Positions 1 through 64,000 of a stretch of 64,000 nt of DNA are shown here, piece after piece. Origin of the DNA: Pecten maximus (taxonomy: Eukaryota); the NCBI RefSeq assembly GCF_902652985.1, contig NC_047018.1, forward strand, positions 24,552,001 to 24,616,000, read 5' to 3'. Position 1 is the first letter of the stretch. Each line of letters begins with the position of its first letter. The notes under the pieces were generated by a model. That model was not told the origin of the DNA, did no database searches, and saw only the letters and a list, made by a program, of their open reading frames with translations. Made by a program: the position numbers and the translations under genes.

Positions 1-388
1 ATTAACAATTTGACATAAACATCGACAAAACAACTCACTTTATTCAGAGGTCATCGAAAACATAACTCACCGATTCATTCAATAGCCGAACAAATATATA
101 ACCCTGAAACGTGCCCTCGGGTGCCTATCGAAAACACCGTCGTGATCACCAGGGCATTACTCCGACCTCGGAGAAAGGTTCGTACTATAGTGTTAAAATA
201 ACATGGAATTTCAACCGACGGGACCGCTAAATTGGTTCGTTATAGACAATATTTCGCTATGTGAAATTCGCAATATAAATACAGAATTACATAGAAGTAA
301 GAGGGAGAAAAGCTGGGGAATCGGGATCAGTTCGCAATATCCATAAAATCGCTATAAGCGTGTTCGTACTAAACGTGTTTTACTGTAT
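1..388. mobile_element. Right end of a Tc1/mariner-pogo-type MITE
   Basis: CpG-rich ttcg-repeating subterminal motifs ending ...gtgttttactg+TA. Confidence 0.45.
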
Positions 389-591
389 TATGTAATAAAT
401 TGATTCACTGTTTCAAAAGGACAACTGGTTTTGTAAAAAAAACATCAGCACATACAATAACCTTAAGTGATTTGTTAGTCTTTTCAATACACTGTCATCA
501 TGATAAAGTGACAATATTGTGTGTACATTAAATATGTATCATCTCCTACATATGATACAGAAAAGCATGAAATACATCTCTCTATATTTAC

Positions 592-3500
592 CTCCCAGTC
601 TCCACCCCAGCATGTTCGAGCTAGTCTATTCATCTCCATGTCAATATCAAATATAGGCACACCTCTTTCACGCTTCAGCTGCAATAAAAAACACATTTCT
701 GACTTAATGTCAATTCAAACAATCTATGATAATCCATCTCAATAATTCTCATTCCTTACATTGTTACTAGTCTAATTGCCTAAAATGAGGAGAAATTGGA
801 AATGACAGGCAACATATCAATGTCGATCTACCAGATAATTCAAAGTTGTTACAATATTTCTCTAGATTTCTTACAAGTGTCAGCTTTAAGCTTGGTATCC
901 ATGGGTTTCTATTGTCAGTACCTGTCTGACTATAAGCTTGTTTTCCGCGGGTTTCTATTGTCAGTACCTGTCTGACTATAAGCTTGTTTTCCGCGAGTTA
1001 CTATTGTCAGTACCTGTCTGACTATAAGCTTGTTTTCCGCGGGTTACTATTGTCAGTACCTGTCTGACTATAAGCTTGTTTTCCGCGGGTTACTATTGTC
1101 AGTACCTGTCTGACTATAAGCTTGTTTTCCGCGGGTTTCTATTGCCAGTACCTGTCTGACTATAAGCTTGTTTTACACGGGTTACTATTGTCAGTACCTG
1201 TCTGACTATAAGCTTGTTTTACACGGGTTACTATTGTCAGTACCTGTCTGACTATAAGCTTGTTTTACACGGGTTACTATTGTCAGTACCTGTCTGACTA
1301 TAAGCTTGCGTCGCAGTCTCTTCAGTTCTGGTGCAAGCTCAACTCCATCTGCCACATTGTTAATTTTCTTCAGCAATTGTCGCTCCTCATACAAACTCAT
1401 CAGTACTACCCTGGAGACACAGGCACATCACCAGTAAATGTATATATATATATGCATTGTACATGTTGCATTAGGGCTTTTCCAAAATAAATCACATCTA
1501 TCCATGGTTGGATTTCCTTCCTATTACCTCTTTGTAATTTATAAAATAAATTATATGGGTAGTACCCCTTAACAAAACCCAGAGTCCTGGGGTGGGGTAG
1601 ATATTTTACTGGAACAGCCCTTCTCTTTATCAGTCCCTAGTCATTTCCATCACATGTCTACAAAAGTTGAATGACCATTAAAAAGAGGTTAATGGCATCA
1701 CCTGAATATGTTCTATATATAATATTTGAACAAATACTGGAGAGTTAAAGTCTTTTTGTTACAATTCCCACATAGCCAAGTTAGTTAAGGGTTACACAAA
1801 CAAACCCTATATAGTTATAAGCTAAAATTGACATTTGATAACAGGTACATGTATATGTATTTTATGAACATGAACAAACTTGTCTTTAATTTTACGAGCA
1901 ATACAAAAAACACTTGTCACTTACTTTATAGGAGGTGAAGTCTCTTCCTCTTTTGTTTCATCAACCGCCTTTGCCTTTTTCCGCTTTCGTTTTGGTCTAC
2001 TTTCACTTTGTACAGCTGTTGCTGAATCAGAACCTTCAGAAGAGCTACTTTCACTTTCACTTTCCTTTTCACTTTCAGAGTCCACTACAGATTGATCCTC
2101 ATCCTCCTTGACTACTCCTGTATTAGTGTTATCTAACTGACCACTATGTATGTCCATGTTTGTATCACTCATCACTTCCTGTTGGCTCACTCCCCGACTT
2201 TCCTCAGATTCTACTTCTTTATTGCTATGGCTACTGTTTGAAATATCTTCTTTATATCCTTGACAACTGAGAGAATCTTCAGATTGATTTCCAAAGATAT
2301 TAGAATCCATGTCCAGACTCATATCTAGGACAACAAATGGGAGGAAATGCAATTTGTATTATTATGACAGAGTTGATGTTACTGTTACAAGAATGTACTA
2401 ATACAGATGAGTATAAACCCTCCATGTCACAGTCCATCTAACTGCTTATATATTATGGGAAAAACACAAGGTGTCAACATAAAATATATTTTTCTGCATG
2501 TAATCAAATATCAAGTGATTCTACTTTCATCACTCAATCAAGTGTTGCTTTATATTTTAATCTATGTGAATTGTAAACATTTTTGTTTTATTTTACTTCT
2601 ATGTCAGTATAACACTAAAATATTTCTCTTCCAGGTTTAAGGAAACATGGATTCACTACTATAAATACTTGTTCCTGTCTATAGAAAACCTTTTTTGTTG
2701 GGTACAAGGGTGTTAAATGCCTGATCTTACAGATCATCTAGGATTCAGCACGTCTGATTTGTGTAAACACATTTTATGGCATGTCAATGTATCTCCTGAA
2801 TTATTTCATTCTGGTTTTACATAGTTTTTTTGTGTATAAAGTTATCTCCCTTTGAATATATCATAAAGGCTATATTTTGTAAACTTAATTTTTTTTAGAA
2901 TTTTGTGAAAAATTGTCAAACTTTTAAGACTTAGATATATAAATAGCCCTTTGACAATACACAGATTTTTCTCTGACAATTTACATTATGTATTACCTTA
3001 AATCTGCCTATTTTAAACTACTCTTATTATAAATTGTAGACTAACAGCAATTTTGAAAATATGGACAACAGATGATTACGATAAAAAATTGAGGAATTTT
3101 CCTCCAAAAATTGGGAGAATTATAATTATTAATTTTACAACAAACTACGAAATGCTTTATATCAACTTATATTAATCAAGCTTGTTGGCCAGATGGAAGC
3201 ATGCAAGGGGTCTTACTCTGTGAGGAAACTGGAGACTAAGGGATAACCCACAAGGTCAGGCAGGTGACCCCATACCTTTTCACATCCAATTGGGGGATCA
3301 AACAACACCGCCAATGTGAAAGATAAGTGTGTTACCATTGTACCATCCGACCAGGGAGAACTAGAACTGTCGTCCAGAGGGCCAACTCATACCCCCCGCT
3401 CCTGCAACCCCCATAGTTACTATGTGTTCATTTATACAACAAGAGCTGTTGGAGAACAGCATAGCTCGTCTCGCAAATGTTTGTCAATAAATAATTAAAA

Positions 3501-6500
3501 TATATCAATTTGGAATGGTTTCGCAAATTGCATTAATAATATTTATATTATTTACTTGATCAGATTATGCTTTGTGAATTCATGCAATTTTCAAAACCAT
3601 ACCAATTTATATATATATAAATTATTTATTGACAAACATTCGGGAGACAAGCTATGCTGTTGTAGATTAAATGAATATATTAAATACAAATGTAATTGCT
3701 TTTGGACATATTTCTTCAATTTTTTGACAAAATATTATCCTAATGAGAGTTGTCTCCCTTGAAAAATGTGGACCGGTATAAATTGTCTATTGTGAGCATT
3801 TTCACATTGTTTTATTTTCAGTTTCACCCCAAGAAGGGATAGTGTAACTCCATAGGGACTCTTTTACCAAATATCAGCACCCTAGTACAATCATAAAGTG
3901 ATGTGTTAAATAGCTTTCAACATTTGCACAAAATTTTTAAAAAAAATGTGTTTTTTCCCCAAAAAAATGTTTCAGTTTAACTCCGGCAAGGGATAGTTTA
4001 ACCCCCACAGGGAACCTAATACCATGTATTACTATGCCTTTCAACACTCACAATATAAACTTAACACAAAGTCCAAAGATTTAAAAACAAAAACAAAAAA
4101 ACACAGATTTTAAAGTTTTACTCCAGCAGGGGGATAGTTTAACTCCAGAGGGACTCTATTGCCAACTATCAGCACCCTAGTACAATTATACAGTGATGTA
4201 TTAATACCTTTCAACACTTGCACCAAAACCTTAACGCAGAAATATTCTAAGTCCAAAAATTTGAAAATTCTGGTTTTTTCCCAAAACAATCTTTTAGTTT
4301 AACTCCGACAGGGGTTAGTTTAACCCTAGAGGGACTCTATTACCAATTATCAGCACCCTATTACAATTATAAAGTGATGTATTAATACCTTTCAACACTT
4401 GCACCAAAATCTTAACGCAGAAATATTCTAAGTCCAAAAATTTGAAAATTCTGGTATTTTCCCAAAAAAATCTTTTAGTTTAACTCCGGCAGGGGATAGT
4501 TTGACCCCCACAGGGACCATATTACCATAAATTACTATGCCTTTCAACACTTGCACCAAAAATTTAACATTTGAAAAACCAACGCCAACGCCAACGCCGG
4601 AGTGACGACATAAGCTCTCACTCTTCTTCGAAGAGACGAGCAAAAAACTAAGTTTTGTGCCCTGGTTACCATGGTAACCAAAAAATTACGATGTTATATA
4701 GATTACGCACATCTACAATGTATAAGGGTTATTGTTATGAAGTTTCGTTGAAATCAGATAAGTACTTTAGGAGGAGTAGCCGGTACATCGTTGTGTCTAC
4801 AGACGGACGGACAACCTGATTCCAGTATATATATATATATATATACCCCCTAACTTCGTTGCGGGGGTTATAATTAGCAGGTATAGATCATGTATTCCTA
4901 ACGTCCAAATCAGAGAGAAGCATTTCCTCTACCGATATCACATGTGCAGATAAAATCAATCCTGATATCACATGTGCAGTTTGAGACAATCACAGTATCA
5001 AAAAAAAAAGTTGAACAGGATACTTTCATTCTAATACAGGACTCTAAGTAAAGGTTTCAAAATGACTACAATGATTTTACACTCTACAAACTGGCGGCCT
5101 CACCGTCTCTGGAGCCTATAGACATGAGGATATCCTGGATCGTAGGTGAATCTGGTTGAATCTGATCAGATGGTGACCCAGGAGGTGGAGTTATCGTGCC
5201 AGGATCAATCTCAAGGTCACTGTCCGAGTCCACATTATCCATGTCATCCGTCATCAACAAATTGGGGAGACTGGCTGTGAATCATTTCAATAGCATATCT
5301 TCAAAACATCTTATACATGTTTCCTTTTTATTGAATTTTATACGTAAGGGCATTGTGAGTAAAAAAACTTTCTCCGTAAAAATACATTACCACAATAATA
5401 ATTTCTCAAAATAAAATTTTTTACTATCAGAAAAATTTTCAGTTGTGGTTCCAATTCCAAGTAATTTAACCCTAGTTTACACATCAACACTGGCAGTGAT
5501 GTGAATTTTTTTTTGTTTATATTCTATATTTCTGTATAACGCAAGACAACATCATTATTCCAACTAACCTCATAAAAATATGAACTTACAATCAGCCTTG
5601 AGATCATGCTCAGTCAACCACATGTCATTCTTGCTACTGCTGTGAGAGAATTGGCTATCTTCGTCAATATCTCCCTTGAACGACCCACTGACTGATCCAG
5701 ATGAAGATATGTTACTCAGACTAGTACTCTGGGTCATTGAAAGGTTTGACACTTGAGATGATCCAGGAGAGAATGTAAAAGAACTCTGACTTTGTGATGA
5801 ACCTGACCTCTGTGTTGAAAAAAAGCTTGGTTCAATAGGTTCTTGTTTAATGTTTTGGGTAAAGACTGACTGGAAACTCTGGCCAGCCACAGGCCCTGTA
5901 GGTGTCAGCATTCCCAGAGTGCTTTCCAGAGGGATGAATTTCCCAGACACTTCCCCCAGTTCCTGTTTGATATCCACATGGATCAGGTGACCAGCATGGC
6001 TCTGTATTGGGGATTGTTTAGCCTTCCTGATTTCCTTTGCCTCCTATGGAGAAAAAATCAATCAACACACCTGTTTGCTCCATATACATGTAATGATATT
6101 TTTGTTTACTTCTATTAAGTAACTAACATTTTAAGAGATTTAAGATTTCAAATGTAAATAAATAGACTATGCTTTTAGCTTTTAGAAATACAATGTGAGG
6201 GCCTAGATCTTGACTTGAAATGTTTAGAAGGAGAAAGAAAAGTTTTCAATGTCTAACACCATATTTGTATATGTCTGCATGATAGATCTTTATTTTTACA
6301 TATTCCATGATACAAAATTAAGAAGGCATCTGATGCATAACTGACCAACAGTGTTTCTCTCTTGGCCTTTAACTCCATTGCAGCCTCAATCGAAGTTTTG
6401 CCTCTCCTATTTCGGAGTCCTTCGACCTTCATCATAGTGCCAGGGTCCTGTGGAGGAAGAGGATGACTAACACGCCGTCGTCCTGTCCTGCTGGAGGAGG

Positions 6501-9500
6501 TCACTGTCATGGAAAGACACAAATCATTTATGATGATAGAAGACACCACTTTTTTACTATATACAGGCCTTTTGAGGTCATTTTATGCTATGCTATTTTT
6601 TACATACTGTATAAATAAAGCATACCTATATCAGTGCAAATTAAGGAGGAATTGCATTTTTAAGAAATGTTTAACCTAAGCGCTCCTTTTGCTCCATCTT
6701 TTTTTCCGCATGGGTCAAACCTGTCTCATTAAAAAATATGATTGCCGTCACCTTATGTTTCACATCAAATTTGGTTGTAATCCACCAAAAGGTTAGGGAG
6801 GATTAGGATTTAACAGCAAATATTCACCAAAGCTCCCCTTTTGGGGCCCTGCCCCTCAGGCCCCAGGGGTCACACTAGCCTCGTTTATATAAAATATGAC
6901 CACCCTTCCCAAAGGATGTTTCACACCATATTTCGTATTAATCCACCCAAGGGTTAGAGAGAAGTAGGATTTATAGCAAAAATTCACCAAAGTTCCCCTT
7001 TTGGGGCCCCGCCCCTCTGGCCCTAGGGGTCAAACCAGCCTCATTTATATAAAATATGATTGTCCTCCTCCAATGATGTTTCACACCAAATTTGGTAATA
7101 ATTAACTATGGGTGTTAGGAGGAGTAGGATTTTATAGCAAAATTTCATCAAAGTTCCCCTTTTGGGGCCCCGCCCCTCTGGCCCCAGGGGCCACACCAGC
7201 CTCATTTATACAAAATATGACCACCCTCCACCAATGATGTTTCACACAATATCTGGTTGAAATCCACCAAAGGGTTAAGGACGAGTACGATTTTATAGCA
7301 AAATTTCATCAAAGTTCCCTTTTTTGGGCCCGTCACTCTGGCCCCAGGGCTCACACCAGCCTCATTTATATAAAATATGACCACCCTCCACCAATGATGT
7401 TTCACAACATATCTGGTTGAAATCCACCAAAGGGTTAAGGACGAGTAGGATTTTATAGCAAAATTTCATCAAAGTTCCCTTTTTTGGGCCCGTCACTCTG
7501 GCCCCAGGGCTCACACCAGCCTCATTTATATAAAATATGACCACCCTCCCCCAATGATGTTTTACAACATATCTGGTTGAAATCTACTAAAGGGTTAAGG
7601 AGGAGTAGGATTTTATAGCAAAATTTCATCAAAGTTCCCCATTTGGGGCCCCACCCCTCAGGCCCCAGGGGTCACACTAGCCTCATTTATATAAAATATG
7701 ACCGCCCTCCCCAAATGATGTTTCACAACATATCTGGTTGAAATCCACTAAAGGGTTAAGGAGGAGTAGGATTTTATAGCAAAATTTCATCAAAGTTCCC
7801 CTTTTGGGGCCCCGCCCCTCAGGCCCCAGGGGTCATACCAACTTCATTTATATAAAATATGACCGCCCTCCCCCAATGATGTTTCACACCAAATTTAGTT
7901 GTAATCCACCCAAGGGTACAGGAGGAGTAGGATTTTATAGCAATATTCACCTAAGTTCCCTTTTTGGGGCCCCGCCCTTCTGGCCCCAGGGGTCAGACCA
8001 GCCTCATTTATATAAAATATGATTGCCCTCCCCCAATGATGCTTCAAACCAAATTTGGAAGTAATCCACCCAAGCGTTAAGGAGGAGTAGCGTTTTGAAA
8101 GAAAAAGTTTACGGACGGCGCACGGCGGACGACGACGGACGAAGCACGATGACTATAGGTCATCCTGACCCTTTGGGTCAGATGACCTAATAAGCACTAT
8201 TATTTGTTCTGCAATCAGTCTAAACTATTTGTTGGTTGTTGACTAAATGTGGCAAAAGACAAATATTCTAGATTTTCTCTGGCTACAGCTTTAACTTGAG
8301 TGCAAAATTCACCTGGGGAATCCTAGTAATTTGTTAGTATTTCAGTGAAGCCATCAAAATGTTATTTGAAGTAACTTGGGCTAAGTTATCTTCTATTTAA
8401 TTGGTGTTTTAGTGGACCATATCTAATGTCTATTGTCTAGTTTGAGATGACATTTCTAGATTCGAAAATGTTTTTGATTTTGTTGTTTGTACATTGAGTA
8501 AAAATAACAGCCCCAATTAGAGTCCTGGATAAAGAACATCATAATGGAACAGTCATATAGCACACTGTAATAAGGCAGGACAGATCAAATTTCAGAAGGA
8601 AAAAACGATGTCAAAGGAATCGCAGGCATTTGATAAGTAGTATTATGTATGTCGATCATTAAAACATAAAAGGTTTATAACTTGAACTTTTGTTGTACAT
8701 TTGTACATTACAACTAAATTTGTACAATGTATATAATCTTTAGAAGGTTAAATTAGTGATAAAAACCTGGACCGGACAGTACAATTCATCTCGGGCATTA
8801 CCATGTGATGTGATGTTCTGATATAGGCTTTCGTAGACATAGAGGAGGCAAATGTCCCTTATTCCAGAAAACAACACACTTCCAAATGTGAATTAGCATA
8901 TAATATGATCACACAGGTAAAATGACTGACAATCATTAAGTGCATCATTGTTCTCTAATAAACACACCTTAATAAATGATGCATCATAGGTATCTGTTTA
9001 GTATTTATAGGAAAAAAATAGTATCCTCTATATTATTACTTCTCCTACTATATCAACCAGGTGTAACACTTGAAGATCTGACGATGCATCGACTCTGGAA
9101 TGGAAGTAGGTAGCTATATATAGGCTATCTTTGAGCTGTTTTAAAACGGACAGTCTGATTGGTCGACAATTATAGTTAGTGCTGTTTACAGAGCTGTTGA
9201 CCAATCAGATTGCCCATTGTGAAACCGCTCTAAAATATAAAGCCTACTTAAGTTTCACAGTCGATGCATAGTCTGCTATCATAACCACTTTTGGTCAATT
9301 TCCTCATCTTTAAATCCTTGTAACAAAAAAAAAAAAAAAACATGTGTTGATATTTAATGATTTTAAACCAGGGTACATTACTGAAATTTGTGTGCATTTG
9401 CTATATTAGTCAGATCGAAATTAAATTCAAAGTGATCCCACTTCCAACTTTTCAAATGTTACACCTTGTTGATACAGTAAGAGTTGGGCTTAAAAAAAAA

Positions 9501-11313
9501 TTCTATAAATACTAACCAGATGCAGACTCCTGTGGATACATGTACATGTATCAATTAAGAAAAATGCTCATCTCTAATTAAACCTAAAGATGGAATGCTG
9601 GAACTAACTTGAAGTGATTAACAGAAAGCTAAGGAATGAACATTATTCTGCAGGGCTATAAAACTTGCCCTTACAGATATAAGAATCTGACAGCTGTAGT
9701 ACAGTAAGTATTACTTAGTTTGTGATTAGGAGGTTTTATCTCTGCGAGCCTCCACCAGCCAGACTCCCCTAGCTCCTTGGCTCCTGATACAAAGTGATGA
9801 GGACATCCCGAAGACAGTGTACCAGCCACTGTACCATGCCACAAGTTTGTCTTCTTCCTTGGGAATACAAACACACACAAAGTCAATGCACACTGTCATT
9901 ATCCTCAGGTATGATGAATAATAATGTCACACTATCTTCTGGTAAGATGAGTCATCATGTCAAACTCCAGATTTTCCTTTACATTATAAGGATGTGGATT
10001 GAGGAGAGTTATATGTGTGATGAAGCAGATTAATGATGTCTGGCATATGAAGAGCTACAAATTCACAAATAACAAGGGGAAACACTCTTCTTAATAACGA
10101 TTTTGTAATTACAGCATTCAAAACTTACAAAATTAAAAAATTATTTTCATTTCCTTAGACCTTGGAACACACAACACCAAAAATAGGAAGAAAGAGTGCT
10201 CTAACAATTTTGAAATGAAAAAGTATGTTTAACTTTAACAAAAAAAGTATATCTTTGTCTTAAGAAAGAAATCACTTATATTGCTCACCTAAATATTTAA
10301 GCCAACATATATGTATTAAAATATTTCTATTAAAAGCAATTTTATAAATATGTAGATTTATCTAATTAAGAAACCAATATACCACAGTGATACTTTCTGT
10401 AAACTTTCTTGTCAAGTGGGAGATATATTACCTGTGATTCCCAAAAAGAACCAGCCAATACTTGTCAATGAAGGCACAGATATGTTCCTTCCATCTGTAG
10501 TAGCCAAATTTCCCCACTTTACCACTCAGCTGTAGGTTATAGAGAGCCAGCAGTACCACCTGTGTCCTGTCAACAATAACATTGTCATAGGCTATAAACA
10601 GCATCACAAATACAACCTGTATCTGCACAACATGCTGTTTAATTCTCAACAGAGTGACAATTGATCATGATATCAAAGAAAATTGAAAATGATTATCAAA
10701 TGAAGTTTTTTGGAATTACCATTGCATTTTCATCCTTTCCACCACTTCTTCATGTTTTTCTCCACATTTTGCACATGTGAAATCAAAGAATACATCTCCG
10801 ACAAGTGAAGAGGGGGAACCTGATTTCAGGCACTCTGAAATTAAAACGTCCAACTGTTAAGGATTGTAACCAATATCTTTAACAGAAGTGCGTTAATAAA
10901 TGATGCACATAATTTTTCAATATTTTTCAAATCTATGTGGACATATAAACTAATGAATGAATAAAACATCTTGCAAGTTTACATGTTTGCCTCATAAGTG
11001 CAATTTTTCATTGCATTTAATGACTGAAGTCTTATTTGACTGATAAAAGTAAAATCTTTAATGCACAAGCTGCTATATACAATGTACATCTATACACCAA
11101 ACACTAATTGTCCATAGAAAAATCCAACAAAAGATGAAAGCTTATTTTTAAAGTGTCTTTTAACAATATATTTTTTATTGCTTCTCTTAATTCTGTTATT
11201 TCACACAAACCTAAATGAAAGTTTCCACGACACCGAGCACAAACAAGTGTTGGAATGTCTGCTTCAATATTCTTTTCGCCACAGTAACAAATCCCTTTTT
11301 CTTCCATTGCCAT
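592..11313 (-). CDS. KAT14: Cysteine-rich protein 2-binding protein / lysine acetyltransferase 14 (ATAC2), 5' portion; gene continues past the left window edge
   Basis: Spliced exons read with GT/AG and consistent phases: 11313-11211 (MAMEEKGICYCGEK..CARCRGNFHL), 10834-10720 (ECLKSGSPSSLVGDVFFDFTCAKC..ERMKMQW), 10566-10432 (TQVVLLALYNLQLSG..GYYRWKEHICAFIDKYW), 9858-9715 (KKTNLWHGTVAGTLSSGCP..GESGWWRL), 6503-6346 (VEGLRNRR..EAAMELKAKR), 6043-5590, 5274-5104, 2324-1925, 1410-1290 (LKRLRRKLIVRQ), 678-592 (LKRERGVPIFD). These match motifs I recall from vertebrate KAT14 (GDNFFRFTC, QVVMLAMYNL, GYFRWKEDICAFI, TVAGCLS, GWWKL, RKLIVRQ). The C-terminal GNAT domain is not in the window. Confidence 0.9.
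903..1307. repeat. 46-bp minisatellite (~9 copies) containing a KAT14 exon end and splice donor
   Basis: Unit gttactattgtcagtacctgtctgactataagcttgttttacacgg; period 46 (tcagtacc at 961, 1007, 1053...). Confidence 0.95.
3437..4648 (+). mobile_element. Helentron/HINE-like element with internal ~180-bp tandem repeats
   Basis: Begins acaagagc, 5' inverted repeat (3456-3496 vs 3620-3660), internal tandem repeats ~3820-4560, (aacgcc)n microsatellite, 3' hairpin ctcttcttcgaagag then gagcaaaaaa. Confidence 0.7.
4650..4872 (+). mobile_element. 3' end of a second HINE-like element
   Basis: (gacg)n microsatellite, then hairpin accccctaacttcgttgcgggggt and tataa terminus. Confidence 0.6.
6680..8192 (+). 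mobile_element. Helentron/HINE-like non-autonomous element carrying a 160-bp satellite array (~9 units)
   Basis: 160-bp tandem units (ORF pair 7202/7362 offset 160), then a (gacg)-rich microsatellite and terminal hairpin aggtcatcctgacccttt-gggtcagatgacct followed by A-rich end; this layout is typical of bivalve pearl/HINE elements. Confidence 0.75.
9046..9480. mobile_element. MITE-like element
   Basis: Terminal inverted repeats tatcaaccaggtgtaacacttgaa / ttcaaatgttacaccttgttgata, plus an internal palindrome at ~9125-9240. Confidence 0.65.
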
Positions 11314-12366
11314 TCTGTCAACATAAAATGTTTTCAATAAATATATAATTGGAATCTGTATTCAGTTCAAGTTATGAGGTCAACTTTGTATTACTTACAT
11401 GTAACTGCAGAAGATTGCAGACTCAAAAGTTCTTTATTTTATCTATACATTTTTGAAAAACATCCACAGGTAGATATTATATATGGGTAGTGTTAGTTGC
11501 TAATTACAGGTAGGTAAGGCAGAGGAGCCTGGCACAGCATACTTTAAATTGACCCCTGGGGGGTAATTGGCCATGGGAACTTGACAAAACTATAGCCAGG
11601 TGTTAAAACAGGCACACCTTAATTAGACTGATCCTCATCTGATACATGTATATAGGTAAGGTGTTATGGAGGTCCATAAGGTGGTAGTGAGGTGGGGTGG
11701 CCCAGGTGGCCATGACAACGGGTATGTCCTGAGAGTACCAATTATACATACAGGTACATGTACATAACATGTTGTGTAAATATTATATGTCTCTTACAGA
11801 ACATAAATGAGAATATATGAAACTTCTGATTCTTGATTATGTACTATGAATTGATTGCATGGTTGAATTAACAGATATTAGTGAAGTAACAATACATTGA
11901 ATTTAAAAATATTTTTGTGTGATAAAATAACAAATATTAAAATATATGTACATATATACAGTGTACTTGAGAAAAAAAATCTACAAACAGTCATCAAGGC
12001 CTAAGGTAGAATTAATCATTAATATAAAATGTATATTACACATGTAATTACATCTAAAAAAAATGGAAAGCATCAAAATTTTGAAATCAGGAAGATAAAC
12101 CTTAATTGTACACTATAATGAAATCGTCAAAAAAAAAAAAGAATAAAAAACCCACTACAAATCCAATTGATAGAGTTTTAATTCCTCTTGTGCATTATAT
12201 CATGTAAGAACCACAGCCAATTTTATTTTGAGCTAATATTAGATAAAATTTTATCAACATTTAAATATACATTTTGTACCTGGTAAAGTCAGGATGACAG
12301 ATATAAGGCAGTCAATTTACACAGGTCTGTATATGTAACAACTACAGGTATCTAACACGGTTTAAT

Positions 12367-14023
12367 CCTGTGTTGGTTTAATCCTGTTTCTCCCAAAACT
12401 GAAAATCCAGGTAAAATTTTTTTGGGAGAAACAGGATTTGTTTACACAGGGGACTAATTATTAAGTAAACACAGAAGGTCATTATCTCTCTCATTCATTT
12501 ATTGCAAAATCCAGGTAAATACAGGTAGATAGGTGATAGAACTACAAAAATGTCAATTTAATGTTATACTTTGAGATGTAAAATTATATATTAAATTTTC
12601 ATCTTCCAAAATGATGTCTGCCAAGGATGTTGGTAGCTTTAGTAGTAGTTTGCTTCTGGCAGCGGCGTAGCAATAACGTATGCTTATATGCTTAAGCATA
12701 CACTCGATTCCATCCAGATGTTTTTTCTGACTTTTATTTTTACTTATACCTAGCTTTTAAAATCGTGTTGCTTTGTTCAACACATACGCATAAAGATACA
12801 TGTACATATATTATATAACATCAAACTATCCGCGTGTAGTATACATGTACATGTATATTGATTTTGATAAGAAATATTTTGCCATTCGAGTAAATTCTAA
12901 GTTCGGGTTAGAGTTTATTCCCGCTAAACTACCAAGATGGCAGAGTGTAAAATTAACGAACTTATTAATATTGACCGGACATTTTGATCTGCCTCTGGAT
13001 CACAATTTAGGAAGTGAAAACAACAAGACCAGCCTTTCTGATAGTAAGACTAGTGACACATATATCAAGGCAAATCTCAGTCTTCCGAGTAAAAACCGCC
13101 GACCGCCATTTCAGAAAACTCTTCTTATTATTATTCACAATAAAGTATGTACATGTACATTATACTGCTCACTTTAATTTTCCTATCAGTAAACAAGTTG
13201 ATGATTTCATTAAACAGATATCTAATATATAGTTATTTGTATGTCTCTAAACTCTAAACTCCTTGTAATTCGCATAGTTTTAGTTATGCCTACTAGTATA
13301 CATCAATGAAAAAGAAAATTGGAAATGGCAACGGAAAGATTATCATCACCTGCAACGATGCAAATGCAGGGCAGTGGAAACCTTCCTGGAAATGATTGGG
13401 TGGGGGGTTGTGTTGATGACCGAATTTTACAGGAATATCGTTGCTAGTATTGATGGATGCAGGGCAGTTTTTATCACAGCATCTCCAGTAGGTAGTGTCT
13501 CTGTAGTTGTTCTTCACCATATACCGTATCCATGCAGCCTGGAGTAGAGTCCTACCACCATGTTTATTGTTTGCAGTAAACTGGACGTGTACTTGATAGT
13601 TAGCCATACTGAGAATGATGAATTTTCTGGTGATAGACTGGTATATATACTTAATTAAAATTGCATGTTTTATATATGGATAAATCTAAAAAAGTCAATT
13701 ATAATCACTTCTATAAGTTTATCATAAATTATATACATAATTTTTTATTTTTATTTATTTATTTCTTATTAAATTTCACGATTTATGTTTAAATTCAAAC
13801 CATCTGTTAATATATGTATTAATCGATTATTTTTATTTATTTGTCAATGATACATTCAGTAATAGACAACTTAATTTACAGGTAACAGGAACGTTGATTT
13901 ACCTGTACAAGTAACTTACTGCTAAAACAACATTCCTCCTATATTGTTTATATAAGTTTTTGGGAGAACCAGGATATATATTTTTCAGTTTTGGGAGAAA
14001 CAGGGTGACACCTCCAACACAGG
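12367..14023 (-). mobile_element. Non-autonomous Mutator-like (MULE) element with FLYWCH zinc-finger remnant
   Basis: Inverted repeats cctgtttctcccaaaactgaaaa (12383-12405) / ttttcagttttgggagaaacagg (13982-14004); internal ORF 13607-13293 contains KHGGRTLL..Y..YWRCCDKNCPASI..HQHN, a FLYWCH pattern; no DDE domain seen. Confidence 0.7.
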
Positions 14024-14754
14024 TGTCCAGTGGCACTGTCCATTACCTGTATAGGGGGATTTGTGGTCACACCTGACTGGCCGTAGTGCACTACTAGTTT
14101 ACCTGTAGCTTAAATGTAGTGCACTACTAGTTTAACCGTAGTGCACTAGGAGTGCACTAGGGTGTAAAGGTTAGCCTGCGCTCAACTGTACATTGTACAT
14201 GTATATTTAAAAGTATTTATGAATATATGACACAATAAATACTTGTTTTTTTTTCATGGAGAAACAGTCGTTGATACTACATATATCATTGGTATGATGT
14301 GAGTACCAATAAATGTAAAACGTCAACATTCATTCCTGTAAGCCTGTATAGCTAAAGATGCTGGCCTGTTCAATAGTTCAATAAAGTTTTACTTTTAGAC
14401 AGGTGACATTATATTATCGTCTACAAAAGATTAATAAACATGATATCACATTAACAAAATAACGTTGATTTTATAGAAAAATGCAACTGAATCGTATGTC
14501 ATAATATACGTGTAGAGAGACTAAATATGTGGTTAATTAGCTGCAGACGGTATGAAATCCTTAAGACCCACCCGTCGAAACTGGTGATGCAGGCGACATC
14601 ATACACAACACTTGTTCAGTAAATAATATGACAACAATGCACCGCGTTCTCTCTTCGTTATTAATATTGCCTCATGTCAATCAGCTTGCAATGGTGAATA
14701 TATAAATAATACGCATATTCATATTTTGTGCAGTTATTTTATATTCATACTTAC

Positions 14755-14900
14755 ACTGTTCACGCTGTTTTCTGTTTTCGTTTTCAGTGAAGTGTTTATC
14801 AGATGCAGATTGAGGTGACACTAAACGCAAAATGAACCGGATATGTTTTCCGGAAATTGGCAGACTGATCGTATTTTAGCAGACACCTGTCTCTGGTTTT
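14755..14900 (-). promoter_or_regulatory. Probable non-coding first exon and promoter of KAT14
   Basis: GTAAGT donor at 14754-14749 on minus strand; nearby CCGGA(A/T) ETS-like motifs (14837-14856) typical of housekeeping promoters; the first coding exon has an acceptor immediately before its ATG, so an upstream UTR exon is needed. Confidence 0.45.
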
Positions 14901-15511
14901 AGTCCCGGCTAAAACAATGATAGCTCATGTTTGATAACTATATATTATATATACTAACATTTGTAGCAAATGTAATGAAACAAGGATATCAGAAGAATGA
15001 AAATCCTTGTATAATTTCTATAAGCACCGTACGATAAATTTCCAATCCTGCCCTGTCTTTTTCACATAATTATTATATACATGTACATGTATCATATGAT
15101 TTTGTATGCTGAATAAGTGGATGTATCTATCCAAATGACACATTAATAAAATCATATTCCTGATTCAAATGCAGTCTTATTATCACCAAAAATGATTCAA
15201 ACTGATATAATTTTGTTATTTGTGCTGAAACTGCGCATTTATCAATTAACTAGTTCGTTAATTTATTTTACCAGCAGTTTTACATTATAACCACCAGCTT
15301 TAAAACTATGCCGTTTATCTTTTTTAAGATATTTCTTGTTACCTTTGACCCAATGAATTTGACCTTTGGTCACATCACAGACATATCTGCTTCTGGTTAG
15401 TAGTTCCCGCTACTAACCAGTTGTAGACTCCTGAGGTTATATCATGTAAGATTATAAACGTTTTATAGTAAAACATCGAACAATGATACATTAGCGAGCT
15501 AACATTGGTAT

Positions 15512-16135
15512 AATCACAGTGTGGCATACATGACAGTTTGGCATATATCACAGTGTGGCATACATGACAGTGTGGTATACATGACAGTGTGGCATTCATG
15601 ACTGTGTGGCATACATGACAGTGTGGCATACATCACAATGTGGCATACATGACAGTGTGGCATATATGACAGTGTGGCATACATCACAGTGTGGCATACA
15701 TGACTGTGTGGCATACATCACAGTGTGGCATACATCACAGTGTGGCATACATGACAGTGTGGCATACATCACAGTGTGGCATACATGACTGTGTGGCATA
15801 CATGACTGTGTGGCATACATCACAGTGTGGCATATATATATTAAACTATAGTGTGGCATATATGACTGTGGCATACATCACAATGTGGCATACATGACTG
15901 TGTGGCATACATCACAGTGCGACATACATCACAGTGTGGCATAAATCACTATGTGGCATAAATCACTATGTGGCATACATGACAGTGTGGCATACATCAC
16001 AGTGTGGCGTATATCACAGTGTGGCATACATGACTGTGTGGCATACATCACAGTGTGGCATATATATATTAAACTATAGTGTGGCATATATATTAAACGA
16101 TAGTGTGGCATACATGACTGTGTGGCATACATGAC
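15512..16135. repeat. 17-bp minisatellite
   Basis: Unit gtgtggcatacat(g/c)ac(a/t), ~36 copies; source of several spurious ORFs. Confidence 0.95.
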
Positions 16136-16198
16136 GATGATCTCAATTCATTCGGATTATTTTTTCTCTTTATTACACTTTAATTTCACAATCTAAAT

Positions 16199-16562
16199 AA
16201 AATCTAGATGGTCATTCTCACTACGTTAAATCTAGCAACAGCCCATGAGGTGTCACATTCTGATCACCTTTGAGATATTAATATTTTACTTTCAATGCGA
16301 ATTGTCAATTTGTCGATGTCATCTAAGCAAACCATTTCGGCACATTATTTATTTAGCTATATGCTTTGTGGGACGAAATGACTTGAAACAAATTGACAGA
16401 TTATGCAAGCTATGCACTCTAGTCTTTATAATTCGCAAACATAAAGTTCACTTCTAAGAATCTTGTAAGTAGTCATTTGATTAGCTAATCCAAAATGTCA
16501 CTCTGACGTGACCCCTTATGCGATGTACATGTAACGTAGTGAGAATGACCATATAGATTTTA
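16199..16562. mobile_element. MITE-like element
   Basis: ~31-bp TIRs taaaatctagatggtcattctcactacgtta / taacgtagtgagaatgaccatatagatttta. Confidence 0.72.
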
Positions 16563-18031
16563 ATTAGGCTGTTACATATCTTAGTATCATACATGTATAT
16601 ACATACGCTTGGTGTCGTTTTTTTCCTACGATATAAATCTTAAAATAATCATAACACCTGGTATGGCATCTGTGACATCCATACAATGAAACAGAGATGT
16701 CCGACAGTTTTGATTAAAGAACGAAATACTATTTATATTTCCATCGGTTTTATCAGAGGATCAACATCATATTTCAAATCTAAATAAATATCTGCCGGTG
16801 TGTTGACTATGTGTAAACAATAAACCGATAATTTGTTTCATGACCGATACGTTACATACTAAGTAACTATTGTAATTGTGTCGTGTTTTGCAGTAAAAAC
16901 TAAATGTCTACCGTTTAATTTCAACACCGACTGGGGACTACACAGTGACCGTTATACGTAATACGTTATTGATAATTTTGTCATTGTCCCTGGATAAACA
17001 CGGAAATTTGAAAACTAAGGTGTCAATATGGGGTTGAAGGAATGGTACTCGACAACACGTGGCGCGTAAAGATATGACTGATCATTAACCCAAATAATAG
17101 GTATTGTTTATCAGTCTACGTCCTGGTAAACAGGAAACCATTGGCTGAGTCGACATGTCATGTTATCATTGTACAATATCATTTTGATTATTGGCGTGGT
17201 AACATTATCTTTAATCACCAATTGCAAGTTATCACATCATTTTGATTTTTTCTCTTAGTAGTTCTTTTTTTTTCTTGCAAAATAAACTCTACATGAAATA
17301 TGAATGGCTTTATAGTATGTGGTATGTTGTAGTGTTGGACTAGTCACGGTGTCTAGAGTACACACGAAGCACCTTCGCAATAAAAAAAACCAGTGATTTC
17401 CGGCAGCTTTGATACAGGTAGACTCACAATGTTATAAACTTTTTAACGGGCTCCGAGAATCTTTACCGTTGAGCGTTGACAAGGCCCTAGGTTTTACTAG
17501 AGGATCAACATTTTGTTATTAAAAAGTCTCTAGGTGTGTCGAGCATGTAAACAATAAAATGTATCCATATGTTGTCAATCTCTTACAGTATATTTTAGTA
17601 TCGTATAATGTTTATACAATATAAAATACATACATTCCTGGGTATTCAGCATATTTGTGTGTTGACAATTTTGATAATGAAAAAGTACTATACCAACGAG
17701 AAAGTTAGCTGCCTTATATCATTATCGGTATAAGGTATGCATGATTGAAGAAATGACGTTCAACAAAACACTTAGTCTAACCAAAACAATGTAACGTACC
17801 ATGACTGAACACTGTAATATTCCAATGTTTTATTAGAAGAGAACAATGTAGGCAAATTAAAGACGTTTCCAATACTTTTGTAAACTTGCAAATAATCCAT
17901 TGATTTAAACTAAACAACATGAAGATTGCGTTAACATTATTTTTATTGTTCATTTTTAGACGATTAGGTATATAGAATATGTGTGTTTTGAAAACAGTTT
18001 CATTTTCCATTCTTCGAAGACAATTGTTGTG

Positions 18032-19247
18032 TCAATTCGTCGCTAATTCATCTTGTTTGGTGGATGTGTAACTGTTTAAAAACTTTATCACATTTGGGTG
18101 AAGAGCCGTGCCAAGTCCCTTCCCCGGCGGGAAATCCCTGAAATAGCCGTACTGTTTCAGCCGAAGTTCTTTTATATAAGATATTTCCGGTATGGTCATA
18201 TAATGGCAATCCTTCCCAGTAACAATAAAAGCATTACTCCATCTTGATATCACAACTTCAAACGTATCATCACTTTCTGGATTTTGTTGACAAAAGAATT
18301 CCATGTCACGTCTCAGACGTCTAAAATAAAGCACTTCCTCATATATATCTGGGCCTTGTTCACGTAACTGAGCTTGTATTTTCTTATAGAAATGATCATA
18401 GAGTGCGTAATCAATCTCGTCCCAAACTTTGTGTCGATAGGCGTCGCCTGGGTTGAAGAAAAACTCTCCTCTGCCTTTTCTTTTCACGTTTTGCTTCATA
18501 TATAAAACATCTTTAATTTTCCAATTCAACAGCCTTCTCATAAGAATAATTGATTCATCAAAAAGTTCTACGACAATGACTAGCTCGAACTCCGTATCTA
18601 ATTTCAGAATATATTGCTGAATTTCTGTTTTGTTTCTAGTTTGGAACACATGTGACGGAAAATTGTATTCGACTGCCATTCTGTTGTCAAGGAAACTAAG
18701 TGATGTTCCATTGTTATAAAATTTCGGATTCTCCAAGAATCTGGAAACTGGAAACGGGTCATCGATTTCAAAAACTTGTTTTGGTCTGAAATAATTAAGT
18801 ACCGATTTAAAGTGTTCAAACGGGTCTCTTACGATTCCAATGTAGACAGTGTCCCTGGGCATGATCAGTTCGAACGCTGTCCTGTTGTAGATCACATGAC
18901 AACAGAGAATATCGTACGACCTGTTCCTGGGCGCCGGAAGTATGTTCCTGCTTGTCACTGTACTGTGGATACTTATTATATTCGGATAGAAAAACTTGGG
19001 GACGTAAGGCATGACGACTAGGAGGTCTCGCTGCATGGCGAACCTCAAGAAGATATTCTGGACGGTTGTGCTGGCGGCTTTGTGTACTTTCACGAAAGCA
19101 ATATGGCGTTTCTCCACACGCCGTGGGCTTTTGTACACTAACGTTTGTTCTGTAGAAAGTTTGTCACGACCTTGACTTCCTGTGTACAGGACATACGACG
19201 ACCAGACGACGTACAGCGTCAACATCAACAGAAACAGGAAGTAGCTC
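18032..19247 (-). CDS. Galactose-3-O-sulfotransferase (GAL3ST family) type II Golgi membrane protein, main coding exon
   Basis: 398-aa ORF with 5'-PAPS-binding motif HIAFVKVHKAASTTVQNIFLRF, 3'-PB motif IVRDPFEHFKSVLNY, FDESIILMRRLLNW and DYALYDHF, all characteristic of GAL3ST. Hydrophobic N-terminus (SYFLFLLMLTLYVVW) follows a (CT)n tract + AG acceptor at 19249-19248, so the start codon is probably on a short upstream exon that I could not place. Confidence 0.88.
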
Positions 19248-20670
19248 CTATTGGAGAGAGAGAGAAAGATTTATACGCATGCACAAACGATCAGAATCAA
19301 GCTTGGTACATCGTGAGCCTTATAGCAATACACAGAAGAGCTATCATTTTGCTGATCGGATACCATACAGACGAAGGAAAATATGGAAACATTATTTTTG
19401 GTTTCTGAAATTTCTGCCTCTTTAATTGGAAAATAAGGCAACAAAGTTGCTGATCTATGCTGCCAGCTCAACTGAATCGACTCAATCTCCTAAATGTGTA
19501 TATTTATGTTTCACCGATACGATGATTAGTGTGAGGTGATTATCTACATTTATTTAGGAGTGTAAGAATAAAAAAATGGACAATGGTTCAATAACACTCG
19601 TGAATTTATATCGTCATCGAATATGCTTTCAGTTGTCATTATTATATACCTACCTTACTTTCTTCATTGTTCTAGTCTGTTCCGATGGATCCTACTTTCT
19701 TCATTGTTCTAGTCTGTTCCGATGGATCCTACATATGTGTACTTTTTTGTTGAGCCAAATACTTTTCTTCTGTGTTTTAAACTTCTAAAATATATAACAA
19801 TTTAACGAAGACACACCATGAAATTGGAAGCATGATGAATCAGATCAATGTCTGATGCTATCTGCAAATCTTATTCTATCAAATAGCCTGCTTTGTCGTA
19901 GCTCCGGACACGTGTGTACAGCGTTTGTCCTGATTTGCGTTCATGGGATAAAGTTGTTTCCTGCCACTATAAAATCCCAAGACATTTTCCGGTCACAATC
20001 TCAGTCGGGATATGGATTTTTCTAAATTGTTATAAACCTCACACATCACACAGACAAATGTATTCAACAACAGCGAATTAACGTTTAACTAGATCCCATA
20101 AACTATAACATTTGAATTGACGTGGCGGTTCATTGTGTATTCACCTTTAGTTTAGATTGGGATTGTATATTTATTATTTGGTACATGTCTATCTCGCTTG
20201 TTTTGTTAGATCCTGCATTTGTGTATTAAATGTTTGATACAGTTTCGTATAAGTATATAGCCGACTTATTTTAGTTTCCATATGAGGCTGAATCGAAATG
20301 AACAGAACAGATACAAGACACCTAGCCGAATCTTTCGCTTTTAATTTCAGATATATTTATGACGAGTTTTTTTAGAATAATGAAACATTAACCAGAACGG
20401 ACAACTTCCACAAAGCAATGCAACCATGATTATTTCAATTTCCCTACTGATAATTTTCATGTATCGAAACGACAATCCCTGTTTGTTCACCTCAGGTGTA
20501 AAGGTGTCACCTTTGATTAAATGTCCTAAGCCTTGATGTGATAGACGTTGACTACTGACGGGAAAAGGTACACCACAGGGATTCGTGAGATATAATTGAT
20601 GAAGACGACCAGGAAATTTTATGGTCGCTATCATAATATCAGTGGAAACATTCTATGCATGTATATATGA

Positions 20671-20751
20671 AGCCCGAGTTTCCTCTGGCCCTGACACCAT
20701 GTCTATTGTCCCTACACCAGACATGGTGTCAGGGCCAGAGGAACTCGGGCT
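20671..20751. repeat. Near-perfect 81-bp hairpin
   Basis: agcccgagtttcctctggccctgacaccatgtct-[attgtccctacacc]-agacatggtgtcagggccagaggaactcgggct. Confidence 0.9.
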
Positions 20752-22699
20752 AGTATATATGAAGCTAGACGTGTTTGATGCTGAACATGTTTCGTTATTT
20801 TTGTACCGGATCTCATTTAAAAAAGGAACCTACACGAGTGCCTAGGCCATATGTCATTTCTTAAGCAAGTTCAATAATTAAGTATGCCATGATCTTTTGG
20901 GCTGATTTTTTAACTTCGTTTAGTAAATAATTGCGTATGATATAATCAAGCGTGTAACATTTTGTTTATCATATAACTCATATTTATGAGAATGTAAGTG
21001 AAAACTCTCCATTTCAATCTGTGTATACAGAGGAAGAGTCACGGTATACGGTAACAAGGTTTTATAAATATGGCTTGTGTCCGGAATACCTTGTCTTACT
21101 CTCCCTGCACTTTTTCAAAGGTCTTAGAGTAATTAAGGGACTATTCCGCTGATCATATTATAAATATTCTTTATTAAGAATCATGTCGGTATTACGTATA
21201 TCTTGTTGTATCGACAAAGCAGATTGACATGCAAAGAAACAAAGCACAAAATGACACGAACAAGAACAACAAAAAGTATTATTTACTTTTGTATTACAAT
21301 ACAATTGTATGGATATATTTTTCGCAAAGCACAATCAATTTAATAATATCGATTCTTTACTATTTCATAGGCAAGTTGATGGCAAGTAAGCATAATATTG
21401 ATACACAAAAGATACGGAATGGATGCAGAAGGAAATTCTACACCGGGAAAAGTTCTACACATTTCTGTTTTATGGAAATATTTATACTTATTAAAAACAT
21501 ATAAACTGTACATTGTCTTTTTAATATGACGATACCGTACTCCGAATGTCTCTGCTTGCTTACCTATCAGTTTCAGTATGTTCTTTACAGGTTCAGTAAG
21601 TTTTTTACAGTTTCAGTATGTTCTTTACTGAAATCAGGTGAGTGGTATGTGGGGATTGTACCTACTTACAGCTTATCCCTTTTCGTTGTTATCGTCATAA
21701 CAACACTGAGTAAACAATAATTTATATGTTTTCATACTTTTCAGGTCACAAGGCTATTATGCTATAAATTATCATTCAAATGTTGGATTTGGGGTACCCC
21801 TCGACCTGACCGATATCGAGTCCAGGAACCAGATATTTCATATATCACCATAGACTAATCCAATACGATAACGGTATGTATGTACATAATACATTATTGA
21901 TAATGATATAATACACAAGAAACGTACGAATGTACATGAAATTGTTTATCACGATAATGGATTTTAAAGATACTACAGCACCGACATCCTAAATACTGCC
22001 TATTAGAAAATAATGCATAAAATGGCACCCACGGTATACTTAATACGAACAAATAAAAAAGATAATGGTGTTCTAATAATGCTTTTTTTTAAGACCTAAA
22101 GCTATAATCGAAACATAAAACGTTGACTGTTATCAAAACAAACGAGTCGATATTAATGAAAGGGGGGAAAGTATATTGCATATGTGTGTATGACCCAGTT
22201 TAAAATGATGCTAACAACTTTTTACGTTGACAATTCAGTCGTAAGGGCTTACTAGTTGCGTCGGTAAATAAAAGAATAAGTGTAAGCGCACCTGCGCACA
22301 ATTGGAATACCTTACCTTGCGTTTCCACGAAAAAGTCGATGCGACAGGTTTTTATAGACGGAGCACAATATAATTTCTCCCTAAACGCTAACAATTATTT
22401 TCTACTTTAAACCTTAAATATTCAATTAGAAGCTCAAAGTTTTGGAGGAGGTTATAGCATTAAGCTATTACCCGGGTAAGTACTCTCCGTTGGCGCTGTA
22501 ACATCTCAAAGCAATTACAGTAAAGCAACAAAATATAACAAAAACATACTTTAGTTATACAATATATAGCACATGATAAATGAAATTCTTAGAAAAAAAA
22601 GTATCCAAATGTGAGGTAATATTTTGTTAGACAGCTGTTCCATAGCCATCCTTTCGTGGTAATCACCAGCACTATTAACTTATATACGCTTATGTATTC

Positions 22700-23220
22700 A
22701 ATTGTTATTTGTCGTGATGAATTAACATCATTTTATGTCATAGTGGATTAACATTTTTTTTCGTGATGGATTGATATTGTTATTTGTCGTAGTGGATTAA
22801 CACTATTCTTTGTTGTGGTGGATTAACGTTGTTCTTTGTTGTGGTCGATTAACACTGTTCTTTGACATGGTGGATTAACGTTGTTCTTTGTCGTGGTGGA
22901 TTAACACTGTTCTTTGTCGTGGTGGATTAACACTGTTCTTTGTCGTGGTGGATTAACGTTGTTCTTTGACATGGTGGATTAACGTTGTTCTTTATCGTGG
23001 TGGATTAACACTGTTCTTTGTCGTGGTGGATTAACACTGTTATTTGTCGTGGTGGATTAACAATGTTCTTTGTCGTGGTGGATTAACACTGTTCTTTGTC
23101 GTGGTGGATTAACACTGTTCTTTGTCGTGGTGGATTAACAATGTTCTTTGTCGTGGTGGATTAATGTTGTTCTTTGTCGTGGAGGATTAACACTGTTCTT
23201 TGTCGTGGTGGATTAACACA
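22700..23220. repeat. 26-bp minisatellite just downstream of the gene A stop (likely 3' UTR)
   Basis: Unit ctgttctttgtcgtggtggattaaca, ~20 copies, decaying leftwards. Confidence 0.92.
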
Positions 23221-23351
23221 ATATCGCCAGCCTTAACACCTTGTATACGTTATGTACTACATGTAATTGACCTTTGTCGTGCTAGACAAATTGACACAAT
23301 GAACCACACTCCATTCCGTTGTAACAAGTCAAGAAAATTAAATCTCCGTTC

Positions 23352-26300
23352 TTAGCAGTTGGCATAGACATTTGCTGTCTCCACGTGGTCTTTCATCACC
23401 GTGTAGCAATACTCATACTGTGCCTAGAAAATGAAAACAGTATCAAAACGTTGAATTATATACATATGGCATTGAAACGACGTAGAATGACCATGTATAT
23501 TAGACGGATTTTCATATATGGTAAATGTTATTTCAACGCTCATGTATTTTCACATTGTTACAAAATACTATATACAGTTTTCTTGTATAGAATGTATCTA
23601 TCTAACAAAACTTAGGGATGTTTGGTTTGTTTTGTTAAACGTCCTGTTAACAACCATGGTCATTTAAGGACGTCCCAGGTTTTGGAGGTGGAGAGACCCC
23701 GGGATACCCGGAGATATAGATAACGGTATAGCTAACGATAAATAGCGATACTACGTATATGTTGTAACAATTTAATGTTACGAATTAGTGATTGTAATGA
23801 AATGGATAATTTTACAGGATCATATGTTGTTTTGACATCTATATACATTGTAAATTGGTATAAAATGCAGAAATAACCTTATTAGGCAGACACTGTGGTC
23901 TTCGGATCTGAAGCTGCCTGACTGCCGCAATGATGTCTATGTCCCCGTCGACCTTCAGGCGTTCCATTACATTACATAGAACACACAACAGTCCGCTGTC
24001 TGTAGCACCATCACTAAAATACATAAATATACATTACCTTTTAGTATTGGCCCAGTAAATACACATTACCTTACAGTATTGGCCAAGTTATTAGTCCGAA
24101 AAATCTTTCACATTCCTGCATAGAAGCTAGAAATCACAGTATGGCATGTAGGAACGATTTTGTCAACGAAACACATTTTACCGCCTATGTGTGCTCGTAT
24201 ACCTAGTGCCTAGATTGGAAATTAAAAATTAACTTTATTAACAGATGTTAACAACATGAGGAACGAGTATTTCAAACTCATTGTACCATGAGTTGAGTAT
24301 CTTTGTATTTCGTACACACTCTCACTACACATTCTATACTTACAGACAGGTAATGACAATGGGTGATGTCGCGCTGTCCCTGAAGGATAGGACTTGTTGA
24401 ATCATATCCAACATCGAATTTGTTGGCGGTACTGTTCCTCCACCATTCCAAGATGAAGTTTCAAGAATGGTTACGGCAGTTTCAGTGGCATTTCTCTAGT
24501 AAGATATAATATTGTATATGATTCATTAAGGCTTATGATATACAGGTATAATCGACCAAAGGAAGTAAGTATATAATCCTACCGACAATTTCCTGATTAT
24601 TATATCGATATCTTCAGTCACTAAACTTGACAATATTGTCCAAGCTGGTTATTCAACTCTATTTTCAATATTTTAGCAGCTTTTTACTTGGGTGTGAGAC
24701 CAAACTTCACGCTTCGAGATTTATTACAGTTTTGAAATATCACCTTGTCTTGAAGTATCATCTTTCTTTGAATCAATACATCAGGCACCATTGCTTTATT
24801 CTGTTTTCCCTCATACTTAAGGGTGAAGTCCCCAAAGGTTTCAACGCGTCCTTCCTCTACAGGCCATGGAATGCAATCCTTAAAATATATAAAAAGTACG
24901 TATTTCTTCAATATATGAATAGAATGCACCTTTAGAATATTTTAGAATTATTATTGTTTGTTAAATAATCACAGCAATTTCCTTGATTGCTCACAACGTT
25001 TGTTGATCAGGTAAGTTATTATTTCCTTTTCTGTATCGTTCAGTATAGAAATAATGTGACATGGTATATATTCATAATAATATTTGATTGTCTTGTACCC
25101 ATAGTGTACCTATCGACTGTACCTGTGGTATACCTATCGACTGTACCCGTGGTGTACCTATCGACTGTACCTGTGGTATACCTATCGACTTTACCTGTGG
25201 TATACCTATCGACTGTACCTGTGGTATACCTATCGACTGTACCTGTGGTATACCTATCAACTTTACCTGTGGTATACCTATCGACTTTACCTGTGGTATA
25301 CCTATCAACTTTACATGTGGTATACCTATCAACTTTACCTGTGGTATACCTATCGACTTTACCTGTAGTATATCTATCGACTTTACCTGTGGTATACCTA
25401 TCGACTGTACCTGTGGTTTACCTATCGATTTTACCTGTGGTGTACCTATCGACTTTACCTGTGGTGAACCTATCGACTTTACCTGTGGTATACCTATCGA
25501 CTTTACCTGTGGTATACCTATCGACTGTACCTGTGGTTTACCTATCGATTTTACCTGTGGTGTACCTATCGACTTTACCTGTGGTGAACCTATCGACTTT
25601 ACCTGTGGTATACCTATCGACTTTACCTGAAGTTTACCTATCGACTGTACCTGTGGTATACCTATCGACTTTACCTGTGGTTTACCTATCGACTTTACCT
25701 GAGGTTTACCTATCGACTTTACCTGTGGTTTACCTATCGACTTTACCTTAGGTGTATCTATCGACTTTACCTGTGGTGAACCTATCGATACCACGACTTC
25801 GACTAGCTGTTGTGACACCATGGACCAGAAGTCTACGACCGTGTTGTGTAGAGGATGCTGTGTCAGGATGTATCCATGTGGGTCTCGGTAGCTCTAAAAT
25901 GTACACGTTTTTATTCTTTTATTTTTTTTGTAATTCTTATATACATGTATATATGCTATTGAATATTTTCATATATTCATTTCTAATTTTTGATTCCACA
26001 AGGATATATGAATTTCTTTCCGTGTATGGAATTAAAAACAAAAGAAACATTAGAAATTAACAACTGATTTCAATTTTCATTTCTTTCATATATAAAGCAT
26101 AAGCAATATATATGATATTGAATAAATTATTATATATATATATATATATAATCAAAATCAACTATATACAACGTTTAAAGAAGGAAATTGATACAGTATT
26201 TTGTATATATTATGGAAGTGTTAATTAATCTGATTTGTCGAATTGTTCAGTATCTGAATTTTTACCGGTACTTTAATTGCGTTGATATAGTTGGATACTG

Positions 26301-27163
26301 TTGAAGGTAGGTACAGCCGGTATTTTTCCACTGTAAGAAACCAAATTTCTTTAATGATACTAAAACTCATACATCAGAAGGTGGCATTTAAGCTACTCTA
26401 TATCAAAATATAAAGTGAACCTGGGTTTAGTTTAACCATACATTTGAATTCCGTTTTAAACAAAACGAAATAAAATTGCACATAAGTTAATAGCATGTAA
26501 CAAACAAATATGGCAGTATTTCATGAACGGTTGATATCTATATTAGCAACTGCTCCATGTAGGTTTCAAACTCCCAACCCAGAGGTGGAGGGCTAGTGTT
26601 AAAAGTGTCGGGACACCTTAACCACTCGGTCACCGCGGCCTCACATATAATAAAACCGTACAATGTACATTATATACATGTATAATAAAGCGCGGAAAAT
26701 ATATACAATTAAGTGTTGAACAAGTTTCTTTCTACTTTACATTCGACAAATAACAAACGATTGGTGTTTTTAATATATTCTTGTACAAACAATCGTATGT
26801 CAACATTATCAGCCTTGTTCATACTATACTCACCTGTGCATCTTTACATGTACGATTTATTGAACATATATTCTGATTATTGATTGATAAGGAAATAATA
26901 AGGAAGATACATTGTATGTATTGTTAATCAATGGTAATAATATGTAGCTCGGATGTTTTATTATTTATATATTACACACTGGCTATGTTACAGTTGTATT
27001 TAAATGTGTTCTTAAGCGAACTTTCACATCACCGTATAAGTAAAAACCTGAAATTGAACTCACCAGCTAAAACTGAGAGATCCTTGTTCTTCCTCTTGTT
27101 AGTTTTATTGAGGGCAGTCTCAACCTCTTTGCCCCCATACGTAGGCCTGTGCCGCTCCAAAAC
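23352..27163 (-). CDS. Gene A PTP domain D2 (pseudophosphatase-type) exons and C-terminus
   Basis: Motifs NYINAIKVP, YILTQHPLHNTVVDFWSMV, PIVITCLDGATDSGL (signature Arg lost), VRQLQIRRP, QYEYCY; stop TAA at 23354-23352 after ANVYANC. Confidence 0.88.
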
Positions 27164-30100
27164 CTAAGATAGTTTTACCTCATACTTAAAACAATAATAT
27201 TCTGTGTTCTCGATTGAATTTTGAAAATCTCATAATTGGTTCAGAAGACGGCATTAACATACAAAATATATCAAATCAGTTAACAACGGTTGTTATGTAA
27301 AGTTATGATAATAACAGAGGTGTTATCTTCCTTGGAATATTTCGTACATTAATTGAATGGTTTGTTGATAATATCTTATAGTACCTCATACTTTACTTTT
27401 TACTTTATTATAATTATTACTAACATTGAACTGTCTTTCGGCTATTTCACCAGCAATCAGTTTGGAGATATTCCTGCTGAAGTCAGTTCCTGTCAAGCCA
27501 TAGGTCACAATGCCAAAGCCCTCAGCCAGAACATCGTGTAAAACCTTGTACTGTTCCTGTAAGTCAAATAATAAGCAAGCCGCCTGTGGGAAATCCCCCC
27601 CCCCCATTTTATCATATATCAGCAAAATCATACTAAAAAACCCATTTTCGGTTATATTTAGCTGTGATATGTAAATTTGTTCGAAATTACATAACACAGT
27701 GATTATATACTAAATATATGCCAATCTATATCATACTATAATTTTTAAACGATATTTTAAAAAAGAACCATTTCATTTATAAAATCATGACAATGTAAGA
27801 AAATATAACAAAAAAAGAATAAATAATTAAAAGTGTACATATGTTTTATATGGATTTGATATAATAGTGATTTTCAGCCCTGTTTCGTATTTACCAATGT
27901 TTGAATCATATTCATTCTACCATTCCGCATTCTTTCAGTGTAACCGAACACGTCGATTTCATCGTTGAGCTTTCCTTCCCTCAGTAGGGCATCTAAACCG
28001 ATGTATGTGCCGGTTCGGCCTATACCAGCACTGTAAAAGATCAATTATGCCAGGACCAATATCCGATGACTGAAGTTTAAAACAATTCACGTATCATTAT
28101 TTATCATTTTAGTTCTACTGATCACAACCGCTGTATTATGCCCGAAGGAGTAGTGAAATAATTCGATATGACAAAGTAGTATATTACCTGCAATGCACAA
28201 TAAGTGGACCTTTCAAGTCTGTCTGACAAGATTCTACCCGTTTGTAAAACTGTAGGAGTTCGAAAGCTTCCGGTACGCCGTGATCTGACCATCTGGTAAA
28301 GTGGTACTGTGATATTTGCCTTTTGGCATTGGTCTGGAAAAATAGTCACATAATAGTAAAAAAAGAAATATTTGGTTTATGCACTCATGCATAACGTTTT
28401 TGTTTGAACTGAATTGTGTATATATCAAATGAACTGCCAAAATCACCTGTTTGTTCTTCACCGATACTTTTCTAATGGTGTAGAATGCGTATGCTTCTTC
28501 CTCCAGTAATGTCACTTGATACAGTCCAAGTTGCAGGGAATCTCCATCTTTTCCCATCCAATAGTTGGCACACTTTTTCTTTAAATAAAAAATGTTGCGA
28601 AGTCTCATAATGATATAATTTCAAATTTCTATTGCTTAAGATGTTTTCCGTTAACCAGTATTCATTTTAATGAACATACTTACAAACCAAGCACTTTAAG
28701 TAAAATTTTGAAGAAAGATAAAATGTTCACGGCTTGTTACAGTGGGCAGTGTTCGCTTAACGGAAACGTTTTCGCTCTTGAAATTATAACATTAAAAAAT
28801 GCTTGTTTAAATGGTTTACAGATGCCAGATAAAAAAAATAAGCCGAATTCCGGAAATGTCTTAATAAAACTGAAAAATCTTTAAAACAACTTTGTAACGT
28901 GGGTTACAACAACTTTGGTTTTCAAACGGTTTTATTGATCGTTTCAAAAAGCAGCAGTATACAAAAATGCGTTCGGCGAATCAAACAGTATCTCGGATGA
29001 GACCGTTGACAAATGGACACACACTGCTCTACCACTAATTGTCGAAAACTCTTCAAAAATGAAAAGCTCTCTTATTTGTTGACAATTGTCCGCGTATCGA
29101 TGCATTGAAATCTATAAAACTTGTGTTCTTTCCGCCTAACACCACTTCTAAATGATAGCCGATGCAAGGATCAGTGTGTGATTGACGCATATTGTCAAAA
29201 TAAACTAAAGAAAATATCTGTTTGGACAACTCAACATATCTCTGTGTGAACGTGGGTTCAAAAGGCATGGCACAATGTCAGCGATTAGTCGAAGTTTTGC
29301 GATGGCGGGTTTTGCTGACAGTTTAACTCGTGTCGAGTTACAATAAGATGGTCCCGATGATGATGTATCCGACTCAGAGGAATTTGAAACCATGAAAAAA
29401 CAGTCACTAATTAGCTCTTTTTAAAGTGACGGTGCAAACTTTGGGCTGGATAAATGTAGGCCTAACTTATATAGACGTACATGTCGGTAGGCTAGCCTAG
29501 ATATATAATACAAGAATGAAATAAGATTTATTTATCAATGTACTCCATATAATATATTAAATTGTATGTCGTTTCGTAAATTATTGCATGTCTGTGAGTC
29601 AAACCGGTAAACACAGTTACATTGAAACCCGGTTATTATGAACAAATTCTCAGAGTCCTCAGCATTTCATTATATCCAGGTTTGACTGTAAAAGCAATTA
29701 CTGAGCCATCCTTGATCAGCTAACGGGTTAACACTAATTATTGCATGAATCTTGAACTAGCTTATAGTTATTGTCATTGATGTAAAAGTGCACAGGGTTT
29801 AAATATTGAACGAAACTAAAATAAACTTGAATTTTCCTATGTAGCGATGACCTTTACCTTTCTAAGCGAAAATGAACGCTGATCATTTTAGGACAGACGT
29901 TATCGACTCTCAACTAATTATTTACCTTTCCAACTTCTACTAAATTTGCAAGCATGATAATTTTTCCGCATTCATTCTGCCATGCCATCCTCCAAAAATC
30001 CTCTATAGTTGTCACTTTAGGGCCTGATTTAGAAAAAGGTAACAATAAGCATAACAATCGAAAAAGTGCGAATCGTTCTTATTTAATTACAAAGTGAAGA

Positions 30101-33100
30101 TATTCTTCTAAAACAAAGCAATATAAATAAAGTCAAGTTAAACATGGAATAAACCATTACAGAAGAAAGAGAGAGAAAAATCTGATGTGTCCTCAAGGAT
30201 CACGATGTAAGCACGATCAAGAATGAGAACAAAAGAACAATTGACATTGTACTGGAGCTTGTCTCACCTTGAGTTGCGATATATGCCTTCACACCTTGTG
30301 TATCCTATAATAAAAATACAATATCAATTACAGCAAAAGGTATAAAAGTACAAAATAGGAAGAACTATTTGTCACCGGTTTGTTGATATTGGTGTTTTTA
30401 AATTTGTTGGTACATTGGTTTTTTAACCGTTTCTTCATACTTTCACGCTTAGAAAAAAAGTTTTAGCAATTATATACCTCTATATAATTAGCGTTGATAT
30501 AGTCGGTGTAGCCTTCCTTCTCTTTCCGTAAGGTAACTCTCGAATGGTCATCTGAAAGGAGGTGAAGGACAGATAATTATTAAAAATTATTCAAATGTTT
30601 ATTCAATCTGTGTCTGAATACTGTTAGTGTAACATGCTAGAGCAAACATTTAACACAGGTAATTGTTTTATCTAACATATCCAAATCTACAGAACAAGAA
30701 AATGTTGTGTGTTATGTGATCTGATAATCTTATTCTGACGCATTTCCTCCCCGAACACGCGGTCTGTAAACCGTCTCGTTGTCTATATTAATTGACATTA
30801 TTGAGGTTGACTTCATAGTAAGGTTTTGTTTATGTTTTTGTATATTCTTGTCCATTATTGTACTATGTACTATGTTTCGTAAAGGAGTCATACTCACATG
30901 CAAACGTTGTCTTGAATCTGTTAAAAATAATATTTTCTGGCGCCTTCGATATGCCGTGTGGATGAATCAAACCATGTGGTAAATTCTATAAACACAATAA
31001 AGATGGTCTGTTCACTGCCTCACTCATTAAATTACTTCCAGGGTCATCCTATTGTTTTTACCGGATTGTACAATATATTGGCATCTTACACTAATATTGA
31101 AAACAGAATACCTTAGCATGTGTTAAACGTGTGGTAAACAGTATCAAACATTATCACTGCTATGTTTGTATTTTACCATATATATGTAATGAAAATGTGT
31201 GATTACTAAGCCTCATTGACAGTCTACCTTCGATTCAGTAAAAATCTGGACCTTGCTTTCGCTTCGTTGTTATATGCCTATCTTGATTTCATTGTAAAAC
31301 GCGCCTTTGCTATGTTTCGTGACATATTTGCCTGGTATTCAGTGATAAATGTGTCGTTTCTATATTTCTTGATCATATTGATGGTTTTGCTTAACGTCCT
31401 ATTAACAGCCAGGGTAATTTAAGGACGTGCCCGGTTTGGAGCGGAGGAAAACCGGCCTACGGTCAGTACCTGGCAACTGCCCCACGTAGGTTTCGAACTC
31501 GAAACCCAGAGGTGGAGGGCTAGTGATAAAGTGTCGGGACACCGTAACCGCGGCATAGATTTTACCAGGTATTCAGTAGTACATATGTTGTTATGCTTCG
31601 TATTCAGTAATACATGTCGTTGCTATGTTTCTTGGTATAGATTTTACCAGGTATTCAGTAGCAATATGTTGTTGTTATGTTTCGTGTCATATTTACCTGG
31701 TATTCAGTGTCAAATGTGTCGTAACTATTCTTCCTGACAACGATGTTATGATGAAGTGTCGGGTCACCTTAACCACTCGACCATTGCGGCATAGATTTTA
31801 CCAGGTATTCAGTATTAAATATGTTGTATGTTTCGTATTCGGTAATAAATGTCGTTGCTATTTTCTTTGTATAGATTTTACCAGGTATTCAGTAATAAAT
31901 ATGTTGTTATGTTTCGTGACATATTTACCTTGTATTCAGTGTCAAATGGGGCGTTGCTATGTTTCTTGACATAGATTACCAGGTATTCAGGAGTAGATAC
32001 TAGTACTTGTATGTTGCTCTGATCTTTTGTGACATATTTACCTGATATTCAGTGTCAAATGTGTCGTTACTATTCTTCCTGACAATGATGTTATGTAAAT
32101 CCGTTACTTTCATCTTTGTGTCGGCACTGACAGGGGTACGTGACGGATTGTTGATGTAAATGACTTCCTCCTCGTCCTCAGCAAACACGTCCGGTATGTC
32201 TCCATGTTTATCTGTATGCACATCACCATGAGTATCTTGTACATTTCCCGGTACTTCTTCCTCTTGGTCGGTATGATTGTTTCCCAGTTCTGCTTCTGAA
32301 GACGCCATGTTGACATATGCCTGGTCGCCTGTTATAAATTCAGCGAGATACCAACGGCGATACCATAATTTACAACTGAATGTAACTCCATCTAACATGA
32401 ATGATACATTCATTAACATTGACACGTACACACACTACCATCTTTACGATATTTATCACCACAAATGGTGTGCATAATTTTCTAACAATGATAAGAAATA
32501 ACTTTTCTAAAGATATGGCCATCCCAATTAAACGGTGTTAAATAGTAATGTATCATTTAAAGAAGCGTCATCGAAGGTCGTTTTATTTTATAATAAGTGC
32601 GTGTTTCGGAATGGTACTTGCTTTAAAAGAAATGTTTCATGCATATCAGAAAGAACATTTTATTACATAATAATTATACGATAAGTTATACGAACCATTC
32701 GTTCTGTCAATTTTGAGTATTCTCTTTTTTGGCTTTCTCGGGATCTGGTCATTTTCTTTGGATGGGATTTGTCGCTTCCTCCTTACAACATCATAATGTT
32801 ATATTAGCCATACAGTAAATTACTTTATTGCATAAAAGGTTTGTCATGTATTAAACTTAACTGAATTTCTTAATCAAATGTTACTATTGGTTCAATTTAT
32901 GAAACGTAGACTATATTATCAAAGACCCCAAGGGAGCCGTAAATCATACAAACTAGATCATAAAAATAGCACACTTATTAAAAGTATTAGCTGTAGCACG
33001 TTCTGTGTTATTCTGCTATAAATGGTACGCATCGTTACTTCAAAAATGTCCGTATGTTTCTAATTTTCGTCTTCAAACAATCATCTATTCAATTCAATCA

Positions 33101-36100
33101 ACTTCTATAACCTTTTCACAATGTTAACGGTTTTTCTTGTTCATTGCTTACCTGACCAGAATAACTGTTATAATAATTATGATGACAATAACCGCAATGG
33201 CTGCACATACCCCGCCAATTATTCCGGCCAATGGAGAAGCGCCTTGTTAACCATATGAAGGTAAATCAATTATGACCAATCATAGGATGTAAATTACGCA
33301 TGATCAACCACAGGTAAATAAATCAATCATAGTCAATCGCAGGAAACTAGATCAATCATGGTCAATCACAGGAAACTAGATCAATCATGATCAATCACAG
33401 GTAACTAAATCAATCATAGTCAATCACAGGTAACTAAATAAATTAGGATCAACCACAGATAACTAAACCAATCATGATCAATCACAGGTAACTCAATCAA
33501 TCATGATCAATCACAGGTAAATACATAAATCATGATCAATCACAGGTAACTAAATCAATCATGATCAATCACAGGTAACTAAATCAATCATGATCTATTA
33601 TAGAAAATTAAATAAATCGTGATCAATTGATTAGCTTTCAATTGGTTGATTATATTACCTATTTGGTATTATTAATGTTTGATTATCACTGAGATGACTC
33701 ATATTTTTCTAATGATCTGTTACACTATAAAATAACTGAAATATGACGTCATAATCAAATGTTCAGATACAGTCAAACTTGTTTCGCAACAATAAATATA
33801 ATACTTACCAAGATGATACACCAACATTGGTATTGTTACTGACATCCTGTATTCGTTTGAGTTGTAATATGTAGGTTTGCTCACCCACAATTCACATACA
33901 AGATTTTGGAAAATTTTGGGATACAGAGAACATTATTGAATTACCTTGGTTATCACCGGGTTGTTGCACAGCCTCTGCAACAAAAAAATGATGTTACGTA
34001 TGGGAACTTCAATTTGTACAGCTCCTTAATATATCACAAAATTCTAAACGTTAACAATAAGCGATATTTCTATTTATTACATGTGAGCAACGTAAAATTT
34101 ATATTTCATTGTAAAAAATAGATTAGTGTATCAAAATATATGGCTGAGTTCTGTTCAAAATATAACCTGCTGCTCAAAATATGAAATACTTGTTTAAGGC
34201 TATATTTTAGGCAATCATTAAGATTTAGAGTTGAAGTTTCAAGTGTAAAATAAATGAATCAATGTCACGTTTCCTGCTTCAAGTAGTCTCTTGTTGACAG
34301 CAGGCAGCAGTAAAATTGAGGGTTGCGAATGTAAATTATACATGAATGTATCATTCCCTGCATCAAGTAGTTTCTTGACAGTACACAATTCCTTTTGCTT
34401 AACATACTATTTTCCACAGAGTTGCATTTGCATAAAAGATTAATGTGATTCAATTATGGGGAGGAATGGGTATGTCTAGCGACACTCAATATACCTGTAT
34501 CACAAGCCGAACCTGTCCAGCCAACATGACATCCTTCTACATTACAGAATCCAGTGAACCTGTCACACCCGGGTGTGGCACAATGACACGTGTGATCACA
34601 GTCACTACCGAATGAGGTGTTATTGCAAGCTGATATAATAAATATGAAAAAAAAATGTATTAGCAACATACCATGAAACATGCTCTTTTGGTTGGTAAAT
34701 ATGATTGTGAATAGACTTTGTTATATATCATAACTAGTGTTAAATTTGAGCGTAACGTTTCGGTAATTGTACTGTCACCTTCATCAGACAAATGGCCAGT
34801 AGGTGGTAATGTACACTTAGGTGTTATTTGTACGGAATAAAATCAACAGATCTTCCCGTCTAAACTATAATCTATCTCTCGTTCTGGTGTAGAACTGACC
34901 TGCTAAGTCGTATCTGGTTGGCTTCCTTAATTGCCTACCGCTTCAAGAAATATAAGTAAAGCGTAGACGAATTGGCTTCTACACATGGCCGAATCGACTT
35001 CTCCTCATACTAACCTAATCTACTTGTATATTGTTTGTCACCTCTTAAATATAGGTAACTTGATGACAATCTCGTACGCATAACACCTAATTGTATTGCA
35101 CATTGCTGTTTACTAGATATTTGTCTGATGAAGGTGACAGAGTACTCACATTATACATAACGCCTAAATCATGTCCTGGTGGTGATATATACCAAGGTCT
35201 ATTCACAGTTAGTAAATGATTTACAAGTAAATGGACATTAAGTTGTGTGTTTGAAATCATGCCAATAGATAGTATATGCATAACTACTTTCAATTTGCTT
35301 TTAATTGATGGAAAGAGGACGAATATATTCACATATTTTAATCACTGGTGTAATTATATTAGAATTGTTTTAATCTCCTCTAAAATTTAGAATGTCATTT
35401 ACCTATATCGCACCTTGAACCTTCCCATCCCATGTCACATCCTGGTACGTTACATTTTCCAATGTTGGCATCACATTCAGAAGTAGCACAGTTACAGGTA
35501 TACTTACAATCTTTACCATATTTACCAACGTCGCATGCTGTCATATACAAATCAATGAATAAGGTAGTCTCACTCTTAATTCCATAAATATATTTGATAA
35601 ATACTTCTATGTTGAAATAAATACATTTATATTGTTCTACTTCTTTTAATAAAAGCACTATACCCAGGTTATAAAGCGAAAGTACAAATGTAGTAAAATA
35701 AAAGATTTTCATATTATTAGATAATATGTGTTACCGCATACAAAATCACAACACCCTTAGTTAACTTAACATTTCTGTGATCTTAAAGTTACATCATGTA
35801 TCTTTTCCATCTCAAAACAACGTACTTCAAGTAATTTCTATCCTTCGCCTCATAACGTTAAACGAAAAAAAAATAAAAAATACAGCAATGAGCTTGTAAC
35901 ATTTTCGAGTTATTAGTATTTAATTAAATATACAACAACGTATATATCATATAAACATGGACCATTGTTATGGGTGATAAGAGTAAACTGAAGGATACAG
36001 TATTACCTTTGTCACAACTCAATCCTTCCCATCCAGCCTCACATCCTGGCCTGGTACATGGTCCACTGAATCTATCACAACCAAGAACGGCACAGTGGCA

Positions 36101-39100
36101 TATTTTTTTACAGTCCTCACCAAATTGTTTGTATGGACAGGCTAAAACAAAAATGGAACAGTTCGTTAGAAAAATGTCTAACATTATAAATATGTCATAT
36201 TACCGGGAAAATGAAGAATATAATTAAATGTTCATGCATGGTTTTAACACTCTATGTTTGTATACCCTTTGATAAGAGTAATGATCATACTATTTCTTTT
36301 AAGTTCATTTGATTTAATGTCGCTCTACATGCTGATCCAATAAAATGTAACCTAAATCACAGGCCACTCCTGTCCATCCAGATTTACATCCTGCAAATGT
36401 ACAACTCCCATTGAAGCGGTCACAGCCTGGCAAAGCACAGTGACATGTCTGTGAACAGTTCTGATCAAATCTACCATCACCACACTCTAAAAGAAAAACA
36501 GTTTAATCACAGTCATTTCAGAATCAATTTTCAAAGGCATAACATATTAGTAAGAAAGTACGAACACATGGAAATTTAATAATTCACAATCAAAGATATC
36601 AGTGTCGTTTTGAACATTTAAAAAAAGGTGTCCCTGACTTTTTTCCTTCAGGAAACTATATTGTTTTGTGATAAAACAAAAGAACTTAATTACTTATTAA
36701 TGAAATAAGTCTGTTAGAGTGTATATAACAGGATGTCATATGATGACCAACATCCATTCAGCAGCTTTCATATACGTGTTTCCAAAGTATAATGACCTCT
36801 GACGTTGAATTAATTACGTTAAGACGAAATAATATTTTCCCACGCTTTTACCAAAATAGATGGTTGTTTATTCAACCCCCATGACATAAAATAACGTTCA
36901 GTTTATACAACACGTGGCATAAACTCTATATGTGTTTTAATTTTTTGACACTAAGACCTTTGATCGGGACATTTTTTTTATGACGTGGTTCAATGTGTTT
37001 TGATTAGTTAACGCTTGAAGGCTGCTTCACGAGGTCCTCAAAATTATAACATACAAGAAGTAGTTTACAGTTGTCTTTAGTCATATTTAAAAAATAGATA
37101 TATCTTTTCATCAATTTATTGCTTTGAAAATAAAAAGCTCTCATGATTTTTAATCAATTGTAATATTTCCACACATTTCCGAAATTGTCAGTTTTGCATA
37201 CTGATTAGCGGCATTCACATTTTGTCATATTGTATATGGTATTTTTTTTCACTTTCGATAGTTATTTTCACTCGATAAAGCCCATGTTTATGAAAGTTTT
37301 GAAAAATAACTAACTCGAGTAAAATAAATTCCAAAAACGACGATAAATCGTTTTGTAATCGATATATATTTCATTTCGTCGGTCAGCAGAGCTTACCGAC
37401 ATAAAAACTAAGTCGTAATTCTTGTTCAAAATTCAATAAAACTTGTGCAGAAAAAGACAACAAAAACAAGGAGATTCTTCAAAAATCACAAGGAGAATCA
37501 GGTAAATTGTTCTCGAAAGTAAAACAATGCTTCATTGACGATAACCGTAAATCTAGGTCAAATCAAGATTATTGGGCCCGCCCCTCATGCCCATAGAGGA
37601 CAAGACCAAACGTTTATACAAAATTGTTTTCCATTCCCCCATGGATGCTTCAGAAAAAATAGGGACCAAATCTTGGCACATTGCCACAGAAGAAGGATTA
37701 GAAAAAAATTCCTCGATTTCCCCCACTAGACCCCGGCCCTCCGGCCCCTTTGAGGCCAGACCCACCATTTATGCATAATTGGTTCCCCCTTACCCGAGGA
37801 TGCTTGAGACAAAATATGGACAAAATGATTTCATATAACAGAAGAAGAAGGCTTTTTATGAATTATTTGCTTAATTTCCCTTTTGAGCCCAAGTCCTTAG
37901 ATGCCTGGGAGCCAGACCACAAACTCGTTCATGACTAGTAGCAATTTGTTTTAGGAAAAGTTGACGAAAGAGAGAGATCCTGTTATGAATATGGCAACAA
38001 CCCTCGAGACATTTTTCTGAATGTAATGCATTCAGATCCAGTTCTGAACAGAATCAGATCGTCTGGCCGTGAGAATTAGGTAATTGTAAAGAATTTTGCA
38101 CTACCATATAAATTGAGTATTCTTACTTGCAAAAACAGGACTGGATATTTGATTTGTTCCTGTTAAGAATTTACAAAATTCATGATAATGCTGAGTTATA
38201 CATAGGAATCAGATATTTAATCGTCAGAATTATGGTAGCGTTCCTATGTCTGATTTCTATGACTGTCTAATCTTCAAACTAAGTCAATATTACCGGCATC
38301 GCAAGCATTCCCTTGCCATCCTTCTTTACATCCTGGTGCAGTACAATGTCCGGTTTCTCTGTTGCATCCGGGTGTTGTACAGCGACACGTATGGACACAG
38401 TCCGCTCCAAATGTGCCAGGTCCACACTCTTAGATAGGAAAAGAAAACAAGAACAAAATACAATAAAATATAATTAAAGATCAAATTTAACAAACTGGAT
38501 TTAAAACTTACTTCTTACTTCAAAACTACAGAACAGAATCATTTTATATAACATTTCACCTGTAAAACAGGATTGTCCCATCCATCCACTCTGACATCCA
38601 GTGACGTCACAGATTCCGTTGTCCGGATCACATCCACCCACACCACAGTGACATGTTATATTACAGGTGGGTCCAAACATGTTAACTGGACATCCTATAA
38701 GAAAGAAAAAGTCAAACTATATTTCAATCTTGGTTAGTTCATATACAACAAAATCACATTGAATTCGTTTGCCGTTAAATTTATTTATAGCTAAATAAAA
38801 TAATATTTAATAATAAAGGATAAGTTTGTTTTATGAAAATGAGACATGCACGGCAGTATGTGATTACTGATCATCATTGTACGAGGTATTACATCAGATA
38901 AAATTATAGTGAATATCTATAATTACCGTACACCTGAACCTCACACAATTCCACAACAGCCTGATGTGTTCGAGTAGTACTCGATGAGATTTAGGTCCAT
39001 TATCAGCCGGACGTGTGTTATAGAATATGACGTATCGCCCGTCTACTGTACACGGACGTGATTGGTTGAATGATGGGAGGATACCAGGGATCCGTTATAT

Positions 39101-42100
39101 TGTCATGGTAACAAAGATGTCCTGTACTTGGTAGATTGTCCACAGCGGATATATTGGAAACATAGAGATAAAACCCAGAAAGTCGCCAGGGATCTAGAAT
39201 GGTATATTTTTATAAATAGTAAAAATAGTATAATACTGTAGAGAATTAATAAAAAAAAATCTCTAAGATTATACAATATAGATATTAATCAGCATGTTTG
39301 ACGACACAATAAAGATGTATTAAATCATTTTGTCAAAATCAACCAGCTTCAATTGTACATATTATAAAGGATCAGTGATACATGTACGTCATAATGTATA
39401 CTATATATATATATATATATATATATAATACAACATATATATAAGAATACAACGATATACATCCGTGTGTCTGTAGTTAAGTAAAATTTAATTTTATGCA
39501 TTAAATATCTTATATATAACAGTAATAAGCTATATAAACTGATCTTTTTCAAACTCCATTCATTGTTCTAATGACCTTATCATGGTGGTCTCTCTTGATT
39601 CACTGTGAGAATATTTGAAAGTGTGATATCTGTAAGAAAGAGTCCGTCAACTAAATTGTTAATGATAATAAATATCATCTCGTCATATGGATTAGTACTG
39701 GATCCATATTTACCACCGTTAACGTTGATGAATTGAGAATCGATTGATATTTTCCCTTTTCCAATTTTATAAAGACACCAATCATATCTTTTTTTATTAT
39801 ATCTAATATGGATCCTACATAAAACTCGCCAAAGATTGAAGTATTGCAAACATATCATTATTCTATATCATTATGTCATTTATTATCCACTGCACCTTTC
39901 TTAATTTCTTGCTTTAATCCGATGATGAACGGCGAATTTATTAACATGAGAAAAATTATCAACCGAGCACGAAATACAATATTTTTTCTATCATATCTTC
40001 CCATCATTATTACTTACACAGCTCTCTGTATGTGACATTTAGAGTCTTTATCCTTGATATTTGTTCAAGGTCAACACGCCACCATGCCTCACGTGACCCT
40101 GTCGTGTTAGTAGAACTACAGCTTCCTCCTCCAACGTTTTTCCCTATCACACCATCTACGGCTCTGTTAGCACCCCATACACCATAAACAGAACTCTGTG
40201 ATGCCGTCTTTCGTAATGCGATGTTGTCTATTACAATGGAAGGGAAATAAGCGATACATAGTATATATACATCTTATAATAATATTTTTCTTGTTAGTCA
40301 AAACTAAATAAGAGTTTGTAGTTTTATATACCGCTATATAACACAACTTCATATCCATCTCAAAGCGGTTCACAAATTAAAACTACATTGATCATTATGC
40401 AAAGAAGAAATGTATCATTCTATTAATTCTGGGTTCGATATTTACGTTTAAGATGTATCATCGATCACTATATGTAGCATATTGTGATTTGTTTTTTATT
40501 CATCATCTGATAAATTAGTCTGTTGTATACAGAATAATATTGACATAAATAAATATCATGTCATCCGAAATACAACTTCATTATCAGATGTTAATATAGT
40601 TTATCGGTTTGATAATTCATTATCTTCTTTATCTATTTACAGTGCATGTATATGCCCTTTCATCAGCTTATATTCAGTAGATAAAATCGATATCACATAA
40701 ATTATTTTGTCGATACTCCTGAGTGTATCCGGTAGATACCAATAACGTTTTCACACCTAAGGAAAAGTATGTTTATCTCATTACTACGTTTGTTACACAA
40801 CTGATTCGTCATGTGATAAAATTCAGTGTGTGCTAATCGTTTTGTTTACTCACTGAGGTGTGTAACCACTTTCAAAACGCCCAATGGGTCATTTCTGACT
40901 TTGAACACTTCTGATTGGTTAATCTTTGACCACGGACTATGTTTACTCTGTTCCTTTAATATTTGTGGATGGCACAGTGGTAACGCACTTGCCTTTCACC
41001 TAGACGGCCGAGGTTCGATACCCTCATCGGACGTGAAAAGGTAAAGAGTCAGCTGCCCGTCCGCGTGGGTTTCCCCCGGGTACTCAGCTTTCCTCCCACA
41101 GTAAGACCCCTTGCACGCTTCCATCCTGGCCAACAAGAGTGCTTAATATAACGTTTTTCGCAATTGTTGTAAAGTAAATAAAGTTTTTTTTAAGTTTTTT
41201 GTCGTCGTCTGCTTTTGTAAACATTAGCCTGCACATGTTTTGTAAATTTACCGGGGTCAACTTTGGCATGACTGTGAAATGTCCTCAAGAAAAGTCTTTA
41301 TGATAAAATAGACTACACCGATGTTAGATTTGCATTGATCGTGCATGGTGAACCAAAACTGACCTACTCCTTATGATTATTGATATGCATTAGACATCGG
41401 TAGCCTTCAATGAATCATCAAAACAAAACACAATAAACGTTCAATCAAATGGTTCGTAATCGTAAGTATTTTAATGAAAGGGTAGGAGTTTCTATTTTTG
41501 TTCATAATTTTAATGATTTTTTTTGTTGATATAATTGATGCCTGAGCCTCGAGCTTCATTTTTCCTGATACAGCAGTAGGTTGATGTCACTGGGTACGAA
41601 TATTGTGACCAACAGAGAAAAATATGAATAAATTGAATGAACAAATCTTAGGATGAACTGCCAACATCAATATAGACACTACTAGCATGTCCAGGAAAGT
41701 ACCGATAATGTCTTTTACTATTTCAAATTAAACGTTATTTATTTTTATTTTCGACAAATGATATCGCATAGCTGACCCAGGTTAGTGCCCCTGGTATCGG
41801 GTTAAATGTGTTCATGTAATTATACGATAGAGGGCGTCGGCGGGAGCGGTCAGTCGGAGTCTGCGCATTGTATACGTATACTGTACAGCGCATCCTTTGT
41901 CCTTTTTCTTACTGGCCTCTCACCACGCCGGTCGCACAACAATTGGAAGTATTTAAAAAAAAAATGTTACAACACATCCGCCACCTCCTTCATACACCAT
42001 TATAGTTAATTAGCTAAACATGTTTAACAGCTATACATAAGTACTTGAGCTGAATTCGTGTTTACCGATTTCTGCTCTCGAGTTTGTTTCTTTCAGGATT

Positions 42101-44669
42101 GGTTTGTGGTTTCGGTCAGGAGATGTGGACGGTGATAAAGTAACAGTCGAAAATATCCATGTGACCAGTTCACCAGAACGGACTTTCTGTGGCTAATGAC
42201 TTATTGCCAGTGGATATGTCGTCAAATCACCCAACGGACAAGTGTTCAAATAAGTTTAATAATGGATTAATGGACTTTTAGTCGCAGTCTCCTTTTTTGT
42301 TTCAGGGCAGAACATCGCGGGCAGGCATATGATTATATATTTTTTTCTGTTATTTGAGTTGTGTATTATTAGACTGTGTACTGACTTGCCAACTTAGTAT
42401 TGATAGGGGTTATCCAGACTAATTTAAACTCGCTACGGTGGTATTCTAGGAGATGGAGCAGGAAGGTACCTTATTAAGTATTAGTAACTACCCCACTAAT
42501 GCTTGCAATGTGAATCCCTAGAAGCTTAAGTGCGATTGGTGGTTATGGTTTCTCAAGGTTGGAGATGATGGTTACCGTCTTGTCATGGGTGTACGAGCGG
42601 TTTTTTGGTACAAGTGCATGCTACCTCTGCAAGGTCAGAGAGCAAGTTGCTTTATGTCCGGTACCTGCGGGTAGATATTTAGCATGGGATTGCTTTTCCG
42701 TGTACTTATGATGATATTTCTATATAATTTCCGGCTAAGAATTTACCTTGCGGAATACTTGGTTCACCTGCCCGCCATGTACTTCGGTTGTACAATTTAA
42801 CAATTCATTTTTCTAACTTGGTTTTTGTTTGACAGGAAAGAAATTCTTAAAATAATTGAATCTCACAGTGATTAACTGATTAGTCTAATAATCACATGTG
42901 ATGTTCGACTTAGCGGTGTCATCTTCAAAGATTTGCTCGGAGTCATTTAAACAAGTGTTCTATTAATAAAACCACGGATATAAAGATTGTCATACTAATA
43001 TTTCACATTGTAAAAATTAAATTAATTTTATTTTACAAATATATTACCATATTCATGGATGGTTCATCTAAAATATATATAATAAACTGTCCTTCATTAC
43101 GAACTGTATTTTGTCGTATAGTGATTCGGCTCATCGGTAAATACGCTTGTGATAATTTGAGCCGGGTACATGTGTAGGTAAAGCTATGGGATAAACATGT
43201 GCCCCAGCGAGTGACGGTTGTTTATCGTGTTTATGTAACTCTCGTGAAAGGATGTCAGGTGTCTGACTGACCATGTCTACCTTGCATTGTAATTAATAAT
43301 TATCAATGGTAATTTTCATGGACAGGACGGTATAACCACCCATGGGGAGCCACCAAATCTATCACTGCACACTGGACCAGAAAGAAGGAAGAAGAAGAAA
43401 AACGCATGAAAAAATGATGACTCATAATGACTTTCAGGGAGACGCCAGAATATGTCATTGATAACACATGTGTTAACGTTTGTTGAAATCCTTGTATGAA
43501 CGTTGGATAAGCAAGCGGTACACAATTATGTTATCCATGGATGACTGGCAGGCGGGCAGGCTGCCGGGTTTCCCGTATGTGCTTGGGTATTTTAACATGA
43601 TGTTTTTCTGACATCACATATTAAAAAAACAAAAACAAAAACACGATTTCCGTTGAAATCTCAAGTTTTGACATTACCAGAATTGAGATGAGAATACATT
43701 GATTCGTTTTTGAAGTTGAAAATATCTGCCTTACTTTTTTGGTCAGTTAAATTAACAATTGCTGACAGGTGTTTTCTGAAGCGCTTCCTCTAGAAAACAA
43801 AATCATTTTAGAGCATGACAATACTGTACTGTTTTTAAAACAGATTACTGATTTGATATTTTTCTAGTAAGATGATACGCCTTTAAAGGAACGTTTAATA
43901 TCATTCATTCAGAGACTATATTAAGACAAATTTATTTATCTAGGGTATCTGTATTTCTAAATAGTGGATACGTGTATAATTGTGGAAACTAATTATAGAA
44001 GTGTAATGCTCTTTCGGGCTTCCAAATGAAGAGAGTCTACATATGATTTGTCGGCTTGACCATGCATGAAAGTCTTTATTGTATGTATATAGTTCGAAAT
44101 ATCAATTAAAGTATGGAAAACAGTCGTCTTTTACTTCTAAAGGTTTACAATAAAAACCTTGATTGATAAATATCAGATCATCATAGACCCTCATGCTAGA
44201 TCCCCCTCTTTTCAGTGGCCCTATACTGTAAGGGGTTTCCTATACACGTATAAAGGTCACATTCCATTTGTGATATACACGAAGCTTAACTCCAGTTAGA
44301 TATCAAATCTCTCTAAAACGTCATCTCAGTGGTCTGACACGAGCCGTATATAACAAAGACACAACCTATAAACTACACCCAGATATTACTGCTAATGCTA
44401 ATGTACGACATTATAAAATAAAACATTCTTTTTTTCTTGTCTGGGTATATATTAAGGTCGAAATAAATAGATATTCAATGAAAAGTATTTCATTCAAATA
44501 ATATTACCCTGTTGATTGAGAATGAATTACACTAATTCATATAGGAATATATTCATTTCTTCAATAGTGATTACTTACATGACGAATAAGCAAATTCAGG
44601 AAATACAGCGACACATCCTAAGATGATGAAATGTAGGATCCCGTGTTCCCCGTGTATGTAAAGTTCCAT
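23352..44669 (-). CDS. Gene A: receptor-type protein tyrosine phosphatase with F-type-lectin-like domain and six EGF-like (MEGF10/laminin-type) repeats
   Basis: Exons: leader 44669-44579 (MELYIHGEHGILHFIILGCVAVFPEFAYSS); lectin 40227-40018 and 39193-38927; EGF 38694-38560, 38428-38294, 36486-36352, 36141-36007, 35537-35403, 34629-34495 (each 135 bp, phase 1-1); stalk 33974-33945; TM 33242-33152 (LAGIIGGVCAAIAVIVIIIIITVILV); juxtamembrane 32781-32696, 32328-32042; PTP D1 ~30985-27426; PTP D2 ~27163-23352 ending VYANC*. The second lectin exon is frameshifted as assembled. Confidence 0.88.
25095..25790. repeat. 24-bp minisatellite (~29 copies) containing a gene A D2 exon end and splice donor
   Basis: Unit cctatcgactttacctgtggtata; reads VKSIGIPQ in frame on the minus strand. 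Confidence 0.95.
26548..26640 (-). mobile_element. tRNA-derived SINE head
   Basis: A-box tgaccgagtgg and B-box-like gtttgaaacc on the minus strand; same family as 31382-31553. Confidence 0.65.
27426..30985 (-). CDS. Gene A PTP domain D1 (catalytic-type) exons
   Basis: Spliced motifs: NRFKTTFAYDHSRVTL, DYINANYI, YIATQGP, TIEDFWRMAWQ, IIMLANLVEVGK, KCANYW, QYHFTRWSDHGVP, PLIVHCSAGIGRTG, RMNMIQTLEQY. Confidence 0.92.
31305..32095. repeat. Degenerate tandem copies of the gene A juxtamembrane exon end/donor, interrupted by a SINE
   Basis: Recurring atatttacc(t/a)ggtattcagt..aaatgtgtcgtt; 31687-31750 is a near-exact copy of 32032-32095. Confidence 0.8.
31382..31553 (-). mobile_element. tRNA-derived SINE (internally deleted)
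   Basis: Minus strand: gccgcgg..gtgtcccgacac..B-box gttcgaaacc..ggcagttgccaggtactgacc..tail gacgttaa..aaacc; related pieces at 26548-26640 and 23620-23712. Confidence 0.7.
33265..33630. repeat. ~26-bp minisatellite abutting the acceptor of the gene A TM exon
   Basis: Unit atcaatcatgatcaatcacaggtaactaa-like, intronic. Confidence 0.85.
37555..37935 (+). repeat. Degenerate fragment related to the 160-bp satellite/HINE family
   Basis: gggcccgcccctc..ccc..gagg..accaa, cccatggatgcttca..aaat motifs resemble the 6680-8100 units; paralogous copy at ~53030-53400. Confidence 0.55.
40965..41185 (+). mobile_element. tRNA-derived SINE with V-SINE-like core
   Basis: A-box tggcacagtgg, B-box ggttcgatacc, core gtgggtttcccccgggtactcagctttcctcccacag; degenerate reverse copy at ~3185-3350. 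Confidence 0.68.
41800..43170 (+). mobile_element. Possible solo-LTR-like insertion in gene A intron 1
   Basis: Higher-GC block absent from gene B intron 1, with AATAAA signals near its right end and a ..gggtaca terminus; no clear TSD found. Confidence 0.3.
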
Positions 44670-47160
44670 GTTGAAGAGGAAAACAAAAAAGTGTCGCTCT
44701 CCTCTATGTTCACCCGCTTTGACACCAGGAAGTTCGTTGGAGGAGATAAAAATCGATTGTGTACATATTAGATATGGTAGTATGTGTGTGTTCACTACAC
44801 TTTATTATGGTGATACAACTTTTTATCTTAGACATTTGTGACAAGGTAGATAGTCCATACTGAATGTATTAAAAATATCTAAGTAGATAAGGTATTACAT
44901 AAGAGAAAGAAAAACCCATCAGTACATGTGTGGGTATGTTTTGTTTATTAATCACATGCGAGACATAGTGATTAGTGTGAGAACTTGGTAACTTGGTAAG
45001 TATCACGCACTTGTATATACTTCATTTCATACAGCTTAAATAACTTATACTGCGTATTTCTACAAAAGAGTTCAATGACACAAACTATATATACATAGTC
45101 ATATTATGTAAGTTTTCCGGAATATATGCCATCGCTGTTTTGTATATGAGGTACATATCTTATACTCAGTAGAATGACCCTCCCATTTACTTTCGGTACC
45201 ATACTTTTATCTTGGTAATTTTCAACTACACACATGTATTAATCTTTCAGTCACATACCTTACCTCAGAGGTAGGCCCCTCCCATTTACTGTAAATATTA
45301 TATATTTTATCAGAATTCAGCATTTCCCATCAACTCTAAGATAGTGCCTTCATCTCAGAAACAGACCTCCTCTGTAGGTACCGTAACTTAATCTCAGAAA
45401 TAGCCCTTTTACATTTTAAATTACCTTAATGCCTTAACCTAAGCATCCTAAAATTACTAATAACCTTTATCTCATAAGTAGGCACGCCGATAAACTGTTA
45501 GTACCCTATCTTAACCTCATTATCCTATTTGTAGTGACCATTGTGTTATTAAATTCAATGTCTCATATAATGTGTTTAAACTAAAACCTTATCAGAAACA
45601 AATATTGATCTATCATGAAGCTGATTTTGAAAAAATGAATAGGAATTTGAGTTTAATTGATTGGGAATTATTATCAGAATCACATAATAGTAATGAATTT
45701 AATGATGTTTTGTGTGATGCTATCAATGAACAAATATCTGAATGTATCCCTAGTAAACTAATAACAGTTAGACCGAATGAGTGGGTTAGATGAGTAAGTG
45801 TTATTGTTATTTTAACCCTAGTAATATGGACCTACATGTACCATTAACTGACATACCTTTATCGCGGGAGTAGGTAGATAATTTTACAATATGTGTACTT
45901 AAAGCTTTGCAGCACGTCATTAAATTTGCCTGAGATAAAAGTATTTTTCTTTATACTTTTAAAATATGTGGTCGCCAAAAAATCATAGTTTGGCCATGTT
46001 TTGGTGTTAGTTCTAAGATGAAAGGAAATAATAAAAAAAAATGTGAACCATAACTAAGTCGTTGGTGTCTCAAATAATACTGAAGCTATCAAAATTATAT
46101 AATGATTGGTTATAAGCGATCAGAAAACATAACAATCCATGTTATCTATTGTAACGTTTTGGATATAAAATTAGTTATAAGGCGAATGCTCTAGTGGAGA
46201 TAAGAAATACAATGTTTATAATTTTCGAGTCATATCTTTATATCACTCAATGCACAAAGTACAAATACCGTATGGACGTCAAGCAATATAACTGCGTGGA
46301 CGTTTATTTTGAGCTGTTAAGTAGGGTTAAATACAAAATAATACATTACAGTATCGTTTTGTCTGATCAGACGAATATAATTGGAATGATTGCATATTAT
46401 CATGAGTGTCACATGTATAAATTGACTTATCTTCCTTGACCTAATAAGCCAAATATAACAATTCAGAGTCCGAAGCTAGAATGACTATCTACTTGCACCT
46501 GCAGAGCCTCCTATATTCCGATACATATCCATTATCTAATAGATGTATTAATACCGAAATCATAAGAAACAGTACACAGATCACACGAATATTAAAACAG
46601 AAAAGTATATCAACACATATTTCCTATGGAGTAAGTAAAAACATAGGAATCCAAGTATCAATTTCTTGTTTACATCCATTTTCATCAAAGAAAGATTGTA
46701 GGACTGTTAACTAAAGAAATAATCTTATATTCACGGTGGCTAGCTATATCTTCTTCAACGGAACATCGACACTGCTACTTGCTCGACACAAAATGAAATA
46801 ATAAATAAAACCAAATTCGCTTGTCAACCTTAATGTATTTCATTTATTTGTAACTGTTTACATCAATAAGATATGTGATATGGTATAATCATAAACTCTT
46901 GAAGTAAAGCTATATTGAAAGGTGAAGCCATTAAATAGTCCATGTATGTTCAGTCGTAATGTGTATAATAGTTTACAAATAGCTCTTTACACTGTCCAGA
47001 AGATTTCAAATAAGCTTAGACAACAACGACCCAACAATTCAACATTCAATGATAATCAATAGCAAATATCTGATGGAAAGTAAGTTTACACAAAAGTAAA
47101 CAATTAAAAGAAAAATCATGTAGCTGATACAATTCGTAAAACAGAAGCCATGGAATTCAT
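43670..47160. repeat. Segmental duplication copy 1 (gene A leader exon, promoter and gene B 3' flank)
   Basis: Near-identical to ~60735-63997; leader ATGs are 17,080 bp apart (44669 vs 61749); paralogous ORF pairs 44571/61651 and 46194/63055 in the ORF track. Confidence 0.93.
45522..45773 (+). mobile_element. CR1/L2-like LINE ORF2 internal fragment
   Basis: Frame reads SDHCVIKF..IYHEADFEKMNRNLSLIDWE..CIPSKLITVRP, the endonuclease C-terminal SDH motif plus linker; absent from the paralogous site ~62604-62628. Confidence 0.7.
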
Positions 47161-47733
47161 TCCATGGCTATAAGAATGAGTTGACATTGCCGATGTTTAG
47201 AAGCAAATGTCTGAATTCATTAGTGTAGAACTCTAGCTGCTGGTCAAAAACAGGAACATGGACTCCACCCTACATAAGTTTGTCACGAACTCAACGACAT
47301 GTGTTTTATCCTCCCATCCGTTTGACGTCCAGGTTAAACTGTAAAACACTTATAAACTACATGATGGTCACTTTCTTATTAATGTTATGACATTCGTATT
47401 TTTTAAACCTCACAACTCCTTATTTGCGCTGACCATTGATGGTTATGTGCTAGACACTGACAGCAGGAACCCGTGTCTTTATTTTCAACAATTTGCTGAC
47501 CTCTTGACGACACAGCGTTATAATTTGAGAACACACTAATAATTCCTATTGTATATTTGTAAAAGATGGTGACTGCAAAAAGGTAATGTTCTCATTATCT
47601 TCTTTGTTCTAATCATCTGATCATGCTATTGTCTTGTGTACTCCTGTTACAAACAGTTTACTGTGATCCAGATTAACATTTCACATATTTTAAGTCTTCA
47701 AAAGTGTCATATTTGTGTAGATCTAAAGCACAC

Positions 47734-50700
47734 CTATCTGGCAATTGTATCATAAACATTCCTTGCTTGTCCAACTTTTGACGCTTCTAATTCGTCGTAA
47801 TTGTTGTCATTCAGCGAATCTACAAGTTAAAAAGAGAAAGAGGTTATTTTTCAATTTCTTAATCAAAACATGCATTATGAAATAGAAACTTTTCTTTGGG
47901 TGCAATTGATTTATTTTCTCAGTTATAACCAATATAAGTATATGAATTCATATCAAAGATACATATCAACATGTACATATTAAAAAAAAAGATTCCAGGG
48001 TTTAGAAGACCGGGTTCATTCTCCTGTACAGTAACTGTCCACAAACACAGGAGTGCTTTCATAATCCATTGTCTTTCATTAAGATTTTATGCAATCTTGA
48101 ACATTATTAATTATATTTATTGTCCTCTTTAAATAATCTTTCATGAATACATCACTTTTTGACTGCGAACAGTTTATGTCCCTTACTTTGATATTTCATT
48201 TCGTTGTCAGACTGTTCAGACTTTAAATTCTTCCTTTTTGTTCTGAAAGAAATATTTCATAGGAATTAATGAAGACATAACACTTAGTCATTATTATGGA
48301 AATCAACTATATTTAATTTGTTAGCATTTTTTTTTTATTCCAACCTAATTTATTTATCCATAGATGTTGGAAAATGATCACTATTATATTTACCAGTACA
48401 AGACATAGCTCTCATGCCCATATAGATATATATTAATGTGAAGGTATTTGAATGCAACACCAATTGATATTATTAATTATGCTAATTAAAGTATCTCCTT
48501 TTTAACTCATCATCATTATCGAATCCTAAAGGGATTAAAAGCAGTAGAATGTACATTATTCGACATACATTGTTTGGTTTAGTTTGGTTTATTTTGTTTA
48601 ACGTCCTCCCGTGCGTGCGACATGTATGCGTGTGGTGAGTGCGCATGCGCATGTGTATTTTGGCAGGCTGCGGTATGTTCGTGTTAAGTCTCCTTGTGAT
48701 AGGCCGAAACTTTTGCCGATTTATAATGCTACCTCACTGAAGCATACTGCCGAAGACACCCATCAGGACACACCACCCGGTCACATTATACTGAAAACGG
48801 ACGAACCAGTCGTCCCACTCCAAATATGCTGAACGCTAAGCAGGAGTAACAACTACCATTTTAAAAGACTCTGTTATGTCTCGGCTAGGGGACACAAGCC
48901 CACAGCGGCGAACGCTCAGCTAAAGGCCAAAAGTGAGGCATTGTCAAGGGAGACATTAGGAAGAAGAAAGATGTTAAGAAAGAAGAGAAAAGATATGATC
49001 CCAAATTTAGTTGCCTGCCTACGATCATACAATGGAGGCAGCAGGTACAATTCTTACGCCCTACCTGCAGGGCAGACATTCTTTTCATTTACTCTTCAAA
49101 TATATATTGTGTATTTTGCACAACAATGTTCAACGTTTGATAATACTGTTCATACCTCATACGATCTATCATTTGTCCTATGTTGAAACAGATAGAAATA
49201 AACAGCAATGTCCCCAGCAATGCAAAGCCTATCGACTTCTGAAACGAAATTGATTATATGACATTTTGATGACATATGTGTGCATAAACATTTATTAAGA
49301 AAACTTTAACTTCCTAATATTAAGAAACGGCACAATTTTGTATAGATATATGTATTTAAAAATCATTTTCTGTTTATGTACATGTATATTATCACAACGT
49401 TGTTTAAAGATAAACGATTTAAATTTTTTTTATCTGTATATGTATATTATCACAATTTTGCCTACCTGTATGTACTAACCTCATCGGTAGAATGACTATC
49501 GTTACTGTTTATCTGAGTTGCTTCTAAAACAAATAACATTATTTTTTCAACATCAACGTTTAAAGACATTTTGTTTTAATAATGAAATTGTCAGACTTTC
49601 ACAAACTGTTACTAGGACTCATGACCATATCTCAGCTTAAACATATATCAATACTAGTTAGCGTTGCTTTGTTGTCAGTATATTATGCAGACACATATCT
49701 TATTATTTGGATAATTCAAAAGTGTCTTGGCTTTGTTTTGTTATTTTCTTCTTCTAAATTGGATATTTGATCTCGTGATATACTGATGTTCATATTTATG
49801 GTGGCATATTTCTGCCATCGAGTTGCCGACTTACGACTTAAATATGTCCACATATTTCTGAGTTGATGTCGACATCATAAAAAAGTATGCCGTCATAAAC
49901 CGAAAAATATGTCGACTTAATAGTTTAGTTACCGAGATAATATTGTCGTGATAATTATCTAGGAATTGGCTGGCAGAAATATGCCACCGTGCGATAAAAG
50001 GCCGAGTTTCCGACTTCCTACATAATTATCACGGCGTTATTATCTCGGCAATTAAGTAAATAAGTCGACATATTTTTCGGTTTATGTCGACATATTTCTT
50101 TATGATGTTGACATCTTCTCGGAAATATGTCGACATCTTTATGTCGTAAGTCGGCAACTCGATGGCAGAAATATGCCACCATACATATTTCTAAATGAAT
50201 ATCACTAAGTATTTATTCACTGTTGTGTTAGAGAGACACTGAAATAGGGCTCGCTAGACTCTTTCTCTATCGAAAAAAATATATAATCCGCAACCATACA
50301 GTGATGATGAATAGAAAACAACAAAACTTATCTAAATTAGATGTCATCTTTATTGATCAATAAATATTTCCACATAAATAATTGGCATACCTTTGTCACA
50401 AGCCGAGCCTTTCCAGCCAACTTTACATCCCTCTACGATGCATTCCCCGGTGAATCTGTTACATCCGGGTACGGCACAATGACAGGTGTGATAGCAGTTA
50501 TTGCCAAATGAGCTGATATTACAAGCTGATATAAAACGGAAAATATGAGAATATATATTAGCAAATACGTTCCCATTTAATGGATATCAAACTCGAGAAA
50601 TTTAAAAAAAAACTTAAATCCCACGCTAATATTTGTTCTTTGTATTACATACACAATCGAACATTGATGGAATGACGACAAAACGTTTTGTATTAACATT

Positions 50701-53700
50701 ATATTTTAATATCAGTCCATGCATATAATTTTTTTGTAAAATATCCACTATTTGTTCTTACTGATTTTGATACAGATTAAGATTTACCTATGTCACACCT
50801 TGAACCTTCCCATCCGACGTCACATCCGGGTACCTTACATTTTCCATTGTTGGCGTCACATCCAGAAGTAGCACAGTTGCAGTTATACTTACAGTCTTTA
50901 CCATATTTACCAACGTCGCATGCTGTTATATACAAATCAATGAATAAGGTAGTCTGACTCTTAATTCTATAAATATATTGGATAAATACTTCTATGTTGT
51001 TATAAATACATTTATGTTGTTGTATGTCTTTAAAAAAACACTGTACCGACGTTACCGAGCGAAAGTACAAATGTAGTACAACATAAGACTTTCATATTAT
51101 TAGATAATATGTTTTACCGCATACAAAATCATCAGTTAACTTAACGTTTCTGTTATCATACAGTTACGTCATAAATCTTTTCCATCTCCAAACAACGTAA
51201 TTCACCTTAGTAATTTCTATCCTTCGCCTCATAACGTTAAACGAAAAAAATACAGCAATGAGCTTGTATCATTTTCCAGTTATCAGTATTTAATTAAATA
51301 TACAACAACGTATATATCATACAAACAGGGACCAAGGTTATGGGTGATAATAGTAAACTGAAGGATACAGTATTACCTTTGTCACAACTCAATCCTTCCC
51401 ATCCAGCCTAACATCCTGGCCTGGTACATTGTCCACTGAATCTGTCACAACCAGGAACAGCACAGTGGCATATTTGTTTACATTCCCTACCAAATTGTTT
51501 TTCTGGACAGGCTGAAACAAACATGGAATAGTTCGTTAGAAAAATGTCTATCATTAAAAATATGTCATATTAACGGGAAAATTAATGTTATCAAATCTCC
51601 ATGCATAGTTTATTTTAACACTCTGTGTTTGTATACCCTTTGATAAAAGTAATAGTCATACTATTTCGTTTTTGTTCATTTGATTTAATGTCGCTCTACA
51701 TGCTGATCCAATAAAATATAACCTATATCACAGGCCACTCCTGTCCATCCAGATTCACATCCTGTAATTGTACAACTCCCATTGAAGCGGTCACAGCCTG
51801 GCAGAGCACAGTGACATGTCTGTATACAGTTCTGACCAAATCTACCATCACCACACTCTAAAAGAAAAACAGTTTAATTACAGTAATTTCAGAATCAGTT
51901 TTCAACGGATTTTACATATTAGTACGAACACAGGAAAATTCAATAATTCACAATCAAAGATATTAGTATCGTTTTGTACATTTTAAAAATGGGCCCTGAC
52001 TTTTTCTTTCACGAACCTATACTGTCTTGTGATAAACAAAAGAACTTAATTACATATTAATGATATAAAATCCGTTAGAAAGTATATAACAGAATGTCAT
52101 ATGATGATCAAAATCCCTTTAACAGCGTTCCTATACGTGTTTCCAAAGTAAAATGACCTCTGACGTTGAATTAGTTTCATTTTGACGTATATGACGAAAC
52201 AATATTTATCCACGTTTTTACCAAAATAGATGGGTGTTTATTCAACTCCAATGACATGAAATAATCATTACAACTGTTAAATAGCGTTCAGTTTATACAA
52301 CACTTAGAATAAACTCTATATTCGTTTTGATTGGTTGACACGGTGACCTTTGAGCGGGACACTTTTTTTATCACGTGGTTCAATGCGTTTTTATTAGCTA
52401 ATGCTTGAAGGCCTCTGTATGAGGTGAGGTCCCGGAAATGATAACATACTAGAAGTAGTTTACATAGATTACAGTTATCTTTAGTCATTATTCAAAAATA
52501 GATATATATGTGTCTATCAGTTTATTGCTTTGGAAATAAAAAGTTCTCATGATTTGTAACCAATTGTAATATTTCCCCACATTTCCAAAATTGTTAGTTT
52601 TGCATACTGATTAGGGGCATTAACATTTTGTCATAATTTTTCACCCGATCTGTTATCGTCAAAAGAAAACACACTGGCACAAATCAAGTCGATTTGTCTC
52701 CAAAATAGCTCTTCATTTGTGGTAGAAACAGGTCACACCGACTCATAGTTGTTGTATATGGTATTTCTTTCACTCTAGATAGTCTCGAAACTCGTTGTGT
52801 AATCTCTATATATTTCATTTCGTTGCTCAGCAGAGCTTACCGACATAAAAAGTAAGCCGTTATTCTTGTTCAAAATTCAATAAAACTTGCGCAGAAAAAA
52901 AAACCCCAACAAAAACATAGATTTTTGCAAGGAGATTCTTCAAAAATCACAAGGAGAATCAGATAAGCTGTTCCGGAAGGTAAAAAAACAATGCTTCATT
53001 GACAATAACCGTAAATCTAGGTCAAATCAAGATTTATTGGGCCCAACCCCATATGTCCTAAGGGACAAGACCCAACGTTTGTACAAAATTGCTTCACATT
53101 CCCCTATGGATGCTTCAGAAAAAAAGGGACCAAATCTCCAATTGCCTCAGAAGAAGGATTAGAAAGAATTTCCTCGATTTTCCCAACTGGACCCTGCCCC
53201 TCCGGTCCCTTTGAGGCCAGACCCACCGTATATGCATAATTGGTTCCCCTTCACCCAAGGATACTTGGGACAAAATATGAAGAAAATGATTTCATTTTAC
53301 AGAAGGAAAAGACTTTTCATGAATTATTGCTTTATTTCCCTTTTGAGCCCCAGTCTTTAGATCCCTGGGAACCAGACCACAAACTCGTTTATGACTAGCA
53401 ATTTGTTTTAGGAAAAGTTGACGGAAGAGAGAGCTCCTGTTATAAGTGTAAGGAAGAGAGCTCCTGTTATAAGTGTAAGGAAGAGAGCTCCTGTTATAAG
53501 TGTACGGAAGAGAGCTTCTGTTATAAGTGTAAGGAAGAGAGCTTCTGTTATGAGTGTAAGGAAGAGAGCTTCTGTTATAAGTGTAAGGGAGAGAGCTCCT
53601 GTTATAAGTGTAAGGAAGAGAGCTTCTGTTATAAGTGTAAGGAAGAGAGCTTCTGTTATGAGTGTAAGGAAGAGAGCTTCTGTTATAAGTGTAAGGGAGA

Positions 53701-56700
53701 GAGATTTCCTGTTATAAGTGTAAGGAAGAGAGCTTCTGTTATGAGTGTAAGGAAGAGAGCTTCTGTTATAAGTGTACGGGAGAGAGACTCCTGTTATAAG
53801 TGCGACAACAAACTTATATACCCTTTTCTGAATATAATGCATTCAGTTCCAGTTCTGAACAGAATCAGATCATCTGGCCCTGAAAATTAGGTAATTAAGA
53901 ATTTTACACCACCATATCAATTGAGTTTTCTTACTTGCAAAAACAGGACTGGGTAATTGATTTGTGCTTGTTCAGAATTTACAAAATTCATGATAATGCT
54001 GAGTTAGACATAGGAATTAGATATTTAATCGTCAGAATTATGGTAGCGTTCCTATGTCTGATTTCTATGATTGTCTATTCTTCAAACTAAGTCAATATTA
54101 CCGGCATCGCAAGCATTCCCTTGCCATCCTTCTTTACATTCTGTTACAGTACAATGTCCAGTTTCTATGTTACATCCGGGTGTTGAACAGTGACACGTAT
54201 GGGCACAGTCCGCTCCAAATGTGCCGGGTCCACACTCTTAGATAGGAAAAAGAAAGCAACTTAATACAATAAAATACAATTAAAGATCAAATTTAACAAA
54301 TTGGATTTAAAACTTACTTCTTACTTCAAAACTTCCACTTTCTGCCGGTTGACTTCTTTTGAACAGAATCATTTTATATAACATTTCACCTGTAGAACAG
54401 GATTGTTCCATCCATCCACTCTGACATCCAGTGACGTCACAGATTCCGTTGTCCGGATCACATCCACCCACATCACAGTGACATGTTATATTACAGGCTG
54501 GTCCAAACATGTTAACTGGACATCCTATAAGAAAGAAAAAGTCAAACTATATTTCAATTTTGTCAGTTCATAACAACAAAATTATATTGAATTTATTTGC
54601 CGTTACATTTATTCATAGCTAAATGAAATAATATTTAATAATAAAGGATTAGTTTGTTTTATGAAAATTAGACATGCACGGCAGTATTTATTTACTGATC
54701 ATCATTGTACGAGGTATTACATCAGATAAAATTATAGTGAACATTTATAATTACCATACACCTGAACCTCACATAATTCCACAATAGCCGATGTGCTCGA
54801 GTAGTACATATGAGATTTAGGTCCATTATCAGCTGGTCGTCTGTTATAGAATATGACGTATCGCCCGTCTACTGTACACGGACGTGATTGGTTAAATGAG
54901 GGGAGGACATCTGGGTCCCTTATATTGTCATGGTAACAAAGATGTCCTGTACTTGGTAGATTGTCCACAGCCGTTATATTGGAAACATAGAGATAAAACC
55001 CAGAAAGTCGGAAGGGATCTGAAATAGTATTATTTGAAGATAAAAGATATTGTATAATAATGTGAAATTGATAAAAGAAATGAGTTTCAATTGTACACAT
55101 TATAATGGATCAGTAAGACTACATAACGTAAACATTGATTTAGTTCTTCTTCATAAGATACTGACATCGAATAAACATTGAAGACTACAGTGATATAAAT
55201 ATGTTTGTCTGTTGCTAAGTATAATATTACACCATGCATAACATATTATATATATTAGAGTATCAAGTTATACAAAATAATTTTGCAATTGTTTTATCCC
55301 CATTCATTATGCTAATGATCTAATCATGGTGGTCTCACTTGACGGACTATAAGAATATTTGAAAGTGTGATATCTGTAAGAAAGAGTCCGTAAATTCATT
55401 TTCAATGATAATAAGTATCCTCTCGTCATATTGATTAGTACTTAAACCATATTAACCAATGTTTGGGACTCAAGAATCTATTAATATTTTCAATTTTTCG
55501 TATTTTTTTTTTATCAAAACGACATTCACAACTTTTATATTATTTCTGAGGTCATAAATGCATCCTACATTAAATTCTTCAAAATCATTATTAAATTCGA
55601 TTTGTTACTAAGATATATTATACTACTATACCAATGTAATTTATCTAATATTGTGTTTTTCTCACATTAAGCGCTTTAATCCGATGATGAACCGGCAAAT
55701 TTGTTAAACTGAGCACGAAATGTAATGTTTGTCTATCCTATGTTTCTATGACAATTACTTACACAGCTCTCTGTATGTGACATTTATAGTCTTTATACGT
55801 GATATGTGTTCAAGGTCAACACGCCACCATGCATCACGTGGTGACCCTGTCGTGATAGTAGAACTACAGCTTCCTGTTCCATGCGGTTCTACGTCTTTCC
55901 CTATGACACCATCTACGACCTTGTTAGCACCCCATCCACCAAATTCAGAACTCTGTGATGCCGGCTTTCCTAATGCGATGTTGTCTATTCCAAAAGAAGG
56001 GAACTAAGCAATCAAATGTACATCAAATACTCATTGATATTGTTCTTGTTGATTAAAACCTTATAATAACCAGAATTTGAAATTATTTTATATATCGTTA
56101 TATCTCAACAACAAAGCCGTCTCAAATTCAAACTACATGACTCTTGTCGTGACGTTGACAAGAAAAAAATCCATGTCAGTAGTAGCATCTAATGCAGCGA
56201 GATGTCGAGATGCGACTTCGTAAACGCATTAAATTATCTCGCTATGTCGTTTTATTATCTCGCTATATGGTATATTTATCTCGCTATGTTGACAAAATTA
56301 TCTCGTTATGTGATGGCAGATCCATGCCAAGCTTTTTAAAGAATCTGGTATGTTTTGGCTAGGGGACACAACCCAAAGCCTTCCTCACAGGGGCGAACGC
56401 TCAACTCAAAGTCAAAAATCAGGCATTGTAAGCAAGACAGTAGGAAAAAGAAAGTTGTCAGGGAAGAAGAGGAAAGATCAGGTCCCAAATTAAGTCGCCT
56501 GTTCATCCGCGTACATCCTTCTTGGACTTTTTAAATATACAATATAATGCAGACGTTCCGGTAGTCATGATTATATAATGGATACCTCGGTATCATTTTT
56601 CTCCGCCAGGTTGCGTTCGTGATATTTTTATGTTCGTAGCAATCATCGATGTTGACAAAATTATCTCGTTATGTGATGGCAGATCCATGCCAAGCTTGAA

Positions 56701-59700
56701 GCAGAGCGATATATTATGATTGCACTAATTACAGTATTAATATACCTATTTCTATCAACATAATGTGGATTCGCTGATTCATCATTTCGCTAATCTGGTA
56801 AAATGTGGAATTTGGTTTGGTTTGGTTTATTATTGTTTACGTCCTATCAACAGCTAATGTCATTTAAGGACGCCCTCCCTTACGTGCGACTTGCATGTGT
56901 GGTGAGTGCGTATGTATGTTTTGGGAGGCTGTGGTATTTTCCCGTTTAGTTTCCTTGTGTAAGTCCTGAACTTTTGCCGATTTACAGAGCTACCTCACTG
57001 AAGCATACTGCCGAAGACATCCAGCAGGACACTCCATCCGGTCACATTATAATAACAACGGACGAACCAGTTCCACTCCAAAAATGCAAAAGTGCTAAGC
57101 AGGAACAGCAACTACCATTTTTAAAGAATCTGGTATGTTTTGGCTAGGGGACACAACCCAAAGCCTTCCTCACAGGGGCGAACGCTCAACTCAAAGTAAA
57201 AAATCAGGCATTGTAAGCAAGACAGTAGGAAAAAGAAAGTTGTCAGGGAAGAAGAGGAAAGATCAGATCCCAAATTAAGTCGCCTGTTCATGTAATGGGG
57301 AAAGCACGTGCAAGTCTTACGCCCTACCTGCATGGCAGGTAAAATGTGGAAATGAGATTTGAGTGCGCCTAGATTAACATATTTACAGTGGTATAATTGA
57401 ATATGATGAATTAAAGTTGATCTAGACCTATCTTCCAGACTGAGTGCAGGTTTACAGATAAACGGACTGAAAGAACTGGCTGTACACAGTCAACGGATAG
57501 TCTCCAGCTAACACGTTTTCATTACTAGCCAGTATCAAGTAATATTAATGCTTTTATAGATACTTGCTATGACAACTATTGCCATACTAGAAAAAGTCTA
57601 AGAGCATCGCTTTTCTGAAAAGTAATGGATATGAGAACTTCACGCATAAGCATAATGATATCCAAGGGTAGTGAACGCCACTCTAATGTATACAGAATTT
57701 TAGCGGTACTGTAGCTAAAGCTGGAATATTCGTGTTCATTCAATATTAAAATGCATTACACTCTTCAATAAATTTCATAAGAAATGAGCTTGATAAACTT
57801 GTTGAATTAGTAATTACTATATCTATATGTTATAGTGAATAATATTTGATGTTGAATACAGTATAGTGGAGTGAATGGATATGGCAGCTCAAATAAAAAG
57901 ATAGGGAGAGGGAGTGTCCACGTAGGTCTTGTCCTTTATAGATACTTCCACTCATAAGAGAAATATATACACCAGGAAAGGTGAGCCTAACATAGTGGTA
58001 TGGAAAAAGGAACAAGAACAGGCTTATCAAGAACTGAAGCAAATACTGATGAAGGAACCAGTTCTGCACTTGCCAGAAAAGAACATTTGTGTTGAGGACT
58101 GATGCATCAAATTGTGGGTTAGGTGCAATTTTGCTGTAGGAATGGGATGTTGAAACATACCCTGTTGCATATGCAAGTAAGAAATTACAATTCTGTCAAC
58201 AAACCTATTCTGTTGTGGAAAAAGAGTGTTTGGCAGTCATCTGGGGAATACAGAAGTTTTCACCTTATCTCTATGGCCGCACATTCGTACTCCAGACTGA
58301 TCATCGGCCCTTAATATATATGAACAAGGCAAAGTTGGTCAATTCCAGAATTATGAGGTGGGCACTCTTTTTGCAGTCATACACGTTCAGAATTGAGGCA
58401 ATTCCAGGACGTGAGAATGTTGGTACAGACTACTTGAGTCGTTTGTATGAAGCTTAGACAATCTGCAGTCTTTAGATGGTATATCAGGTAAGAATTAAGT
58501 CATTAGCGGACTTCAGACAGTAATTACCAGGTGCTTTTTAGATTTAAAAGGATAATTTTAATCTTAGGTTGGGGGTGTTGTCAGGATACTCCTTACTACA
58601 ATGTGTACTATTGAGGTTACTCAACTGTGACAGGTCATATCATACACGTGTAGTACACGTGTTGTCACCCAGGTGAGTTTGCAAAACTGGTTTGGCAAGT
58701 ATAGGGGACTATAGGGTGTCTCAGTCAACTCAGGTAACTCAGGTATAGGGGACTATAGGGTGTCTCAGTCAACCCAAGTAACTCAAGTATAGGGGACTAT
58801 AGGGTGTCTCGGTCAACTCAGGTAACTCATGTATAGGGGACTATAGGGTGTCTCAGTCAACTCGGGTAACTCATGTATAGAGGACTATAGGGTGTCTCGG
58901 TCAACTCAGGTAACTCATGTATAGGGGACTATAGGGTGTCTCAGTCAACCCGGGTAACTCAAGTATAGGGGACTATGTGGTGTCTCTGTCAACTCAGGTA
59001 ACTCATGTATAGAGGACTATAGGATGTCTCGGTCAACTCATGTATAGGGGACTATAGGGTGTCTCAGTCAACTCAGGTAACTCATGTATAGGGGACTATA
59101 GGGTGTCTCAGTCAACTCAGGTAACTGATGTATAGGGGACTATAGGGTGTCTCAGTCAACACAGGTAACTCATGTATAGGGGAATATAGGGTGTCTCAGT
59201 CAACCCGGGTAACTCAAGTATAGGGTACTATAGGGTGTCTCAGTCAACTCAGGTAACTCATGTATAGGGGACTATAGGGTGTCTCAGTCAACTCAGGTAA
59301 CTCAGGTATAGAGGACTATAGGGTGTCTCAGTCAACTCAGGTAGCTCAGGTATATGGGACTATAGGGTGTCTCAGTCAACTCAGGTAACTCATGTATAGG
59401 GGACTATAGGGTGTCTCAGTCAACTCAGGTAACTCATGTATAGGGGACTATAGGGTGTCTCAGTCAACTCAGGTAACTCATGTATAGGGGACTATAGGGT
59501 GTCTCAGTCAACTGGGGTAACTCATGTATAGGGGATTATAGGGTGTCTCAGTCAACTCGGGTAACTCATGTATAGGGGACTATAGGGTGTCTCAGTCAAC
59601 TCAGGTAACTCATGCTAAGCATGCTGTTTCAAGGTATTTTATAAGGAGCCCAAGGTAGGATGGGGTAGTATCAGACGTTCTGTCTTGACGAGGAAGGTTG

Positions 59701-61749
59701 TCTTGGGGCTCGCCTCTACAATGCAAGTGCTGGGAGGCTAGGGCTGTGTGCCTGAAAATCCAACTCATGTATTAGCTGGGTGTTAATGATGACTGTGTGC
59801 CTGTGTACATAATATGCCAAGCTTTTTTTAAGCGTTTTGATTTTGTAAACATCGCAAACAAGTCATATCGCCCCAAAACAACTTATGTCTCGCAGTGTGG
59901 ACATCGTTGAAATTTCCAATTTCTTGGCATTTCCACATGTTATCGAAAAAAGAAAATCTAATGGCCCTAGTTGGATAATATATGCATCTAATAAAAACTT
60001 TAAAAGTTAAAATTCACACTTCCTGACCGCAGTAACTGCAGCCACGTGAAAAATCAATGAAAAGTTAACTATTTTCTATTAATTACGTTCTTGTTTATTT
60101 TCTTCTGTTATTGTGTTATTATTGTTATTTTGGAAGATATTTGACGACAGTAATCAGTCTTGGGACATATAGGTAAGATAATATAGAAACTTTTAAAAAA
60201 TGTCATATTCCACAAGATGGCCGCTTAGCTCCCCCTTAATAAACATTTGAAAATCAGTGCGGAACCCGATTTACGGATAATCATCCGCGTACATCCTTCT
60301 TGGACTTTTTAAATAAACAATATAATGCAGACGTTCCGGTAGTCATGATTATATAATGGATACCTCGGTATCATTTTTCTCCGCCAGGTTGCGTTCGTGA
60401 TATTTTTATGTTCGTAACAATCATCGATAAGGACAAATTCACATTGTACCTATCTCAGTAGCGATAATACCTATGTTGTCTAGTTTACGTGGCGCAATAC
60501 TTCGGTTTAGCACACAAACAAAGTAAAATTGTACATATACATGTATAGATAAACCGTAGTTTCCGTACATGAAAGTTGGAAAGTATATTCATTGTATAGG
60601 ATGCACGCGAACATGCGTGACTTTTCGTATGTTTTTGAATATTATAATATTTTCATATTTTCTGGCACATAATTTTTACTTGTGTTGACTGATAGATGTT
60701 TATACGATCTTTAAGCTTTGAAATCTCTAGTTTATATTACCAGAATTGAGATGAGAATATATTGGTTCGTTTTTGAAATTGAAAAGATCTGCCTTATTTT
60801 ATTATCAGTTAAATTTACAATTACTGAAAGGTGTTTCTGAAAGGCTCACTCTAGAAAACGACATTATTTTAAAGCATGATGATAATGGACTGTTTTCGTA
60901 AGAGATTACCAATTGGACATTTCTTCAGTAAAGTTTAATATAATTCATTCAGATATTTTATTAAGACAAATGTATCTAGGGTATCTATTTTTCTGAATAG
61001 TGTACACGTGTTAAATAGTGGAAACTAATTATAGATGAGTAATGTTCTTAATGGCTTCAAAATGAAGAGAGTCTACATACAATGTATGGTTTGTCGGCTT
61101 GACCATGCATGAAAGTCTTTATTGTATGTCTATATTTCAAAATATCAATTAAAGCATGGGAAACAGTCGTCTTTTTCGTACAAAGGGTTTCAATAAAAAA
61201 AAACCCCTTGATTGATCAATCTGCAGATACCTCAAGCTATCTCATAGACACTCATGCAATACCCCCCCCCCCCCCCCCCCCCCTCCCCCCTCCCCCTTTT
61301 CGGTCGCGCGATGATATGTAAGGGGTTTCCTATACACGTATAAAGGTCACATTCCATTTGTGATATACACGAAGCTTAACTCCAGTTAGATATCAAATCT
61401 CTCTAAAACGTCATCTCAGTGGTCTGACACGAGCCATATATAACAAACACACAATCTATAAACTACACCCAGATATTACTGCTAATGCAAAATAAAACAT
61501 TCTTGTTTTCTTTCTCTTGTTGGGGTATATATTACGGTCGAAATAACTAGATATTCAATGAAACATATTGTACTCAAATATTATTATCCTGTTGATAAAG
61601 ACTGAATTACACTGATTTATATATGAATATATTCATTTTTTAAATGCTGATTACTTACATGACGAATAAACAAATTCAGGAAATACAGCGACACATCCTA
61701 AGATGATGAAATGCAGGATCCCGTGTTCCCCGTGTATGTAAAATTCCAT
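47734..61749 (-). CDS. Gene B: tandem paralog with F-type-lectin-like + six EGF-like ectodomain and short Tyr-motif (ITAM-like) tail; possibly a pseudogene (in-frame TAG in EGF exon 4)
   Basis: Leader 61749-61659; lectin 55984-55763 and 55018-54755; EGF 54524-54390, 54236-54102, 51857-51723, 51511-51377 (TAG at 51410-51408), 50922-50788, 50525-50391; stalk-like exon from 49523; degenerate hydrophobic segment ~48525-48394; basic juxtamembrane exon 48242-48187 (TKRKNLKSEQSDNEMKYQ); last coding exon 47819-47734 (SLNDNNYDELEASKVGQARNVYDTIAR*). No PTP exons occur before gene A's promoter. Confidence 0.72.
48572..49078. mobile_element. ~500-bp interspersed repeat (SINE/retroposon-like)
   Basis: Second diverged copy at 56810-57340 (shared gctacctcactgaagcatactgccgaagaca, cttacgccctacctgca); (tttgg)n tail. 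Confidence 0.7.
49797..50182. mobile_element. Foldback MITE (almost entirely palindromic)
   Basis: tatggtggcatatttctgccatcgagttgccgacttacgac ... gtcgtaagtcggcaactcgatggcagaaatatgccaccata; arms pair over ~170 bp; TA at both ends. Confidence 0.85.
53420..53802. repeat. 27-bp minisatellite (~14 copies), gene B specific
   Basis: Unit gtgtaaggaagagagct(c/t)ctgttataa; only one unit at the paralogous site ~37965-37990. Confidence 0.95.
56810..57340. mobile_element. ~500-bp interspersed repeat, same family as 48572-49078
   Basis: Collinear similarity along the whole length. Confidence 0.7.
57960..58457 (+). mobile_element. Ty3/Gypsy-type LTR retrotransposon pol remnant (RT connection + RNase H)
   Basis: QEQAYQELKQILMKEPVL..VLRTDASNCGLGAIL..PVAYASKKL..YSVVEKECLAVIWGIQKFSPYLYGRTFVLQTDHRPL..RIMRWALFLQSY..PGRENVGTDYLSRL; degenerate upstream (frameshift and stop). 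Confidence 0.9.
58566..59820 (+). mobile_element. Polypurine tract and probable 3' LTR of the same element
   Basis: aggttgggggtg immediately followed by TGT(T)GTCAGG ~110 bp after the pol stop; right boundary uncertain. Confidence 0.5.
58698..59614. repeat. 44-bp tandem array (~21 copies), apparently within an LTR
   Basis: Unit gtataggggactatagggtgtctcagtcaactcaggtaactcat; period 44 (58701, 58745). Confidence 0.95.
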
Positions 61750-64000
61750 GTTGAAGAAAAAACTAAACAAAGTGTCGCTCTCCTCTATGTTCACCCGCTT
61801 TGACACCAGGAAGTTCGTTGGAGGAGATAAAATCGATTGTGTACATATTAGATATGGTAGTATGTGTGTGTTCACTACACTTTATTATGGTGATACAACT
61901 TTTTATCTTAGACATTTGTGACAAGGTAGATGGTCCATTCTAAATGTATTAAAAACATCTAAGTAGATAAGGTATTACATAAGAGAAAGAAAAAAACCAT
62001 CAGTACATGTGTGGGTATGTTTTGTTTATTAATCACATGCGAGACATAGTGATTAGTGTGAGAACTTGGTAGCTTGGTAAGTATCACGGACTTGTATATA
62101 CTTCATTTCATACAGCTAAAATAACTTATACTGCGTATTTCTACAAAAGAGTTCAATGACACAAACTATATATACATAGTCATATTATGTAAGTTTTCCG
62201 GAATATATGCCGTCGCTGTTTTGTATATGAGGTACATATCTTATACTCAGTAGAATGACCCTCCCATTAACTTTCGGTACCATACTTTTATCTTGGTAAT
62301 TTTCAACTACACACATGTATTAATCTTTCAGTCACATACCTTACCTCAGAGGTAGGCCCCTCCACATTCACTGTAAATATTATATATTTTATCAGAATTC
62401 AGCATTTCCCATCAACTCTAAGATAGTGCCTTCATCTCAGAAACAGACCTCCTCTGTAGCTACCGTAACTTAATCTCAGAAATAGCCCTTTTACATTTTA
62501 AGTTACCTTAATGACTTAACCTAAGCATCCTAAAATTACTAATGACCTTTATCTCATAAGAAGGTACGCCGATAAACTGTTAGTACCCTATCTTAACCTC
62601 ATTACTAGGGTTCTTTTATACCTTTATCGAATGAGTGGGTTAGATGAGTAAGTGTTATTGTTATTTTAACCCTAGTAATATGGACCTACATGTACCATTA
62701 ACTGACATAGCTTTATCGTGGGAGTAGGTAGATAATTTTACAATATGTGTACTTAAAGCTTTGCAGCACTTCATTAAATTTGCCTGAGATAAACGTAGTT
62801 TTCTTTATACTTTTAAAATATGTGGCAGCAAAATAAAACATAGTTTGGCCATGTTTTGGTGTTAGTTCTAAGATGAAGGGAATAACAAAACAAAAAATGT
62901 GAACCATAACTAAGTCGTTGGTGTCTCAAATAATACTGAAGCTATCAAAATTATATAATGATTGGTGATAAGCGATCAGAAAACATAACAATCCATATTA
63001 CCTATTGTAACGTTTTGGATATAATTCTAAACTAGTTATAAGGCGAATGCCCTAGTGGAGTTAAGAAATACAATGTTTATAATTTTCGAGTCATATCTTT
63101 ATATCACTCAATGCACAAAGTACAAATACCGTATGGACGTCAAGCAATATAACCACGTGGACGTTTATTTTGAGCTGTTAAGTAGGGTTAAATACAAAAT
63201 AATACATTACAGTATCGTTTTGTCTGATCAGACGAATACAATTGGAATGATGGCATATTATCATGAGTGTCACATGTATAAATTGACTTATCTCCTTTGA
63301 CCTAATAAGCCAAATATAACAATTCAGAGTCCGAAGCTAGAATGACCATCTACTTGTACCTGTAGAGCCTCCGATATTCCGATACATATCCATGATCTAA
63401 TAAATGTATTGATACCGAAATCATAAGAAACAGTACACAGATCACACGAATATTAAAACAGAAAATCATATCAACACATATTTCCTATGGAGTAAGTAAA
63501 AACATAGGAATCCAAGTATCATTTTCTTGTTTACATCCATTTTCATCAAAGAAATAATCTTATATTCACGGTGGCTAGATATATCTTCTTCAACGGAACA
63601 TTGACACTGCTACTTGCTCGACACAAAATGAAATAATAAATAAAACCAAATTGCTTGGCAACCTTAATGTATTTCATTTATTTGTAACTGTTTACATCAA
63701 TAAGATATGTGATATGGCATAATCATAAACTCTTGAAGTAAAGCGATATTGAAAGTTGAAGCCATTAAATAGTCCATGTATGTTCAGTCGTAATGTGTAT
63801 AATAGTTTACAAATAGTTCTTTACACAGTCCAGAAGATTTCAAATAAGCTTTAGACAACAACGACGCAACAATTCAACATTCAATGATAATCAATAGCAA
63901 ATATCTGATGGAAAGTAAGTTTACACAAAAGTAAACAATTAAAAAGAAAATCATGTAGCTGATACAATTCGTAAAACAGAAGCCATGGAATTCATTTCAG
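60735..64000. repeat. Segmental duplication copy 2 (gene B leader exon, promoter and 3' flank of a presumed third paralog)
   Basis: Collinear with 43670-47160 up to the window edge. Confidence 0.93.

Follow-up and report, generated by a model that had tools for sequence, protein, structure and literature searches.

The 64,000-nt stretch of Pecten maximus DNA analysed here (the window) is, as read from its sequence, a minus-strand tandem array of type-I receptor genes, and appears to be the downstream end of a birth-and-death array with units of about 16–17 kb. In each array unit a leader precedes an F-type-lectin-fold domain encoded by two exons, which is followed by six exons for MEGF/Draper-type EGF repeats. 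The product would be a type-I surface receptor with a signal peptide, and its lectin-fold domain lacks the canonical fucose motif. In the B-type copies (B, C, D and E) the EGF repeats would be followed by a short stalk, a transmembrane (TM) helix and a juxtamembrane stretch of basic character, and the last exon, which is conserved, carries two tyrosines 15 residues apart. A, the last gene, would be an old lectin-EGF receptor tyrosine phosphatase (PTP) in which domain D1 looks active and D2 is degenerate; its part from promoter to EGF5 was probably overwritten recently by a B-type unit via unequal crossing-over or gene conversion. We hold with moderate confidence that the locus is an array of paired tyrosine-tailed and phosphatase-tailed receptors with A overwritten in this way, and that the phosphatase member may set a signalling threshold in a working model given below.

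The original prediction that A and B have a promoter region, leader, two-exon lectin-like domain and six EGF exons in common was borne out by nucleotide matches. Identity is 85.6–89.2%, introns included, between 35397-39258 in A and 50782-55080 in B, while the Lec1 region (39345-40364 vs 55083-56126) matches at 72% and EGF6 (34491-34671 vs 50387-50568) has only 77% nucleotide identity. Similarity ceases at the EGF6 donor, and the 3' ends beyond it are unrelated, as had been described. The 3' flank of B indeed recurs at the right edge of the window, at 88–94%, in a block that also carries the leader exons of A and B (Table 1). A further B-type gene had been predicted upstream; reading on in the genome gave copies C, D and E, each with the tail exon of B, that of C lying just beyond the window end. 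C and E appear intact: none of the 13 exons is missing, their lengths agree and their borders are AG/GT; D is broken, as are A and B, and copies F and G are fragments. A second Pecten cluster comprises the tyrosine-tailed genes I and H and, 12 kb downstream on the same strand, the phosphatase-tailed gene J.

Table 1. Features of genes A and B and of the repeated flank, in window positions.
Feature	Positions	Strand	Basis or remark
A leader (signal peptide) exon	44579..44669	-	tblastn and exon mapping; GT donor
A lectin exon 1	40018..40227	-	AG/GT borders, open frame
A lectin exon 2, broken	38927..39193	-	alignment of seven copies; 267 nt
A EGF1-EGF5 exons	38694-38560, 38428-38294, 36486-36352, 36141-36007, 35537-35403	-	span 35403..38694
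A EGF6 exon	34495..34629	-	apparently old part; recent shared tract stops upstream
A TM exon	33152..33242	-	hydrophobicity scan, sequence and phase check
A juxtamembrane linker and PTP D1 exons, span	27422..32329	-	PF00102, orthologue mapping, motifs
A linker/D1 exons, first four	32329-32042, 30985-30899, 30549-30478, 30024-29926	-	
A linker/D1 exons, last four	28611-28429, 28366-28190, 28044-27895, 27571-27422	-	
A PTP D2 exons, span	23358..27163	-	Pfam, orthologue mapping, motifs
A D2 exons, first four	27163-27038, 26352-26266, 25890-25771, 24908-24744	-	
A D2 exons, last three	24495-24346, 24012-23821, 23420-23358	-	
B leader exon	61659..61749	-	same as RefSeq model P0158 N-terminus
B lectin exons 1 and 2	55984-55763, 55018-54755	-	span 54755..55984
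B EGF1-6 exons	54524-54390, 54236-54102, 51857-51723, 51511-51377, 50922-50788, 50525-50391	-	span 50391..54524
B stalk exon, 44 nt	49480..49523	-	tblastx conservation B vs E
B TM exon, 83 nt	49156..49238	-	conserved
B basic juxtamembrane exon, 56 nt	48187..48242	-	matches RTKRKK-type stretch in P0155, P0156
B last exon	47734..47819	-	tyrosine motifs, then stop
Repeat of 43653-47164	60718..63999	.	B promoter/leader region and 3' flank of next B-type gene, C

The leader of A is 93% identical to that of B at the amino acid level. Lectin exon 2 of A carries three frameshifting 1-nt insertions (at about 39090, 38981 and 38962) followed by an in-frame stop, and the RefSeq model P0019 (158 aa) terminates in this shifted frame. 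Five EGF exons of 135 nt each, phase 1-1, and EGF6 lead to a TM exon (acceptor AAG/, donor AG/GTAAGC) that is specific to A and unrelated to the TM exon of B. Linker and D1 exons were mapped with Ylistrum P0171 and Argopecten P0166, and exon translations were searched with PF00102. The resulting Y_phosphatase matches behind the TM helix agree with the predicted architecture of TM plus D1 and D2: E values reached 1e-10 on D1 exons, and were 7e-4 and 5e-3 on D2 exons (19.7 and 17.0 bits, under the 20.9-bit cut-off). The HC(X5)R signature of D1 is intact (VHC/SAGIGRTG across an exon junction) and its WPD loop reads WSD, giving the domain an active look; D2 lacks the P-loop arginine and is therefore probably inactive. 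The cytoplasmic part is closest to that of Ylistrum P0171 (60% identical; D1 exons 80–85%). Gene A thus has the domains of a receptor PTP in an interrupted frame, and its cytoplasmic part is a tandem PTP rather than a short ITIM-type inhibitory tail.

In B, EGF4 contains a GAG>TAG change at 51410-51408, where the RefSeq model P0158 (361 aa) terminates. Neither this stop nor the three insertions in A figured in the original prediction, which also omitted the conserved stalk and TM exons of B. The stalk exon turns phase 1 into phase 0 and its splice sites are kept in B, C, D and E; the TM sequence recurs in copies C, E, H and I and in the orthologues P0155, P0156, P0161 and P0010. The juxtamembrane and tail exons had been assigned to B, and their AG/GT borders and compatible phases uphold this: in the in-silico model, phases 1-0-2-1 link EGF6, stalk, TM, juxtamembrane and tail exons, and the orthologous RefSeq models of Mizuhopecten, Ylistrum and Argopecten are spliced from EGF to tail in the same way.

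The tail of B, anticipated as YxxL-x11-YxxI, reads YDEL-x11-YDTI, as do those of C and D. In the in-silico model the motif is cytoplasmic, lying behind the TM exon and the basic stretch. A relaxed ITAM consensus (two YxxL/I motifs with 6–12 residues between; classical spacing 6–8) matches B, C, D, H, I, P0156, P0161, P0010 and P0168; among random 50-aa tails with this composition, about 2% match it by chance. Copy E (YDTT) and the Mizuhopecten orthologue P0155 (YDTG) fail it, so the second motif is not always YxxI/L; its +3 residue is I, L, T or G across the family. The predicted ITAM stands as two YxxL/I motifs within the relaxed range, but its spacing of 11 (10 in P0156) lies outside the classical one and its second motif departs from the consensus in E and P0155. 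The tyrosines themselves, as the ITAM reading supposed, are conserved in other copies and species: both are retained with their spacing in 11 tails of four genera (P0156 spacing 10), the tail being found in paralogues and three further scallop genera. These comparisons support a tyrosine tail that is cytoplasmic, conserved and correctly spliced, and that follows a genuine TM exon. Both motifs double as YxxPhi sorting signals.

Between A and B, C or D, dS is 0.10 in Lec1 and 0.11–0.16 in EGF1-5, whereas EGF6 of A differs from that of B-E by 0.72–0.92. This sharp step at the EGF5/EGF6 border indicates that sequence from a B-type neighbour recently replaced the ectodomain of A: by sequence divergence, the 5' part through EGF5 is recent and EGF6 onward is old. 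In the tree of lectin domains, a phosphatase-tailed protein groups as sister to a tyrosine-tailed one of the same genus in Pecten (A and B, 98/92), Ylistrum (P0171 and P0156, 99/87) and Ostrea (P0170 and P0187, 99/41). The tail label needs 8 changes over 21 labelled rows; the PTP label likewise needed 8, where shuffling gave a mean of 9.0. Several of the models in the databases are incomplete, which leaves some tails unlabelled. An AU test rejected a clade of A and P0171 (p = 0.0007), a group named after inspection of the tree. The ectodomain tree across bivalves called for in the original prediction thus has the two kinds of gene pairing repeatedly within species. Ectodomains (72–76% amino acid identity within species) group by species and tails are orthologous across species, the pattern of concerted evolution, and since the same ectodomain sharing between tail types is seen in Ylistrum, Ostrea and Argopecten, evolution of the two tail types as pairs is well supported. 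Recombination between neighbours in the array could also have produced the shared ectodomains as a side effect. The predicted paired receptors accordingly stand as neighbouring genes whose ectodomains closely resemble each other and whose signalling tails differ, but the frames of A and B are interrupted in the reference genome.

A doubtful, though serious, alternative is that pairing has no function. The locus would then be a fast-turning array of MEGF-like scavenger or phagocytic receptors beside a receptor phosphatase, with ectodomains shuffled accidentally by unequal crossing-over, many pseudogenes (A, B, D), and YxxPhi endocytic or lysosomal sorting signals instead of an ITAM. LAMP-type sorting signals have their motif near the C-terminus, and the second scallop motif lies two residues off it in LAMP-like fashion, with the variable +3 residue noted above. 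Of the five most complete copies, three carry lesions, F and G are fragments, and RefSeq searches found no protein for either C or E, the copies that look intact. No NPxY (CED-6/GULP) motif occurs in the tail exon translations of B and no EMI domain in P0158, P0155 or P0156 (Pfam: F5_F8_type_C, F5_F8_type_C_2 and EGF_STAB1-2 alone), which argues against true Draper orthologues. Against accidental shuffling, pairing repeats in scallops and an oyster with both tails as open frames in RefSeq models, and dN/dS of 0.2–0.5 in Lec2 and the EGF exons points to constraint on the ectodomain. Conservation of the tyrosines, of the acidic residue at +1 and of the 15-residue distance between the tyrosines is also stricter than a sorting signal requires.

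The lesions of A and B might instead be assembly errors or null alleles of one haplotype, both genes being functional in most animals. Polymorphism is high in bivalve genomes, the three insertions in A total +3, and EGF4 (135 nt) and lectin exon 2 of A are phase 1-1 with lengths that are multiples of three, so that skipping either keeps the frame. The insertions lie outside homopolymer runs, however, and we regard this explanation as rather unlikely. It is compatible with the opposing and with the cooperating model.

In the preferred reading of opposing receptors, B-type receptors would be clustered by ligand, a Src-family kinase would phosphorylate both tail tyrosines, and a Syk/Shark-type tandem-SH2 kinase could dock on them; an oyster ITAM receptor co-precipitates with CgSyk, a two-SH2-domain protein (PMC6994640). 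The A-type partner, binding the same ligand, would be drawn into the cluster, not excluded from it, and would strip the phosphates, setting a threshold. With A and B broken in the reference, any function would have to come from other alleles or from copies without lesions, for example the apparently intact C and E. CD45 has an established positive role in antigen-receptor signalling, and a CD45-like cooperating pair, in which the phosphatase member would prime Src-family kinases by taking off the inhibitory phosphate at their C-terminus and the shared ectodomain would bring this activator to the ligand-engaged ITAM-like receptor, fits the catalytic signature of D1 and explains the shared ectodomain by co-recruitment equally well. 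We consider it distinctly improbable: a bulky transmembrane phosphatase in Drosophila is kept out of active, ligated Draper clusters (PMC6219719), and the sole described Draper counter-isoform, Draper-II, shuts off Draper-I using an ITIM and the phosphatase Corkscrew (PMC4503800), the sequence itself being compatible with an activating as well as a dampening direction.

Like Draper, CED-1 and MEGF10, the scallop genes encode candidate type-I receptors with repeated atypical EGF domains, and their relatives are named draper-like, CED-1-like or MEGF10 by RefSeq. Both tails are short with two YxxL/I motifs, and the Draper ITAM tyrosines that bind Shark, Y934 and Y949, have the same 15-residue distance (PMC6219719). 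Draper too has activating and phosphatase-linked versions of one ectodomain (PMC4503800), but these are splice forms whereas the scallop versions are separate genes, and Draper recruits its phosphatase through an ITIM whereas the scallop phosphatase is built into the receptor. The scallop tail is about 50 residues long, and the F-type-lectin-fold domain takes the place of EMI. Vertebrate paired receptors (KIR, LILR, SIRP, Siglec) resemble the scallop genes in being adjacent, with near-identical ectodomains and different signalling ends, in having ectodomains homogenised within species and tails orthologous between species, and in forming tandem arrays rich in pseudogenes. They differ in having Ig or C-type lectin instead of lectin-EGF ectodomains, an activating member that pairs with an adaptor where the scallop B type has its own tyrosine motif, and inhibitory ITIMs in place of tandem PTP domains. 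The molluscan lectin-(EGF)-RPTPs in RefSeq (Argopecten P0166, Ylistrum P0171, Ostrea P0170 and C. gigas 'RPTP epsilon' isoforms) have the domain order of A, which differs in its interrupted lectin exon 2 and in a 5' part apparently copied recently from tyrosine-tailed neighbours. No functional study of this family came up in the literature searched.

Glycan-based recognition, also proposed originally, is not supported, since the canonical fucose-binding motif, H-x24-RxDx4(R/K) (PMC5712786), was absent from ten family members by regular-expression search. Where the motif has His, A, B and the relatives closest to them have Ser, and the site reads CSST in B. The domain is nevertheless predicted to have the F-type jellyroll fold. 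Lectin exon 1 of B matched F5_F8_type_C_2 (E 4.6e-05) and F5_F8_type_C (E 4.3e-04), both under the curated cut-off. The top PDB matches of the AF2 model of P0158 (pLDDT 88) were 3cqo, 2j1r, 3lek and 1k12, so that the F-type lectins eel AAA (1K12), striped bass FBP32 (3CQO) and pneumococcal SpX modules resemble the predicted domain best, with target-normalised TM-scores of about 0.8 for single-domain matches and 0.44 for the two-domain 3CQO. The EGF repeats, six 135-nt phase 1-1 exons with PF24887 matches, form an atypical (laminin/MEGF-type) array.

The gene arrangement seen in the window, a lectin-EGF ectodomain joined in gene A to tandem phosphatase domains and in gene B to a tyrosine-motif tail, is real, and it extends beyond what was originally noticed. 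Self-comparison of the window (C4:24552001-24616000 of the 918-Mb P. maximus genome) aligned 35397-39258 of A with 50782-55080 of B at 85.6–89.2% nucleotide identity, introns included. Further blocks matched at 72% (39345-40364 and 55083-56126), 77% (34491-34671 and 50387-50568), and 88–94% identity (43653-47164 and 60718-63999). From a repeat at the right edge, the original prediction had expected another B-type gene. When the reading was extended 80 kb past the window, the full gene, C, was found together with more copies, which rules out that the edge repeat is a mere copy of A's upstream region along with B. The unit of approximately 16–17 kb recurs there as copies C, D, and E, followed by the fragments F and G. 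Copy F has its lectin exons plus four EGF exons; downstream of it, neither type of tail could be recognised. Every gene discussed for this array lies on the minus strand.

Features of the array, the second cluster, and associated repeats (window or window-continued numbering unless a chromosome is named)
Feature	Coordinates	Strand	Basis or remark
A leader exon	44669-44579	minus	tblastn and splice check
A TM exon	33242-33152	minus	hydrophobicity scan, sequence check
B leader exon	61749-61659	minus	tblastn and splice check
B stalk exon	49523-49480	minus	44 nt; added to the originally predicted model
B TM exon	49238-49156	minus	83 nt; added to the originally predicted model
B juxtamembrane exon	48242-48187	minus	originally predicted
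B tail exon	47819-47734	minus	originally predicted
Copy D	81344-93607	minus	window-continued
Copies G and F	125113-134369	minus	window-continued; G has leader, two lectin exons, and EGF1 only, and adjoins F
Second Pecten cluster	C4:23093600-23410300		same chromosome as the window; genes I, H, J, K
24-nt tandem array	25093-25790
Minisatellites akin to the 24-nt array	884-1308, 6641-8112, 15506-16139, 22692-23222, 31524-32095, 33246-33627, 53415-53802, 58696-59614
Dispersed repeat	48601-49075, 56870-57338, 56333-56506, 60281-60437		about 78% identity

The ectodomains of A and B were modelled by exon-by-exon tblastn and splice checks. In both genes, the leader is followed by two lectin exons and six EGF exons of 135 nt in phase 1-1. 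Pfam searches with single-exon translations identified F5_F8_type_C_2 and EGF_STAB1-2, as well as Y_phosphatase on the exons of A from 30078 down to 23842. Mapping of Ylistrum and Argopecten proteins yielded 14 cytoplasmic exons of A, down to 23358. The first phosphatase domain, D1, retains VHC|SAGIGRTG and the Q loop; D2 lacks the P-loop arginine. The WPD loop of D1 reads WSD in A (28190-28366), with the catalytic Asp kept and Pro replaced by Ser; WPD is intact in Argopecten P0012 and in the Pecten genes J and K.

At the 3' end of B, the two originally predicted exons proved correct, with AG/GT borders and fitting phases, and the model now also includes a stalk and a TM exon. Both were located by a hydrophobicity scan, alignment of B, C, and E, and tblastx of B against the divergent copy E. 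Phases are 1 after EGF6, 0 after the stalk, 2 after the TM exon, and 1 after the juxtamembrane exon, and AG/GT occurs at every border in B, C, and D. In copy E, alignment places the acceptor of the TM exon 15 nt upstream of the automated border, and the stop codon marks the end of the tail exon. A hydrophobic stretch at about 48.4 kb was rejected as the TM exon of B because, unlike the exon chosen, it is not conserved in E or in the distant paralogues H and I. RefSeq orthologues join EGF, stalk, TM, juxtamembrane, and tail exons identically, which lends indirect support to the predicted splicing of B. The juxtamembrane exon of B contains a YQN site (Grb2-type YxN) that also occurs in Mizuhopecten P0155 and Ylistrum P0156; C, D, and E have NQS instead. 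In Mizuhopecten yessoensis, the RefSeq and GenBank models P0151 and P0002 share the TM exon and then run into another end of 33 residues lacking tyrosine motifs, which differs from that of the adjacent P0155 on the same scaffold; a model error, read-through of an intron, or use of an alternative last exon may account for this.

When the genome was searched in six frames with the tail exon as query, the matches were B, C, D, and E as well as H and I, two multi-EGF genes 1.4 Mb off that have a TM exon of the B type. Because the search returned six matches only, this count of tail-bearing genes is a lower bound. The tail reads YDEL-x11-YDTI in B, C, and D, YDEL-x11-YDTT in E, YDSL-x11-YDTI in H, and YEGL-x11-YDTI in I. 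The corresponding motifs are YDIL-x11-YDTG (P0155) and YEGL-x11-YDTI (P0168) in Mizuhopecten, YEEL-x10-YDTL in Ylistrum P0156, and YEEL-x11-YDTI (P0161) and YDGI-x11-YDSI (P0010) in Argopecten. Across these 11 tails, the two tyrosines, the acidic residue at +1, and the spacing vary little or not at all, and nine tails carry I or L at position +3 of the second motif. Loss of the tyrosines elsewhere would have spoken against the original prediction; both are kept in other copies and scallop genera. Tails of oyster relatives read YxEL-x7/8-Yxx(L/I). As an ITIM (S/I/V/LxYxxI/V/L), the second tyrosine motif fits Ylistrum P0156 (SIYDTL) only, and this assignment was discarded.

Neither gene within the window has an intact reading frame in the reference genome. 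The RefSeq models that correspond to the two genes reproduce the exon translations obtained here. Compared to six other copies, lectin exon 2 of A has three single-base insertions (~39090, 38981, and 38962), all outside homopolymer runs and followed by a stop, and the RefSeq model of A, P0019 (158 aa), terminates in the shifted frame. EGF4 of B carries GAG>TAG at 51410-51408, where its RefSeq model P0158 (361 aa, named 'Tie-1-like') ends. Since both lesioned exons are in phase 1-1 and have lengths that are multiples of three, their skipping would, speculatively, preserve the frame. Copy D has a frame-shifted leader, lacks lectin exon 1, and has a 2-nt deletion in the TM exon; it is a predicted pseudogene, and the protein encoded by its tail exon is identical to that of B. 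In C and E, 13 out of 13 exons are open with conserved lengths, and no RefSeq protein for either copy was found among the Pecten proteins in the length ranges searched. RefSeq models of these scallop genes are split or truncated, and several copies are pseudogenes.

In lectin exon 1, dS between A and B/C was 0.10 (D, devoid of that exon, was left out). Compared to B, C, and D, values for A were 0.11–0.16 in EGF1-5 and 0.72–0.92 in EGF6. Values for lectin exon 1 and EGF1-5 agree with those among B, C, and D themselves, and that for EGF6 exceeds even the dS between B and E (0.49). The cytoplasmic part of A is closest to Ylistrum P0171 (60% overall and 80–85% in the D1 exons), compared to 53–54% for Argopecten and about 45% for oyster proteins. 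Thus, A is an old lectin-EGF phosphatase gene in which a B-type neighbour has recently supplied a new promoter-to-EGF5 part. The unit diverges most in and around lectin exon 1 (40018-40227 and 55763-55984), where nucleotide identity is 72% versus 85–89% elsewhere. dN/dS was 0.2–0.5 in lectin exon 2 and the EGF exons, and 1.1–1.3 in lectin exon 1 among A, B, and C, the latter from small counts and with two of the three copies broken, which points to a binding half that is either diversifying or under relaxed constraint.

Proteins with lectin, EGF repeats, and tandem PTP domains are predicted in Argopecten, Ylistrum, Tegillarca, Ostrea, Saccostrea, Crassostrea, Mercenaria, and Haliotis. In a maximum-likelihood tree of 41 lectin domains, phosphatase- and tyrosine-tailed proteins form within-species sisters: Pecten A and B (support 98/92), Ylistrum P0171 and P0156 (99/87), and Ostrea P0170 and P0187 (99/41). 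Argopecten P0012 falls within the clade of P0010 and P0161 (100/99). Ectodomain identity within species is 72–76% at the amino acid level. The same longest contig for both members suggests that the Ylistrum pair resides on one scaffold (2,059,041 bp) and the Ostrea pair on one chromosome (98,268,724 bp). Among 21 labelled rows, 8 changes of tail label are required; for the PTP label on the 41-domain tree the figure is 8, against a mean of 9.0 after shuffling. A clade of both scallop phosphatase genes was rejected by an AU test (p = 0.0007); this group had been named after inspection of the tree. The tree of lectin exon 2 only (90 columns) had too little resolution to yield further independent pairs. 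A bivalve ectodomain tree had been proposed as the evolutionary test of pairing, and the within-species pairs bear it out. In the second Pecten cluster, the phosphatase-tailed gene J lies 12 kb downstream of the tyrosine-tailed genes I and H (B-type TM, YxxL-x11-YDTI tail), on their strand. Gene K, a two-lectin phosphatase gene on the opposite strand, has stop codons in its lectin exon. The gene order matches that of the window, with the tyrosine-tailed array first and the phosphatase gene at the 3' end.

An AF2 model (pLDDT 88) gives the N-terminal domain an F-type lectin fold. The best PDB matches were 3cqo, 2j1r, 3lek, and 1k12, with TM-scores normalised to the target of about 0.8 for single-domain matches and 0.44 for the two-domain 3cqo. 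The F-type lectin fucose motif, defined as H-x24-RxDx4(R/K) (PMC5712786), is absent from the domain. RefSeq labels the relatives draper-like, CED-1-like, or MEGF10. No EMI domain was found in the family and the NPxY motif is absent; the family is not a Draper orthologue.

A hallmark of immune recognition in vertebrates is the pairing of receptors that activate with receptors that inhibit; to our knowledge, few invertebrate examples have been described. The locus is a concrete invertebrate candidate that recurs across species and has a counter-receptor with its own phosphatase, and it bears on the setting of ITAM signalling thresholds prior to ITIM/SHP systems. No description of a lectin-EGF ITAM/phosphatase pairing was found in the literature searched. 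In Draper, the ITAM tyrosines Y934 and Y949 lie 15 residues apart; Src42A phosphorylates them, Shark binds to them, and ligated Draper clusters exclude a bulky transmembrane phosphatase (PMC6219719). Draper-II has an ITIM and uses Corkscrew to stop Draper-I signalling (PMC4503800), and co-precipitation with CgSyk has been shown for an ITAM receptor of an oyster (PMC6994640). If the analogy holds, a Src and Syk-type cascade would act downstream of B-type receptors, and an A-type receptor with the ligand of B would be pulled into the cluster and erase phosphotyrosines there. Tentatively, and with considerable doubt, we propose a bivalve paired-receptor system independent of the vertebrate ones, in which recurrent gene conversion keeps the lectin-EGF ectodomain common to a Draper-like ITAM receptor and a receptor tyrosine phosphatase. 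As both arms share the ectodomain, the ligand itself, rather than ITIM recruitment, would bring the inhibitory arm to the ligand-bound cluster; if true, kinetic-segregation logic would be inverted. The sequences favour the evolutionary pairing, and the opposing function is putative: the phosphatase member may instead play a CD45-like priming role, or the two tyrosine motifs may be sorting signals in a decaying array.

Several repeats accompany the genes. The 24-nt tandem array begins at the donor of a PTP D2 exon, with one frame open for 273 codons, and akin minisatellites occur across the window. The dispersed repeat is located in the TM-juxtamembrane intron of B and again between lectin exon 1 and the leader of B; it recurs in copy C and is probably a mobile-element remnant.
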